Assembly: GCA_032718475.1 (NCBI GenBank)
Contig: JAUCBJ010003414.1
Span: 1 to 64,000, forward strand
Length of the DNA stretch: 64,000 bases
Direction of reading: 5' to 3'
Source of the DNA: Nemertoderma westbladi
Lineage: Eukaryota > Animalia > Xenacoelomorpha
The position numbers and the translations under genes were made by a program. This document shows positions 1 to 64,000 of this stretch, piece after piece. Below the pieces are notes generated by a model. It did not search any database and was not told the DNA's origin. It saw nothing but the letters and a program-made list of their open reading frames with translations. Numbering within the stretch: the first letter of the stretch is position 1; the number at the start of each line of letters is the position of its first letter.

Positions 1-1745
1 TTATCTTCCACAAGTTCTTTATGTTTTTGTAACAAATTGTTAAGCTGTACTGATTTACTTTACTTTAGATACTGTACTGTTTTAACAATACCATCAGCTT
101 CAATCTCAATTTGTTGAGAATTTGGATCAATTGTTTATAGTGAACAGTCCTCAAATTGGGGTAATATACCTCCCAAAACATTAAAATGAGAAATTAATGA
201 ATTAATTAACTTCTGTAATGACACAATGTCTGCCTCTAGATCTGCTTTTGTTTTTCCACCTGCCATTATTAACTTACTATTGTCCTAAATTGGATATTAT
301 TCAAAATAAATAAAAATTACAAACTTTGGCACGTCTGCCAAAACTGTAATGTCAGTATATAATCAACCACCAAGGTATATTATTGTAGTACAGTGTAATA
401 TTCGCATTCCACATATATAAAATAAACATATAGGGTAAACCCAAATAATTTATTCAGTCACACTGCAGGTTGAATTTGCTACATTTTTGCATTGATAAAT
501 TCGTAACTCAACCATATATATATATATTACAGTATTTAATTAATTTCCATACCGGTACCCATATAGCTCAAAATACTGGAATTCCAATTTAATTACAATT
601 ACTTAGTCGACTTAGGCCTCTTTTAACTGCATCTATAATGCTGTATGCTGATTGAAACTTGAAAGCGGATGGGTCGTCCTGCCCTATTCAATGCACTTTC
701 ACAAATAAATTATTTTCATAGTAACTCATTCAAATACGAAGTAGGTTTGCCATTTACCAGGCTATATAGCCTGTACGCAGTGGCGTTATCCTTCTTCCTG
801 TACGGTAACCAGGTAACATGCTATACCGTACTTATCCCAATCAAGCCAATGTATGCCAATATTAGGGTGGTCACCCTACACCCTAACAAAATATTCTGTC
901 TTAGTTCCTTGAATAACACGAATCAGCGAATAACGTAGCCTATTCGGGATGTGTTAGGTTAGGCTGTTAGGTACAATGGCCCAATGGCCAAATTAATTTC
1001 AATTTTGGTTTAAATACAATATTCGCTGAATATCGGGCTTTCTGCCTTCACCATACAGTCAAGACATCATCAGTAAGTAGATGTAGCTGTGTAGGATTGA
1101 ACCAGCAATTAAGCCTACCGGTACCGGTACTGATTTCATCACCAGTCAGCCAGTAAATTAAACAAAACCAAATACAGAAATAATGCCGTCAGTACAGCCG
1201 TAATATATACCGGTCTGCCGTAGGTACACCAAACCTGAATTACTGAATCGATATCTTCTCCGTTAGTCGCCTTTCTTGCAAACGTAAATGCAGTGTAGAA
1301 AGTGATCTTTACCCAGGGACGCCATGTTATAATCGGGATAGCGATCATAAAGTAGAAGTAACTGAAGTATAGAAAAAGTAAGCTACATACTGACATATGC
1401 GAAATATTGATATCCATCCAATCCAAACAAAGTATATTAAAATCAACACAGTCTAACCGTACTCATCCGGCCAGTTAGGTCCTAAAATATACTCAACATT
1501 GCTTATTTTATGTCCTTTTTAATATTTCGATGGACAGACAGACAGACATACAGACGGAAAACCAGCCATTACTCGAGAAGTAAAAGAGATCTCGCTAAGC
1601 CTTTTCCAGATTTGAAATCCGCATTAAATTCTACTCTAGATGAAATAAAAAAACAAAAAATGAAAATTTTGACCTGAGGGGGGGGGGGGGGGGGGTGTAC
1701 CCCCCCCCCCCCCCATAACTTCACAACAGTTATTTATAGCATTAC

Positions 1746-1871
1746 CTGAACAATTATATATACCATCTCCAGAATATCCCATGTTGCAGGTACAATTGTA
1801 TCCTCCATCAGTATTTGTACAGAATGCATTCATGTGACAGTCGTCTGTGTTGTCTAAACATTCATTTACAT
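1746..1871 (-). CDS. Host exon, calcium-binding EGF-like domain
   Basis: 126-nt AG...GT-bounded phase-1 exon encoding (D)VNECLDNTDDCHMNAFCTNTDGGYNCTCNMGYSGDGIYNCS; six Cys and DxNEC consensus. Confidence 0.9.
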
Positions 1872-2212
1872 CTAGAATGTAGAACAGTCGAAATACTCAT
1901 GAAATAAATTAATTACACTAAAATTTAACCTCTACGTTTATTTGGGATGCTGATTCTCTGAGAATACATTTTAAATTCCCTTGAACACTATGGATGAACG
2001 ATAGGATTTGAATTATGTCATGAATTTCACAGATGGGACTATTTATTATAAAGTTCTTAACATGGGTAATTTTGACAATGTTAAAAAAAATCATGTAACT
2101 ACTAACTATTATACATAAATATGTCCAGATGGCAGGATATTGCCTAGTCTTTCAAAATGATCAGTCATTTAATTCGATGTCAATGTATTATTATGAAAAG
2201 ATGTAGCATTAC

Positions 2213-2338
2213 CTGAACAGTTATATATACCATCTCCAGAATATCCCATGTTACAAGTACAATTGTATCCTCCATCTGTATTTGTACAGAATGCATTGTT
2301 GTGACAGTCATCTGTGTTGTCTAAACATTCATTTATAT
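2213..2338 (-). CDS. Host exon, calcium-binding EGF-like domain
   Basis: 126-nt phase-1 exon, (D)INECLDNTDDCHNNAFCTNTDGGYNCTCNMGYSGDGIYNCS, canonical splice sites. Confidence 0.9.
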
Positions 2339-2589
2339 CTAAAATGTAGAATAGTTAAAATATTAGTCAAAATACTAGTCTTTCATTTTATTTTACTTTG
2401 TATTAGAAATTATATAAAATTTTCCAGCTGATCTGATCCAAATCTCACATGGGATGATATTATATCATATCGATATGATCCCTAATATTTGAAGACCATG
2501 GCAATGCAAGGTGAAACATATAAGCAGTTCCAGTAAATGAATATAGCTATTGAGCATGATTCCGAAGTTGTGTAGATTAATAAGTAGAA

Positions 2590-2828
2590 GGCGGGGTAGC
2601 TCAGTTGGTTGAGCGCCGGGCCTGCAATCTATTGGTTGTAGGTTCAGCCCCGCCAGGGTCCACTCAGCCTTTCATCCACTGGGGTCGATGAAATGAGTAC
2701 CAGTTAAATAACTGGGAGCAAATCTTGGGATATGAGTAGCGCCCAGCCCTACCCTCAGGTAGCAGCTATCGAAAGAGGAGCCTTCGAGTCGCCTCCGGCT
2801 TCAGCCAACTGTTTGCTTTTTTTGCTTT
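2590..2828 (+). mobile_element. tRNA-derived SINE
   Basis: Head GGCGGGGTAGCTCAGTTGG (A box) and GGTTCAGCCCC (B box); central ACTCAGCCTTTCATCC..GGTCGATGAAATGAGTACCAG resembling a widely conserved animal SINE core; TTTGC/T-rich tail; 12-bp TSD TGTAGATTAATA at 2571-2582 and 2829-2840. Confidence 0.85.
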
Positions 2829-3657
2829 TGTAGATTAATAGGCCCATCTTTGTTAGACATACATGAGTAGAACAGCAACGGCATACCCCACTAGTAGTGG
2901 TAACTACAAAATGCAAGATGCAAGTACTTATCATTATTTATTAATTCCACAGTACCTCCTCTGTTTTTGAGCTTGTGATTGATGTCCATTTAATGTCGGT
3001 TTTAGGTACAGTTATAGATATCACGGACTGTGTTGGTATCCTTCGCTGGGTACAACTACTATCATGTCAAATGAGCTAGGACAATGGAAATGATTGAGTA
3101 TCCCCTTCGAGTTGGTCTATATATCTCATAGCCGGTTGCCATGGCACAATGCATACCTTATGTTCTCCCCCGAAATGAAGATCTGGTATGATTTCGCCTT
3201 TACTTCTCCAGCAGTACCTCCTGAATCATACACACATGTGGAGTGATGGTGATGATCCAGGCGTGCCCAAAGGTGTTGTCCCATCCAGTGGAGCCAGAAA
3301 CACAGCATATGCAGCATATTGAGTAGTTGCTACAGGATTATTGTACCACAAAGCTCGATGTTTTTGTTCAGTGTTGTCTACAGCTGGTAATTAAGTGTGG
3401 CCCTTAGTAGAGTGGTGTAACAACCATGCATTTGTTGCTCAAGTATTATTTTCAGTGTCCTGGTATAACCACTATATAAAATTACACTTTTCACTTATAT
3501 TTGATTAATATAATATTCAAATAATATTACAAATTATATCAGTTTTACAGCTGATCAGGTCCCTATCTCCAATTGGAAATCATATAATATATCTCGAAGA
3601 GTGGTAGTTCTGTAGTTCACTATGGTGTAGGAGGATTATAACAAATAAATGCATTAC

Positions 3658-3783
3658 CTGAACAATTAGATATACCATCTCCAGAATATCCCATGTTGCA
3701 GGTACAATTGTATCCTCCATCAGTATTTGTACAGAATGCATTCATGTGACAGTCATCTGTGTTGTCTAAACATTCATTTATAT
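3658..3783 (-). CDS. Host exon, calcium-binding EGF-like domain
   Basis: 126-nt phase-1 exon, paralog of 1746-1871, canonical splice sites. Confidence 0.9.
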
Positions 3784-4110
3784 CTAGAATGTAGAACAGT
3801 CGAAATACTCATGAAATAAATTAATTACACTAACATTTAACCTCTACGTTTATTTGTGATGCTAATTCTCTGAGAATACATTTTAAATTCCCTTGAAAAC
3901 AATGAATGAATGATAGGATTTGAATTAGGTCATGAATTTCACAGATGGACTATTTATTATAAAGTTCTTAACATGTGTAATTTTGACAAAGTTAAGAAAA
4001 AGTCATGTAACTATTATAAATATGTCCAGATGGCAGGATATTGCCTAGTCTTTCAAAATGATCAGTCATTTAATTCGATGTCAACGTATTATGAATAGAT
4101 ATAGCATTAC

Positions 4111-4236
4111 CTGAACAGTTATATATACCATCTCCAGAATATCCCATGTTACAAGTACAATTGTATCCTCCATCTGTATTTGTACAGAATGCATTGTTGT
4201 GACAGTCATCTGTGTTGTCTAAACATTCATTTATAT
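4111..4236 (-). CDS. Host exon, calcium-binding EGF-like domain
   Basis: 126-nt phase-1 exon, paralog of 2213-2338, canonical splice sites. Confidence 0.9.
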
Positions 4237-4731
4237 CTAAAATGTAGAATAGTTAAAATATTAGTCAAAATACTAGTCTTTCATTTTATTTTAATTTGTA
4301 TTAGAAATTATATCAAATTTTCCAACTGATCTGATCCAAATCTCACACATGGGATGACATGATATATTATATCGATATGATCCCTAATAATTGAATACCA
4401 TGGCAATGCAAGGTGAAACATATAAACAGTTCCAGTAAATGAATATAGCTATTGAGCATGATTCCGAAGTTGAATAGAGTAATAAATAGGTCCATCTTTG
4501 TTATAAATACATGAGTAGAATTACAATGGCATACCCCACTAGTAGTGGTAACTACACAATGCAAGATGCAAGTACTTAACATTATTTATTAATTCCACAG
4601 TGCCTCCTCTGTTTATGAGCTTGTGATTGATATCCATATAATGTAGATTTTAGGTACAGTCATAGCTATCACTGACTGTATTGGTATCCTTCCTGGGGTA
4701 CAACTACTACCATGTCGAATGAGCTAGGACA

Positions 4732-5138
4732 GTGTATAGCCAGATATTCCCATTGGTGATATCTCCTTTGCAGAAGTGAAGGCTGCTGCAAAGAGCATTA
4801 AGACCAATCATGCCAGTGGAGTAGATGGTGTTCCCCCTGAGGTCTTTAAAATACCTGAGTGTTTAAAGCTCATCTATCCCATCATAGTAGACATGTACCG
4901 AACAACAAGAGTCCCACAAGAAATGAAAACAAATAAGTTGGTGCCAGTTCCCAAGAAGGGCAACCTAACACTCTATGGTTCTTTTCGGGGAATCTCATTG
5001 ATCTCGATTGCTGCAAAGCTATACAATAGAATTCTATTAAATCGCATCAGGGATCCCATTGAGAGACTGCACCGTGGAAATCAGAATGGGTTCCGTAAAG
5101 TTCATGGGACCATGGAGCCCATTTTGGAACTTAGAAGG
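4732..5138 (+). mobile_element. RTE-clade LINE fragment (RT N-terminus)
   Basis: ASGVDGVPPE, VPVPKKGNL..YGSFRGISLISIAAKLYNRIL and QNGFRK motifs; cut off at the LTR remnant. Confidence 0.85.
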
Positions 5139-5199
5139 AGAAAGTTTTTACGTTAAACTACAAATGCTATCTAATAGTGAAATAATCCATCACCGCTCC
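5139..5199 (-). repeat. A1 3' LTR remnant (5139-5192) plus polypurine tract GGAGCGG (5193-5199)
   Basis: Matches the LTR start TGATGGATTATTTCAC seen at 16310, 25595 and 45353. Confidence 0.88.
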
Positions 5200-5831
5200 A
5201 TGAAAACAGTAAGTAAGACTGTTTTCACCAATCGAAATATAAACTATTTACAAAATACTTCTAAATCTACTGGTGGGGCCTAAAATATAAAATAATCACT
5301 ACCTAATTATTGCATACTTAATATTGCAGGTACAGCGTAAATACAATCTATCATACATACAAAATACAAATTTACCAATTAACTTTAGTGCATAAAATAC
5401 AAAAAAAGCTTTCGGTTAACAAGATAAGCAAATTAAACAAATCAGAACAAATCAAACAAATAATTTCAAGTTTTCAATAATCTTTATATATTGCAAATAT
5501 ACATAATAAATTTACCAAATTAAATCAGTCTTATAGAATAAACATAATACGCTAATATCTTTCAAATAAGTCTTAAAGTGTCCTCCTGACGAGCTAAAGT
5601 TCGTCCTGCTGGTCTGGATATCTTCTCCTGAGCACTAATTGCTAACGGTAGGCTCTCAAGCCTTCCTTCTCCATCTCACTCCTCCAAAACCAACGTTCAA
5701 TATAAATACCCAAATATAATATCCAAATATAAATATCCAATATAAATATCCAATATCAACATCCAAATAAAATATCCGAATATAATATCCAATTGGTAGG
5801 CTCGCAAGCCTTCCTTCTCTATCTCGCTCTC

Positions 5832-8495
5832 CTATTCCTTGGCCGAATGGGCTCGTACACGCCCTCTATTACGATTGGGTGGTGGTCGGGATCGAACTGG
5901 ACTCGGACTTCGGTGTCGAGCTGTCGGTGGTTCCAAAACGCTAGGAAAGGGGACGACGGGAGTTTTGCACATCCATCGTGCGCTCAGTCCTCTAAATCCT
6001 CGTCCGATTCCAATTGTTGGCTTAACATCGGATCGAGTCTCCACAACGCTGGGAGGAAGTCGAAAGGGTGGGACTGTTCCGTCCGCTGACACCTCGCTCT
6101 CTGATGTCGTCTGAATTCTAATGGGTTCCGGCAAAGCGTATCCTGTCCCTCAGCATTGTTCTCTAGCGAGGGAAACCGTGCCCCGAGTCATCCAGAGTTG
6201 CGACTTCGATGTTGTCCTCTCGGCGATATTTACTACCTTCTTTATCCCTTGTCCGGCCTTCTGGGCTCTAAGTATACGAAGTTGCGGATCATCCTGTGGG
6301 TGACGCGTCTTTTCGGCTAATGGCGTGGCCTTGAAGCCAGTCTCACGCAAAACGTCCGTCTCGTCTAAAATACACGAGGTTACGCGTTTGTGATAAAATG
6401 CGCTCCTGTATGCCCAAGCTATCGAATGCCAGGCTCCTCGATTCCGCTGTTCGACTCGCAATTTGTCGAATTCCCTGGCGGTAATCTTGTTCACCACAGT
6501 TTGTAAGTTCCAAGTGTTCTTGTTGTCGCGGTGTACCTGTAGAAAGTAGTCCCGCACAACCTTAAATCCGCTATACAATGGCAATATATCCAGCACCTCC
6601 AAGAGTTCATCATATTGAGGCATAGCTGACACGTATCCTTCCTTCGACATTGTGAGAGGGTTTACGGCCCAAAATCCCAAGTGTGCTCTCATAGGGAAAC
6701 GGCGTCGCTGTGTCGATACATGCTCATCTGCTAGATTCTCCCAATGGTCGAATAGCTGTCGAATGATTTTAACTGACATGTGCTCATAGGGGATGTCCCT
6801 AAGTTGACATTCGGATGCCCTATGACCTTTAATATTACAATATGTGCACTGCGCCACGAAATGCCAGCAAGTGTAGAAAATGTGCGAACGATGATCCCCG
6901 CACCAGTTACATACTAAGTCCGGTAGATATATGTGTTTCGCTCCGCATTTCTTTGTGTGGTGGCCAGTTGCCCCGCATCTGCCACAAATAGTGTTGGCAG
7001 GGTACCAAACTCGCTCATACTCAGTTCGCGTCTTCCTCGGAAGGTTCTCTATCTCTATGAGTTGCCGCAACGGTTCATCTATTATCGCAAACTCGGTTGG
7101 ATCCACATCGTCGTGATGGGGGGTAGGCTCGCGAGCCTTCCAGGATCCTTCTGGGCCTTTGAATTCTGCGTGGCGTTCCCCGTCGTAGGGTACTAACGTT
7201 AACATCGATGGTCTGTCGACTAGGGTTCCCGCGTGAGTGAGATAGATGTCCCTGAAAACGCTAAGTCCCGCTCGCGTGAAAACTTTGCAGTGCACATCGG
7301 TGTTGTAAAAGGGTTGGAGAAATGGGCGGAATACATCAGTATGCGTCCTTCCTCCGTCGTAAAAGGTATGTCCTTCACCGAGACATAACGGATGTCGCTT
7401 TAGAGTCCTAGACACTACATCGGCGATGAAACAAACATTTACCGAAGATTCTATCGCCAAATAGTATTGCAAGATTATTCGTGGAGGTGAAGTAATCGCC
7501 CAGTACACGCAACCTCGCCACTTTAGCTGTGACTCGAACTCGTTTACGCCGGGGGTATCTCCCTCTCCGTATATGTCCGTGTATTTGCTCCTCTTACTCT
7601 CCTTATAATCCCAACTAAACATTAGGTATGAGATATAACCCGTTCCATTTTTAGCGTGTTATACTCCCTAAAATATCCTCGCTCAATAGCCCAAAGCAAC
7701 AATGGTCTAGTATCCACGTATGGCATAGGCAATCGATCCTCTTCCGTGGGCATTCCTGCGAAATCGCTAATAAGGTCATCCCGTACACTGGATCCGATCT
7801 TGACGATGCTCTTATCAAGCACAAACGTCTCGTACGGCCTTTGGCAACATTCTAGCTTCTATGCTACAAGCCAGGTCCATGGATTTAACTATCCGTTTTA
7901 TCATCGCGTGTCTTTGCGTCGTTCCTTCCGGCATAGGCATCTTTCTGTCGCTCCTCTGTCGGCTGAAGACATGTAACACGCCATCTGGTGCTCGAATCTG
8001 TATGGTCTTCGAAGTGAGGCTTTGCTGATGGCTTCCTCCTTCATTATTGTAAAACATAAAACCATTCTCCTTCAGATATTGGCTAGTCGCGTCCCAATCG
8101 TCGAGTAAATCGTCGGTAGGGTTCCAAATTCTCCCTATTGACTTTTCATCATCGAAACTAATAGGTTTACCAGTCCAATTGGTCGCAATATCGGTGTCGG
8201 TCTCAAACGTTCCGACTCCAATCCATAATCGAATCATTTTCGTTAGATATCCTCGCAAGATACAAGGTGCGATATCCGTCCCCGCGCGATCCACTTCCTT
8301 AAAGTCCGTAATATGTGGAGGCACATTGCGTACGATTTTCTGAACTATCGTTCTATGCAACTCGGCTGACTCTAACACATTACCAAAGGTAACCGATGGG
8401 GGGAAATCCAGGTTCGAAATGATCTCCGGGTGTTCAACTGTAGGAATCTCATAAGTTGTCTCCTCTCGGGTCGGTATACTAATAGAGCTCGGGTG
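5832..8495 (-). pseudogene. Accessory ORF of family A: putative DEDDy 3'-5' exonuclease, three Cys/His knuckles and Arg/Ser/Pro-rich tail (two frameshifts, one stop)
   Basis: ORFs 7815-8378, 7622-7822, 6150-7622 and 5832-6134 join up; motifs ISFDDE, TIQIR...VF, LPKAVRDV/LDKSIVKIGSSVRDD, YVDT, W...LQYYLAIE; CGRCGATGHHTKKC, CNWCGDHRSHIFYTC, CTYCNIKGHRASEC; the stop at 6150 is a Gly codon in copy A2. Confidence 0.6.
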
Positions 8496-8503
8496 TCATC
8501 TCC

Positions 8504-9319
8504 TTAGGTTCGGTTTGATCTTGGGATATCCAGTAAAATGGTAGGCTCGCGAGCCTTCCGCTGAACTCCTCGATCTCGCCTTTCTCGTACGCCTTTTACG
8601 CCCTGTAGGCTCAAAGCTTCCCGTTTCTCTTGCGTCGACTTATTAGACTCGTCCACTACCATATTGTAGACGTCTGGTTCGACTAATTTAGGTTCGTAAA
8701 TAATGATCTCACCCGCGTTCGGTCCACTCATCTTGAACGAATGGTACGGATTCGTCAAAGGGTATCCGCCTTCTTGGTAATGCAGACTTTGGTGGTATGA
8801 GCATCGCGCTAATATCGGCTCGGGGTTTTCCGAGTTCAATCGCATAGGAATCGCGTTGTCTTGCTCGCGCATACATGCTCCACATTTGTAAAACAGTTTG
8901 TATATGGAGAACGCGTCCTTTGTCTCTGGATCCGCTCCTCGAGCGTGTCTATAAAGATGCATTCCATCGAATTCGTCCCTAGCTGCAGGCAAGGGTTCGT
9001 TCACCGTCAAATATTGCAGTGTATGATATAATCGGCGTATCTCCGTGTCTGGATCCTCGCAAATGTCACTGGCATCGCATAACGCATACAACGCATTGAA
9101 CTCCGCGCGTAATTCCTCCACTCTTTTGTTATAAGCGTCCAATCGCTGTTTTGTAACATTCGGGTCCGCCTTGGATTTAGCGAGCTTGGCTGTACTCCTA
9201 GCCATACTCTCCACTCCAAACATGCTAAAGTTTTTAGCTCCATAACGATTAAACGGCGCCTGGTGCTCCTGTTCCTGCGTAAATCCCTGACGTAACTCCT
9301 TATAAATCTTCTCCGCCAT
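8504..9319 (-). CDS. First accessory ORF of family A, unknown 271-aa protein with CxxC...CxxH
   Basis: ATG in good context (ACAATGG), open 271 codons, same strand as gag/pol, no signal peptide or TM segment visible; possibly the N-terminus of the downstream accessory frame. Confidence 0.6.
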   Translation of the reverse strand: MAEKIYKELRQGFTQEQEHQAPFNRYGAKNFSMFGVESMARSTAKLAKSKADPNVTKQRLDAYNKRVEELRAEFNALYALCDASDICEDPDTEIRRLYHTLQYLTVNEPLPAARDEFDGMHLYRHARGADPETKDAFSIYKLFYKCGACMREQDNAIPMRLNSENPEPILARCSYHQSLHYQEGGYPLTNPYHSFKMSGPNAGEIIIYEPKLVEPDVYNMVVDESNKSTQEKREALSLQGVKGVRERRDRGVQRKAREPTILLDIPRSNRT

Positions 9320-10054
9320 TGTATACGCGTATATATGGTTACATATCGTTACGTTTCTACTAGATGAAGCGCAAAATAGAGGTTAGATGTGAGGTGACTT
9401 AGAGTTTGTCGGCTTTTGGCTCAACTTTGCTCTAAAACCCCAACCCATTTGCCTAATGACTTCGGGTTCGCGTGATTTCGCACTGGCTCCTAATCCAACA
9501 AATTGTGCCGATAAAAAACGAATTCTGGGTAAACTAGCCGCGAGTCTAAAATACTCACCTTTTAATTTCCCAAACTACATTCCCAAATAAATAATGCAGT
9601 CGAGAATTAATTCAGTCTAAATAATAGTAGACACGACTACATAGAACAAGGCCGGTTTTCTTTTCCAAAAAAATTTGTCGGTAGGCTCGCAAGCCTTCCA
9701 TCCGCTCTTGTCCTCCCCAATTTTAATTTTTATCTAGCTGTATTCTAGAATTCGCATTCACTGGAGAATCATTTTTCTTAAATTTAAATCCAACTGAATG
9801 GATTTGTCTAATAATTTTGAAAATTGTCTCACTTGTGGGTTCCAAGTGGAATTCCATTCCTACTGTACACACAATCCCGCTCCTATGTGATACATAAGGG
9901 TACTACCCTCCATGTTCACATATAAAGACAATGGAATTCCACCGCTGTCTCTATCTACAGTGAAGAGGATTACAAATGCACATACAGTAATACAAAATAC
10001 TAAATTACTAAAATACGGTAAGGCTATGTGGCAGCCATCAAGGGTCCCACATCT

Positions 10055-10972
10055 CTATTTACTAATGTTGGGTGGAGATTTGTAGTCTCCTGTCTCGTTT
10101 CTAGTCTCCTCAAGGAGTACGAGACGTTGTACAGGCCTATCTACAGTATGTCCGTCGATAGTCCTTACAGTAACTGTCCTTACTACACCAGATGTAGGGT
10201 GCGTGGTCAAAATGACTCCAGTCAGCCAAAACCGTCGTTTCAGATTGGCTTCAGCCAATAAAACAAAGTCACCGCGTCTTAGACATCGGGTATTAAGATA
10301 CCAAGAGGTTCTGGTTGAAATAGAGGGCAAATAATACTTCTGCCATATTTCCCAGAATTTGTTTGCAAGTAGCTGAGTGATTTTCCAAGCCTTGTTGCCG
10401 TATCCGTCGCTATTAATGGGTACCGAAGTGGGCAACAATGTCATCGGCGCCTGCATAAGCAGGTGCGCTGGTGTCAAAGCAAACTGTGCGTCGTTATTGT
10501 CTGGGATCAAAGCGATCGGCGTGTGTTCAAAATCGCTTCGAATTCTATTAACAACGTCGTCAGTTGGTCGTCTGTCAAAATGTGTTGCGTCGGTATTACT
10601 TTAGCCATAGCTGTTTTGATTGAGCCAATCAGCCTTTCCCAAACGCCGCCTCTCCACGGACTGTCTGGAGTGTTGAAGTTCCAAACAATACGGTAAGGAC
10701 ATAGTTCCTCGGAAATCTGGTCTTGGTCCAACTTTCTTAAAGCTCTGGTTATCTCATTCCATGCACCCACAAAGTTTGTCCCTTGGTCACAATAAATGGA
10801 TTTGACCAATCCACGTCTAGCGATAAATCGCCGTAAGGCTAGGATAAAGGCATTGGTGGTCAAGTCTGTCACACGCTTTATATGGACAGCTCTGCTGGCC
10901 ATGCAAGTGAAGATTAATCCCCAACGTTTTACCTGTCCTGTACCCTTCCGCGTTTCGCGATAATGAGTCCAA
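10055..10972 (-). pseudogene. BEL/Pao integrase core and C-terminus (frameshifted)
   Basis: IYCDQGTNF, PWRGGVWERLI, EAILNTR, LTPAHLL, FWEIWQKYYL, W..GVI, VVRTVTV, RPVQRLVLLE. Confidence 0.92.
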
Positions 10973-13146
10973 ATCCGTCATCTCGGTGAACTGTTTGGCG
11001 CTGATCGTTTCTGCTGGTTGCAACGTGGGTTTCCGAAAGGGTGTTTCTCGTGGAGGATTGTCAATGTATTGGTTCGTCGATCTTTCCTCCCGTTTGTAAT
11101 CAGCTGCTGCTGTCGCTCCAGTACGGAATATTTCCCTTTCCGTCGAGTCCGAGTTGCTAGATGAGCTATTTAGCTATGGTTGGCGGGTTCACGTCCGGCG
11201 TATTACCTTTTGTTGGGCTCGTTGTGGTCTGGAATCTACGGTTCTCCGTCGTTCGGTAGGCTCGCAAGCCTTCCACGAAGTCGTAGGTCTCATTAAACAT
11301 TGTTCGATCCTGTGGGTACTACCTACATCCGTCCTCCTCCGTTGTTCGGTAGGCTCGCAAGCCTTCCACGAAGTCGTAGGTCACGTCGAACATTGTGTCA
11401 AAGGTCTAATAAAGCAGTCGGGTTTCGTAGTCGGTCTATAAATAACTGGGTTCGTACAGCACGTCACAGGTTTAACTGCTAACGGCTTACTTAACTGTTT
11501 AATTGTCATAAACGCAGGTTCCTCTCTTCCTACAAGTAGACTACGACTTACTGTAGGTGGACTAGTTACATTACCTGCCAAAATTGGCGATGAAGTTGCC
11601 CTAGGTTGCGGTATTTCCATCACAACAAACCTGTTACCTTGAGTCGAGCGCACAGGTGTTATTTCCTTAGGTTTCGTAACAAAGACCAGGTTTATCAGAG
11701 TCGTGGGTTTGAGCATAGGAATCCCTTGTAGAAAACGTTTGCAGTAATCCTCGATGAACTCCTCTCCTCGATCTATCGCTCCCACACTTCCTTCCTCAAT
11801 TCGCTTCTGTATCCCGCGATATCGAGCTTCCAAGCGATCCAGGGCAGACAAGTTGTGTCCAGCTCACGATCTTATAGATCTATCTCTCGCGTCGAGTTCG
11901 AGGTCCGCTTGCGCGTTCGCTGCCTCGCGTGATCTACGATTTAGTTCGAACTGTAGTTGCATCTCCTTTTCGTGTCGATCTGCTACTTGTTGTTGTGCCG
12001 CTAACTCCGCTTCTTGTATAGCTAGTCGAGCGTTAATTTGTCTCACTTCCAACTTGGCGCGTGCGTCAGATGCCACTTTCTTCCGAGCTAACTCCGCTGC
12101 GTTTACTGTCGCAACTCGTCGGCTGCATGCAGCTTCTTGTGCCAAATCTTCCTACAGTCTTCTTAGTTCCAAGGCTTCGAATTCTGCTTGCGCTTTGAGT
12201 TGCGCAATCCTTGCCTCGTCTTCTCTTTGTTGTTTTTCTCCCTCGATGGCGATCTGTGCCATCTGCCGTTGCGCTTCTCCCTTGATGACTTGTTGTCGGC
12301 GTGCAACTTCCTGTTGTTGTCGAGTAATTACAGACGCTGTTCTACTAACGTCGCCAACGTCGCTCCGCATGCTAACAAATGATCTATCCAGTGGTGGATT
12401 TTGGTAGGCTCGCGAGCCTTCTGTAGCAAGAACTTCCGTCGTCCCTCGTGGTTCGACTTCCGGTTCTTCGATCGGTACGCCGTTTCTATGAAGAAAATTG
12501 GTGAGCGTCTCTAACCTCCCGTCCAGGCAGTATAGTTCTTCTTCCTCTTCGGGTTGTAACAACGCGTCCGAAACTGACTCACCTAGCAGTTGGTCGAACT
12601 CCTCCTGTTGAGCCAATCTTATTACTGACTTAAACTGGATAAGGCTTTCCCTCGCACTTACCAACTTATCTATTATCTTTACCTGAGTAAAGTTGTCGAC
12701 ACGCAACTCTGCAAGTTCGTGTAAACCTTTAAGTTTATCTACGGAGGCATATACCCTACTTTCTATCCTTACCTGTAAGGTGTAGAACTCGTATCTCGAC
12801 ATCAGGGCGGTTAACTCGCGTAAAACGCGAAAACCTTCTCTGAGGTTTAGAGTAATCTGGGCCACGTGTCCTCCTATACTTCAATGACATTTTCTTGGCT
12901 TCCCGCCAAGCTTACCATGTCTGGTTCCCGTGACCTGGTCTGCGGGACTGTAGGGAAATCCTCGATCCTGCCGTCGCCACGCATTGCGGCTTCCGGTATT
13001 TCTCTTCGGGGTACCGGCGACGCACGCGGTGTGACATCGGTGGAATCTCGGGTTCTCCTTCTCGGTTTGTCTACTGTCGATCTGTCCGGTTCGCACGAGT
13101 CATAGTCTGTAGGTGGGTATCGAGTCGAGTATGGTGTGTCACTCAT
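10973..13146 (-). pseudogene. A1 gag N-terminal half (frameshifted, coiled-coil)
   Basis: ORFs 12874-13146, 12152-12865, 11864-12145 and 11381-11851 are homologous to A2 gag 36776-38590; fused directly to integrase by a deletion near 10972. Confidence 0.8.
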
Positions 13147-14130
13147 GTCTTATTATATACGTCAAGTACGGGTAATAAAATATCAAAGTATCGGAATGTC
13201 GAAATGTCAAACTTACCTTGGTATATATATAGCATATATATACCCTAACCGGTACAAATAAATCAACAAAGTCAGAATGTCGAAATGTCAAAATGTCGAA
13301 ATGTCCAAATGTCAAACTTACCTTGATATATATATATATATATCATATATATACCCTAACCGGTACAAATAAAACTAACAAAGTATATAATAAAATATGT
13401 AATAATCTAGCCTACCGGCTAAATTTGTATGAATAAGTGAGATAACGGTATACGTTACCAAAATGTAGATCAACAAGTACAAATAATAGGCAAAACAGCA
13501 ACGTCTAACGGGAAATAAGTACCAACAACACTACTAATTAGACAGTGAAACCCACAAATTTTGAGTACTACTGTGCTTTTAAGTTTGAACGACACGAGTC
13601 GTAAAACTTACGCTCCTTTGATCTTCCAGTCATGCAAATTCCTAAATACAAACCGGACGTGGGTCGTTCCGTTTTTCGGCGTCGCGGACAAATTTTGTGT
13701 CTCCCAAACTTGCGAAAAGCGGTCTAATCCTCGAAGCAGTCCAGAAATGAGTCCTTGAGTCCTGAAAAGTCGAAGGTCAGAGTTTTACTTCTACTCTACG
13801 AAAAATCTTCCTAGGTACCGATACAACTTGGTCTTTAAACCCTATTTACCTTTTTAAGTACTGAAAAGTAACACCGCACACACACGGCGTAAAACAAATT
13901 GCTACTAACTAACTATTAGCTAGTCAAATATTAAATACGAAACTACTAGCTACCCTAAAGCCTACTGAAGCAGGGGACGTTCTACAAATTACTAATTTTA
14001 CTAATTTTAAATTGTAAGTATCTCCTACTTTTATAATAGCTAACAATATATTTATATCTCACTTTAGGTAAGATATATCTACCATTTGCAAATTACAATT
14101 TGCAAATTAAACAATAAATATACCTCACTT

Positions 14131-16310
14131 TGAGATCCTCTACGGTAACGGCTATCCTACGGCCTACATATCTACTAGTACGAAGCTATAGAGTATCTCT
14201 AACCGTAAAGTCCAGTAGTATACCGCTTACCAGATCCTAGTAACGATGTATCTTACCGTAAGATCTAGTAATGAAACGGGCTCGTACAGTATCTGACAAC
14301 AAATCCCAGTCCAGGGTATCTAAACAAACAGATACAATACACAAACGACTACTGGCGAGGAGCAGAGCCTAGTGTCTATTCATGTACGTGAGCGGGTCTA
14401 ATGCCTACAAACTAGACAAAAGGAAACCTGTCCTCTAACCAGTATGGCAGATGTACAGTTACAGTAACAGACCAAACTCACGGGAAAACAATCCCCGCGC
14501 AGCGAATCCTAAGTATCGCTGACAGTCCTAAATACCATAACTTGCCGCGGTGTGATTTATATGGTTTATATACGAGCTAGTGGGTTAACATACCTAGCGT
14601 AACAATACTGATCCCCCTGTACGAAATCAGTCTAAAGAGGGTCGTGCCTAATGTAACAATACCGCTGCTCTGACAAAACAACACTTTAATAACAAAATAA
14701 ATACTCCTTCTTGCCGTAACTAAATATCAGATCCTAAAATTACAAAATACCAACAGTGAGTTATATATATATTCTGCCTAAAGTAACCTAACGTGCGCTA
14801 TGTAGTAGAACTCTAAGGGTAAATATGTTTTAGGGCGTGTGTATGTGGGTGTGTTACAATAAAACAATTTTGGTGTATATCATTTTACTAGGTTTTAGTG
14901 ATTTTCTGACCAAAACAATACCGTGCGCTAGCTACGAAAATAAGCTAGTCGCGTTTTGTAGAACTTTATACTTATAAATGACGTCAAAGCTCTCTCCTTC
15001 CTATCCACAACTCAACCGGGCAATTACGGTGTTAGTAACTACACCCGTGATCGGCACAAATACCAGATTCTGGTTGTAAGATAAGAAATAGGGGTTAATC
15101 GCTACCATATGTTAGCTGATCTGGTATACAAATTTGATTCTAGAACTTTGTTGCCGCAGTGGTTAGCAGCAATACCTATCAGTACGTGGCAAGGTGCGGT
15201 AGGATATTAATAAACCTCCCAAGGCCAAGCGGTGTGCCGGTAGCAGAAATACTCCTTGCCTGATCAAATAACTAAGGTTCAGACAGGGGGGGGGGGGGGG
15301 GGGGGGTACTAATGTATGTTCTACAAAGCGAACCGGTACCAAACGGTCAGTGCTTCGAATCACTAAATTATGGAACATATGCTGTCCTTACTCGCGTACT
15401 GACGAACGGCAATAGCTCACACCTGTGAGGTATACAGGTTAACCCAGGGATTTGTAGTACTGACGGGGGGGGGGGGGTTCTGTCAGAATATAATTATTTG
15501 ATCCTAAATTTTGCGGTGCGCCAGAATGGCGTCACACTTACCCTGATCTATAGGTCTTACGTCGGGCAAGGGCGTCAAACAAAGTCTTACCTTCCTCTGA
15601 AATCGGCGCTGCATGGCAAGGTGGAGTATTTCGAAGGGCGAAGGGGGTGCGCGGTCTAATCCAATGTGGGCGCTAGCGTGTTGTGGACATCTTTCCCTGC
15701 GTTGCTGATGGCCTAACGGTCTAGGCGGCCATCTCCTCAATGCTTGGCTGTCCCAAAGGTGGACGTTCGAAAATATACATGTTCAGAAGTTTACAGTATA
15801 TTTACAGTTTAGCAAATGATTTATCAAACAGATTTATAACAAAACAAATACTAAGTGTCTAAATGAAGTAAGGATTGATATAACAAGAATGGTGATAACC
15901 GAAGGCAAACCAGCCCTTTATATACTAAACTGGGATATAGAATCCGCTAGAACCTTCCAGAGTATTCCATGGCCTCACATTGGAGCAATAAGATGTTCTA
16001 TGCCCTATGATTGGCCCAACTCATCGTTCCATGTGTTGTACGCACCTCATTGGTTTATCAAATTGTACCAAATGAAAATAAATTGCCCCAAAATGCAAAT
16101 TTCCCGACTGGGATTCGAATTCGTAACCTATCTGTAATGCAACCAACGCCTTAACCATCTGACCACTACGCCATGAGATTAACTACGGGTTTTATGTGTA
16201 CCAATATGAATAGGCATATTACATTACTGTAATTTAATCAAAATTCGTCGGATTTTAGAAAGTTTTTACGTTAAACTACAAATGCTATCTTATAGTGAAA
16301 TAATCCATCA
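14131..16310 (-). repeat. A1 5' LTR (2180 bp, most complete LTR copy)
   Basis: TGA...TCA ends; aligns with 25595-27214 and 45353-47303. Confidence 0.88.
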
Positions 16311-17224
16311 GGCATTACTGTGCCTCTACCTGCTGAACGGTAAAACAAGGATAGTGCTGAACTACATGCTGTTTACATTACTGTTACATTACTGGTTGAC
16401 TGGCGACAATGCTTTCTACGTATATTAGACTCGACTCCTTCAAAAAACTTTTCGGCAGCAAATATGTAAAATTTAATGCTGATTATTTTTTCACTGTTTT
16501 TCGAGGGTTTATAGTGTTTTCCCTATGTTTACGGATATTACTTAAGGTGTGCTATGCGAGGAGTACATTTAGGATTACCAATTTAGTATAGTACATGTGT
16601 TCATTTATAATATTTTCCTATAATAAATTAATAATTCAATTAATAATTTCCCGCTTATCAATATTTTCACTATTTTCCGGGTGTATTACAGTGTTTTTCT
16701 TGTTTTTCTGTTTTCTTAGTGTTTTTCTGTTCTACTAGTGTTTTCCTAATTTAGAACTATCTTATTTTGTGTTAGAGAATAAGGATTGTTTTTGAGAATA
16801 AACAAGGATCAAGATTAGGATGGATTGGATGGATTTAAAGAAAATGAATTTGAGTTTTCCTTTTGTGACCCGAGTTTCACTCTTTCTATAACTATTTTAA
16901 ACTGTAGAATTACATATTGCAGTTGAATTTGATTGAATATTGATTCCAAATATTATCATCAGACCACTCTTGAACTGATAAACTACAAATTGAAAGAAAA
17001 CCTAGAAATAGTATTATTCCTAAAAGTTGACATTATTACCGAATTATAGGGAAAGTTCCCAGATAAACGATTGATCTGTATCTCTTCTGTGGGATATAAA
17101 GTGTTGAATAGAAAGACATGTAATTTATGTTATATCAAAATGCTTACTTTTGTCCTTAAAGTCGATGTACCATTACATTATTTATCTATTTATTTAATAT
17201 TTTAATCATTATTGGTTAACTCAC

Positions 17225-17872
17225 TGTTAGGTGGAGTGTAATTTAGGAGCTCATCGTATGCTTCTCCTAATTGTTTCACAGGGAGAGAACAAGGGTAATA
17301 TCGAGCATGGGCAATAAAACCTGGGAAGGCTTGTGCAGCGTTGTAAATACGTTTTCCTAAATACAGATTCACAGTGCTATCCAATGCTGCTCTATGGGTA
17401 TTTGGAGTGTCGAACTCCATTCTTCTGTAATCTGCACTACCAACTCTTCGACTGTAAAGGGATGTTTGTTTATTAGCAGCACTCACACCAACCGCAACGA
17501 AATACCATTCATTGGAGGTGATGGCGTTGGGAAATGCTTGAGTGGCTGACGATATTGGATTATAGTACAATTGACGAGCATCAGGCCAAATCCATAGATG
17601 TGTTCCATAGTTTACAGTGTCGCCAAACTCAAATATTGGGCCACCTCCAGGCGTATTGATAAAGGCCAACATTGTAAGAGATTCTGAGGTTAACTCATTT
17701 GGATCATGTGCGATTGATATGTAGCCGTTAGTGAAATCTATCGCTTGGTTTTCTACACCGCCTGGTCCAAGTCCATATCTTAATGTTCCAACAATGTCTC
17801 CATGGAGATTTGGTAATTTGTTCTGTCCACCGTCAACCAAGTTCAGTGGCCACCATGAATCAAATTGGCAGT
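17225..17872 (-). CDS. Host exon, LamG/concanavalin A-like domain
   Basis: 648-nt exon, tttgcAG acceptor and A|GTGAGT donor, phase 1 at both ends and so compatible with the EGF exons; WWPLN, GPGG..NQAIDF, NEWYFVAV, LYLG, FPGFIAHARYY. Confidence 0.8.
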
Positions 17873-18529
17873 CTGCAAATAATTAAGGAATACACATATG
17901 ATTTTTTTCTGAATGATATATTGATAACATTTACTACAACTACTAGGTCGAGCGAGCTCAGACACTTTCAGTGCTGATAACTTTTACACCAAACTAAGTA
18001 TGTGTTATTTGCATCGATTTTCGTCTGGAGAGGGAGGAATTTAGATGCTTCGAAAGTCCCCCCCCCCCCTCCCCTCCACCTATCTTAGTGAAAAAAAGTG
18101 AACAAAGTTTCCTATTGGATAATTCATCATTAAATTGCTGTTCCGATTGTATTCCAATTGTAGATGTGTGCCGCTCTGTAAATGAAACTGAGTAGAGATC
18201 AATGAAAACTACAATCTGATATAACGTATTGTACTTAAGTCGATAAAAATCGAAAAGTCGAAAAAAATACGACCAACCAGGTTTTTGCTCCATTGACACA
18301 GTGGGTGGTCTGCTAACCAAAATCCGCGAAAATCCGCCAATTGAAACTCTAGTTATTGACCCTTGACTCTTCGACTATAGAGGAATGTGTGCTTTTATTA
18401 GCTACCCCGCGTTAGGCTGTTTTTTTTTATCTATTTCTGCCAGATTATTAATTGGGGGGGGGGGGGGGGGGGGGGGATTATGCCCGGAATTAAGTTCCAT
18501 AGTGTGCATGTTTAAATGACACAAAGAAC

Positions 18530-18690
18530 CTTGGCTGTCATTCTTGCCTATCAGCCATTATTCTCCTTACATATTCGAAGCTCTTCATCTGACTTCCACA
18601 TACATTAACCCAAATAGCGGAAGTCATACATATGATCAAGCATGTCATCCTTATGGCTTATGTATATTTGAACATAGAATTCATAAGGAC
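18530..18690 (-). mobile_element. Old, decayed RTE LINE remnant
   Basis: Diverged nucleotide similarity to 20700-20870 (cttacatattcgaag..ctgacttcc..caagcat..catcct). Confidence 0.6.
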
Positions 18691-19039
18691 TATCAGATGA
18701 TCAATAACTCATTCACTTTGGCTCTCATTCACTTGATCAGTACTTTGCAAAGTTCATTTAACTTAAGTTGATAAAACGTTCCAAATCACTTGATCAGTAA
18801 GTCGCTTGTCTCTCAATCACTTGATCAATAAGTTTCTTGGTTCTAAATCAGTTGATGGCGTTCCCCTGGTTGTAACGAATCTTTATCGCCAGTTATTTTG
18901 CTATATTCCTGAAATATTTCAAAATAAGCGAAAAATTATTTTGGTCAAGTAATCACTACCAACATGATACAGTTTTGGTTAGCTCTGTAAATGTTTATAA
19001 AAATTTAAAACAGATTAATTCACCAGCATCATCTTGATT

Positions 19040-19292
19040 AAGTAGTTATTTCGTCCAGATCACCCCTTGATATATAGCAGCTGTAATACCGGAACTGAGA
19101 TATATATCCTGGGAAGGGTTGACTTGGAAACCCACATGTCCCACAAATATGCCGACCCAAAGAAAGGTTGGAAACACTATCATGATCATGTCTATTAGTA
19201 TTTATTGTGTTGGCAAAATCTATACTTGTATGTTCAGAACTTCCAACTCATCGACTGTAAAGGAATGTGTGCTTATTAACTGCACTCACCGG
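19040..19292 (-). pseudogene. Degenerate partial duplicate of the LamG exon
   Basis: VSAVNKHTFLYSR*VGS...DSVSNLSLGR...FPGYISQFRYYSC aligns to VSAANKQTSLYSRRVGS...DSTVNLYLGK...FPGFIAHARYYPC; in-frame stop. Confidence 0.75.
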
Positions 19293-19449
19293 TGCATAAC
19301 CATTAACCATGCAATATTTGAACGCTCATATCCCAGCTATTTTTAAACGAAATTCAAATTGTGTTACATATTTGGAATCCTTGCATATGGTCAGCTTTCC
19401 ATTGGTACCAACAAACAGCTATAAGGTAGAATAATAACTGCGGTGTAAC

Positions 19450-21613
19450 TGTTGTAATATTGCGGTTATATTTAAAAATATCGAGACATGAAAAATATCG
19501 AGAGTAAAAATAACGCGAGTAAAAACATCGAGTGTTGAAAAATAACGATAATCGTTTTCCATTGGTAATCGCTTTCCATTGGTACCAACAAACAGCTATA
19601 AGGTAGAATAATAACTGCGGTGTAACTGTTGTAATATTGCGGTTATATTTAAAAATATCGAGACATGAAAAATATCGAGAGTAAAAATAACGCGAGTAAA
19701 AACATCGAGTGTTGAAAAATAACGATAATATCGAGAGTTCAAAAAATATCGAGAGTAAAAATATCGAGGGTAAAAATATCGAGAGTAAAAATACCGAGTG
19801 TTGAAAAATATCGAGAGTAAAAATATCGAGAGTAAAAATATCGAGTGTTGAAAAATATCGAGAGTAAAAATATCGAGTGTTGAAAAATATCGAGAGTAAA
19901 AATATCGAGTGTTGAAAAATATCGAGAGTAAAAATATCGAGTGTTGAAAAATATTGAGTGTTGAAAAATATCGAGTGTTGAAAAATATCGGTTGTTGAAA
20001 AATATCGAGAGTAAAAATATCGAGTGTTGAAAAATATAGAATGTTGAAAAATATCGAGAGTAAAAATATCGATATTAACAATTTTTTAAATAAGGGTTGT
20101 ATGATATTTTTTTTTTAACTAAAAATGTTCTAGAACAACAATATTTATTAACATTTAGTAGCTTATACAGTACGTGTTCTACTACTACTACTACTACTGG
20201 GATCGGCATGCTGCATTGCAGCTCCATTTTTAAGAATGCTGTGCCGGCTAGTCAACAAAATTGCACCGCCACAACTCCCTATCACCCATGACATTTGCTA
20301 GATCATCCGCATCTTCAAGGCCAGTGTCCTTTAAGATGCGTCTCAAGAAAGTAATGGGCTGTCCACCATGCTTATTCACTCCATGAGGCTGCCAAAGTAC
20401 AAGATTATGCACTGGCTGGTCCTCACGGCGAAAGCAATGTCCTGCAAAGCGGAGGCGATTTTGTTCTAGTGTCAAGCTTGGGGGAACCAATGAGACACCT
20501 CCAATGTTATATAGTGTCTGGTTGGAGATGTGTGCATTGTACTTGACACAATGAACCCGGCGTAGCATTCTTGTGAATGTGCCATCCAGAGATTTGGTGT
20601 CCTCAGCAGTTAGAGCCCAGCATGGACTCCCGTAGAGGAGTACTGGAACTACTGCTGCTCTAAATAATCGGACCTTAAGTTTCCGATTAATTCTCGGTGA
20701 CTTCCAAATCCTTGAAAGCCTATTCAAGGCTGCCCATGCCTTTCCCTTACGTATTCGAAGGTCCTCACCTGACTTCCGGATCCATGATCCCAGGTAACAG
20801 AAGTCGTCCACATGCTCAAGCATACCATCCTTTGAGCTTATGCTCATCCGATCATAGACTTGCTGAGGACTTTCAAAGTACGTGTTCTAATATAATATTT
20901 AACAATATTTATAATATTTATCAAAATTTATAGCTAGCACTTCTTTTATAATATTTATTAAAAAAATAGCAAAAAATAGCTAGTATAATAAATCTGGTAA
21001 ATGGGTACCCAAGGTGTATTACATAATGCCATTCACTTGCACTTGCACTGTTGTAACCCATGCACTGCAATATTGTTCCATAATTCTAAATAAAATGCTC
21101 AAGCAAAATGCAATATTTTTACTCTTGATATTTTTCAACACTCGATATTTTTCAACACTCGATATTTTTAATCTCGATATTTTTCAACACTCGATATTTT
21201 CAACACTCGTTATTTTTACTTTCGAAATTTTTCAACACTCAATATTTTTACTCTCGATATTTTTCAACACTCGATATTTTTACTCTCGATATTTTTCAAC
21301 ACTCGATATTTTTACTCTCGATATTTTTCAACACTCGATATTTTTACTCTCGATATTTTTCAACACTCGATATTTTTGCTCTCGATATTTTTCAACACTC
21401 GATATTGTTACTCTCGATATTTTTCAACACTCGATATTTTTCAACACTGGTTATTTTCGATATTTTTCATCTCGCGTTATTTTTACTCTCGATATTTTTT
21501 TATCACGTTAATTTTCAACACTCGTTATTTTTACTCTCGATATTTTCACTCTCGTTGTTTTTACTCTCGATATTTTTCAAGTCTCGATATTTTTCACCAT
21601 TACCAATATTGCT
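19450..21613. mobile_element. Foldback-type element with long modular inverted repeats
   Basis: Arrays of 15/17-nt units AAAAATATCGAGAGT / AAAAATATCGAGTGTTG at 19475-20075 and their reverse complement at 21115-21600; matching outer ends AATATTG..AAAAATATCGAGAC; left end locally duplicated. Confidence 0.7.
20182..20876 (-). mobile_element. 5'-truncated RTE LINE (young family)
   Basis: FCYLGS, VLLYGS..W, RLRFAGH motifs; (TAG)n tail; TSD AGTACGTGTTCTA at 20169-20181 and 20877-20889. Confidence 0.92.
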
Positions 21614-22045
21614 GGAGACTCTTTTTTATAAACGCTTGTAGCTAAAGATTGAAAGCAAAAATAAAAATTCTGGCTCACCCAGTCAGTGGTCAGGAGGTGA
21701 AACTATCTCTGTTTCAAATTTCATGCAATCTCATTAAGATTTGTAGAAAAATTAGTGGGGAGGGTGGGGGGGGGGGGGGGGGGGGGTGTAATCGGATTCA
21801 ATTCCGAGCATTACCCACCTAAAACGGGACTAGTGGCATTTTACCAATATAGTTGGGGATGTGAGATTACCAATAATAATCTCACCTCATAACCAACTGG
21901 GGGGGGGGGGGGGGGGGGATACACGCCGCAAGCCATAGAGGAAGGTGAGAGGTCAAACCACCTCACAGGGACAAACAAGCTAGTGAGGCTAGCACCAAGG
22001 GGTAACACCAACAAGGAGTGGCGAGGTGAGCATTAATCGGGTTAA

Positions 22046-23110
22046 CCCTATTAAACCCGGGGGGGGGGGGGGGGTCAATATGACCCCTTCCCCGTGGTTT
22101 TTTTATTATAATTCTGAAACAAACACAGTTGGGAATCTGAAATTTTATGACTTTTCCTAAAAATCTATTGTCTTCCTAGTAGTGAAAACCGTTTTTAAAA
22201 ATATTGGGTACTTTTCGAGTTATAGCACCATTTTTTAACCCTAGTTTTGGCACTTTTTTTGAGACGTTTTTTGAAAATTACATTTCATTAAATATGAATT
22301 GTAACATCTTTATTTTTGATTTACACCGGTTTTTTGGTGTTAGAAATTGGATGGAATTCATATAAATTGATTTAGAAATTTCAAACTTGTTTTTTTCGGT
22401 GGGTGCCAAATTTTGGTGCTAGCACCAAATTTTGAAATAAGTCAATTTTGTAAATTGATTGTTTGAAACTTGTTTTTTACGCAATTGAGGTTTTTTGGGG
22501 TTCTGGATTCGATGAAATATATACGAGTAGCACCAAGCGTATCAAACTTGTATTTTTCGGTGCTGTGTGCAAATTTTGGTGCTAGCACGAAATTTTGAAA
22601 ATCCATTCAATAGATAAAATTGCTTGTGACAATTTAATTCTTGCGTTTTAGAGGTTTATGGCTGTTCTGAATTCAATGGAAAATATAATTATCGAACTAG
22701 ACATCTCAAACTTGTATTTTTCGGATGTGGGTGCAAAATGTGGTGCTAGCACCAAATTTTGAAAACCATCAAATATATCAATTGATAGTGTCACCTTGTT
22801 TCTTGCGTTATACGGGTTTGTGATGGTTCTGAATTCAATGGAATCAGTAAAAATTTCATAAGAGTTCTCAAACTTGTATTTTTCGCCGGTGTGTGAAAAT
22901 TGTTGTGCCAGCACCAAATTTTGGAATATATGCAAATTGATAAGTAGATAGTATCACCTTTTTCTTGCGTTATACGGGTTTATGAGGGTCCTGAATCCGA
23001 TGGAATCAATATAAACAGCACTGGACATCGCAAACTTGTACTTTTTGGTGATGGGTACGAAATTTGGTGCTAGCACCAAAATTTGCCAAATTACGCCGAA
23101 AAATACAAGT
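22046..23110 (+). mobile_element. Possible piggyBac-type non-autonomous element with an internal ~163-bp tandem repeat (about 5 units)
   Basis: TTAA|CCCT start followed by GGGGTCAATATGACCCC; GGTGCTAGCAC recurs near 22415, 22578, 22742, 22906 (degenerate) and 23067; right end not found. Confidence 0.5.
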
Positions 23111-23483
23111 ACCCAGTAGTTTAGGGCTACAACCAATATGTGTCAACGATATAACCCTTGTAATTACTGATTATTAGTTAGTTGATTCTGGAGACCGTAA
23201 TCCGGTTGTGAGACCGGAATAGTTTTTGACCTTCATTACCGTTACTGTTTCTATTGCATATTATTATATTCAGACTGTGCTATAATCAATTGCTGTGATT
23301 ATCAATACTGACAACTAACTGTGTTGTTTTCCATCGGCCTTTGGCCAAACATATATCCTGCCTTCAGCCCAGCAGCCCAGCGACGCAACGACGCGTACAA
23401 CCTACACCGGTCAGTATCCACGACTGTCAACTCAAGTGGATACCATCACAGTCAAAACATACCAACGACACAACTAATAAACT

Positions 23484-24990
23484 GTGACCACAACAGAGGA
23501 GGATAAGATGAGTGAACATACGCCCCAAGTCTCAGAGGGGAGAGAAACACCACAGCGGACCCCGAGCGATACAGACCAAACGATTCGAGAGGCCGCGATG
23601 AGGTGGCACCGGCCCTCCACGATCCGGACACCCAAGAGGAGGGTGTCCGACAACGAGGAGGGAAAGATGACGAGTCGACGCAAGATCCCAACAGCGGTCG
23701 AAGTACCAAAGTCGATGGCCAACCACTGGCCGACCGCGGCAAATGGCCCACCGGAACGGCGACAGTGGGGCCGACGGTAAGGCGCCGGACGAGGAGGGAA
23801 GGCAAAGTTCACGATGAGGACATTGGGATGAGAGATCGCCTGCGATGGGCATACAACGCCGCAAAGAGGCTGTTGTAGGACACTAGGGAGGGGAGAAAGG
23901 TAGACCAGCACAAACTATACCTAAGGCTAGGTGAGTGCAACAAACACTTCCGATATCTAGTCCGATTTGGGCAGGGGAAATGGCAAGTGAGAGGGCGAGG
24001 GGGGTCACCACAGAACTGTTTGAATTGTAGCGATCCGAGGTGGTGGAGGCAGATGTTGTGTACATAGGGCCTTATCTGGTGGATGCGAGGGGGATTAAGT
24101 TAGTGGGATGGGCGGATCCACATGGCAGCAAATCCGAGGTTAACCCCAAAGATTCGGTGTCGTTGGTTAGTAGGACTCCCAGCAAACGGGGGAAAATTAG
24201 TAGGCCGGACAGGCGGCAGGAGTCCGTCGCAACCGAAAAGTCTGCTACATCCTCCGTGAAAGCAAGACGGGTGTTAGAGATAGATCTGGCGTGTCAATTA
24301 GACATTGTTGTGCTGGATCAAAATGAACTAGAAAGGCAGTTGGATGAGGTAAATGCGTTATTAGAGAGGGAGAGGGAATTAGCGAAAGAGTGTAAAGAGA
24401 GGGCCGAGAGGGTGGCGAGAAACTATCGAGAGCGGGATGAGAGAAAAATGAGTGAGCACAAAGAGCGAGAGGTGAGGGAAGAGAACGAGCGTAGAGAGCG
24501 CAAGGAGCGGGAGGCGAGAGTGGAAAACGAGCGCAAGGAGCGAGAGGCTGAGAGAATTGAGAGAGAAGTAAACGAACGGAGAGAGCGGGAGGCGAGAGAG
24601 ACAAACGAGCGCAGAGAGCGAGAGGCGAGAGAGACGAGCGCAAAGAGTGGGAAGCGAGGAAAGCTGAGAGGATTGAGAGAGAAGTGAACGAACATAGAGA
24701 GCGGGAGGCAAGGGAGACATAATTAGCCGATCAGAGTATTAGGGAGGATAGAGAGAGAGAGAGGGGGCAGGTAAATGTTTGCGGGATGATATGCATACCC
24801 GGTTGATGGGGTTAATGCAATACCAAGCGAAGCAAAAGTGCCGGTTAGAACTGGCAAATATGGGTTTATCGGAGAGTGAGGCTGGTTTGGGTAGTATTTA
24901 TGAGGAACCAGAGGTGATGGAAACCTTTGTTAATACCCCACTTACAGGTACCGGACGACAGACCCAAGACTGGTGTGACCGTATGGGCGG
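23484..24990 (+). pseudogene. Probable gag remnant of a third LTR family (BEL/Pao-like), with Glu/Arg coiled-coil minisatellite
   Basis: VNPKDSVS...SATSS..ARR motif typical of BEL gag N-termini; ~33-nt ERREREARE repeats at 24420-24720; truncated at a G-run near 24990. Confidence 0.5.
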
Positions 24991-25009
24991 GGGGGGGGGG
25001 GTAATAATA

Positions 25010-25594
25010 TTTTATTTTATTCTTTATTGCAGGCATCGCCCATAGTAAATTGCTAAATAGTATACAGTAAATTGCACAGAAGTATAAATATAGTGATACA
25101 CAGATATACATATATATTTTATACCAGTATTGAATAACTATTTATTTAAGAATAAAATTAATATAGATATGCAATATTATCGAAAGTTTCGCGGATTCTA
25201 GAACAACAGTAGGTGACGTTATAAACTGAATTAACGACAGTGTTTATCGAACAACAAATCCTATTAAAGAGACTATTTGCACTACGAAATCTAATATGAC
25301 GAAACACAGTAAATTGTGTTCTCCAAAAAATTGTGACATGCTGTTAGAGACCTGTGCACTAGAAAGTCGGGGAATCTTAAATAGTATTCGAGCTGCGTTG
25401 TTGTAGGCAACTCTAACGCGGTTATATACAAAAGATGAGTAATTCAGTCTCGCCCACAGAGCTTTGCAATACAGTGGTGTGAAGAACATACGGAATAAAC
25501 AACATTTGACCGATACAGAACAGGCACTAAATTTACGAATTAATAAATTAGCACTTGCATAAATGCTCCTAATAGTTTTCTTTATAACATAATC
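25010..25594 (-). mobile_element. 3' part of the LINE split by A2
   Basis: YVIKKTIRSIYASANLLIRKF..CSVSVKCCLFRMFFTPLYC..LW continues in frame from 60344 onward. Confidence 0.85.
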
Positions 25595-25732
25595 TGATGG
25601 ATTATTTCACTATAAGATAGCATTTGTAGTTTAACGTAAAAACTTTCTAAAATCCGACGCATTTTGATTAAGTTACAGTAATGTAATATGCCTATTCATA
25701 TTAGTACACATAAAACCCGTAGTTAATGTCAT

Positions 25733-25816
25733 GGCGTAGTGGTCAGATGGTTAAGGCGTTGGTTACATTACAGATAGGATACGAGTTCGAATCCCAGTCG
25801 GGAAATTTGCATTTTT
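25733..25816 (+). ncRNA. tRNA-like Pol III cassette inside the family A LTR (also 16090-16172 minus and 45491-45574)
   Basis: A box TGGTCAGATGG, B box GAGTTCGAATCC, T5 run just downstream; cloverleaf pairing is poor, so not a functional tRNA. Confidence 0.5.
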
Positions 25817-25848
25817 GGGCAATTTATTTTCATTTGGTATAATTAGAT

Positions 25849-25990
25849 AAACCAATGAGGTGCGTTCAACACATGGAACGATGAGTTGGGCCAATCATAG
25901 GGCATAGAACATCTTATTGCTCCAATGTGAGGCCATGGAATACTCTGGAAGGTTCTAGCGGATTCTATGTCCCAGATTTAGTATATAAAG
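25849..25990 (+). promoter_or_regulatory. LTR Pol II promoter: three CCAAT boxes and TATATAAA
   Basis: CCAAT at 25851, 25891 and 25922; TATATAAAGGG at 25982; conserved in all three long LTR copies. Confidence 0.6.
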
Positions 25991-27796
25991 GGCTGGTTTG
26001 CCTTCGGTTAACACACATACACTTGTCCTTGACTCTTGATTACTATTTAGTTGCCCCCCCCCCCTGTCTGAACTTAGTTATTTGATCAGGCAAGGAGTAT
26101 TTCTGCTACCGGCACACCGCTTGGCTTAGGGTGGTTTATTAATATCCTACCACGCCTTGCCACGTACTGATAGGTATTGCTGCTAACCACGCAACAAAGT
26201 TCTAGAATAAAATTTGTATACCAGATCAGCTAACGTACGGTAGCGATTAACCCCTATTTCTTATCTTACAACCAGAATCTGGTATTTGTGCCGATCACGG
26301 GTGTAGTTACTAACACCGTGGTTGCCCGGTTGAGTTGTGGATAGGAAGGAGAGAGCTTTGACGTCATTTGTAAGTATAAAGTTCTACAAAATGCGACTAG
26401 CTTATTTTCGTAGCTAGCACACAGTATTGTTTTGGTCAGAAAATCACCAAAACCTAGTAAAATGATATACACCAAAATTGTTTTATTGTAACACACCCAC
26501 ACACACACGCCCTAAAACATATTTACCCTTAGAGTTCTACTAGATAGATAGCACACGTTAGATTACTTAGGCAGAATATATATAACTCATGTTAGTATTT
26601 GTAAATTTAGGATCTGATATTTAGTTACGGCAAGAAGGAGTATTTATTTCGTTATTAAACTGTTGTTTGTCTGAGCAGCGGTATTGTTACATTAGGCACG
26701 ACCCTCTTTAGACTGATTTCGTACAGGGGGATCAGTATTGTTACGCTAGGTCTGTTAACCCACTAGCTCATATAAAACCATATAAATCACACCTCGGCAA
26801 GTTACGGTATTTAGGACTGTCAGCGATAGTTAGGATTCGCTGCGCGGGGATTGTTTTCCCGTGAGTTTGGTCTGTTACTGTAACTGTACATCTGCCATAC
26901 CGGTTAGAGGACAGGTTTCCTTTTGTCTAGTTCGTAGGCATTAGACCCGCACACGTACATAGAATAGACACTAGGCTCTGCTCCTCGCCAGTAGTGGTTT
27001 GTGTATTGTATCTGTTTGTTTAGATACCCTGGACTGGGATTTGTTGTCAGATACTGTACGAGCCCGTTTCATTACTAGATCTTACGGTAAGATACATCTC
27101 GTTACTAGGATCTGGTAAGCGGTATACTACTGGACTTTACGGTTAGAGAAATTCTATAGCTTCGTACCAGTAGATTTGTAGGCCGTAGGATAGCCCTTAC
27201 CGTAGAGGATCTCAAAGTGAGGTATATTTATCTTACGAAAGTGAGAGATATACTTTACAGTGAGGTAACTATATATTGTTAGCTATTGTAAAGGTAGGAG
27301 ATACTTACAATTTAAAATTAGTAAAATTAGAAATTTGTAGAACGTCCCCTGCTTCAGTAGGCTTTTAGGGTAGCTAGTAGTTTCGTACTTAATATTTGAC
27401 TAGCTAATAGTTAGTTTGTAGCAATTTGTTTTACGCCATGTGTGTGTGGTGTTACTTTTCGGTACTTGAAAAGGTACATAGGGTTTAAAGACCAAGTTGT
27501 ATCAGTACCTAGGAAGATTTTTCGTAGAGTAGAAGTAAAACTCTCACCTTCGACTTTTCAGGACTCAAGGACTCATTTCTGGACTGCTTCGAGGATTAGA
27601 CCGCTTTTCGCAAGTTTGGGAGACACAAAATTCGTCCGCGACGCCGAAAAACGGAACGACCCACGTCCGGTTTGTATTTGGGAATTTGCACGACTGGAAG
27701 ATCAAAGGAGCGTAAGTTTTACGACTCGTGTCGTTCAAACTTAAAAGCACAGTAGTACTCAAAATTTGTGGGTTTCACTGTCTAATTAGTAGTGTT

Positions 27797-28475
27797 GTTG
27801 GTACTTATTTCCCGTTAGACGTTGCTGTTTTGCCTATTATTTGTACTTGTTGATCTACATTTTGGTAACGTATACCGTTATCTCACTTATTCGTACAAAT
27901 TTAGCTGGTAGGCTAGATTATTACATATTTTATTATATACTTTGTTAGTTTTATTTGTACCGGTTAGGGTATATATATGATATATATATATATCAAGGTA
28001 AGTTTGACATTTGGACATTTTGACATTTCGACATTCTGACTTTGATGATTTATTTGTACCGGTTAGGGTATATATATGCTATATATATACCAAGGTAAGT
28101 TTGACATTTCGACATTCCGATACTTTGACATTTTATTACCCGTACTTGACATATATAATAAGACATGAGTGACACACCACATTCGACTCGACACCCACCT
28201 ACCGACTATGACTCGTGCGACCCGGACAGATCGACAGTAGACGAACCGAGAAGGAGAACCCGAGATTCCACCGATGTCACACCGCGTGCGTCGCCGGTAC
28301 CCCGAACGGAAATACCGGAAGCCACAATGCGTGGCGACGGCAGGATCGAGGATTTCCTTACAGTCCCACAGACCAGGTCACGGGAACCAGACATGGTAAG
28401 CTTGGCGGGAAGCCAAGAAAATGTCATTAGAAGTATAGGAGGACACATGGCCTAGATTACTCGAAACCTCGGAGA
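27797..28475 (+). repeat. ~680-bp direct repeat (5' UTR plus gag start), second copy at 36398-37086
   Basis: Both copies start GTTGGTACTTATTTCCC and end AAACCTCGGAGA, and they flank the foreign 7.9-kb block. Confidence 0.9.
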
Positions 28476-29889
28476 TACGGAAGCCCATAAGGACCACGTC
28501 AAATTGACAATTTCATTCGTCAAATTCGCAATTTCATCCGTCTACTATTTATGGAATTGCCGGTTTGACGGGTGAAATTGAATGAAATATGGACCACGTT
28601 AATTTGGCAATCTACAATCCTGCATTCATCATTGATTGCGCCCTGTCTGCTGTCTATGGTCTGGCTCTCTGTACTGCCTGTGACTATACCGTTACTTACA
28701 GACTTACCAGTCAGCCAGTACACTGTCTGACAGTAGGCCTACAGCACAAAATACTTTCAGTCTTTGTCACAGATTGTTGATATAGCTGTATGTATAAATG
28801 TATACTACTGTCCTATGGTACCGGCTGCCGGCAGACCGGTACTGCAGTACTGTAGTACAGTTGGCCTATGCATTCAGTAAGAGTTCTGGAGTAGGTAGCT
28901 TATCCCATGCCATATCCCTTTTACCAGTATACTGTTATAGCATATAGGCCTACAGGCATTAGCTCTAGCTGTATGGTGCATTATTGATAAAATTAGGCCT
29001 ACAGGAGGCCTAATCTGATAAATGATAATACTGTAATACCGGTACTGTGTAATATTGTAATAGCCTTTCTCGGTATCGGACCCAGGCTGCCAGGACCGAT
29101 ATGTTTTGTCGCAGGTGTGGAAGGGAGCTTCCCGAGGATTCAAAATTTTGCTCAAATTGCGGCTTGCCTCTTCAGCTACCTATGCCGGTAGGAAGTGCCG
29201 GCGATCAGCCCGTCATTCTGGATACCAGTATTATTACCGGTAGCAGCACATTCACATCACCTAGAAACAGCACCGGTAATTCTGATATCATAAAGTTACG
29301 TGAGTTTGTTGCGAACAAGCGAAGTGGCCATTTTCGCCAACCTGATAGTATAAAGAAATCGAAACATTCTGATTACGATGAGCATGCTCAAAATCCGGAA
29401 GTCACAATTTCAATTGGTTTGATGAAGTTTTATGGGAAACTTGGCAAACTAAAGGCAATGTTTGGAAAGAGAATTCCAATAACCGTTGCACGAAATGCTA
29501 ATTACGACACAATACTACATCTTGGCTTTGGAAAATTCCATTCTTTCTACACCGACGTCATTGGAGAGGCAGCTGTATGTGATGATTTCGTGTTAGCATA
29601 TGAGTCGGGAAGGATTGCCTCGAAAATACCTGGTTCGGAAGAAGAATTCAATCTAAGGGGCTATAGAGATGCACTCGGGCGCGAATATCGCCGTATAACC
29701 TTGTATCTTTGTGATAAGGAAGACATGGAGCAGACTGATTCTTGGAGTGATAATACTCATAGTGGCGGGCTGAGTGGCAGGATCTCGAGTTTTGCAACCC
29801 CAACCTCTGCCTGTACAGACCAAATGATGATAATACAGATCAAATACAGATAATAATAGATAATAATAGAATAATACAGATACTGATCA

Positions 29890-32792
29890 AATAATACAGA
29901 TAACTATATTGAATGCAATACATTTCCGGCTGACTTTTCCGATCACGAATTTATAGTACTGAAATCCAAACTAGTAATTTCACAACCACCACAAAACACG
30001 AAACCAGTATATTCTACAGTTAAATTCCGCGATCTATCACATTTCAATGAATCTGATTTTCTTAATGAAATTAGTAAAATTGACTGGACGAATAATTATT
30101 TTACAAGCAATGTAGATTACGTTTATGACAACTTCGAAAATAAATTAAATGAAATATATGATAAGCATGCACCAATTAAAACTAAATGCATACGATCTAG
30201 CAATAATATCAAAAGCAACTTGCACAACATATCACTATGGTGGAACTCAGAACTATCATCCCTAAATATTGAAAAACAGCAAAAATTAATCAGGTGGAGA
30301 CATTCAAAAAGTGAAAGTGACTTTGCAGACTATAAAACAATTCGAAATAAATTTAACTCACTAAATAAAAACCTAAAGAATAAATATATAAAATCAAAAC
30401 TAAATGATGCAACTGCAATAAAAGACAAATGGGCAATATTAAATAAAATCACTAATAATAATAAAAAAACCGAGCAAACTATATCGTCCTTAATTAATCA
30501 CGCAACAGGCTCTATTATTTATAACATATTACCAATGGCGAACCTACTTAATGACACATATCTAAATCTGGGTAACTTTCAAAGCACTGGCTATATAAAA
30601 AGACATTGTACTGTTCACTCTAGTTTCAGCTTTAAGAACGTAACCGAATTAGAAATATTTGAAATAATATCTAAAATAAACACAAATAAACCAACTGGTC
30701 CGTCAATATTAAGTCCAAAATTAATAAAACTAATTGCACCGTATATTACCATACCACTAACTCACATCACAAACTTATGCCTAACGTCAAGCACTTTTCC
30801 TTCTCGGCTAAAATCAACCTTTATTACTCCTGTATTCAAAAAAGGGTCTCGAGATGAACCATCTAATTATAGACCTATTTCTGTCACATCAACATTCGAA
30901 AAAATAATTGAAACAGTCATATATCACCAAATTACAAAATATCTACACAACAATAAAATACTACAAAGTAAGCAATTTGGTTTCAGAAAAGGGTATTCTA
31001 CAGCAGACGCCGTTTTATTTGCAACCGAGTCTTGGAAACGCGAACTTAACGAAAAAAAATATATTGCTATTGGAGTACTAGATCTCTCTAAAGCTTTCAA
31101 CTCCCTCCAGCACGACATTCTCCTAGATAAATTAATAGAAATTGGATTCCAATCGAATGCTGTTGCACTTATTAAAAGTTATCTTCTCGACCGCCCGCAA
31201 GCTGTAAAATTAAGCAAAATGTTCTCAGACTGGAAAATTTGCAATAGGGGTATACCACAGGGCACCAAACTTGGACCATTATTGTTTTTAATATATGTCA
31301 ATGACTTTGCAAATCAAATAAATTTGGAAACAATCCAATATGCCGATGACACTCTTATATATTGCTCGCACCCAAATGCACATACTGCAGTAAAACAACT
31401 AAACAATCAAATCACATATATTAGCCAGCTATTCGCAACACTAGGTATGAAATTAAACTCAAATAAAACAGAACTTCTTGTTATATCCCCATTAAAGAGA
31501 ACAGACGAATTAAATAATCTACATCTTGTGCTTAATAATGACATAATTAAACAATCAACCACAATTAAATATTTAGGCATCATCATAGATAACAGATTAT
31601 CATGGAAGGACCAAATAAAAACTACTACATCTAAAATGGCAGCGGCCACATCCACAATACGCCAAATAAAAGGACAATTGCCAATCTCTACGAAATTAAT
31701 GTTATACAAAGCTCTAGTCATGCCGTACCATAACTACTGTAGTATCTTAACAGCGACATATAATAATACTCACGGATATAAGGAACTACTGTACAAAATG
31801 GATAAGATTCAAAATTACGCACTTAGGCTAATCTATAACAAAAAAATACGAGAAACTTCAGGAACAGAACTAAGACAATTAGCTAGGATCCCGCACCTTA
31901 ACGCACTGAGAGAATACCACGCAATACAATATTTCTATAAATACATGTTCAACATTATCCCAGCATTTAAATCATTAAAACTCCCGTTCATCAATCAAAT
32001 ATCACTATCTAATAGGCAAATAAATCCACGAACTAAAAAAATAAAAGTTCCAAAAACAACAAACAGATTTGGTCACAACTCTTTTATTGTCACATGCATA
32101 AAATCATGGAACAATTTACCTAATAACATTCGTAAATTTGCACTCAATAATAATTTTTTATCACTATTGGAAAATTACTACATAACACAATATGAAAGAA
32201 AAGCAGTAACATAATCACTTAACTATACATTATTATAAAAGTCAGGCTATAAAAGAAGGGAAGGGGGGGGGGTGGGGTGGGGGGGGGGGGGGGGGGGCAA
32301 GTATGTAAGGTGCTTGTAATTTTTCGTGTTATTTTATCTATACTGTGTATTGATATTTAAGTATGGAGTACGTGGATATTGGTTTTATTTATGCATGGTA
32401 TGTGTGGGGTGTGCGGAAGTGCATGTTTATGCATGGGATGGGCTTGATAATACGGGTTGATAATGCGATAGTACGTTAATAGTTTATGTATGGCTGAGCC
32501 TGGCCCATGCACGTAGTTTTATTTAACCATACACCATACAACTTTAGTTAACTAAGTACGGTTGTAATGTGTACAGTAAATATCTTATTCTATTGTTTAG
32601 TGTCGTATTATTTACAAATTATACTGTGTCAACACATACATAGAAGATGGACCAAGTCCATCCAGCCCGCTGACTTTGACCTTTTAAACTATCAGTTTAA
32701 TGTGTAACTTCGGTGCCATTTCACTGCCTTTAGTCCAGCATGCTGGCTAAAGTTTTAAGGTTAATATAATTGAATTGATTGATTGATTGATT
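29890..32792 (+). mobile_element. 5'-truncated CR1/L2-group LINE with an open RT frame (CDS to 32214)
   Basis: APE end FSDH, NYRPIS, QFGFR, DLSKAF, GIPQGTKLGPLLF, YADDT, KYLG; (GATT)n tail at 32775-32792. Confidence 0.9.
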
Positions 32793-32894
32793 GTAATGAC
32801 TTAGCATCAGGATCCTTTCCATCAGAGGCAGAGTCGACTGTTAATCAAACCTTTGACTTAGACTTAGACGCAATACTCTATGATTTCATTGATG

Positions 32895-33080
32895 CTACCA
32901 GTACCAGTACCACTGATGAGACTGGTACCACTGATGAGACTGGTACCACTGATGCTACCAGTGCCGGAACCACTGATGAGACTGGTACCACTGATGCCAC
33001 CAGTGCCGGTACCACTGATGAGACTGGTACCACTGATTCTGCTGGTACCACTGATGCTACCGGTACCACTGATGCTGTCG
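32895..33080 (+). repeat. Coding minisatellite (GGTACCACTGATGAGACT-type 18/24-nt units)
   Basis: Encodes TTDETG/TTDATSAG repeats in the HECT-like gene. Confidence 0.85.
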
Positions 33081-33608
33081 GCACCTCTGACCTCCCATCT
33101 TCTAGTAAGGAGGTATCTCATATGGAAACATGTGACAACATTCAAAACATTTTGCAACGGTTAATGACAAAGATCGAAGATGATGGATGCATTATCATTA
33201 ATGTAACCCGGGCAGATGTTCTTGATGGGGGTTTCCGTGGCTTTGCAAGGAGTTCGTTCAACCCATGGAGAAGGTTGAGTGTCAAGTTTGGAGATGAAAT
33301 TGGAATAGACACGGGCGGATCTACTAGGGAATTTATGCGATTGGCCATCAAACAAATAAGAGATCTACCTATATTCTGTGGTCCACCAGACGAAAGGATG
33401 CTTGAACTGGATTATAACAGTTAGTTAAGTATACAGTTTGTTTATACTGTTAGTTTTTTTAACTGTTAATTTTTTAAATCAAAATATATTCTACTGAATT
33501 AATACTATTTACGAATAACTTCATTAAGAAACTTTTTTATTGATACATTTAATTATGTTACCGGTAGCTGTATTTAGCTGTAGTTGTATTTTTATTTTAT
33601 GTTAATGT

Positions 33609-35269
33609 TGTTTATTGTTAATCACAACAAGCCAATTAAGGCTATTGTTGAGAGCAAAGTAGTATCAACTGCACGCTACAATACCGGAGTACAAATACAT
33701 TTAGAAAAGAAATACATAGGTGAACCCAGTGCGTAAAGTAGGAACATAATATATATTATATCTACATAATAACAACCTAAACCGAAGAACTACCAACACA
33801 TACTCACACCACAAACATTCAACACACGTAATACGTACTAACTAGGTTTTAGCCTCCAGTCGTAATTTAAAGGCGTGATATAAAAACACACCAAACTGCT
33901 TAATTTTGGAATCCGACGTCAGACTGAGGAGTTCAAGAAATTTGACCGATGAAGGATTTCTATGATATCTTACTGCCAAAAATTTAATGCGTAGATCATG
34001 ATAGAGCGGACATTTAAGTACAAAGTGGTATTCATCCTCCACTTCTTGGAGGTTACAGAGCTGGCATAATCTATCGTTACGCGGTACATTATGCCAACGT
34101 CCGTATTCAATTTGTAGATCGTGTGAGGAACACCTTAGGCGGCTCACAGTCTTACACAGTGTAGGGTAACCACTAAGTGAGTTTAAGTAGTTTTCTGCCC
34201 CAAACACCCTCTTGAAATACCAAATTCCCTTGGGAGAATTTTCTATCGCACTCCACCAAGACTGGATGAAGTTATCCTGTAATGTACGTTCTAGAGATTT
34301 AATAAACATTTTATTACAGCTGACCGACTGGTTGACCCACGCCCAACTTTTACCAGACTTATTAAGCAGATCGCGCACACCAGAAACCCAGTTACTGTCA
34401 TTGAAAGTCAGACAGTCCTGAAGTAGCATAAGATACGCCTGCTTGACTAAACGCGAGTCTGGTAAATTAATAATTTTAATCCAATATTTTACTATACGAA
34501 TTTCCCTAGACAATGCTAGCGGGAATACTCCAGTTTCACCATAACTCATGAAGTTAGGTGTTCCTGACTTTACCCCCAATAACCGTTTTAGAAATTTAAG
34601 TTGAACTCGTTCGCACTCTGGAGCGCTGTGGAAACCCCAGATTTCACTTCCATATTCCAGGATCGGTTTCACAAGTGTATTGAAGATATGAACTTTTAAG
34701 CTCAGTGAAATGTTTGGGAATTTCGAAAAATATTTTAAGAGTACAAAATATGCTTTAGAGGCCTTCTCTGCAAGAGAACACTCCGCTTTCCTGAATCCGC
34801 CAGAGGGAGAAAATATTACTCCTAGGTAAGTATAGTCAGAGACAATTTTGAGTTCACGATTGTGGAAAGTCCACCGTTCACGCTGTGCAAGATTCCCACC
34901 GTTTTTAAAAATCATAATATTGGACTTGTCCATGTTAACCCGCAAACCCCAATAGTCGGCATAGCAACCAAGGATATCGAGTGCACCCTGTAGTCCACTA
35001 ATACTTTCACTAACCAACACGATATCATCAGCATAAAGTAACAGGAAAAGTTTGAGCGCACCTACATCCAGGCCCTGAATTCCTCCATCCCGTAGTTCCG
35101 CCTCTAAATCATTAATGAATAGCGCGAACAGAAGGGGACTCAAGCATTCCCCTTGTCGGACTCCTACAAGACAATCAAACTGCACAGATACTGAACCCTG
35201 AAATCGAACTTGAGACCTCGCCGCACCATACATGTTCTTTATTACTGTAAGAATTTTTCCAGAGAATCC
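33609..35269 (-). mobile_element. 5'-truncated RTE-X-like LINE in the intron of the HECT-like gene
   Basis: GVRQGECLSPLLF, LLYADD, YLG, C-terminal RLRCSSHDL.IEYGR...C..C...EDEYHF..C finger; 8-bp TSD GTTAATGT at 33601-33608 and 35270-35277. Confidence 0.88.
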
Positions 35270-35905
35270 GTTAATGTGTATATTCACTTTCAGGTCTCAC
35301 CAATAATACATATTTTAAAGCCGGCTTCATGTTGTCATACATCATTCTTCATCGAGGACCATGCCCCCAGTTCTTTCATGCAATATTATTCCAGCAGCTC
35401 TCGGCTGAACCATCTGATGAAGTTCAAGCATCTATTGCTGATGTGACTGATTATGTCGTCCGTTCTAAACTGCAACGGGTGTGGTATTTACATATTATTT
35501 AATTTTTATTTTATCGTGATATATTGTTCCGGTATTTACTTACATTGAATTATGAATCATTTATTTTAATTAATGGAATAATTAATATGAAAGAAAATAT
35601 TTAGGGGTATCAATTTAATTTTAGCACCTTGATTCAACTGCCGATACGTTTGGAAATGCAATTGAGGTCCTGGAGGATATCATTAATGTCGCTGGTTGCT
35701 TCAACATGGCGATACACTATAATCAGCGACAACATCCTATTTTTTAAGTTTTAAGTAAAGTTTTTACAATCATCAGTATGCAATATTATCATACCCCATT
35801 AATTAGTTTAAGTAGTTGGAACTGGTATATAGTTAGTTTCAATTTGGTTTAAGTAGTGTTTTTTACTGGTGGTTATTATATTAGTTTAAATTACACTAAA
35901 TAGAG

Positions 35906-36386
35906 TTACATGAAATCGCGAATTGTCTTAAATAGTTGAATACCATGTTCCCAAGTTAAATCTCTATTATTGTAGTTCAGAGTTTCACAAATATAATGGC
36001 AGTATTCAATTACGTCTTTGTCAATGATACCATAATTAACGTCATCATCTTGAAAAAATTCTTTAACTAATTGTAATGCCTCCCTTTCTGGTGTAATTTC
36101 TATATTGGGTTCTCCACCTTTGCTAGTTGGATTATAATAATTCAACCAAGGCTTTCCAGATATACAGTTGTAACGTGATTTTCTAATTGTATGGTAGTTC
36201 CAATCCCGTACAACATCATCGAGTTCCCTCTGAATTATGTCAGCCATACAAAACCACATTATACTACGATGAATGGGACAATTTGCATCGTAATCCCCGT
36301 TATGAACCAAATTACCAAACACGTCAATGTAGAAGTTGGCCCATGTCTTTCTTAAGTAACACCACCAGGCCTCTATACGCTGGTTG
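35906..36386 (-). pseudogene. Integrase-like DDE transposase C-terminal part
   Basis: NQRIEAWW..LR...F..L...G, IQRELD....WNYHTIR, G.P..YYNP; truncated just upstream of NQRIE. Confidence 0.7.
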
Positions 36387-36775
36387 TCTATACGCTGGTT
36401 GGTACTTATTTCCCGTTAGACGTTGCTGTTTTGCCTATTATTTGTACTTGTTGATCTACATTTTGGTAACGTATACCGTTATCTCACTTATTCGTACAAA
36501 TTTAGCCGGTAGGCTAGATTATTACATATTTTATTATATACTTTGTTAGTTTTATTTGTACCGGTTAGGGTATATATATGATATATATATATATATCAAG
36601 GTAAGTTTGACATTTGGACATTTCGACATTTTGACATTTCGACATTCTGACTTTGTTGATTTATTTGTACCGGTTAGGGTATATATATGCTATATATATA
36701 CCAAGGTAAGTTTGACATTTCGACATTCCGATACTTTGATATTTTATTACCCGTACTTGACGTATATAATAAGAC

Positions 36776-39700
36776 ATGAGTGACACACCATACTCGACTC
36801 GATACCCACCTACAGACTATGACTCGTGCGACCCGGACAGATCGACAGTAGACGAACCGAGAAGGAGAACCCGAGATTCCACCGATGTCACACCGCGTGC
36901 GTCGCCGGTACCCCGAACAGAAATACCGGAAGCCGCAATGCGTGGCGACGGCAGGATCGAGGATTTCCTTACAGTCCCGCAGACCAGGTCACGGGAACCA
37001 GACATGGTAAGCTTGGCGGGAAGCCAAGAAAATGTCATTAGAAGTATAGGAGGACACATGGCCCAGATTACTCAAAACCTCGGAGAAGGTTTTTGCGTTT
37101 TACAAGAGTTAACCGCCCCGATGTCGACATATGAGTTCTACACCTTACACGGTAAGGATAGAAAGTAGGGTACATGCCTCCGTAGATAAACTTAAAGGTT
37201 TACACGAGTTGCGTGGCGACAACTTTACTCAGGTAAAGATAATAGATTAGTTGGTAAGTGCGAGGGAAAGTTGTTGTTACAACCCGAAGAGGAAGAAGAA
37301 CTATACTGCCTGGACAGGAGTTTAGAGACGCTCACCAATTTTCTTTGTAGAAACGGCGTACCGATCGAAGAACCGGAAGTCGAACCGCGAGGGACGACGG
37401 AAGTTCTTACTATGGAAGGCTCGCGAGCCTACCAAAATCCACCACTGGATAGATCATTCATTAGCATGCGGAGCGACGTTAGTAGAACAGCGTCTGTAAT
37501 TACTCGACAACAACAGGAAGTTGTACGCCGACAACAAGTCGTCGAGGAAGAAGCGCAACGGCAGATGGCACAGATCGCCATCGAGGGAGAGAAACAACAA
37601 AGAGAAGACGAGGCAAGGATTGCGCAACTCAAAGCGCAAGCAGAATTCGAAGCCTTGGAACTGAGAAGACTGGAGGAAGATTTGGCACAAGAAGCTGCAG
37701 CCGACGAATTAGCATGAGTTGCGACAGTAAACGCAGCGGAGTTAGCTCGGAAGAAAGTGGCAAGATGGAAGTGAGACAAATAAACGCTCGACTAGCTATA
37801 CAAGAAGCGGAATTAGCGGCACAACAACAAGTAGCAGATCGACGCGAAAGGGAGATGCAACTACAGTTCGAACTAAATCGTAGATCGCGCGAGGCAGCGA
37901 ATGCGTAAGCGGACCTCGAACTCGACGCGAGAGATAGATCTATAAGATCGCGAGCTGGACACGACTTGTCTGCCCTGGATCGCATGGAACCTACAGTAAG
38001 TCGTAGTCTACTTGTAGGAAGAGAGGAACCTGCGTTTATGACAATTAAACAGGTAAGTAAGCCGTTAGCAGTTAAACCTGTGACGTGCTGTGCGAACCCA
38101 GTTATTTATAGACTGACTACGAAACCCGACTGCTTTATTCGACCTTTGACACAATGTTCGACGAGACCTACGACTTCGTGGAAGGCTTGCGAGCCTACCG
38201 AACAACGGAGGAGAACGGATGTGGGCAGTACCAACAGGATCGAACAATGTTTAACGAGACCTACGACTTCGTGGAAGGCTTGCGAGCCTGCCGAACGACG
38301 GAGAACCGTAGATTCTAGACCTCAACGTACTCGACAAAAGGTAATACGCCGGACGCGAACCCGCCAACCACCTTATCCGGACGATAGCGACTCATCTAGC
38401 GACTCGGAGTCGACGGAACGGGAAATATTCCGTACTGGAGCGGCAGCAGCGGCAGCAGATTACAAACGGGAGGATAGATCGACGAACCAATACATCAACA
38501 ATCCTCCACAAGAAACACCCTTTCGGAAACCCACGTTGCAACCAACGGAAATGATCAGTGCCAAACAGTTCATCGAGATGACGGACCGACTAGCTCAACT
38601 CGAAGAACGATTCGAAGCGCAACCGTCGGATCGATCACAAACCAGCGTGGAGATAGAACAACCTAGACAACATCGACCACCAAGGAGAGAACAGGAGACT
38701 AGACAGACTCTGACCCATCGAGAAGAAGATCCCGTTAATATTTCCTACCGACGAACAATGCGCAGAATGGAACGACTGGACGACGCAACCGAACAAGGAC
38801 GCAGACAGTTAGATTTAGTTAGCGAGATTGCGAAGTTTGCGGCTAGACACGGATTACCGGCATAACAACCGCTGAAGTTCTCTGGCAAAGTGAAACACTG
38901 GCATACACTGGTAGACTACGTAGAGTCCCAGATTGCTAAGTGTGCATTCACCTCGACGGAGAAGTTGAATTACTAGCTCCAAGTCCTGTCTGGTGAGCCG
39001 AAACGATTAGCGGAAACCTTCATTGGTGTTCCAGATGCCTTTGAGTTGGCGTACGACCATCTATATTCGATTTACGGCGGCAACGTCGCCATGGCTAAAT
39101 CCATTATCGAAGACCTCTGCAGAGGAGGCAGTATTTCGAAACCGATCGATCTTCTATGACTCGCGGACGAAATCAAGAATGCTATAGAGACTTTACGGTC
39201 CATTGGACAACTCGAATACGCTAACGCACCGACAGTTCTCATTCGAATAATCGGTAGACTTCATCATAGACTACGACGAGAATGGCGACGCATCGAGTAC
39301 CAGCGTGAAGAAGCCGGCGGGCTATTGAAACTCACCGACGTCTACCAACTGATTTCACGGGAGGCCGTAATAGAGACTCGATCGAACTATACTGATCACC
39401 ATATAGCGGCAGAAGGGATAGCTATTTCTGCGCCGACTCGGACTAAACCATTTCCGACGAACGCGAAAGCCGTTACCTATGCCACCCCAACTGAGACTTC
39501 TAAAGTTCTGACGCCTATCGGCATCTAGCAGCCACGACAACAGTTGCCGGCGGACTTTGTGGGATGCTCATACTGCGAGCGGAACGGCAGGAACCATAGC
39601 GGACATAAACTACGTGGATGTCGCGCTTTTAGGGAGTTAGGAATCGAAGAAAGAAGACTTCAGATTCGATCTTTGGATTCTTGTTGGAGATGTACGAAGC

Positions 39701-42700
39701 CAGGACTCGTCCGGAAGGATTGCCCGAGCGACGATACATGTCCTCTATGTGGACGTAACCACAACGCGTTACTTCACACGACTAGTCATACTCCGACCAA
39801 ATGCTTTCGACGAGAGTATCCAGATAAAGCGGCTAGATGCGATGCGCTTTATAAAGAGCGTGCGCCGCGCGAGATTCGTACTTTCTATACAGACTGTATG
39901 GATCAGTCGGGATCATCGGACGAGGACGAGGAGGAAGACGACACATTTTACGTGCATGCGGGGGAGGAACAGCCATCAGTAACACTCCTCACACAGAACC
40001 AATTGAAAGGGTTTAGCGTGATTCCTATAAAGATTACCGGAACCAGAGGGAGCAAGCGTATATACGCTATCTTAGACTCTGCGTCATCGCATAGTTATGT
40101 CGACGAACAAGTAGCCGATGTGGTTACGGACATGAGTCAAGGTAAGACTGCTCAGTATACTGTAAGCAGCATGCATGGTAAGCGAGCGATTCCAGTGACA
40201 AGAGTAAAACTAACCTTATACACTCTTCTTTCCAAAGCGGAACACAGCAAGGAGGAGCGCTCATTACTTCCGGTAAAAAATTTGACCTTTGCAGCTACGA
40301 AGGACTTTAGTAACTTGCTCGGCCCTGTGCCAGAGCAATCACCGGAAGATCATAAGTATTTCCGACACCTTGGAATACCGGAATGTCCTGTTAATTATCG
40401 TTCAATCACGATGTTAATTGGGACAGACCAGTTTAACTTACATCAGGTATGGGAGACACGCCCATCTGTTATTACAGCGGGCAACCCCTATGCATGTAGA
40501 ACTGGTATATATATAATATATATAACTTGGTATACTTAGAGCACCAGTGCGTTCACTAGAGGTAAGTGACCAGGAGGACAACGTTTTGAGTACGTGTAGT
40601 TTATTGACTACTACGATGGATAATTCTCCTTCACACTCCTGTGGTCCAATTGTACAGACTGCATTACGACAGACTTGCGTCGCTAACGCAGACGTAACCG
40701 ATACTGACGTAACTGATCTAGACACGACCACACGACCTCTGGCTTACAACTACTTGCAGTAAACCAGGTTGTATTGACTACTGAAGACCAAAGGGTTGTT
40801 GCCGTGGATTACTCGATGAACAAGGTTTTTGGAAGGCTTGCGAGCCAGCCTACCGAAAAATCCGAAGGTCATTGACCCCACCCACCAGCCTTCGACACCG
40901 GTCATTGACCGGTTTTCAAACCGCCACACGACGATTCGACGCCGACTAGTGACACCAGAAGGCTTGCGAGCCTACCAGACACATTGAAACTAGCCACTGC
41001 AGCGGACGAAGACGTGGACGAGGACCATGGCGCAGTGCAAGCAGCGCTTGACCGACTGCTGACTCAACGGACCATTAAATGGTTGGAACAGGACTCAGCA
41101 GAACCCGGTAGTTACGAGACCGCTATGTCAGAACAGGAAAAACGGTCATTAAATATTATGAGAGATACCATTCGCCAGACCGCGAATGGCCACTACGAGG
41201 TTGGCATATTGTGGTGCAATGGACAAACTAAACTCGTTAACAACTACCCACTTGCTTTGAGGCGACTCAAATCAATAAGGCAGCGATTGTTGCGTGATGA
41301 GACGGCCCATATGCAATACAATGCGCAACTTCAGACGTATCTCCAAAAGGGATATGCCATTAGGATGTTAAATCCCGAGGTAACCACAGATCAGACATAT
41401 TACCTGCCACATCATTTTGTTCGACACCCGGACAAACCTGGCGAGGTGCGTGTAGTCAACGACTGCGCTGCGCTTTACCAAGGGATGTCTATGAACAGCG
41501 AATTGATGGACGGGCCGAATATGAATAATTACCTCATGGTAGTCCTAATGCATTTTAGACAACGCAAAGTGGCATTCACCTGTGACATAGAGGCCATGTT
41601 TCACCAGGTTAAGGCTTTGGAGCGGGACAGGGACAGCTTGAGGTTTCTTTGGTATCCGGACGGAAATTTAGAACTTCCGCCAGAAACTTACCAAATGCAG
41701 GTAAGAGTTTTTGGAACCAGGGACAGCCCCAACTGCACCATATACGCCTTAAAGCAGACAGCATTGGACAGACAAGACCAATTTGACCCAGAAGTAGTTC
41801 GGACAGTGGAACGAGATTTCTACGTGGATGACGGCCTCAAGAGTTGTGACACTCTGGAGTGCGCTACGACCGTAGCACACCAACTCCAGGATTGTCTTGC
41901 TGAGGGCGGATTCCGCCTTATGAAGTTCGCTTCCAACAAACCCGAACTAGTGAACTCATTCGACCCGATGGATCGCAGTGGAGGTGACTTAGACTTAGAC
42001 CTAGAACCTCTACCTACGACCAAAGTATTAGGACTTAGTTGGGACCCTAACACCAACAATTTTAGGGTACATGTAAGGTCCAACGACCAGACTAGACCTC
42101 TCACTAAGAGGACTTGCTTATCGACCATGAATTGATTGTATGACCCATTGTGTTTCATTAGTCCAGTGATCCTACATGCTAGGATCATACTCCGCAGCAT
42201 TTGGCAAGCCGGACTGGAATGGGACGATCCCATCCCAGAAAAGTTAGCTGAGCAATGGAGGGACTGGGAAGCCCAACTGACATTCCTACAAGACTATACC
42301 ATACCAAGGGTATACTTTCCTTTGCAGACCACCTTTCCTGCCGATTTAGAGCTTCACAGATTTAGTGACGCTAGCAAGGATGGATTGGGGGTTACTTTAT
42401 ACCTTAGACGACAAGTGACATCGGACAGCTACGAAGTGTCTCTCGTTACTTCAAGGGCTAGAACAATGCCGTTGAAGTATATGACTCTAGTTCAACGCGA
42501 GCTGGAGGCTAACTTGAAGGTCACATATTGGACGGATGCGACGTTGGTACTTTGGTACATAAACGACGAATTATCAATTGCGATATTTCGCATGAGAGTT
42601 CACAGCGATCAATCAAGGTAAACAGATCAAGTCTTCACCGATTTTGAGTTGGAGTCCGATTATTTACAGGGGCTTACTTTGTCACAAGTCCAGACTCCAG

Positions 42701-43578
42701 AACATTGACTTTGCACTAGACTTTAGGTATCCTATCATCATACCGCAACACCATGAGTTACAGCGCGCTATGATACTGGACGCACATGTACAACTCAAAC
42801 ACGTGGGTAGACATCACTGCCTATCACACTTACGATCGAGGTTTGTACTGATTGGGCCTAGCAAGGCACTGAGTTCGGTAACACGGAACTGTATGATTTG
42901 TAAGAAGGTGCACGCGAGAATAGGACACCAAGAAATGAGTGAACTACCACTAGTGAGATTACAGGCGTTTAGACCCCCTTTCACTGAGACAGGGATAGAC
43001 TGTTTTGGACCTATAATCGCGAAACGTGGAAGGATACAGGTAAAACGTTGGGGATTAATCTTCACCTGCATGGCCAGCAGAGCTTTCCATATTGAGCGTG
43101 TGACAGACTTGACCACCAAAGCCTTTATCCTAGCCTTACGGCGATTTATCGCTAGACGTGGATTGGTCAAATCCATTTATTGTGACCAAGGGACAAACTT
43201 TGTGGGTGCACGGAATGAGATAACCAGAGCTTTAAGAAAGTTGGACCAAGACCAGATTTCCGAGGAACTACATCCTCACCATATTGTTTGGAACTTCAAC
43301 ACTCCAGACAGTCCGTGGAGAGGCGGCATTTGGGAAAGGCTGATTGGCTCAATCAAAACAGCTATGGCTAAAGTATTACCGACGCAACACATTTTGACAG
43401 ACGACCAACTGACGACGTTGTTAATAGAAATTGAAGCGATTTTGAACACACGACCGATCGCTTTGATCCCAAACAATAACGACGCACAGTTTGCCTTGAC
43501 ACCAGCGTACCTGCTTATGCAGGCGCCGATGAAATTGTTGCCCACTTCGGTACCTGTTGATAGCGATGGATACGGAAA
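36776..43578 (+). pseudogene. A2 gag-pol (stops and frameshifts)
   Basis: Three BEL Cys/His clusters, protease ILDSASSHSY, RT YYLPHH/DIEAMFHQ/FYVDD, RNase H FSDAS, integrase HHCC, GIDCFGP, DQGTNF, WERLI. Confidence 0.93.
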
Positions 43579-44687
43579 CACATATCTCTACCGGACTTAG
43601 TATGCAACTGGTGCGGGGATCAACGTTCGCACACTTTCTACACTTGTTGGCGTTTCGTGGCGCAGTGCACGTATTGGAATATTTAAGGTCATAGGGCATC
43701 CGAATGTCAACTTAGGGACATCCCCTATGAGCACATGTCAGTTAAAATCATTCGACAGCTATTCGACCATTGGGAGAATCTAGCAGACGAGCATGTATCG
43801 ACACAGTGACGCCGTTTCCCTATGAGAGCACACTTGGGATTTTGGGCCGTAAACCCTCTCATAATGTCGAAGGAAGGATACGTGTCAGCTATGCCTCAAT
43901 ATGATGAACTCTTGGAGGTGCTGGATATATTGCCATTGGATAGCGGATTTAAGGTTGTACGGGACTACTTTCTACAGGTACACCCCGACAACAAGAACAC
44001 TTGGAACTTTCAAACTATGGTGAACAAGATTACCGCCAGGGAATTCGACAAATTGCGAGTCGAACAGCGGAATGCCTGGCAGGAGCCTGGCATTCGACAG
44101 CTTGGGCATACCGGAGCGCATTTTATCGCAAACGCGTAACCTCGTGTATTTTAGACGAGACGGACGTTTTGCGTGAGACTGGCTTGAAGGCCACGCTGTT
44201 AGCCGAAAAGACGCGTCACCCACAGGATGATCTGCAACTTCGTATACTTAGAGCCCAGAAGGCCGGACAAGAGATAAAGAAGGTAGTAAATGTCGCCGAG
44301 AGGACAACATCGAAGTCGCAAATCCGGATGACTCGGGGCACGATTTCCCTAGCTAGAGAACCACGCGGAGGGACAGGATACGCTTTGCCGGAACCCATTA
44401 GAATTCAGACGACGTCAGAGAGCGAGGTGTCAGCGGACGGAACAGTCCCACCCTTTCGACTTCCTCCCAGCGTTGTGGAGACTCGATCCGATGTTAAGCC
44501 AACAATTGGAATCGGACGAGGATTTAGAGGACTGAGCGCACGACGGATGTGCGAAACTCCCGTCGTCCCCTTTCCTAGCGTTTTGGAACCACCGACAGCT
44601 CGACACCGAAGTCCGAGTCCAGTTCGATCCCGACCACCACCCAATCATATTAGAGGGCGTGGACGAGCCCATTCGGCCAAGGAATAG
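43579..44687 (+). pseudogene. 3' remnant of the family A accessory ORF
   Basis: Homologous to A1 5832-6935; fused to integrase by a deletion at ~43578. Confidence 0.85.
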
Positions 44688-45352
44688 GAGAGCGAGATGA
44701 AGAAAGGAAGGCTTGCGAGCCTACCGATTGGATATTATATTCGGATATTTTATTTGGATGTTTATATTGGATATTTATATTGGATATTTATATTTGGATA
44801 TTATATTTGGGTATTTATATTGGATGTTGGGTTTAGAGGAGCGAGATAGAGAAGGAAGGCTTGCGAGCCTACCGTTAGCAATTAGTGCTCAGGAGAAGAT
44901 ATCCAGACCAGCAGGACGAACTATTGAGCTCGTCAGGAGGACACGTTAAGACCTATTTGAAAGTTATTAGCGCATTATGTTTATTATATATTTAAGACTG
45001 ATTTAATTTGGTAAATTTATTATGTATATTTGTAATATATGAAAGATTATTGAAAGCTTTGTAATTATTTTTTTGATTTGTTCCGATTTGTATTGTTCTG
45101 ATTTTGTTTAATTTGCCTATCTTGATAACCGAAAGCTTTTTTTTGTATTTTATGCACTAAAGTTAATTGGTAAATTTGTATTTTGTATGTATGATGGATT
45201 GTATTTACGCCGTACCTGCAATATTAAGTATGCAATAATTAGGTAGTGATTATTTTATATTTTAGGCCCCACCAGTAGATTTGGAAGTATTTTGTAAATA
45301 GTTTATATGTCGATTGGTGACAACAGTCTTACTTACTGTTTTCATGGAGCGG

Positions 45353-47303
45353 TGATGGATTATTTCACTATAAGATAGCATTTGTAGTTTAACGTAAAAA
45401 CTTTCTGAAATCAGACGCATTTTGATTAAGTTACAGTAATGTAATATGCCTATTCTTATTAGTACACATAAAACCCATAGTTAATGTCATGGCATAGTGG
45501 TCAGATGGTTAAGGCGTTGGTTACATTACAGATAGGATACGAGTTTGAATCCCAGTCGGGAAATTTGCATTTTTGGGCAATTTATTTTCATTTGGTATAA
45601 TTAGATAAACCAATGAAGTGCGTACAACACATGGAACGATGAGTTGGGCCAATCATAGGGCATAGAACATCTTATTGCTCCAATGTGAGGCCATGGAATA
45701 CTCTGGAAGGTTCTAGCGGATTCTATGTCCCAGATTTAGTATATAAAGGGCTGGTTTGCCTTCGGTTAACACACATACACTTGTCCTTGACTCTTGCTTA
45801 CTATTTAGTTGTCACTTGTTGGATTACACTAGTATTTGTTTTGTTATAAATCTGTTTGATAATCATTTGCTAAACTGTAAATATACTGTAAACTTCTGAA
45901 CATGTATATTTCTAAACGTCCACCTTTGGGACAGCCAAGCATTAGGAAGATGGCCGCCTAGACCGTTAGGCCGTCAGCAACGCAGGGAATGATGTCCACA
46001 ACACGCTAGCGCCCACATTAGATTAGACCACGCACCCCCTTCGCCCTACGAAATACTCCACTTTGCCATGCAGCGCCCGATTTCCTAGGAAGGTAAGACT
46101 TTGTTTGACGCCCTTGCCCGACGTAAGACCTATAGATCAGGGTAAGCGTGACGCCGTTCTGGGACGCCGCAAAATTTAGGATCAAATAATTATATTCAGA
46201 CAACCCCCCCCCCCCCCCCCCCCCGTCAGTACTGCAAATCCCTGGGTTAACCTGTATACCTCACAGGTGCGAGCTATTGCCATTCGTCAGTACGTGAGTA
46301 CACATTAGGTACGGACAGCATATGTTCCATAATTTAGTGATTCGTACTACTGACCGTTTGGTACCGGTTCGCTTTGTAGAACATATATTAGTACATACAT
46401 TAGTTACTAACACCGTGGTTGCCCGGTTGAGTTGTGGATAGGAAGGAGAGAGCTTTGACGTCATTTGTAAGTATAAAGTTCTACAAAACGCGACTAGCTT
46501 ATTTTCGTAGCTAGCGCACGGTATTGTTTTGGTCAGAAATCACCAAAACCTAGTAAAATGATATACACCAAAATTGTTTTATTGTAACACACCCACACAC
46601 ACACGCCCTAAAACATATTTACCCTTAGAGTTCTACTAGATAGCACACGTTAGATTACTTAGGCAGAATATATATAACTCACTGTTAGTATTTGTAAATT
46701 TAGGATCTGATATTTAGTTACGGCAAGAAGGAGTATTTATTTCGTTATTAAACTGTTGTTTGTCTGAGCAGCGGTATTGTTACATTAGGCACGACCCTCT
46801 TTAGACTGAATTCATACAGGGGGATCAGTATTGTTACGCTAGGTCTGTTAACCCACTAGCTCGTATAAAACCATATAAATCACACCGCGGCAAGTTACGG
46901 TATTTAGGACTGTCAGTGATAGTTAGGATTCGCTGCGCGGGGATTGTTTTCCCGTGAGTTTGGTCTGTTACTGTAACTGTACATCTGCCATACCGGTTAC
47001 AGGACAGGTTTCCTTTTGTCTAGTTCGTAGGCATTAGACCCGCTCACGTACATAGAATAGACACTAGGCTCTGCTCCTGGTCAGTAGTCTTTTGTGTATT
47101 GTATCTGTTTGTTTAGATACCCTGGACTGGGATTTGTTGTCAGATACTGTACGAGCCCGTTTCATTACTAGATCTTACGGTAAGATACATCGTTACTAGG
47201 ATCTGGTAAGCGGTATACTACTGGACTTTACGGTTAGAGGTATTCTATAGCTTCATACTAGTAGATTTGTAGGCCGTAGGATAGCCCTTACCGTGTAGAG
47301 GAT
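45353..47303 (+). repeat. A2 3' LTR (last 4 nt displaced to 60338-60341 by element B)
   Basis: Follows GGAGCGG; aligns with the other LTRs; internal deletion near 46395. Confidence 0.9.
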
Positions 47304-48499
47304 TGTAAAGGCTTTTGCGGATCTAGCTAGTTAATTTCCCCGCAAAGTACTCTGTAGGTGTTTTAGCGGACATAAAAAGCCGTTTCCTTGCTGTACAGGT
47401 GTTTTAGTGGACATAAAAAGCCATTTCTTCTGTATGTGTACTTTAGCGGACATAACTAGCGATTTTATGTCGCAATACGCCAAAATACTCTTGATACAGT
47501 ATAGTTCCGATGACGACATCTATCAGCTGATATGTCCACGTGTAACTTTTTCTTTGTTCTTTGTTCGGCTCACTCAACCAATCAGAGCGATTTTCTTTGC
47601 GTTGGACAGTGCATATAGAAACTCACGCAATTCAGTCAGTGTGTATTTTCCTAAGCCTAGAACACTGGCTGTGGAATTATTCTGTGTTTCAGACTTTAGC
47701 CAAACATTAGAACGGCTTTGATCATAGAAACGTATAACTGTTATCAACCAAATCGCACCTCATATCACAAACCGAACTGGTCAGACTCAAATGCTATACA
47801 TACCTTTCACCGCATTGTTTTACTGCTATTTACTGTCGGTTATTAACTGTATCAGTTGATGGAATATTGTTATATTTGGAGAATATCGATAAATAACCAT
47901 AAAACCCCAATCTTCTTGATATACTGAAGGTTAGAGAGACCGGTTACATATAGCAATTGCGACTTACATTATAGTGGTTTTGGAGTGAATTGAATGCTAT
48001 TTCAGAGGCCCTACATGTGTCGGTTGCTGTTCTCCTTATATATGATTAAAATTAGTGAAGGTCGGCAGATCGGTGTGCAGCATTGTGCGGTAGTGTGCAT
48101 GAGTGTGATAGATAACAAAGCATCTCCTAAAGAATGCGCTTTATACGTGAATCATTAGCCATCCTGTTGTGTTTAGTGTAAGTCATAACTCTGTTTACAT
48201 ACTTAGAGCGCCACGTCCTAAAGGAACTGTTGATATTTCCCGAAAGTGAATAATATTTGTCAGAGATTATATATTAACGATCAATCGAATAGTACAGTAG
48301 GCCTACACCGCAATAAGGTCAGAGCTTCCGAATCCAGTCTCCCGGGTAAATCCAGTGGGTGAATGGTCGCGCATAGGCTGGCTTCGGCTAATGTAGTTTT
48401 ATGTGTATCAAATACTTGTCATAGGCTAAAGTCGATTTATAACCTAGAAGACACCTAAATTTGGCAGGTTAAACTGCTAAAGGTCTAAAAGCGCGAACA
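47304..48499 (+). repeat. B 5' LTR
   Basis: Near-identical to 59133-60332. Confidence 0.93.
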
Positions 48500-48680
48500 A
48501 TAACAGTTATAAATTCTGATTGCAGTGTAGAGGCAATAAATACAGTTTACTATTGTTCTGGTAAGAACAATAACAGTTATATCTTCTAATTGCAGTGTAG
48601 GCAATAAATACAGTTTACTATTGTTCTGGTAAGAACAATAACAGCTATTGCTTCTTTATTGCAAAGTAAGCAATAAAGGT
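48495..48680 (+). repeat. ~67-bp tandem repeat (about 2.7 units) directly after the B 5' LTR
   Basis: GAACAATAACAG...TTGCAGTGTAG..GCAATAAATACAGTTTACTATTGTTCTGGTAA recurs. Confidence 0.8.
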
Positions 48681-50167
48681 AAAAGCACCGGTCGACCGGT
48701 AACCAGTAGGCCTGACTGCCTAACCACCCGAACCGGTACTTACAGCAGTACAGGTACATCAGTATTATTTCGATTGTGATATATTGTATATTGTAGGCTG
48801 TTAGGGGATTAGGGATTGATCACCCCTTATTCCTTTGTATGGTCTACTTATTTCTGTCAGTTTTATTTATTTGTAGGTTAATATTGAACAGAAGGCGTGT
48901 AAGCCTGCTCAGATTGTACAGGTAATTTGTAGGCTGGACTGTTGTCTGACTGTTGTTAAGTCTGAAGAGATTGCAGTGTGTGTAGAGTGTATGTCCGATA
49001 AAGTACTAGTTAGGAACGTGGGGGCTTCCAGTGCTGTAAGGTAAATCCCCCCCCGAAAGAATAAGTCGTACTACTCGGTTAGAACGCATACTAACTAACC
49101 ATTTCGGAGTCTGCATGTGCTGTGGTTTATTTAGGCTTGATAGTAGTCTGCCAGCGTTTGGTCTATATTTTGTTTGTGTAGTCTGTACGAGTAGCGTAAT
49201 ATTTATTATTCAGAGTTTATGCGATTATTCGCAACATACATACCCCCAAGTTTATTCCTACAGTAATTGTGCTTGTTATACATACCGTTATAGTTAAATT
49301 AACCCCGGTACTACATCAGGGCTGTTTGGCGTAGGTAAAGACTGGAGATTTTATGCTTTGGTCACTCCGGCAGATACCGTGGTTCCTTTAGCTGTTCAAG
49401 TATTTTTAACTGCTGGTTATTTGTTGTATAAGTACTTGTACCTAATTTAGGGTTTAGTGTACAGTGCTTTCCGAAGGTAATTAGTGTGTAGGCAGTATAT
49501 TTGTGTTGTAAAGTGGTTAATAGGCACGTTGACTCTGGTAGGCCGCGGTAATTAACTTCTAGGTAGGAACACTCCGTGATACATAATGTAGTACTTATAG
49601 CGCTACGGCTATAAGTCGTCAGACGGTGGTATTTTTCCTATCTGGACAACGCAATATATTTACTACTGCTTTATTACTTTCAAATACCGTAGTATCCAGT
49701 CCGTTTGTAATAACCAGAAATTCTAACCCCTTGTTAGACTGGTTTGTAAATTTCTTGTAAAATTAACCCTAAAAATTCGTACGTGTAATTTTTGTGTTTA
49801 TTTAGAGATTGTAATCTCACCCCGCAATTGTACATAATTTGTAGTAATAAGTAACTTAGGCAAGTAGAATTATTTGTTTTAGTGTCCAAAACAATAGGTA
49901 GCACTTCACTGAGAGCGTACAGCTTCTGTGTAGTGACTCCTTCCCAGAAATAATAACATTTATTTCAAATATTGACAAAAACCCATTAAACGGGTATATA
50001 TATTATAAATCAACTCAAACCAATTTATAAAATAGTAGGCCTGTCTTACAACAATTAGGTCTTAATGTCAGCTACTGCTACTACTGCTTAAATAACGGTA
50101 ATAAAGTAAAGTAAAGTAACCAAGTAACCCTAAAATTCAGAAATTCAATTATTCTAAAATAATTGAT

Positions 50168-50420
50168 ATACCGGTATTCACGATAGGCTTATTATATATT
50201 TCTATATATTTGTGCTGAAAATATATACCGGTATTCTGTAATTAATTCTGGACTATAATTATACTTATATATACTATAAGTGTAAGCTGTATACCGGTAT
50301 TCACGATAGGCTTATTATATATTCTATATATTTGTGCTGAAATTATATACCGGTATTCTGTGACAAACCTAGTCTGTAATAATACTTATATATACTATAA
50401 GTGTATATCGGTATTCTAAT
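50168..50420 (+). repeat. ~123-bp tandem duplication in the B 5' UTR
   Basis: TATACCGGTATTCACGATAGGCTTATT...TATACTATAAGTGTA twice. Confidence 0.85.
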
Positions 50421-50551
50421 ATATTGTAAATATATCACGTTACACTGAGTAACGATATCGGTAATTAATTACTAGGCTAACAGTTGATACTGAATTACTA
50501 GACTTGCTTTAACTGTAATATAGCAGTAGGTATTCAACTGTACAAACAAAC

Positions 50552-53500
50552 ATGTCTGACACAAAGCAAAACCTGTCAGACAGTCTCCTAGATACAACCA
50601 TCTGTGAACCAGACAGGAGTGTGGAACGTGTGAGACCGAAGTTCAACTCACCTCCTACTGTGAGAAAGATCATCCCTACAGCAGTAGTGTCAGACCCTAG
50701 GCTAGTAGAACACCATAGGTCTATCATAGGCACTCGGGCTCAAGTCAAGCGGGACCAAGAAGCAGCTGTTAAACAGCAGCAACACTCGAGCCGAGAACTT
50801 ATTTCTCAGCGGCCTGACAGCTCCAGTAGTCCGGATACTGTAGAGCTGACACCCGAGCGCGGAGTAAAGATGGCCGATGCGGTTTATTCAGATCCCCTTC
50901 TCATCCTTCCTGCAGCCGTACTCACTATTGCAGTGGAAGAACACCAAATTGATTGGGCGAGAAGTAAGCGATCGACCAAGGATAGTTATGCGGGATACAC
51001 AAGGGAGGAACTGAGGTCTATTGTCGAGACGCAATGGAACTTCCCCGGACCCGGACTCCCATTTAACTTATCAGAAGCTGCCTGGGAGGACTTATACAGG
51101 ATGGGAGTGGTAAGGTACACTAGGGATTCGGCTATGTGGAAGAGGTTGGCAGCAGGATATGTACAGAGATTCTTCAGCTCTCTGGGGCGATTGGAGGAGC
51201 AGCTGTTTCAGCGGCCTCACGGACCTCAGGAGCAGGGAGAGCTGCTTTATCAAGTTCGCGAACGAGTTCTGTGGTTCAGACTAATTCTTTCAGCCTTTAA
51301 GAAAGTCTCATGGATAAGCCAAGATACGTCGTTGCGGGTCGCCGTAAAGACTTGGTTCCAACGAGTGAGTCTTAAAGTCCAAGAAATGACTCAATGGAAA
51401 GCTCTGCTAACCGAGCGCATGACCCAAGGAGAATCAACAGACGCTGTCTTTTCTCAAGTGGAAAGCGAAGCGACGGCAGAAAAACCTCAGAAGAAGGACG
51501 CAAGCATTACATCATCTGATGAAGGCGATACCACCGATCCTGAAGGTGGAGGAAATAGATCTCGTTCCAACAGATGTAGAACAATGCCTCACCGTCAGAA
51601 ATTGCCTAATCTGCCCCCAGCTGTGAGAAGGCAACTAGCTAGCACAGACTTAGGTAGTACAGAACCCACAGACCAAATTATTACAGTAGAAAGACTCCCT
51701 ACTATAGTAGATGAGCCTGAAATAATTAGGCCTGTTCTCGAAGCCGTTTGTGCTCCTCTCAGCAGGTCCGGGAGATGGAAGGGACTGTTCAGCAGTTAAA
51801 GGGCACAGTAAGGGAAAGTAGGTTAGAGTTGCAAGAAGTGCAACAGAGTATCGCGTTAGAACGCGATAAATTGGTAAATATACAAAAGGGTATACCACCA
51901 ACCCCTGTAACAATGTGTCAACCTGTTAGGTCTGAAGTATTTCATGCGCAAGGTGTGGAGCCTACACGCATCTATACTGCTAGTGAAGTAGAAACTCCTA
52001 TAGTAAACCCTATTAAGGGTAATTATAAACCTGTTGACAATGATATTCCATATAGACTTGATAATAATCCGAGAAATTTATATACCGATAACTCAATATT
52101 AAATAACACGATGGCCCAAGAAAGTTTTACGCGTCAAATGGCTAGAACCGAAGCCCATCAAACGGTAAAGGTGGGAGAGATCGTCAAGTTCAATGGAGAT
52201 GAGATGAAATGGTTACCTTTTAATGAATATTATAAAGATAACATACAGAACTCTGTGCTATCTAACGGAGAGAAACTTATATTCCTCATCGAGTGCTTGG
52301 AAGGATCTCCCAAGTTAATGGCGTTAAAGTTTATTGGACATCCAGATAGATTAAGACAAGTTTGGGATACACTAAACATCAGGTATGGTAATAGGACTAA
52401 CATAGCTAGGTATTTATATGCGAAATTAATGGCGCCCCGAAAGTTTCTTAGCAGCGGGATTATAGAGTTTTCCGACGAGATTCAGGAGATCTGTAGACAA
52501 CTAGATTGGTTAGGTAAGTCTCATGAATACCAGAATTCTATGGTTGTAGGAGCCTTAGCATCTACTTTGCCTAAGGGTGGAGTAGGTACACACTGGGACA
52601 AGAAAGTGTTATATATGATGGAACAACAACGAAGAGACCCTACCATGGCTGATCTCATGTCATTCTTAGATGGAGAGGTAAAATTACAGCTCCTAAAGCA
52701 GTCCAGAGAGAAGACACCGGAAAATAAGGTAAGTGAGAAACCCGTTTCTAGGAGAAAGGTAATACCAGTGTGTTATACAGACGACGGCGAAAGCCAGGCT
52801 TCTCAAGAGGAAGACAGCGGGAAAGACACTGAAAGATCTTACTATGACAACAAAGCGACTAAGGACGTAAGTAAATTCAGGTCTCGAACCAATGACAGGA
52901 GAGAACAGGTAAGAAAAACTCCTCCTACGTCTCCTAAGAGAATTCATGGAAGAAAGCCCGAGGAAAGAACGAGTGTGCACAACGTTATCCAAAGTAAGGT
53001 AAGTAACATCAAACCAAAATGTGTGTTGTGCGACGGGCCCTACCGTTTAAGTGCGTGTGATGAATTCCTGAGGAAATCATTAAAAGATAGACGTGAAGTC
53101 ATGTGGGATAAGTGGTTGTGTTATAATTGCCTCAGACGAGGACACCAACGACGAAACTGTTACTCCGACGCAAGGTGTGCTAAGTGCGGCGCAAAACATC
53201 ATATCTTGTTGCACACTGAATTCGAAAGAAACAGCCCGAGTCAAGTAAGTGAGTCCGAACTACATGTCCAATTCAGTGATGTGAACAACACTGACCAAAG
53301 TTCTGAGATGGAAGGATTCTATACGGATGAATTCTCAGACGAAAACAAATCTTGTTACCTCATAAACACCGCAGTGTATCGAGCACTTACGTATGAGACT
53401 GAAACCGATAGTGGGCTCCCCCTAACTGTTCCTGACCGACAACCATCTTGGAAAGCGCCAACTTCCAACGTAGGGATCCGAGAATTTCCCGTAGTGCAGT

Positions 53501-55125
53501 TGAGAGTCCACGGGTTAAAAGGAAGCTATATAGTGAACGCCCTCCTTGACTCCGGCAGCACAGGAACATTCATCGACAAAAAACTAGCCGAAGACATCTT
53601 TGTTGGACAACCCAAGTTCCGAACTAAGTTGAACCTTTCAGGTATTATGCAGGTTTGGAAATCTACAGTAGCAACAGACTACTATGTAGGCGCGTTGTCC
53701 ACCCCCCAGGATGAACTAGGAGAACACAGTATAAGGTCAGTAAAAATGGTGGCGATAAAGAACTTCGCTACCAGCCAATTGGAACCTTATAACTGGGATA
53801 AAGACGATTTCACCCAGCAGCATGAGATACCTAGATTCAACTACTACTAGGATCGGCATGCTGCATTGCAGCTGCATTTTTAAGAATGCTGTGCCGGCTT
53901 GTCAACAAAATTGCACCGCCACAACTCCCTATCACCCATGACATTTGCTAGATCATCCGCATCTTTAAGGCCAGTGTCCTTTAAGATGCGTCTCAAGAAA
54001 GTCATGGGCTGTCCACCATGCTTATTCACTCCATGAGGCTGCCAAAGTACAAGATTATGCACTGGCTGGTCCTCACGGCGAAAGCAATGTCCTGCAAAGC
54101 GGAGGCGATTTTGTTCTAGTGTCAAGCTTGGGGGAACCAATGAGACACCTCCAATGTTATATAGTGTCTGGTTGGAGATGTGTGCATTGTACTTGACACA
54201 ATGAACCCGGCGTAGCATTCTTGTGAATGTGCCATCCAGAGATTTGGTGTCCTCAGCAGTTAGAGCCCAGCATGGACTCCCGTAGAGGAGTACTGGAACT
54301 ACTGCTGCTCTAAATAATCGGACCTTAAGTTTCCGATTAATTCTAGGTGACTTCCAAATCCTGGAAAGCCTATTCAAGGCTGCCCATGCCTTTCCCTTAC
54401 GTATTCGAAGGTCCTCACCTGACTTCCGGATCCATGATCCCAGGTAACAGAAGTCGTCCACATGCTCAAGCATACCATCCTATGAGCTTATGCTCATCCG
54501 ATCAGAGACTTGCTGAGGACTTTCAAAGTTAACTGTCAGAATTTTGGTCTTTCTGGAGTTAATAAAAAGACCAACACTAGAAGCAGCATGTTCTAATGAG
54601 CTGAGGAGCCATTGGGCTCCCTCTAATGATTCTGAGAGTACTCCTAAGTCATCAGCAAAGTCTAGATCAGTTAGGTACTTGGCAGGATTTCCTCGACTTC
54701 TGGAGCCAGTAGGTGGAGTTATCATCACCCCATCATCATTATGATGATCTAAGGACATGCGTAGAACATAGTCAACTACAATAATGAACAAGAATGGTGC
54801 AAGTGTGTCTCCTTGTCTCCTTAGATTCAACACCGACTACCCAGGGGTACAGATACTCATCGGCCAAAATGCGCATGAGGCGCTTGAGACATTAGAGAAA
54901 CGGCCTGCTCGACCGCAACCATTGCAAACCTATGCGGGAAGAACAAGAGTAGGTTGGTACCTCACTGGACCTTCCCGTGGGACACTCATGGAAAGGTTAC
55001 CCAAAGATCGGGTCCATCAAGAGAGTGAATGGGAAGAAGACATCAGTGAGGGAGAGATGACCACAACTGAGGGAACACCATACTCCTCAGATAATGACGA
55101 TTTTAACTCCAATGTAGATCAATAA
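50552..55125 (+). pseudogene. B gag-protease, one frameshift near 51750-51799, interrupted by an RTE
   Basis: KFNGDEMKW..F, EKLIFL..CLEG, three Cys/His clusters, ALLDSGSTGTFI, ILIG, TRVGW.LTGP; frame restored when 53842-54831 is removed. Confidence 0.9.
53842..54821 (-). mobile_element. 5'-truncated RTE LINE, same family as 20182-20876
   Basis: QGDTLAPFLF, DFADD, FCYLGS; TAG tail; 10-bp TSD TAGATTCAAC at 53832-53841 and 54822-54831. Confidence 0.93.
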
Positions 55126-55180
55126 AACAGCTAATATCACCTAAGTTTTTTATATTTTATTTTTTTTTTAATTTTTCTAG

Positions 55181-55809
55181 GGAGACATTGCCCCGAGACG
55201 ATTAATCTAGCCGACATCGCTTCCAGAGGAGCAACTCCTCAAGAACTGACAGATACTCCAGACTGGTTAGGTGGACCCGACTTCCTAAGTAAAGAAGATG
55301 AATGGCCTCCCCATCTTACCACGGCTGAGATTAGACAAGCCAAGGGAGCGGAGAAAGTCAAACCTAAAACCCGGACGAGTAAATCAAGGTTATTTAAACC
55401 CGTGATAGATCTGTCTGTACTACACATTGCCAGGGACGACGCTGTGGATCTAAACTCCCCCACCGCGAACCGATCTGTTGTGGAGATCAGAGAGAGAGAC
55501 TGGAGATCTGGAACACCAGACGTCTCGCCGGGACTCTCACCTCTCCTGCCGGGAGCGATGGACCACTATAGATCCTGGAATCGGCTTTGTAAGGCCGTCG
55601 TGTATTTGAAGCGATGTTTTTATCGTCACTATTCCAGGACGAAGAGGAAACCTGGAATTGTATTCGAAACACAACATCTCAATCGCCCAGTTGGTCGTTT
55701 ATGTTTACTGGAAAGAGACCGAGAACTGTCCGGAAACTATGGAAGGCAAGATACTCTTCCCACGACCACCTCCCTAATCCAACAAACATCTAGGGACTCC
55801 ACAACGTAA
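55181..55809 (+). pseudogene. B pol remnants: RNase H end, linker and integrase tail
   Basis: RHCPETINLADIASRG...WLGGPDFL, YRSWNRLCKAVVYLKR, RPVGRLCLLE. Confidence 0.75.
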
Positions 55810-57503
55810 CAGCGTCTGGAGTGGGTGTGTGACTATATTATTTTATATTTGTTTTTATTATTTTATATTTATGTATGTATTATTATGTAATATTATTATA
55901 ATCGTTTACTTTAATTTTTTTAGTAGAATGTTATTTTAGCAATTATTCAGTAGATTAGTGCAATATATATTCGCGTTTATTACTTAATTACTTATATATT
56001 ATATATTTAGTGCGACGGCGAGAAATAATTATTTTTCTCTTTCCTTACTGTCCGTATCATATTATAAATACGTGACTACAGTAAGATGAAATGTCCGTAC
56101 TTATTAAAGTACAATAAAGCTCCTACTATATTCAAGTATTATTGGTAAGTATTAGGAATGCAAAATTCAGATCCTCGTGTCTTGGCTAAACCAAGCTCTG
56201 GGTAGACCTTGGAAATGACTTGCCTCTTCTCACTGACATTGCTTCTTGCGATATTGTTCTCATACCGTATATTAAATAATACATATAGTAGCGTGATGTC
56301 CCTTTAACAGTAGCGTACAACGCAAAATAAATCTGTTAAACCCTTTGACCATCTGTAATTCTAGTCGATTAAGATATCGCGGCACCCACCGATATACTTG
56401 AAAGACAAAATTCTAGAATCAGTGGTTAATGTCCCCAGACAAGTTCTGGAATAAACCGGTGCCCATCTTAAATATTAACTATTAATATTTGTAAAATCTG
56501 TCAAATAAATACAGTAGAGTAACTACTTACAAGTTAACTCTAGAAAATCTATAAATTAAAATCTGTAGAATTTTAGATCCTTTAAAATTCTAGTCTATTA
56601 AGATATCGTAGCACTTACCGATACTCTTAAAAGGACAAATTTCCTAGAATTCAGGATCCTAGTCCCCAGACATGTTCTGGAATAAAATTTCTATTTAACA
56701 TTAAATAATAAAATTTACGGGAATAAATTATAATTCATCTCTTTTAATGAATTTGATAAATTGTCATTTTATACAATTTATAACATTCCCAAAATTCCAT
56801 TAATTAATAGATCATGGGAGCGGAGATTCACCCTATTAAGTGTATTAGTGTGCGAGAATCTCCAATATATAGTCAATAGCCGATAAAATTCATAAAATCA
56901 TGTATAAAGAAGAATATTGACAATTAAATAATTACTATTAAACAGCATCCCAGATCTGTATGCATGAGAATTACCCTAACTCTACCGCTAGCTTTCCATA
57001 ATGTCACCATGGCAACAACCACGCTAGAATTAGAAGTGAGTTAAAAGAACAATAAAGGCTTGTCCCATTGAATAGCATAAGGAATAAATAGCACACTGCT
57101 AGTATCCAAGGATACCTAATAATAACGTGGCATTCTGGAAGGCACTTGACTAACGGACAAATGGCCCGAATGTGTGCTGTTTGTGACAGTTGTGTGGAAT
57201 TTGTGCGTTTATAGGTGAATGTTAATACTAAAGTGTGTTTACAGTAGCGAGTCGCAATTGTGAAAGTAGCCCTAACTCTGCAGTAAGAACCTGAAGTAAA
57301 TCTAAGCCTTTGGGACGGACGGTGGAGTGACTCGCGCTGGTTGTTGTGGTCGTTGTGCAGCTACTATGTTGGCGATCGGCACATCGGCGAAAGTACACCG
57401 GCGCTGAGGATCTTGCGCTGTCCGGGGGCCGAGAGGGGTAGGCAGCGACGCCCGCTAGCCTAATTATAACTAATTATAATATTGATAAACTCATATAGCA
57501 GCT

Positions 57504-59054
57504 ATGACTGAGTTGATAGAAGATGATCTTGGTATCAGGGAGAAATATACTCTACCGTTGCAAGCGTTTGTTGATAGCTTGATACGCAGCGACGCTAGTC
57601 CAACTACTACGGAGGACGATGGTCGTTATATCGATGCGCCGATGTCCCAGGAACAACTTACGCGTGAACTGGACTATCGAAAATTCACTGCTCGCTATAC
57701 GCATCGTAATGGTACGCATATGGACTTCTTAACCACTGGTCATCCTATCGATTTACACGATACGGACGATGTCGACACCGAAAGGGAAATGGTCCTATTT
57801 AAATATCATACCCAGCGGAGTCGGAACGATAAATTGAGAATCGAATGCGAAAATTCTATTCGAAATCGACTCGAAAGAGAAGACGTTAAAGAACCGGATA
57901 AACGCGGTAACTCCAACGTATATTTGGAATTCTTGAGAGAAACATTGTAATACCGAATAAATATCACCCGCGTTTCCCCTACAAGACGTGCGTCTTTGGT
58001 ATTATTGCGATGAATGCCCAAGACCCAACCAACAAACGGAAAGACATAAACATCCACGGAGACGTGGCTTTAAACACGGTTTTACTCGCTATATTTACGG
58101 GAGTTTCGAGCGAAACTTGTTCGATGTATCACCTACGCTCGTTCGATTCAAACGATCCTTAAATAAACCTATGATCAGAGTTCCGGAATACTCGGTCAGA
58201 CCTCCTCATTCCCTAGTTAGACCTCAGACTCTTGATCCTAATAGTATCACGGATCCTCCCAAACTGTACTCACTGTTCAAAGATCTAGTGTTACCCGAAC
58301 AGTTAGTCGGTGGCACTCCGGTTGTGGGCTCCCTAAATATTCGCCCATCTTACCTAGCCAGATTGGGACGCGGACATCTAATATCGCCATTCAACCGTAT
58401 CATCGTCCCGGTTTAACCCGATACAACCTGTCACCGAGGCGGAGGAGAGAGTTGTACGAAACGCGTTGGACACTATTCTTCAAAAGATCGGAAAATGAAC
58501 CTACAATTGTTTAGAGAAACGTAAATTGCAGCAACAAGTCCAAGCGGTAAACGAATTAGCTTTATCTCAGTTCGATCAGGAAATCCAGAATCTCTAAGAA
58601 GATATCGAACTTGGACGGCTCTACTTTCTGCAAGAGTTTGGACAAATGTTTTCAACGACAAGCAGAGGAAAATCAGCTCGAGGAGAAGCATATCGATTCC
58701 GATAGAGCCCGAGAACGCGAGTTGGAAAGAATCATCAAACCGAGGAAATTTCTCACTATACACGGTCCACCTACCGCTATCGTTCAGACGACCCGTCAGG
58801 GACCAGTAAGAGCTGCTGTCTCAAAACGCGCTCTCAAGGTTGTTCGACCTCGTTCCACTGAGGTTGATACCGATCAACCGGGTACCTCGACCGGCGGATA
58901 CACCGACCGTAACCCTAAACCTTCTGATGCAATTGTATTGCACCCTTCACCCAAGGGTTATAGCCCTCCTGGTAAAGTGGCTCGCCCCAAAGAGAAAAGG
59001 ACTCTTGCTAGCCTCAAAAAACTGCGTAAACGCCGTCCGCGCAAGAAAAACTAA
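57504..59054 (+). pseudogene. B accessory 3' reading frame(s), unknown, with basic C-terminus
   Basis: ORFs 57504-57950, 57988-58416 and 58611-59054 lie sense between pol and the PPT; CxxC motif; ends LKKLRKRRPRKKN. Confidence 0.55.
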
Positions 59055-59132
59055 CTGTTTAGATTATTTTTATATTTTAGAAACTGTGATTTTTTATATT
59101 TTATAGAATTAAATCCCATTTTCTGGGAGCGG

Positions 59133-60332
59133 TGTAAAGGCTTTTGCGGATCTAGCTAGTTATTTTCCCCGCAAAGTACTCTGTAGGTGTTTTAGCGGAT
59201 ATAAAAAGCCGTTTCCTTACTTTACAGGTGTTTTAGTGGACATAAAAAGCCATTTCTTCTGTATGTGTACTTTAGCGGACATAACTAGCGATTTTATGTC
59301 GCAATACGCCAAAATACTCTTGATACAGTATAGTTCCGATGACGACATCTATCAGCTGATATGTCCACGTGTAACTTTTTCTTTGTTTTTTGTTCGGCTC
59401 ACTCGACCAATCAGAGCGATTTTCTTTGTGTTGGACAGTGCATATAGAAACTCACGCAATTCAGTCAGTGTGTATTTTCCTAAGCCTAGAACACCGGCTG
59501 TGGAATTATTCTGTGTTTCAGACTTTAGCCAAACATTAGAACGGCTTTGATCATAGAAACGTTTAACTGTTATCAACCAAATCGCACCTCATATCACAAA
59601 CCGAACTGGTCATCTCAAATGCTATACATACCTTTCACCGCATTGTTTTACTGCTATTTACTGTCGGTTATTAACTGTATCAGTTGATGGAATATTGTTA
59701 TATTTGGAGAATATCGATAAATAACCATAAAACCCCAATCTTCTTGATATACTGAAGGTTAGAGAGACCGGTTACATATAGCAATTGCGACTTACATTAT
59801 AGTGGTTTTGGAGTGAATTTAATGCTATTTCATAGGCCCTACATGTGTCGGTTGCTGTTCTCCTTATATTGATTAAAATTATTGAAGGTCGGCAGATCAG
59901 TGTGCAGCATTGTGCGGTAGTGTGCATGAGTGTGATAGATAACAAAGCATCTCCTAAAGAATGCGCTTTATACGTGAATCATTAGCCATCCTGTTGTGTT
60001 TAGTGTAAGTCATAACTCTGTTTACATACTTAGAGCGCCACGTCCTAAAGGAACTGTTGATATTTCCCGAAAGTGAATAATATTTGTCAGAGATTATATA
60101 TTAACGATCAATCGAATAGTACAGTAGGCCTACACCGCAATAAGGTCAGAGCTTCCGAATCCAGTCTCCCGGGTAAATCCAGTGGGTGAATGGTCGCGCA
60201 TAGGCTGGCTTCGGGTAATGTAGTTTTATGTGTATCAAATACTTGTCATAGGCTAAAGTCGATTTATAACCTAGAAGACACCTAAATTTGGCAGGTTAAA
60301 CTGCTAAAGGTCTACTGCTAAAAGCGCGAACA
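59133..60332 (+). repeat. B 3' LTR
   Basis: Near-identical to 47304-48499. Confidence 0.93.
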
Positions 60333-60343
60333 AGGATCTCAAA

Positions 60344-61655
60344 TAATCATCATCGCGAGTGCGATGTATTATGTATCCCAGATATTCAAACATATCAGAT
60401 TCAATTATACATTTACCATTTATAAAGACTGGAGCCATACCAACAATTCCATTTTTAGAAGCAAAATACATAACTTTTGTCTTTTTTAGATTGGAGATGA
60501 TGCCATGTTTCGAGGCAAAGTCTTCGCAGATATATCAAGCAAGCTTTGCAAACCAATAACGGAATTAGAAAGCAGATTTAGGTCATCAGCATACATCAAA
60601 TGATTGACCCTCTTGCCATCCAATGCACAACCGAAACTGGCCTTGGATAGCAAGACGGACAAATCATCCATAAAAACATTGAATAAATATGCAGAGAGCA
60701 CCCCGCCCTGTTTTACACCGTTAGACACTGTAAAAGGAGTAGAAAATGATGACCCCCATTTAACACGTAACGATTGACTAGAGTACCAATATGTTATCAT
60801 ACGCACAATGTATAGTGGCACATTACGCTTTATCAGCTTCTGGTACAATGTACTGTGCACAATTCGATCAAAAGCCTTAGAGGCATCCATAAAGCAAACA
60901 TAAACTGATGAATCGTTGTACAAATAGTAGTCTATTATATCTAATAGAGTGTACGTACGTACACAATTCAGTTCCACTACAACGTTTGTACGCGAATTGA
61001 TTGTCGGTCCTTATCAAATATGATTCTATTCTAGAAAGAACTACATATTCAAACACTTTACTAATCATTGTCGCTATAGCAATACCCCTATAATTTGACT
61101 TGTCGTCAATGGGACCATTCTTATCCTTAATGATTGGAATAATAAAACAGTCAAGGATGGCATTGGGCATGTAACCGTGAGTAAGCATAGACGTGAATAA
61201 TGACGCCAATAGATTATTCAGGTTGTCACTTTTACTGTGAAATAAGTGTTCTGGGGCAATTTCATCTGGCCCCATTGACTTACCACATTTCAAGTTTGAA
61301 ATTGCACAAGATATTTCACACCTGCACTAACGTTAATGTCGGCCCTATACCGTATCCCCGAAAATAAGTTATTCAGGTCTGAGGTTGCCTCGTCATTGGA
61401 CTCATTGCTATTAGACTTATGACAATTGAACAGCGATTGATAATCATTCGCAAACATTTCACATATTTCAGGTTCACCGTTTGTGCCGTCAATAACGTTA
61501 GGTAAAGGTACTGAAACTTTAGATTGTTTATTTACGGAATCCCAAAACGACTTACTATCGTTATTCAAGTTAGCAGTCGCTAACTTATCAGCCCTATTAC
61601 GAGCATCATTATGTTTACATTGTCTAAACACGCGTTTGAAATGTGCCCTAGCAGT
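60344..61655 (-). mobile_element. 5' part of the split LINE (RTE group, possibly Proto2-like), frameshifted RT
   Basis: NYRGIA, NQFAYK, DASKAFD, NGVKQGGVLS, LMYADD, EYLG. Confidence 0.85.
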
Positions 61656-61721
61656 TAGGTAATAATAATACGTTTGATGAAGTTAATATTAATAGTACCG
61701 TAATAGATAACCCTATTACTA

Positions 61722-62890
61722 ATGAAACTTTTCATGCAGGAAATAATATTTTACACGGTAATAATCTTAATATTGGTGCACAAAATAATTTATAATAATA
61801 TAAATAATGTAGAGCAAAATAATTCAAATAATTTAAATAATAATAATCCAAGTAATAATATAATAAATAACGGTGAACAAAATAATCAAAATAATATAAT
61901 TAACGACGTAGCAAACCAGCAGTGCGAGACTATTAACGGTGCAATTAATACAAACGTAGGGGGAACAAGTGACCTGCCCAATGAGAGCCTACAAGGCCAC
62001 GCAGTTGCGCAGGAAGAAGCGGGAGTGAATGAACCCAGAGAGGGTAGAACTAACGCGTTGACTAGAAGGGAGCGTGGGGGCGAAGTAAGAGGTAACGGAT
62101 GGGGGGGGGGGGGGGGGGTGGCTATGGGCACCCCACCACAAGCGATTAACGGCGAGGGGGGGGTGGGGGGCAGATAATGTCCCACGAGCGTCGGCGGATA
62201 ATGCGCGCAGTGAGTTAAGTGAACCGTGGCACGTGGCAACCAGAGGGGAAGGACGGACAGTGAACCGTCGGTAGTCGAGACGAAGACAGAGAGCCGGTGG
62301 GGTCATTCTCCGGGAGAATGCCATCGCCCCGGAGAAACACAACCTGGTGAAATATACCACATACCGGGAGAGGGGTACAGAGTGTACCGGTACGAGGATG
62401 AAGACAGGAGAGGGGATCAGAGAGAAACTTCTAGTCGGAATGTAGCTGCCGATCGAGAATATGGTAGTCGCGGGGAGGACTTCTCGCTATTAAAGGGAAA
62501 ATTATCGCAACCATTAATAGTATCGGACCCTAAATGGGTTAAACCTAACATTATTCTTGGAGGTCCAGTAGTCCAAGGACAAAATATACACTTTTTTGAT
62601 ATTCTAAAAACTGATAGTGTGGCATTGTTGGCTAGCATTAGTAGGTATTTCACTATGCTGAATCGAATGTAATTATATTCCATTTCCTAAAATTGAACTG
62701 GATGCTATTTTTTGTGCAACTAAGAAGTGGGCGTGGCACTTCAAATTTTGAAAAATACCCCCATCTTTTGATTTCAACGCGTTTTTATAGGTTTTCTGGA
62801 CCGCTGAATCGATTGAAAATATTATCGAAGCCTGGCGCCACCGAGCGAGGTATGGCAATACTGCTTTTTACCGAATGTATATATAGTGCA
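61722..62890 (+). other. Unassigned decayed coding-like segment, possibly a retroelement ORF1/gag remnant
   Basis: Asn-rich then Gly/Arg-rich ORFs 61722-62177 and 62226-62672; no diagnostic motif recognised. Confidence 0.25.
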
Positions 62891-62966
62891 ATTTAAATCA
62901 TAATTATCAGACTCGGTATTATTTTACATACCCCATGTTGGGTAGCTAATACGCCATACTTTTCAG

Positions 62967-63573
62967 CACTACACTACACTACACTACACTACACTACACT
63001 ACACTACACTACACTACACTACACGACACTACACTACACTACACTACACTACACTACACTACACTACACTACACTACACTACACTACACTACACTACACT
63101 ACACTACACTACACTACACTACACTACACTACACTACACTACACTACACTACACTACACTACACTACACTACACTACACTACACTACACTACACTACACT
63201 ACACTACACTACACTACACTACACTACACTACACTACACTACACTACACTACACTACACTACACTACACTACACTACACTACACTACACTACACTACACT
63301 ACACTACACTACACTACACTACACTACACTACACTACACTACACTACACTACACTACACTACACTACACTACACTACACTACACTACACTACACTACACT
63401 ACACTACACTACACTACACTACACTACACTACACTACACTACACTACACTACACTACACTACACTACACTACACTACACTACACTACACTACACTACACT
63501 ACACTACACTACACTACACTACACTACACTACACTACACTACACTACACTACACTACACTACACTACACTACA
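62967..63573. repeat. (CACTA)n pentanucleotide satellite, about 120 units
   Basis: Direct reading; one variant unit near 63021-63025. Confidence 0.97.
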
Positions 63574-64000
63574 CCAGCTGGTTACTGCCATTGACTGGCC
63601 CGAACTCCGGCATTCAACGTATGAGTGTGAGTGTCTTCCCCAAGTAACCTTATTGCAGTTGCGCTGTCCGTCCGCATTAGGCCTCTATACAGATCAGTTA
63701 AGTCTAATCGTCGTCGATGTTAAGACCCTCCAGCCCTTTGCTTTGTGTGAGCGCGTGTCTGTGTGTAACAGTGTGGTAATGCAGTAATGTGCCTTCGAAT
63801 CCGCCAAACAACCCAGGGCGCTAGAATCTCTCTAGCACCAACAATTAATGCATTAAATGTATAATTACACATTTTGAAATATATATTAATCACGAGTATA
63901 CTGATACTGACTGACTGAGTCTGTAGTATTATATACTCAGACTCAAAGTCATGCACATTGTGCCATCTTCACAGCAAATACAATATTTACCAGTTGTTTC

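Follow-up and report, generated by a model that had tools for sequence, protein, structure and literature searches.

Results

Two broken copies of a giant Bel/Pao retrotransposon

The window, by which we mean the whole 64 kb stretch of DNA that was analysed, contains two large copies of the same metazoan-type Bel/Pao LTR retrotransposon (family A). Copy A1 (5139..16310, minus strand) comprises the 5' LTR (16310-14135), a gag-like region, the integrase core, DUF5641, three accessory ORFs and the 3' untranslated region (UTR), and ends about 54 nt into the 3' LTR; it is without the C-terminal end of gag, the protease, the reverse transcriptase (RT) and the N-terminal integrase block. Copy A2 (36398..47303, plus strand) is 5'-truncated and carries gag, knuckles, protease, RT (Peptidase_A17), the H2C2 part of the integrase and the 3' LTR (45353-47303), but lacks the 3.45 kb bearing DUF5641 and the accessory ORFs. 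The deletions in A1 and A2 are reciprocal and both copies are broken; with their stops, frameshifts and large deletions they are dead. A further fragment of family A, A3 (25594..28475, plus strand), consists of an LTR and the 5' leader. The full transcript of family A is likely about 15 kb long, and the CpG observed/expected ratio within the element is about 1.15. Among the homologues found, the closest relative shows 48% RT identity. Both gag and the 502-aa accessory ORF show CCHC knuckle patterns, and the ORF gives a sub-threshold match to zf-CCHC (E 0.03); a domain search of the accessory ORFs found no RNA-binding or exonuclease domains.

A 20-nt motif dispersed through the internal sequence

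A first-pass annotation of this DNA had described a 20-nt hairpin, GGAAGGCTYGCGAGCCTACC, repeated through family A and always on the transcript strand. Scanning the 64 kb window for this motif yielded 15 loci at ≤2 mismatches against 0.01 expected by chance; allowing up to 3 mismatches, the scan gave 27 strand-hits representing 15 loci, a number of hits reached by 0/100 shuffles. Because the motif is near-palindromic, 12 loci matched on both strands, while the other 3 matched on a single strand. The better match lies on the minus strand at all loci in A1 and on the plus strand at all loci in A2, which is the coding (sense) strand of the element at 15/15 loci, as the annotation had claimed, and across 8 independent flank contexts. 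The positions listed there were recovered with one correction, the copy placed at 40958 starting at 40957, where the first base is A. All 15 loci fall within about 18 kb of internal sequence of the two copies. The remaining 46 kb of the window, which includes three LTR copies of family A, a second Bel/Pao family (B) and LINE RTs, contained no motif in a scan to 6 mismatches or with a covariance model, and fragment A3 has none. The reported absence of the motif from the LTRs and from family B therefore holds in the window, where we found no copies outside the internal regions of family A. With the covariance model the 15 sense copies scored 29-42 bits, and no non-motif match exceeded 10.8 bits. 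A search of the element for other dispersed 12-mers with at least 3 copies found only two local tandem repeats.

Merging A1 and A2 leaves 10 distinct sites in the window (a to j), in line with the earlier estimate of at least 10. Base 9 is either C or T (C-type and T-type copies) and the other positions of the 20-mer are invariant across sites. T-type copies occupy 7/10 of these sites, and copies are exact unless stated. Site a, a C-type, lies within the gag-like ORF at 12403..12422 in A1 (minus strand, one mismatch at base 1) and at 37414..37433 in A2 (plus strand). Sites b and c, both T-type, are 93 nt apart and share a 60-nt duplicated block; b lies at 11348..11367 in A1 (minus) and 38180..38199 in A2 (plus), and c at 11255..11274 in A1 (minus) and 38273..38292 in A2 (plus, one mismatch at base 18). 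A second cluster, d/x/e, is contained within 150 nt and is represented by A2 on the plus strand. Here site d (T-type, 40831..40854) lies in the protease-RT linker and carries a 4-nt internal duplication, and site e (T-type, 40957..40976, one mismatch at base 1) lies at the N-terminal edge of the RT ORF. Between them, at 40908..40911, other genomic copies have a 36-nt motif-bearing segment that A2 is without; this eleventh site, x, is also T-type in the one contig shown. The following three sites are in A1, on the minus strand. Site f (T-type, 9680..9699) lies in non-coding spacer DNA that separates the end of the integrase from the first accessory ORF; site g (C-type, 8540..8559) is near the C-terminus of a 292-aa accessory ORF; site h (C-type, 7122..7141) is in the accessory ORF of 502 aa and upstream of the CCHC knuckle patterns there. 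Finally, sites i and j, both T-type and 148 nt apart, lie in the AT-rich 3' UTR, i at 5795..5814 in A1 (minus) and 44706..44725 in A2 (plus), and j at 5647..5666 in A1 (minus, one loop mismatch) and 44854..44873 in A2 (plus). The flanks of different sites are unrelated, as had been noted for most of them, except at b/c and at i/j, where 15 nt are alike upstream; this leaves the 8 independent contexts. Decayed or covarying copies were not found in the window scan to 6 mismatches or with the covariance model to E 10. A degenerate copy annotated at 8604..8623 (minus strand) is doubtful. Although intact in the 3' half, it can be recognised in the 5' half only with a gap, and with 10 ungapped mismatches it was missed by both the ≤6-mismatch scan and the covariance model (E≤10).

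The constraint acts on nucleic acid

The motif is read in three frames, EGSRAY at site a, (W/R)KA(C/R)EPT at b (WKACEPT in A2), c, g (RKAREPT) and h (WKAREPT), and RRLASLP at e; the last adds to the two frames already annotated. Sites d, f, i and j are outside any ORF of at least 100 aa. Site e is beyond the region aligned to homologous RTs in 119/120 alignments and therefore lies in a linker, and the motif-encoded peptides were found in 0/179 homologous proteins. Since copies occur in three frames and in non-coding DNA, the constraint on the motif is on nucleic acid and not on peptide, which bears out the original suggestion.

Conservation between copies

At 5/5 common sites A1 and A2 agree in being C-type or T-type, so that the identity of each site is inherited. 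A1 and A2 differ at 3/100 motif positions vs 137/1525 flank columns (binomial P 0.018, with overlapping flanks and gap columns included), and this lower divergence is a weak sign of constraint. The near-identity of the motif copies is in part due to the youth of the A1 and A2 insertions. Sequencing runs contain thousands of family A contigs (10318 in X1). Across other genomic copies the majority form of site d is without the 4-nt duplication, and a contig of X5, a run labelled as another organism, spans site d in this majority form. At sites f, g and h we found no near-fixed difference from the family majority. In one X4 contig the match is limited to a 43-nt island around site b, with dissimilar sequence on either side.

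Predicted folds and self-pairing

The annotated fold, GG-A-AGGCU[YGCG]AGCCU-A-CC, was reproduced as a single-copy hairpin with a YGCG loop and a computed energy of -7.6 kcal/mol, equally stable on the antisense strand. The hairpin is part of the minimum-energy fold in 7/9 60-nt contexts and is missing at f and i. The stems are invariant over all copies examined, so that no covariation supports a structure. Any pair of copies is also predicted to anneal over 20 bp, with two A.A mismatches, at a computed -31 to -35 kcal/mol, and the hairpin and homodimer computations together support the self-complementarity noted earlier. Computed homodimer energies are -34.9 kcal/mol for the C-type on both strands, and -30.7 (sense) and -22.9 kcal/mol (antisense) for the T-type. 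By this calculation G.U pairs preserve the T-variant duplex on the sense strand but not on the antisense strand. As DNA, the C-type is a perfect palindrome of 14 bp. In predicted minimum-energy folds of the sense strand, each copy joins its neighbour in 3/3 clusters tested (b-c, z -3.3; i-j, z -8.5; d-e, z -3.3). In A2 the predicted b-c pairing is in cis, and pairing of i with j is predicted to form the base of a long stem rich in AU. The antisense b-c fold consists of two separate hairpins (z -1.7).

Discussion

A proposed self-complementary RNA element

These observations suggest that the motif likely works on the RNA of the element, as a self-pairing or protein-binding packaging tag; RNA would be its functional form. 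As a tentative best explanation, which we hold to be quite possible although far from assured, we propose a multicopy self-complementary RNA element that would serve to dimerise, compact or package the genomic RNA. Copies are predicted to pair with one another on this RNA. In trans, such contacts would tie two co-packaged RNAs together at numerous positions; in cis, they would hold local domains closed and make the transcript, likely about 15 kb long, more compact. The zinc-knuckle proteins of the element would probably help, so that the RNA becomes dimerised and packaged. Copy-to-copy pairing would also freeze the motif sequence, since any copy that changed would presumably pair less well with all the others.

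Several points count against this explanation. The hairpin of a single copy has only modest stability, no greater on the sense than on the antisense strand. The motif is absent from the 5' leader and LTRs of family A, and it is in the 5' leader that the dimerisation and packaging signals of retroviruses and Ty1 are known. UNCG-type loops, a class that the UGCG loop of the motif fits, tend to be closed and to kiss poorly with other loops. Moreover, identity at 20/20 bases in unrelated contexts requires a copying mechanism. This explanation supplies none. The 20-mer occurs in about nine unrelated contexts, and local duplication explains only the pairs b/c and i/j.

Other explanations

One alternative is that the motif is a neutral by-product of reverse transcription. 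The hairpin would stall RT and cause template switching and local duplication, so that a functionless 20-mer spreads in one orientation. A single orientation would follow directly if copying took place on RNA or cDNA, sites are clustered (b/c, d/x/e, i/j) with flanks partly duplicated at b/c and i/j, internal deletions and indels are abundant in family A, and template structure reportedly stimulates RT indels. We nevertheless consider this origin unlikely. Homologous switching between copies cannot give two new flanks, and 8 contexts in the window are unrelated; the deletion breakpoints of A1 and A2 are not at motif sites; and the decayed copies expected of unselected sequence in an active lineage are absent from the window. 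In addition, every site is in a linker or in non-coding DNA and leaves the open frames intact, a pattern suggesting that selection has filtered them.

The copies could instead fold singly and be bound by a host or element protein (a Gag knuckle or accessory protein) with no pairing between copies. They would then be dispersed signals for packaging, export or stability, comparable to Rev/RRE, the CTE or dispersed packaging signals. The hairpin forms in most local folds (7/9), nearly all copies retain the A.A mismatch and the YGCG loop, features of a sort that proteins read, and G occupies loop positions 2 and 4, as in tetraloops bound by retroviral nucleocapsid knuckles. Knuckle patterns exist in gag and one accessory ORF, and for ssRNA viruses dispersed packaging signals are an accepted concept (PMC6281560). 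However, a protein-bound stem normally tolerates changes, yet 7/7 stem pairs of the motif are invariant with no variant tail, and folds of longer stretches favour the duplex between neighbouring copies. The first-pass annotation had proposed a Rev/RRE-like system with the element's own knuckle/exonuclease protein as partner. This proposal has a weak footing. The CCHC patterns in the 502-aa ORF stand, but their zf-CCHC match is below threshold, the accessory ORFs yielded no RNA-binding or exonuclease domain in our search and the sites are dispersed instead of forming a single structured response element. Binding of single hairpins alone is in our judgement rather improbable.

On the integrated copy, the motif might be a palindromic DNA site for a dimeric host or element DNA-binding protein (for example a CGCG-type BEN-domain factor, an insulator or a silencer). 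The perfect DNA palindrome of the C-type and the CpG ratio of the element are consistent with this, as is the motif core CTCGCGAG, which forms the middle 8 of TCTCGCGAGA, the reported BANP motif. But the T-type, found at most sites including x, breaks the DNA palindrome and one CpG and keeps sense-only RNA pairing; a symmetric site has no reason to keep one orientation at 15/15 loci; and the LTRs, where transcriptional control is expected, hold no copies. We regard a DNA-level role as improbable. Still less probable is a link to small RNAs, in which copies or their 20-bp duplexes would give rise to host small RNAs, be targeted by them or soak them up. Their 20-22 nt are in the small-RNA size range, inter-copy duplexes are by computation double-stranded RNA, and the conserved palindromes of maize Sirevirus LTRs offer a proposed precedent (PMC4728375). 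On the other side, eleven perfect targets bring the element no benefit, and the duplexes are mismatched and short for Dicer-type processing. A peptide motif, such as a repeated protease cleavage site at domain boundaries, would agree with the frame common to 4/6 distinct ORF-embedded sites and with sites near such boundaries, but two further frames at a and e, four non-coding sites, invariant synonymous positions and an Arg to Cys change caused by the C/T choice leave it almost no probability, the three frames and non-coding copies refuting it in practice.

Comparison with known systems

For a self-complementary element that pairs between genomic RNAs, parallels exist in the HIV-1 DIS and the MLV GACG-loop hairpins, which are retroviral genomic RNA dimerisation sequences. 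Ty1 PAL1/PAL2 are likewise self-complementary dimerisation sequences of retroelement genomic RNA (PMC6844567). All of these resemble the motif in being palindromic, sense-strand RNA. In these systems two genomic RNAs pair with the help of Gag or a knuckle chaperone and the hairpin can convert to an extended duplex, a behaviour in which the likeness of the motif is a prediction. They differ in that their short palindromes number one to three and are placed in the 5' leader, whereas the motif is a 20-nt unit with about 11 copies spread over gag, linkers, accessory ORFs and 3' UTR and is absent from the leader. Rev/RRE and the CTE are retroviral cis RNA elements with repeated protein-binding features on unspliced RNA. 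The motif is like them as a cis RNA element in which an accessory protein may take part, but the RRE and CTE form one compact structured region near the 3' part, while the sites of the motif are scattered and we identified no Rev-like protein in the element.

The maize Sirevirus LTR palindromes (PMC4728375) are likewise conserved, hairpin-forming and found within an LTR retrotransposon family. They belong to the LTR cis-regulatory region, vary in sequence by locus and are siRNA hotspots, whereas the present motif has no LTR copies and one fixed sequence. The packaging signals of ssRNA viruses (PMC6281560) resemble the motif in being many small stem-loops with a common recognition motif, distributed along the viral genome and also within coding sequence. 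Those signals are degenerate with variable stems, whereas the copies of the motif are identical and their carrier is an LTR retrotransposon.

Distribution and specificity of the motif

We searched both strands of the window with the near-palindromic 20-mer GGAAGGCTYGCGAGCCTACC, allowing up to 3 mismatches, and obtained 27 strand-hits where 0.01 are expected; 27 was reached in 0/100 shuffles. These hits define 15 loci, of which 12 were matched on both strands, because the motif is nearly palindromic, and 3 on one. Eight loci (5647-12422) match better on the minus strand and seven (37414-44873) on the plus strand, which is at 15/15 loci the sense orientation of the carrier element, the LTR retrotransposon family A. 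All of them lie inside the approximately 18 kb of internal sequence of its copies A1 and A2. The coordinates reported in the first-pass annotation were all confirmed by the mismatch scan, except 40958, which is 40957. A degenerate copy had also been listed at 8604; its 3' half is kept, but the site was missed by a scan allowing up to 6 mismatches and by a covariance model at E <=10, and its status as a motif copy is doubtful.

The window holds 10 distinct sites (a to j) and other genomic copies hold one more (x), giving 11 per element, dispersed over about 11 kb. Arithmetic on the alignments places the window sites at approximately 1.7, 2.8, 2.9, 5.4, 5.5, 8.8, 10.0, 11.4, 12.7 and 12.9 kb of the undeleted internal region; the first copy is thus found ~1.7 kb into this region, and the LTRs and 5' leader are without a copy. 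The flanks of the sites are unrelated save for two pairs, b and c, which share a 60-nt duplicated block, and i and j, which have 15 nt in common upstream, so that the window contains 8 independent contexts.

With up to 6 mismatches allowed, no motif copy was found outside the A1 and A2 internal regions, whether in the three LTR copies, the leader, the second Bel/Pao family (family B), the LINEs or the remaining window DNA, and the scan returned just two chance-level matches there. The covariance model, built from 14 motif copies and the hairpin structure, gave 29-42 bits for the 15 sense copies and at most 10.8 bits for any non-motif sequence in the window. This gap indicates that the motif family is discrete, with no tail of decayed or covarying relatives, and within the window both searches bear out the earlier claim that the motif is absent from the LTRs and from family B. 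Two local tandem repeats aside, the motif is the sole dispersed 12-mer with at least 3 copies in the element. A MITE-like mobile palindromic insert was rejected because 15/15 loci are in sense orientation and family A accounts for every copy in the window; inspection of the flanks by eye revealed no target-site duplication.

Outside the window, an 18-mer pattern gave 3 single matches in viral contigs, and 2 single matches to the motif were found in public metagenome contigs and 2 in public prokaryote genomes. The window has only the motif in common with the five loci from viral and metagenome contigs, and we take all of these matches as chance. No Rfam family, histone 3' stem-loop included, reached its gathering score anywhere in the window, and at E <=10 no Rfam match fell upon any motif site within 36398-45400. 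A literature search for the motif letters did not find it, and the titles and abstract openings retrieved on retrotransposon RNA signals describe no dispersed invariant self-complementary 20-mer for Bel/Pao or any LTR element.

The motif is carried by a very large Bel/Pao element

Pfam and self-comparison place family A in Bel/Pao: it combines a Peptidase_A17 domain (PF05380, 42136-42621, E 1.6e-32), an integrase H2C2 finger (PF17921, 42596-43600, E 7.4e-06), an rve core (PF00665, 10507-10977, minus strand, E 9.7e-05, below the curated cut-off) and a DUF5641 tail (PF18701, 10055-10600, minus strand, E 7.5e-20) with flanking LTRs. The nearest reverse transcriptases, at 45-48% identity, belong to Bel/Pao polyproteins from cnidarians, echinoderms, molluscs, crustaceans and fishes, and protein searches with the RT ORF returned no relative above 48%. 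A1 (16310-5139, minus strand) contains the 5' LTR, leader, N-terminal part of gag, integrase core and tail, three accessory ORFs and the 3' UTR. A2 (36398-47303, plus strand) is 5'-truncated and keeps 4.4 kb missing from A1 (the end of gag, protease, RT and the start of integrase, at A2 38585-42994), while itself missing 3.45 kb with the integrase tail and the accessory ORFs, which A1 has at 10393-6939. These deletions are reciprocal, from which alignment arithmetic gives an undeleted internal region of ~13.4 kb and an element of ~17 kb, which is very large for Bel/Pao. Numerous stops and frameshifts show both copies to be dead. The deletion ends of A1 and A2 are not at motif sites, and the motif was rejected as a recombination breakpoint.

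A third copy, A3 (25594-28475, plus strand), is an LTR-plus-leader fragment whose last 689 nt (27797-28475) repeat the first 689 nt of A2 (36398-37086); the ~8 kb between these repeats contain two LINE-type RT ORFs, and the region has been rearranged rather than formed by simple nesting of one insertion in another. The family-A 5' leader holds three close copies of the 12-mer GACATTTCGACA (13305-13206, minus strand; 36617-36727, plus strand). The CpG observed/expected ratio is ~1.15 inside family A (5139-14135) vs 0.48 at 1-5138, and the element is not CpG-depleted. The surroundings in the window are a field of other repeats, including two LINE-type RTs and family B. The latter (47304-60314, plus strand; LTRs of ~1.18 kb at 47304-48487 and 59133-60314; DUF1759 gag) adjoins the end of the A2 3' LTR and has 0 motif copies. 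Two degenerate short-tandem-repeat blocks, mutually inverted, lie in 19650-21600; beside them a 690-nt repeat (20190-20879 = 53840-54529) carries a DUF6451-like ORF. A long pentanucleotide microsatellite of CACTA type with a 10-nt period lies at 62950-63600.

Reading frames and accessory ORFs

The proposal that the motif is read in different frames and in non-coding DNA, and hence constrained as nucleic acid, held on both counts, with three frames found where two peptide readings had been named. Site a, within two ORFs (242 and 173 aa), encodes EGSRAY; the reading is (W/R)KA(C/R)EPT at sites b, c, g and h and RRLASLP at site e. No ORF of at least 100 aa covers site d, f, i or j. The peptides that the motif would encode occur in 0/179 homologous proteins. 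Site e is beyond the region aligned with RT homologues in 119/120 alignments, and by eye the other coding sites also appear to lie in low-complexity linkers.

Three accessory ORFs follow the integrase on the minus strand of A1. The 292-aa ORF (9382-8507) gave Atlas leads of at most 0.80 alone, to RING/U-box-like clusters, too weak for use, and a single-sequence structure model of the 226-aa ORF (8495-7818) had a mean pLDDT of 33. The 502-aa ORF (7658-6153) has three CCHC-like knuckle patterns; it gave no homolog in a word-indexed protein search, no Atlas match and no Pfam family above threshold. No recognised RNA-binding domain was found in the accessory ORFs beyond the sub-threshold CCHC knuckles. 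The suggestion of a Rev/RRE-like protein-plus-cis-element system is weakly grounded; such a system pairs a single compact, structured element with its own RNA-binding accessory protein, and the sites here are dispersed over ~11 kb in an architecture that is not RRE-like.

Hairpin and copy-copy duplex

The computed fold of a single copy, GG-A-AGGCU[YGCG]AGCCU-A-CC at -7.6 kcal/mol, is the hairpin drawn in the first-pass annotation. Its antisense is equally stable, and in 7/9 60-nt contexts the hairpin is within the minimum-energy fold. Stem covariation, which had been put forward as a check, has no variation to act on: the stems are invariant among the motif copies, with no covarying relatives. 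Base 9 (C or T) is the sole variable position of the motif family, and the type is site-specific, A1 being equal to A2 at 5/5 shared sites. The C-type comprises sites a, g and h; the T-type comprises the remaining seven distinct window sites and, as seen in one contig, site x. The T-type loop is UGCG (7/10 distinct sites) and the C-type loop CGCG, with a U-A closing pair; the UNCG tetraloop class has the loop U-N-C-G, and its extra-stable form is closed by C-G.

Two copies can also pair over 20 bp, with two A.A mismatches in the duplex, at a computed -34.9 kcal/mol for the C-type and -30.7 kcal/mol for the T-type vs -15.2 kcal/mol for two hairpins. The T-type antisense duplex is weaker (-22.9 kcal/mol), because G.U becomes C.A. 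In longer sense-strand folds adjacent copies pair with each other in 3/3 clusters (b-c, i-j and d-e), and the antisense b-c fold has no copy-copy pairing. The spacer between i and j (44726-44853, plus strand; 5667-5794, minus strand) is AT-rich, with ~13-nt repeats (TTTATATTGGAT-like), and is predicted to form a long stem with the i-j duplex at its base (z -8.5 vs shuffles).

The motif in other genomic copies

Family A is extremely abundant, with 10318 contigs of the public run X1 on an A2 stretch and 3525 on an A1-specific stretch. Among the best-supported matches, most copies are free of the 4-nt duplication by which site d is interrupted in A2, and a contig of X5, a run whose label names another organism, also crosses this site in the majority form. 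Among the matches listed, no near-fixed difference from the majority was seen at site f, g or h. In other copies a 36-nt segment between 40908 and 40911 contains the further motif copy, site x. An apparent joint from 40908 to 44705 was rejected as a real deletion; its short side is 23 letters, and it is best read as copy x placed on site i. In one contig of run X4 the match is confined to a 43-nt island around site b. At the motif copies shared by A1 and A2, 3/100 positions differ vs 137/1525 flank columns (binomial P 0.018; the flank count includes gap columns and some overlapping flanks), which is weak evidence that the motif may be more constrained than its flanks.

Interpretation

The motif is a real and unusual feature, a putative cis-acting retroelement RNA signal. 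Its restriction to a single strand, its independence of frame and its absence from the LTRs point to a signal that acts, or arose, at the RNA or cDNA stage. A TRS-like or subgenomic-RNA signal was rejected on the lack of a copy in the leader, and a splice site since by eye the motif has no GT/AG pair able to bound an intron. Base pairing to a fixed partner would produce such identity over 20 positions without covariation, and a palindromic motif would most simply find that partner in a second copy of itself. Our leading reading, an inference held tentatively, is of a self-pairing element in many copies, which would dimerise the long genomic RNA and compact it for packaging. The knuckle proteins of the element would be probable chaperones of this pairing, and the sequence would be frozen because each copy must pair with all others. 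In a more specific form, which is possible but doubtful, about eleven self-complementary 20-mers would let the very long genomic RNA fasten to its partner and fold back on itself at many points, as an 'RNA velcro' for dimerising and compacting, unlike the single leader dimer site of retroviruses and Ty1. Several points weigh against self-pairing: the leader, seat of known dimerisation and packaging signals, has no copy; the hairpin is modest; and the reading does not account for the arrival of one 20-mer in about nine unrelated contexts.

That arrival could be the work of template switching and local duplication, of which the motif would be a neutral by-product. We regard a neutral origin as unlikely on the whole. 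If it were the true one, the motif would still record an unusual way of copying at the reverse-transcription stage. That a protein reads the hairpin with no copy-copy pairing is decidedly unlikely. A palindromic binding site acting at the DNA level is improbable; the CGCG element, or BANP motif TCTCGCGAGA, is the candidate here, but CTCGCGAG is kept at the C-type sites a, g and h alone, the T-type sites are without it, and the bases flanking the core differ from the BANP motif. A small-RNA-related role is very improbable. The conserved palindromes of maize Sireviruses (PMC4728375) are tied to siRNAs and sit in the LTR, from which our motif is absent. A peptide motif has a negligible chance, given the three frames and the non-coding sites.

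Returning to self-pairing, cis-acting RNA signals of LTR retrotransposons are to our knowledge known in few models, such as Ty1, Ty3 and retroviruses. In these the signals sit in the 5' leader. If the self-pairing reading is true, about eleven invariant 20-mers across the coding linkers and untranslated regions of a ~17 kb element would represent a different way to select, dimerise or compact a genomic RNA of great length. The motif would also serve as a simple sequence tag for tracing the very abundant family A. By analogy, the known systems that it appears most like are the dimer-linkage palindromes of retroelements and the dispersed packaging signals of ssRNA viruses. With a dimerisation initiation site it shares self-complementarity on the genomic RNA but not the place in the leader beside the primer-binding site and packaging signal; the PAL1 and PAL2 dimerisation and packaging signals of Ty1, as outlined in PMC6844567, are in the 5' leader. 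With the ssRNA-virus signals (PMC6281560) it shares multiple dispersed stem-loops with a common motif, whereas theirs are degenerate with variable stems and those of family A are invariant.

Follow-up and report, generated by a model that had tools for sequence, protein, structure and literature searches.

We find that a multi-copy BEL/Pao retrotransposon in Nemertoderma westbladi carries a non-envelope accessory coding region, which encodes three zinc knuckles and is kept by purifying selection among lineages. We lean towards the reading that the same region encodes a very divergent DEDDy 3'-5' exonuclease of the WRN/EXD2/Mut-7 type, as its motifs and a profile signal suggest. The window is the whole 64-kb stretch of contig JAUCBJ010003414.1 that we analysed; positions refer to it, and all features of copy 1 are on its minus strand.

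Membership of the carrier element in BEL/Pao is supported by its domains and layout. Copy 1 has a frameshifted integrase core with the BEL/Pao C-terminal DUF5641 at 10055..10977 (rve E 9.7e-5, which is below the rve curated cut-off; DUF5641 E 7.5e-20) and a broken gag region at 10980..13149, identified by alignment to copy 2. About 4.4 kb of gag-pol (protease, RT and RNase H) is missing from copy 1 at ~10977, where the alignment skips from 38585 to 42998 of copy 2. Copy 2 (36398..47303, plus strand, 94-97% identity) has kept gag-pol, and its pol domains include Peptidase_A17 (E 1.6e-32), Integrase_H2C2 and a weak RVT_1 (E 0.074); its protease was seen by eye alone, as a D-S-A motif within 39529-40539. 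Copies 1 and 2 together have the BEL/Pao pol domain order PR-RT-RH-IN. The 5' LTR of copy 1 (14135..16310) is at least 2.2 kb long, starts with TG, and matches both a third copy and the 3' LTR of copy 2 (45353-47303), which is interrupted by another insertion. The LTR start recurs at 16310 and 5192, as well as in copies 2 and 3. Flanking LTRs are therefore present with a PPT ahead of the 3' LTR, in the form of a short purine-rich tract that stands with the first 54 bp of that LTR at 5139..5201, interrupted by a LINE fragment. The accessory region sits between integrase/DUF5641 and the 3' LTR start at 5192. Summing the parts implies an element of ~17 kb or more. Looking for self-priming, we found no self-complementary match longer than 11 nt in 13000-16311 of copy 1, and no relatives of the integrase and RT turned up in viral contigs.

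The family is abundant in all three sequencing studies that we used, and many of its copies across these studies have the accessory coding region. There is also a deleted subfamily without 5963-8765, present in three runs, and copy 2 is without the equivalent of 6940-10392, which is most of the accessory region. The post-pol ORFs of another BEL element in the window, at 50519-59054, have no similarity to the accessory ORFs.

The initial annotation had proposed genuine sense coding sequence between the integrase and the PPT, and both the open frames and the selection described below, which acts in exactly the proposed frame path, bear this out. Open frames occupy 8504-9382, 7815-8495, 6150-7658 and 5832-6149, and the longest stop-free run is 502 codons, against a maximum of 214 in 300 shuffles. 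The pieces had been joined through two frameshifts. The one near 7823 stands, with indels there in other copies, and the frame assigned to the middle piece is right, since all seven lineage-shared differences in 7650-7815 are silent in it and none of the seven in either other frame. The second shift had been placed near 7622 but lies near 7647, because reading 7600-7646 in the downstream frame makes 4/4 shared differences silent. Other copies have indels near 7647 as well, and because they differ at each break we attribute the breaks to decay of copy 1; the same indels rule out programmed frameshifting at 7823 and 7647. An in-frame stop at ~6150 cuts off the Arg/Ser/Pro tail in copy 1 and is absent from copy 2 and from other copies.

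We were led to modify the idea of one accessory gene of ~3.5 kb. The region is coding, but other copies differ near 8606 and 8484, so the 5' ORF may stop near 8596 and a second gene may begin near 8499. The 5' ORF (9319 to ~8600) may thus be a separate gene. As annotated at 8504..9319, it has ~240-270 codons with a predicted coiled-coil stretch and a Cys/His cluster; all 4 of its lineage-shared differences are silent, and a search found 0 homologs among 144 candidates. About 40 nt ahead of the first accessory ATG is a splice-acceptor-like site (9359..9387), recognized from sequence by a CTAAC branch-point-like motif, a pyrimidine tract and an AG.

Purifying selection among lineages is clear. 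Among lineage-shared differences 33/35 are silent, compared to 3/24 private ones. Within 7440-8170, the corresponding counts are 22/23 for lineage-shared and 4/13 for near-private differences, and overall 26/36 are silent where neutrality would give a fraction of at most 0.29 (P 2e-7). At sites outside 7440-8170, 8/8 shared differences are silent versus 2/15 (0.98 cut). A dN/dS near 1 had been named in advance as evidence against the proposal; the shared differences, almost all of them silent, go in the proposal's favour. Such selection among lineages points to a gene that the element makes use of.

The first piece of the nuclease-like gene (7824..8499) has an Exo I-like F-D-D-E at 8156-8145 and a predicted beta-hairpin at 8006-7962. 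The frameshifted middle piece (7648..7822) follows, with an Exo II-like block (D at 7777-7775) and YVD at 7720-7712, and then an Exo III-like W...QYYLAIE (7449..7502) with Glu where the family has Asp. All of the motifs named in the initial annotation are present in the order that it gave. Next come the three CCHC-type knuckles (6807..6986, by pattern match), which it had also reported and which we located at 6986, 6911 and 6848; two are canonical C-x2-C-x4-H-x4-C and one is an x5 variant. Pfam zf-CCHC matches the knuckle region with E 0.03, below the cut-off. We rejected a PHROG HNH match (E 0.002) over this Cys/His-rich region as composition-driven. A predicted all-helical region (6150..6800; low-confidence model, pLDDT 44), with no family match, ends at the copy-specific stop, and the Arg/Ser/Pro-rich tail with the natural stop (5832..6149) follows; in copy 2 (43953-44687) this tail continues the frame of the part upstream of it. 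As had been claimed, there is no signal peptide or TM segment: the first ORF begins without a signal-like stretch, and the maximum 19-residue hydropathy is 0.46-1.48 over five pieces. A peak of 1.48 leaves no TM segment in the accessory proteins, which have neither the TM anchor nor the signal peptide of an env-like third gene.

We judge that the main accessory protein probably has a DEDDy nuclease fold, in a very divergent form. The family search suggested in the initial annotation found no nuclease match in Pfam, NCBIfam or PDB sequences, and PF01612 did not match any piece or single-frame read-through, the pieces being split and decayed. The best of four local profiles was the WRN/EXD2-type, with 4.3 bits (P 0.0012); this score was reached by 1/500 residue shuffles, 0/500 block shuffles and 0/642 window pieces. 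For the whole gene, 3/2000 shuffles reached the WRN/EXD2-type score, as did 107/2000 shuffles in 15-residue blocks. The other three local profiles were not significant, two scoring P 0.035 and P 0.17 and one finding no match; neither RNase D/NrnC-like/PolA domains nor ten WRN-like bacterial domains yielded a significant profile. With hhalign we obtained E 0.0025 and a probability of 12%, and E 0.56 in global mode. The entire profile signal stems from one 27-residue block, the Exo II block at 7844-7766, which scores 19.6 bits against the WRN/EXD2-type profile with its D in register. Position 7789 within it has a private change in copy 1; the Gly of other copies is the residue seen most often in the corresponding Exo II column (22/52).

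The remaining motifs are in order but individually near noise. The Exo I block ranked first (6.0-6.9 bits), with a second site upstream nearly equal (5.9). The Exo III block is at the best position within 7200-7646, yet it scores 0.7 bits, and its Y-L-A-I-E has Glu for the Asp of Y-x3-D, or Ile in the other register. An ordered-block search that was not supplied with locations placed Exo I, the next strand, Exo II and YVD where they had been proposed. This result was matched by 3/400 shuffles, 13/400 block shuffles, 18/642 window pieces and 5/104 reversed proteins, and the chain score was 4, compared to 36-94 for true members, with Exo III not recovered. Aligning the protein to the DEDDy family requires three insertions of ~25-35 residues. 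In 40 of the 63 difference rows, no difference falls in the four candidate acidic codons, those of the residues at 8153, 8147, 7777 and 7451. The match is partly circular because the family was picked in the initial annotation from the same motifs. Its DEDDy assignment thus keeps the ordered motifs and a weak single-block signal, and stands against the absence of a family match and the Glu in Exo III. A single-sequence model of one nuclease-like piece had pLDDT 32, and a fold search with the helical-region model found no match. Atlas returned glyoxalase-like matches (0.90, with low shared-feature counts) that we rejected as chance-level, and a second Atlas query gave no usable match.

We found no homologs among 2694 candidates or in 1.84 billion representative proteins, and of 60 pattern matches in metagenome contigs, none was a homolog.

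The element also has a repeated 19-nt hairpin-forming motif, with eight copies on the minus strand at 5648, 5796, 7123, 8541, 9681, 11256, 11349 and 12404 (span 5648..12422). There are 19 matches on both strands of the window, against 0 in 100 shuffles, and the same 5-bp stem forms in 8/8 folds (z 0 to -1.9). Two viral and 10 metagenome loci with the motif were rejected as relatives, having no similarity to the element beyond it. The motif does not occur in nine supplementary files of PMC3118150, the portion of that source covered here. Shared presence in the element is all that links hairpin and accessory protein.

Several other explanations have to be weighed. If the region were a piece of a host gene carried along passively, or non-coding filler, and did nothing for the element, one would expect neutral change, and copies 1 and 2 do differ by 9 silent and 31 replacement differences, as neutrality predicts; deleted copies also exist, and copy 2 is without most of the gene. 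However, decay after insertion would leave just such a pattern between these two copies, and the silent excess in lineage-shared differences largely refutes passive carriage, which we consider highly improbable. A much stronger contender, though we hold it at somewhat below even, is a real and selected gene whose middle domain is not DEDDy. It would then encode an orphan RNA-binding protein, with knuckles and an RS-like tail, that aids RNA export, splicing or packaging, and the motifs would be chance. The lack of any family or homolog match, the weak single-block signal, the large insertions and the near-noise Exo III all agree with this; the 19.6-bit Exo II block, the ordered Exo I, strand and YVD blocks, and the Gly that other copies have at the second Exo II position speak against it.

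The fold could also be right and the enzyme catalytically dead or weakened, as in EXD1 or Maelstrom, in which case the protein would act by attaching to host silencing factors or to the ends of RNAs. In favour of this, Glu or Ile takes the place of Asp at the final acidic position, and inactive DEDD derivatives function in piRNA biogenesis (PMC5408684); against it, the protein has the Exo I D and E, the Exo II D and also a Tyr-x3-acidic motif, and rotifer ORF3 tetrads that also vary (DEED) were judged possibly active (PMC5408684). We think this decidedly unlikely. An active exonuclease might instead be directed at host silencing, over-trimming or degrading the piRNAs or siRNAs that target the element. 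Mut-7 and EXD2 belong to the closest profile class, piRNA 3' ends are trimmed by Nibbler (PMC11599104), and the family's abundance would fit, whereas in the rotifer study ORF3 was not clearly linked to copy number (PMC5408684); we rate this role as unlikely. More doubtful still is a giant BEL/Pao RNA-control module, in which a knuckle-tethered 3'-5' exonuclease would recognise a hairpin repeated about ten times that marks the element's own RNA, protecting or processing that RNA and possibly trimming bound host piRNAs.

With the divergent DEDDy exonuclease as our preferred reading, the protein might be made from a spliced subgenomic RNA, as the acceptor-like site hints. On the model of trypanosome RNase D, RNA would be gripped by the knuckles and its 3' end passed to the nuclease site. 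We infer that the most likely substrate would be the element's own RNA inside the replication particle, and the repeated hairpin is a possible docking signal.

A correct fold assignment would mean that one more major retroelement lineage has taken up DEDDy cargo, in a knuckle-fused layout that resembles trypanosome RNase D, and would suggest that retrotransposons repeatedly need to trim RNA 3' ends during their life cycles. If the assignment is wrong, the accessory gene is still an orphan under selection, without any relative detected among the representative proteins, and it sits in an unusually large BEL/Pao host element with a repeated cis hairpin. We found no published report of DEDDy cargo in BEL/Pao, and it is plausible that such cargo has been described so far only in other kinds of mobile elements, so that a BEL/Pao carrier would be new. 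The initial annotation also spoke of nematode DEDDy elements; the word "nematode" is absent from PMC5408684.

DEDDy ORF3 is known in the bdelloid rotifer LTR retrotransposons Juno and Vesta and in Athena/Terminon elements (PMC5408684; PMC6431247). Like the BEL/Pao gene, it is non-env, enzyme-like and downstream of pol, with no TM, an altered acidic tetrad and a putative function. By their descriptions, rather than by sequence comparison, the two differ in that the rotifer carriers are Gypsy-type or Penelope-like with strong HHpred homology, whereas the carrier here is BEL/Pao and the putative domain far more divergent, fused to three knuckles, a helical region and an RS-like tail in ~890 codons, with an extra ORF upstream. 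Rotifer ORF3s show mostly neutral variation within the genome (PMC5408684), compared to the clear among-lineage selection here. Trypanosome TbRND has a DEDD domain and four CCHC fingers that bind RNA (PMC7797062; PDB 7C42), and so shares with our gene an exonuclease domain (putative here) followed by several CCHC fingers. It is a cellular mitochondrial enzyme with a linker of ~30 residues, while our three knuckles lie ~150 residues past Exo III; we detected no direct sequence similarity, and the likeness is an analogy of architecture. With WRN exonuclease, EXD2 and Mut-7/Nibbler (PF01612), the gene shares the Exo II pattern, the beta-hairpin spacing and the motif order, but it scores far under the family cut-off, its Exo III is non-standard, and three long insertions set it apart. 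The element as a whole shares with Belpaoviridae the PR-RT-RH-IN order, Peptidase_A17, DUF5641 and a third gene slot ahead of the 3' LTR (PMC8742986). The Belpaoviridae profile gives env-like third genes only, LTRs of 0.2-1.2 kb and genomes of 4.2-10 kb (PMC8742986), whereas this element has LTRs of at least 2.2 kb, a length of ~17 kb or more and a non-env gene in the third slot.

The accessory region examined here, the coding sequence between integrase and the 3' LTR, belongs to an LTR element on the minus strand of the window (16310 to 5139; copy 1). The same family has another copy on the plus strand at 36398-47303 (copy 2) and a fragment at 25594-28475, and the copies fall in the range of 90-97% identity. 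We assigned the family to BEL/Pao because a family profile search found rve and DUF5641 in copy 1, and RT, Peptidase_A17 and the integrase zinc domain in copy 2. A stretch of about 4.4 kb is missing from gag-pol in copy 1, and most of the accessory region is missing from copy 2; the parts of the copies add up to a full element of roughly 17 kb or more. The LTR has a length of 2.2 kb or more (14135-16310 and 45353-47303), and searches for its 3' end and for the primer-binding site found neither. By eye, there are several splice-donor-like sites inside the LTR. In the 5' leader directly before gag, about 100 nt are duplicated in tandem, with (AT)n hairpins (13174-13384).

Minus-strand pieces resembling host exons (by eye EGF-like; Laminin_G_3 at E 2e-5) lie on both sides of copy 1, at 1636-1896 and 17202-17882, so copy 1 may sit inside an intron. 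The window also holds an unrelated second BEL/Pao-type element (50519-59054) with a DUF1759 gag, which is preceded by an ORF of 426 codons; its three orphan ORFs at 57489-59054 gave no significant Pfam match. Several pieces interspersed with LINE insertions at 29053-36415 may belong to a single interrupted DNA element: a zinc-ribbon ORF, an ORF with an integrase core (PF24764) and, by eye, a HECT-like fragment. A 15/17-nt satellite forms two inverted arrays around a LINE fragment (19354-20114, 21068-21609), and the end of the window carries a long 5-nt satellite (62800-63700).

The frames and motifs named in the initial annotation are all present in the sequence. Of its two frameshifts, the one near 7823 stood; the other had been put at 7622 and is near 7647. 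Other copies have indel differences at both places and also differ from copy 1 at the stop near 6150, so we attribute these breaks to decay of copy 1. All 30 bins of 5150-10600 were covered by contigs from four DNA runs, which represent three studies and no more than three samples; many copies therefore carry the accessory region. Other copies show differences near 8606 and loose ends at 8484, and the region may contain two genes, a 5' ORF ending near 8596 and a nuclease-like gene starting near 8499. In the 5' ORF, a predicted coiled-coil stretch is followed at 8780-8890 by a potentially zinc-binding C-x2-C ... C-x2-H-x3-H cluster. In three runs, contigs skip 2.8 kb of the accessory region (5962-8766) and join its two sides, which suggests an amplified deletion subfamily without the nuclease-like gene.

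The accessory gene is real and under selection. We sorted single-site differences between copy 1 and other copies into silent and not silent, taking from 7440-8170 36 of the 40 differences listed (of 63), with four at breaks dropped. Among these, 26 of 36 were silent, where neutrality predicts a fraction of 0.21-0.29 (P 2e-7). Where other lineages share copy 1's letter, 22 of 23 listed differences were silent, compared with 4 of 13 near-private ones (Fisher P 7e-5, with the cut picked after data inspection). A second set comprised 23 differences beyond that stretch, from 40 listed of 626; the other 17 were non-coding, at a break, in the inter-ORF gap or already counted. At a cut of 0.98, silent changes made up 8/8 of the shared and 2/15 of the other listed differences, and with both sets pooled 33/35 and 3/24. 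Chance sharing is commoner at silent sites, which inflates the shared/private split but not the overall silent excess. In the middle piece all seven shared differences were silent, in the initially annotated frame only. Contigs are depth-weighted and are not copy counts, so the selection result describes a pattern rather than a formal dN/dS. Copy 1 and copy 2 differ by 9 silent and 31 replacement changes, which we read as neutral decay after insertion.

Similarity searches gave no homologs of the nuclease-like gene among 2694 candidates or among 1.84 billion representative proteins, none of the 5' ORF among 144 candidates, and none among 60 pattern matches in metagenome contigs. Family libraries, PDB sequences and Atlas held no credible nuclease match, and single-sequence structure predictions gave no usable fold. 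Given these negative results, we built our own profiles from fetched PF01612 members (the DEDDy 3'-5' exonuclease class) and queried them with the region of the candidate domain, with X at the breaks. Three of the four were non-significant (P 0.17, no hit, P 0.035). The fourth, of 52 WRN/EXD2-type sequences, was grown from a seed alignment with which WRN, Mut-7 and EXD2 are recovered from PDB; it scored 4.3 bits (P 0.0012), matched by 1/500 shuffles, 0/500 block shuffles and 0/642 window pieces. For the whole gene, 3/2000 residue shuffles equalled the score but 107/2000 15-residue block shuffles did, which traces the signal to a single block, Exo II (19.6 bits; 7844-7766). As an independent point, at position 7789 in this block copy 1 has a private change; the Gly of other copies is the commonest residue of that column.

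An ordered-block search landed Exo I (8156-8145), the next strand, Exo II and YVD (7720-7712) on the annotated sites (empirical P 0.008-0.05, four controls) but found neither the third strand nor Exo III; its score was 4, against 36-94 in true members. Exo III alone scored best at its annotated site (7502-7449), with only 0.7 bits and Glu instead of Asp. Both replacements shared among lineages (7588, 8089) lie within presumed insertions, a weak observation at n = 2. The DEDDy reading is a reasonable lead whose statistical support is weak. Since four profiles were tried and the family was picked from the same motifs as those scored, we consider the fold somewhat more probable than not and put an active enzyme slightly short of an even chance. 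In a rival reading the protein is a dead nuclease; EXD1 and Maelstrom are dead DEDD proteins (PMC5408684).

As initially annotated, the product has no TM segment and has three zinc knuckles after the nuclease-like part; it also has an RS-like tail. An orphan RNA-binding protein would account for the knuckles and the empty homolog searches, and would leave the Exo II block and motif order to chance. We prefer an RNA 3'-trimming enzyme, which would be expressed from a spliced RNA, judging from an acceptor-like site at 9387-9359, and whose substrate would most likely be the element's own RNA. The knuckles would hold RNA and lead its 3' end to the active site, on the model of Trypanosoma brucei RNase D, whose DEDD domain has four CCHC fingers after it, the first two gripping RNA upstream of the catalytic site (PMC7797062).

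A 19-nt near-palindromic motif occurs at eight places in copy 1 (5648-12422, minus) and seven in copy 2 (37414-44872, plus), ten distinct sites together, one of them (8541-8559) between the presumed end of the 5' ORF and start of the nuclease-like gene. It is found both outside coding sequence and, within it, in each of the three reading frames, and its orientation is always that of the element's sense strand. The LTR lacks it, and it never appeared in 100 shuffles. All 8 of 8 cases fold into an identical 5-bp stem with a four-base YGCG loop, of a stability not much above shuffles. The hairpin is a candidate cis signal, linked to the accessory protein only by co-occurrence in the element, and Gag is an equally possible reader of it. 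In the less probable rival reading of counter-silencing, the enzyme would instead act on host small RNAs aimed at the element.

We found no report of a BEL/Pao exonuclease, a provisional result with Repbase entries and subscription papers outside its scope; the available portion of a BEL/Pao survey (PMC3118150) does not mention one, and that of PMC8220671 adds nothing further. The rotifer elements Juno and Vesta carry DEDDy ORF3s, as do Athena elements, with a proposed role in 3'-end processing and no activity demonstrated (Rodriguez et al., PMC5408684), and a review says the same of Terminons (PMC6431247). The ICTV profile of Belpaoviridae gives LTRs of 0.2-1.2 kb, genomes of 4.2-10 kb and third genes that are env-like only (PMC8742986), whereas the LTR here is about twice the profile's LTR range.
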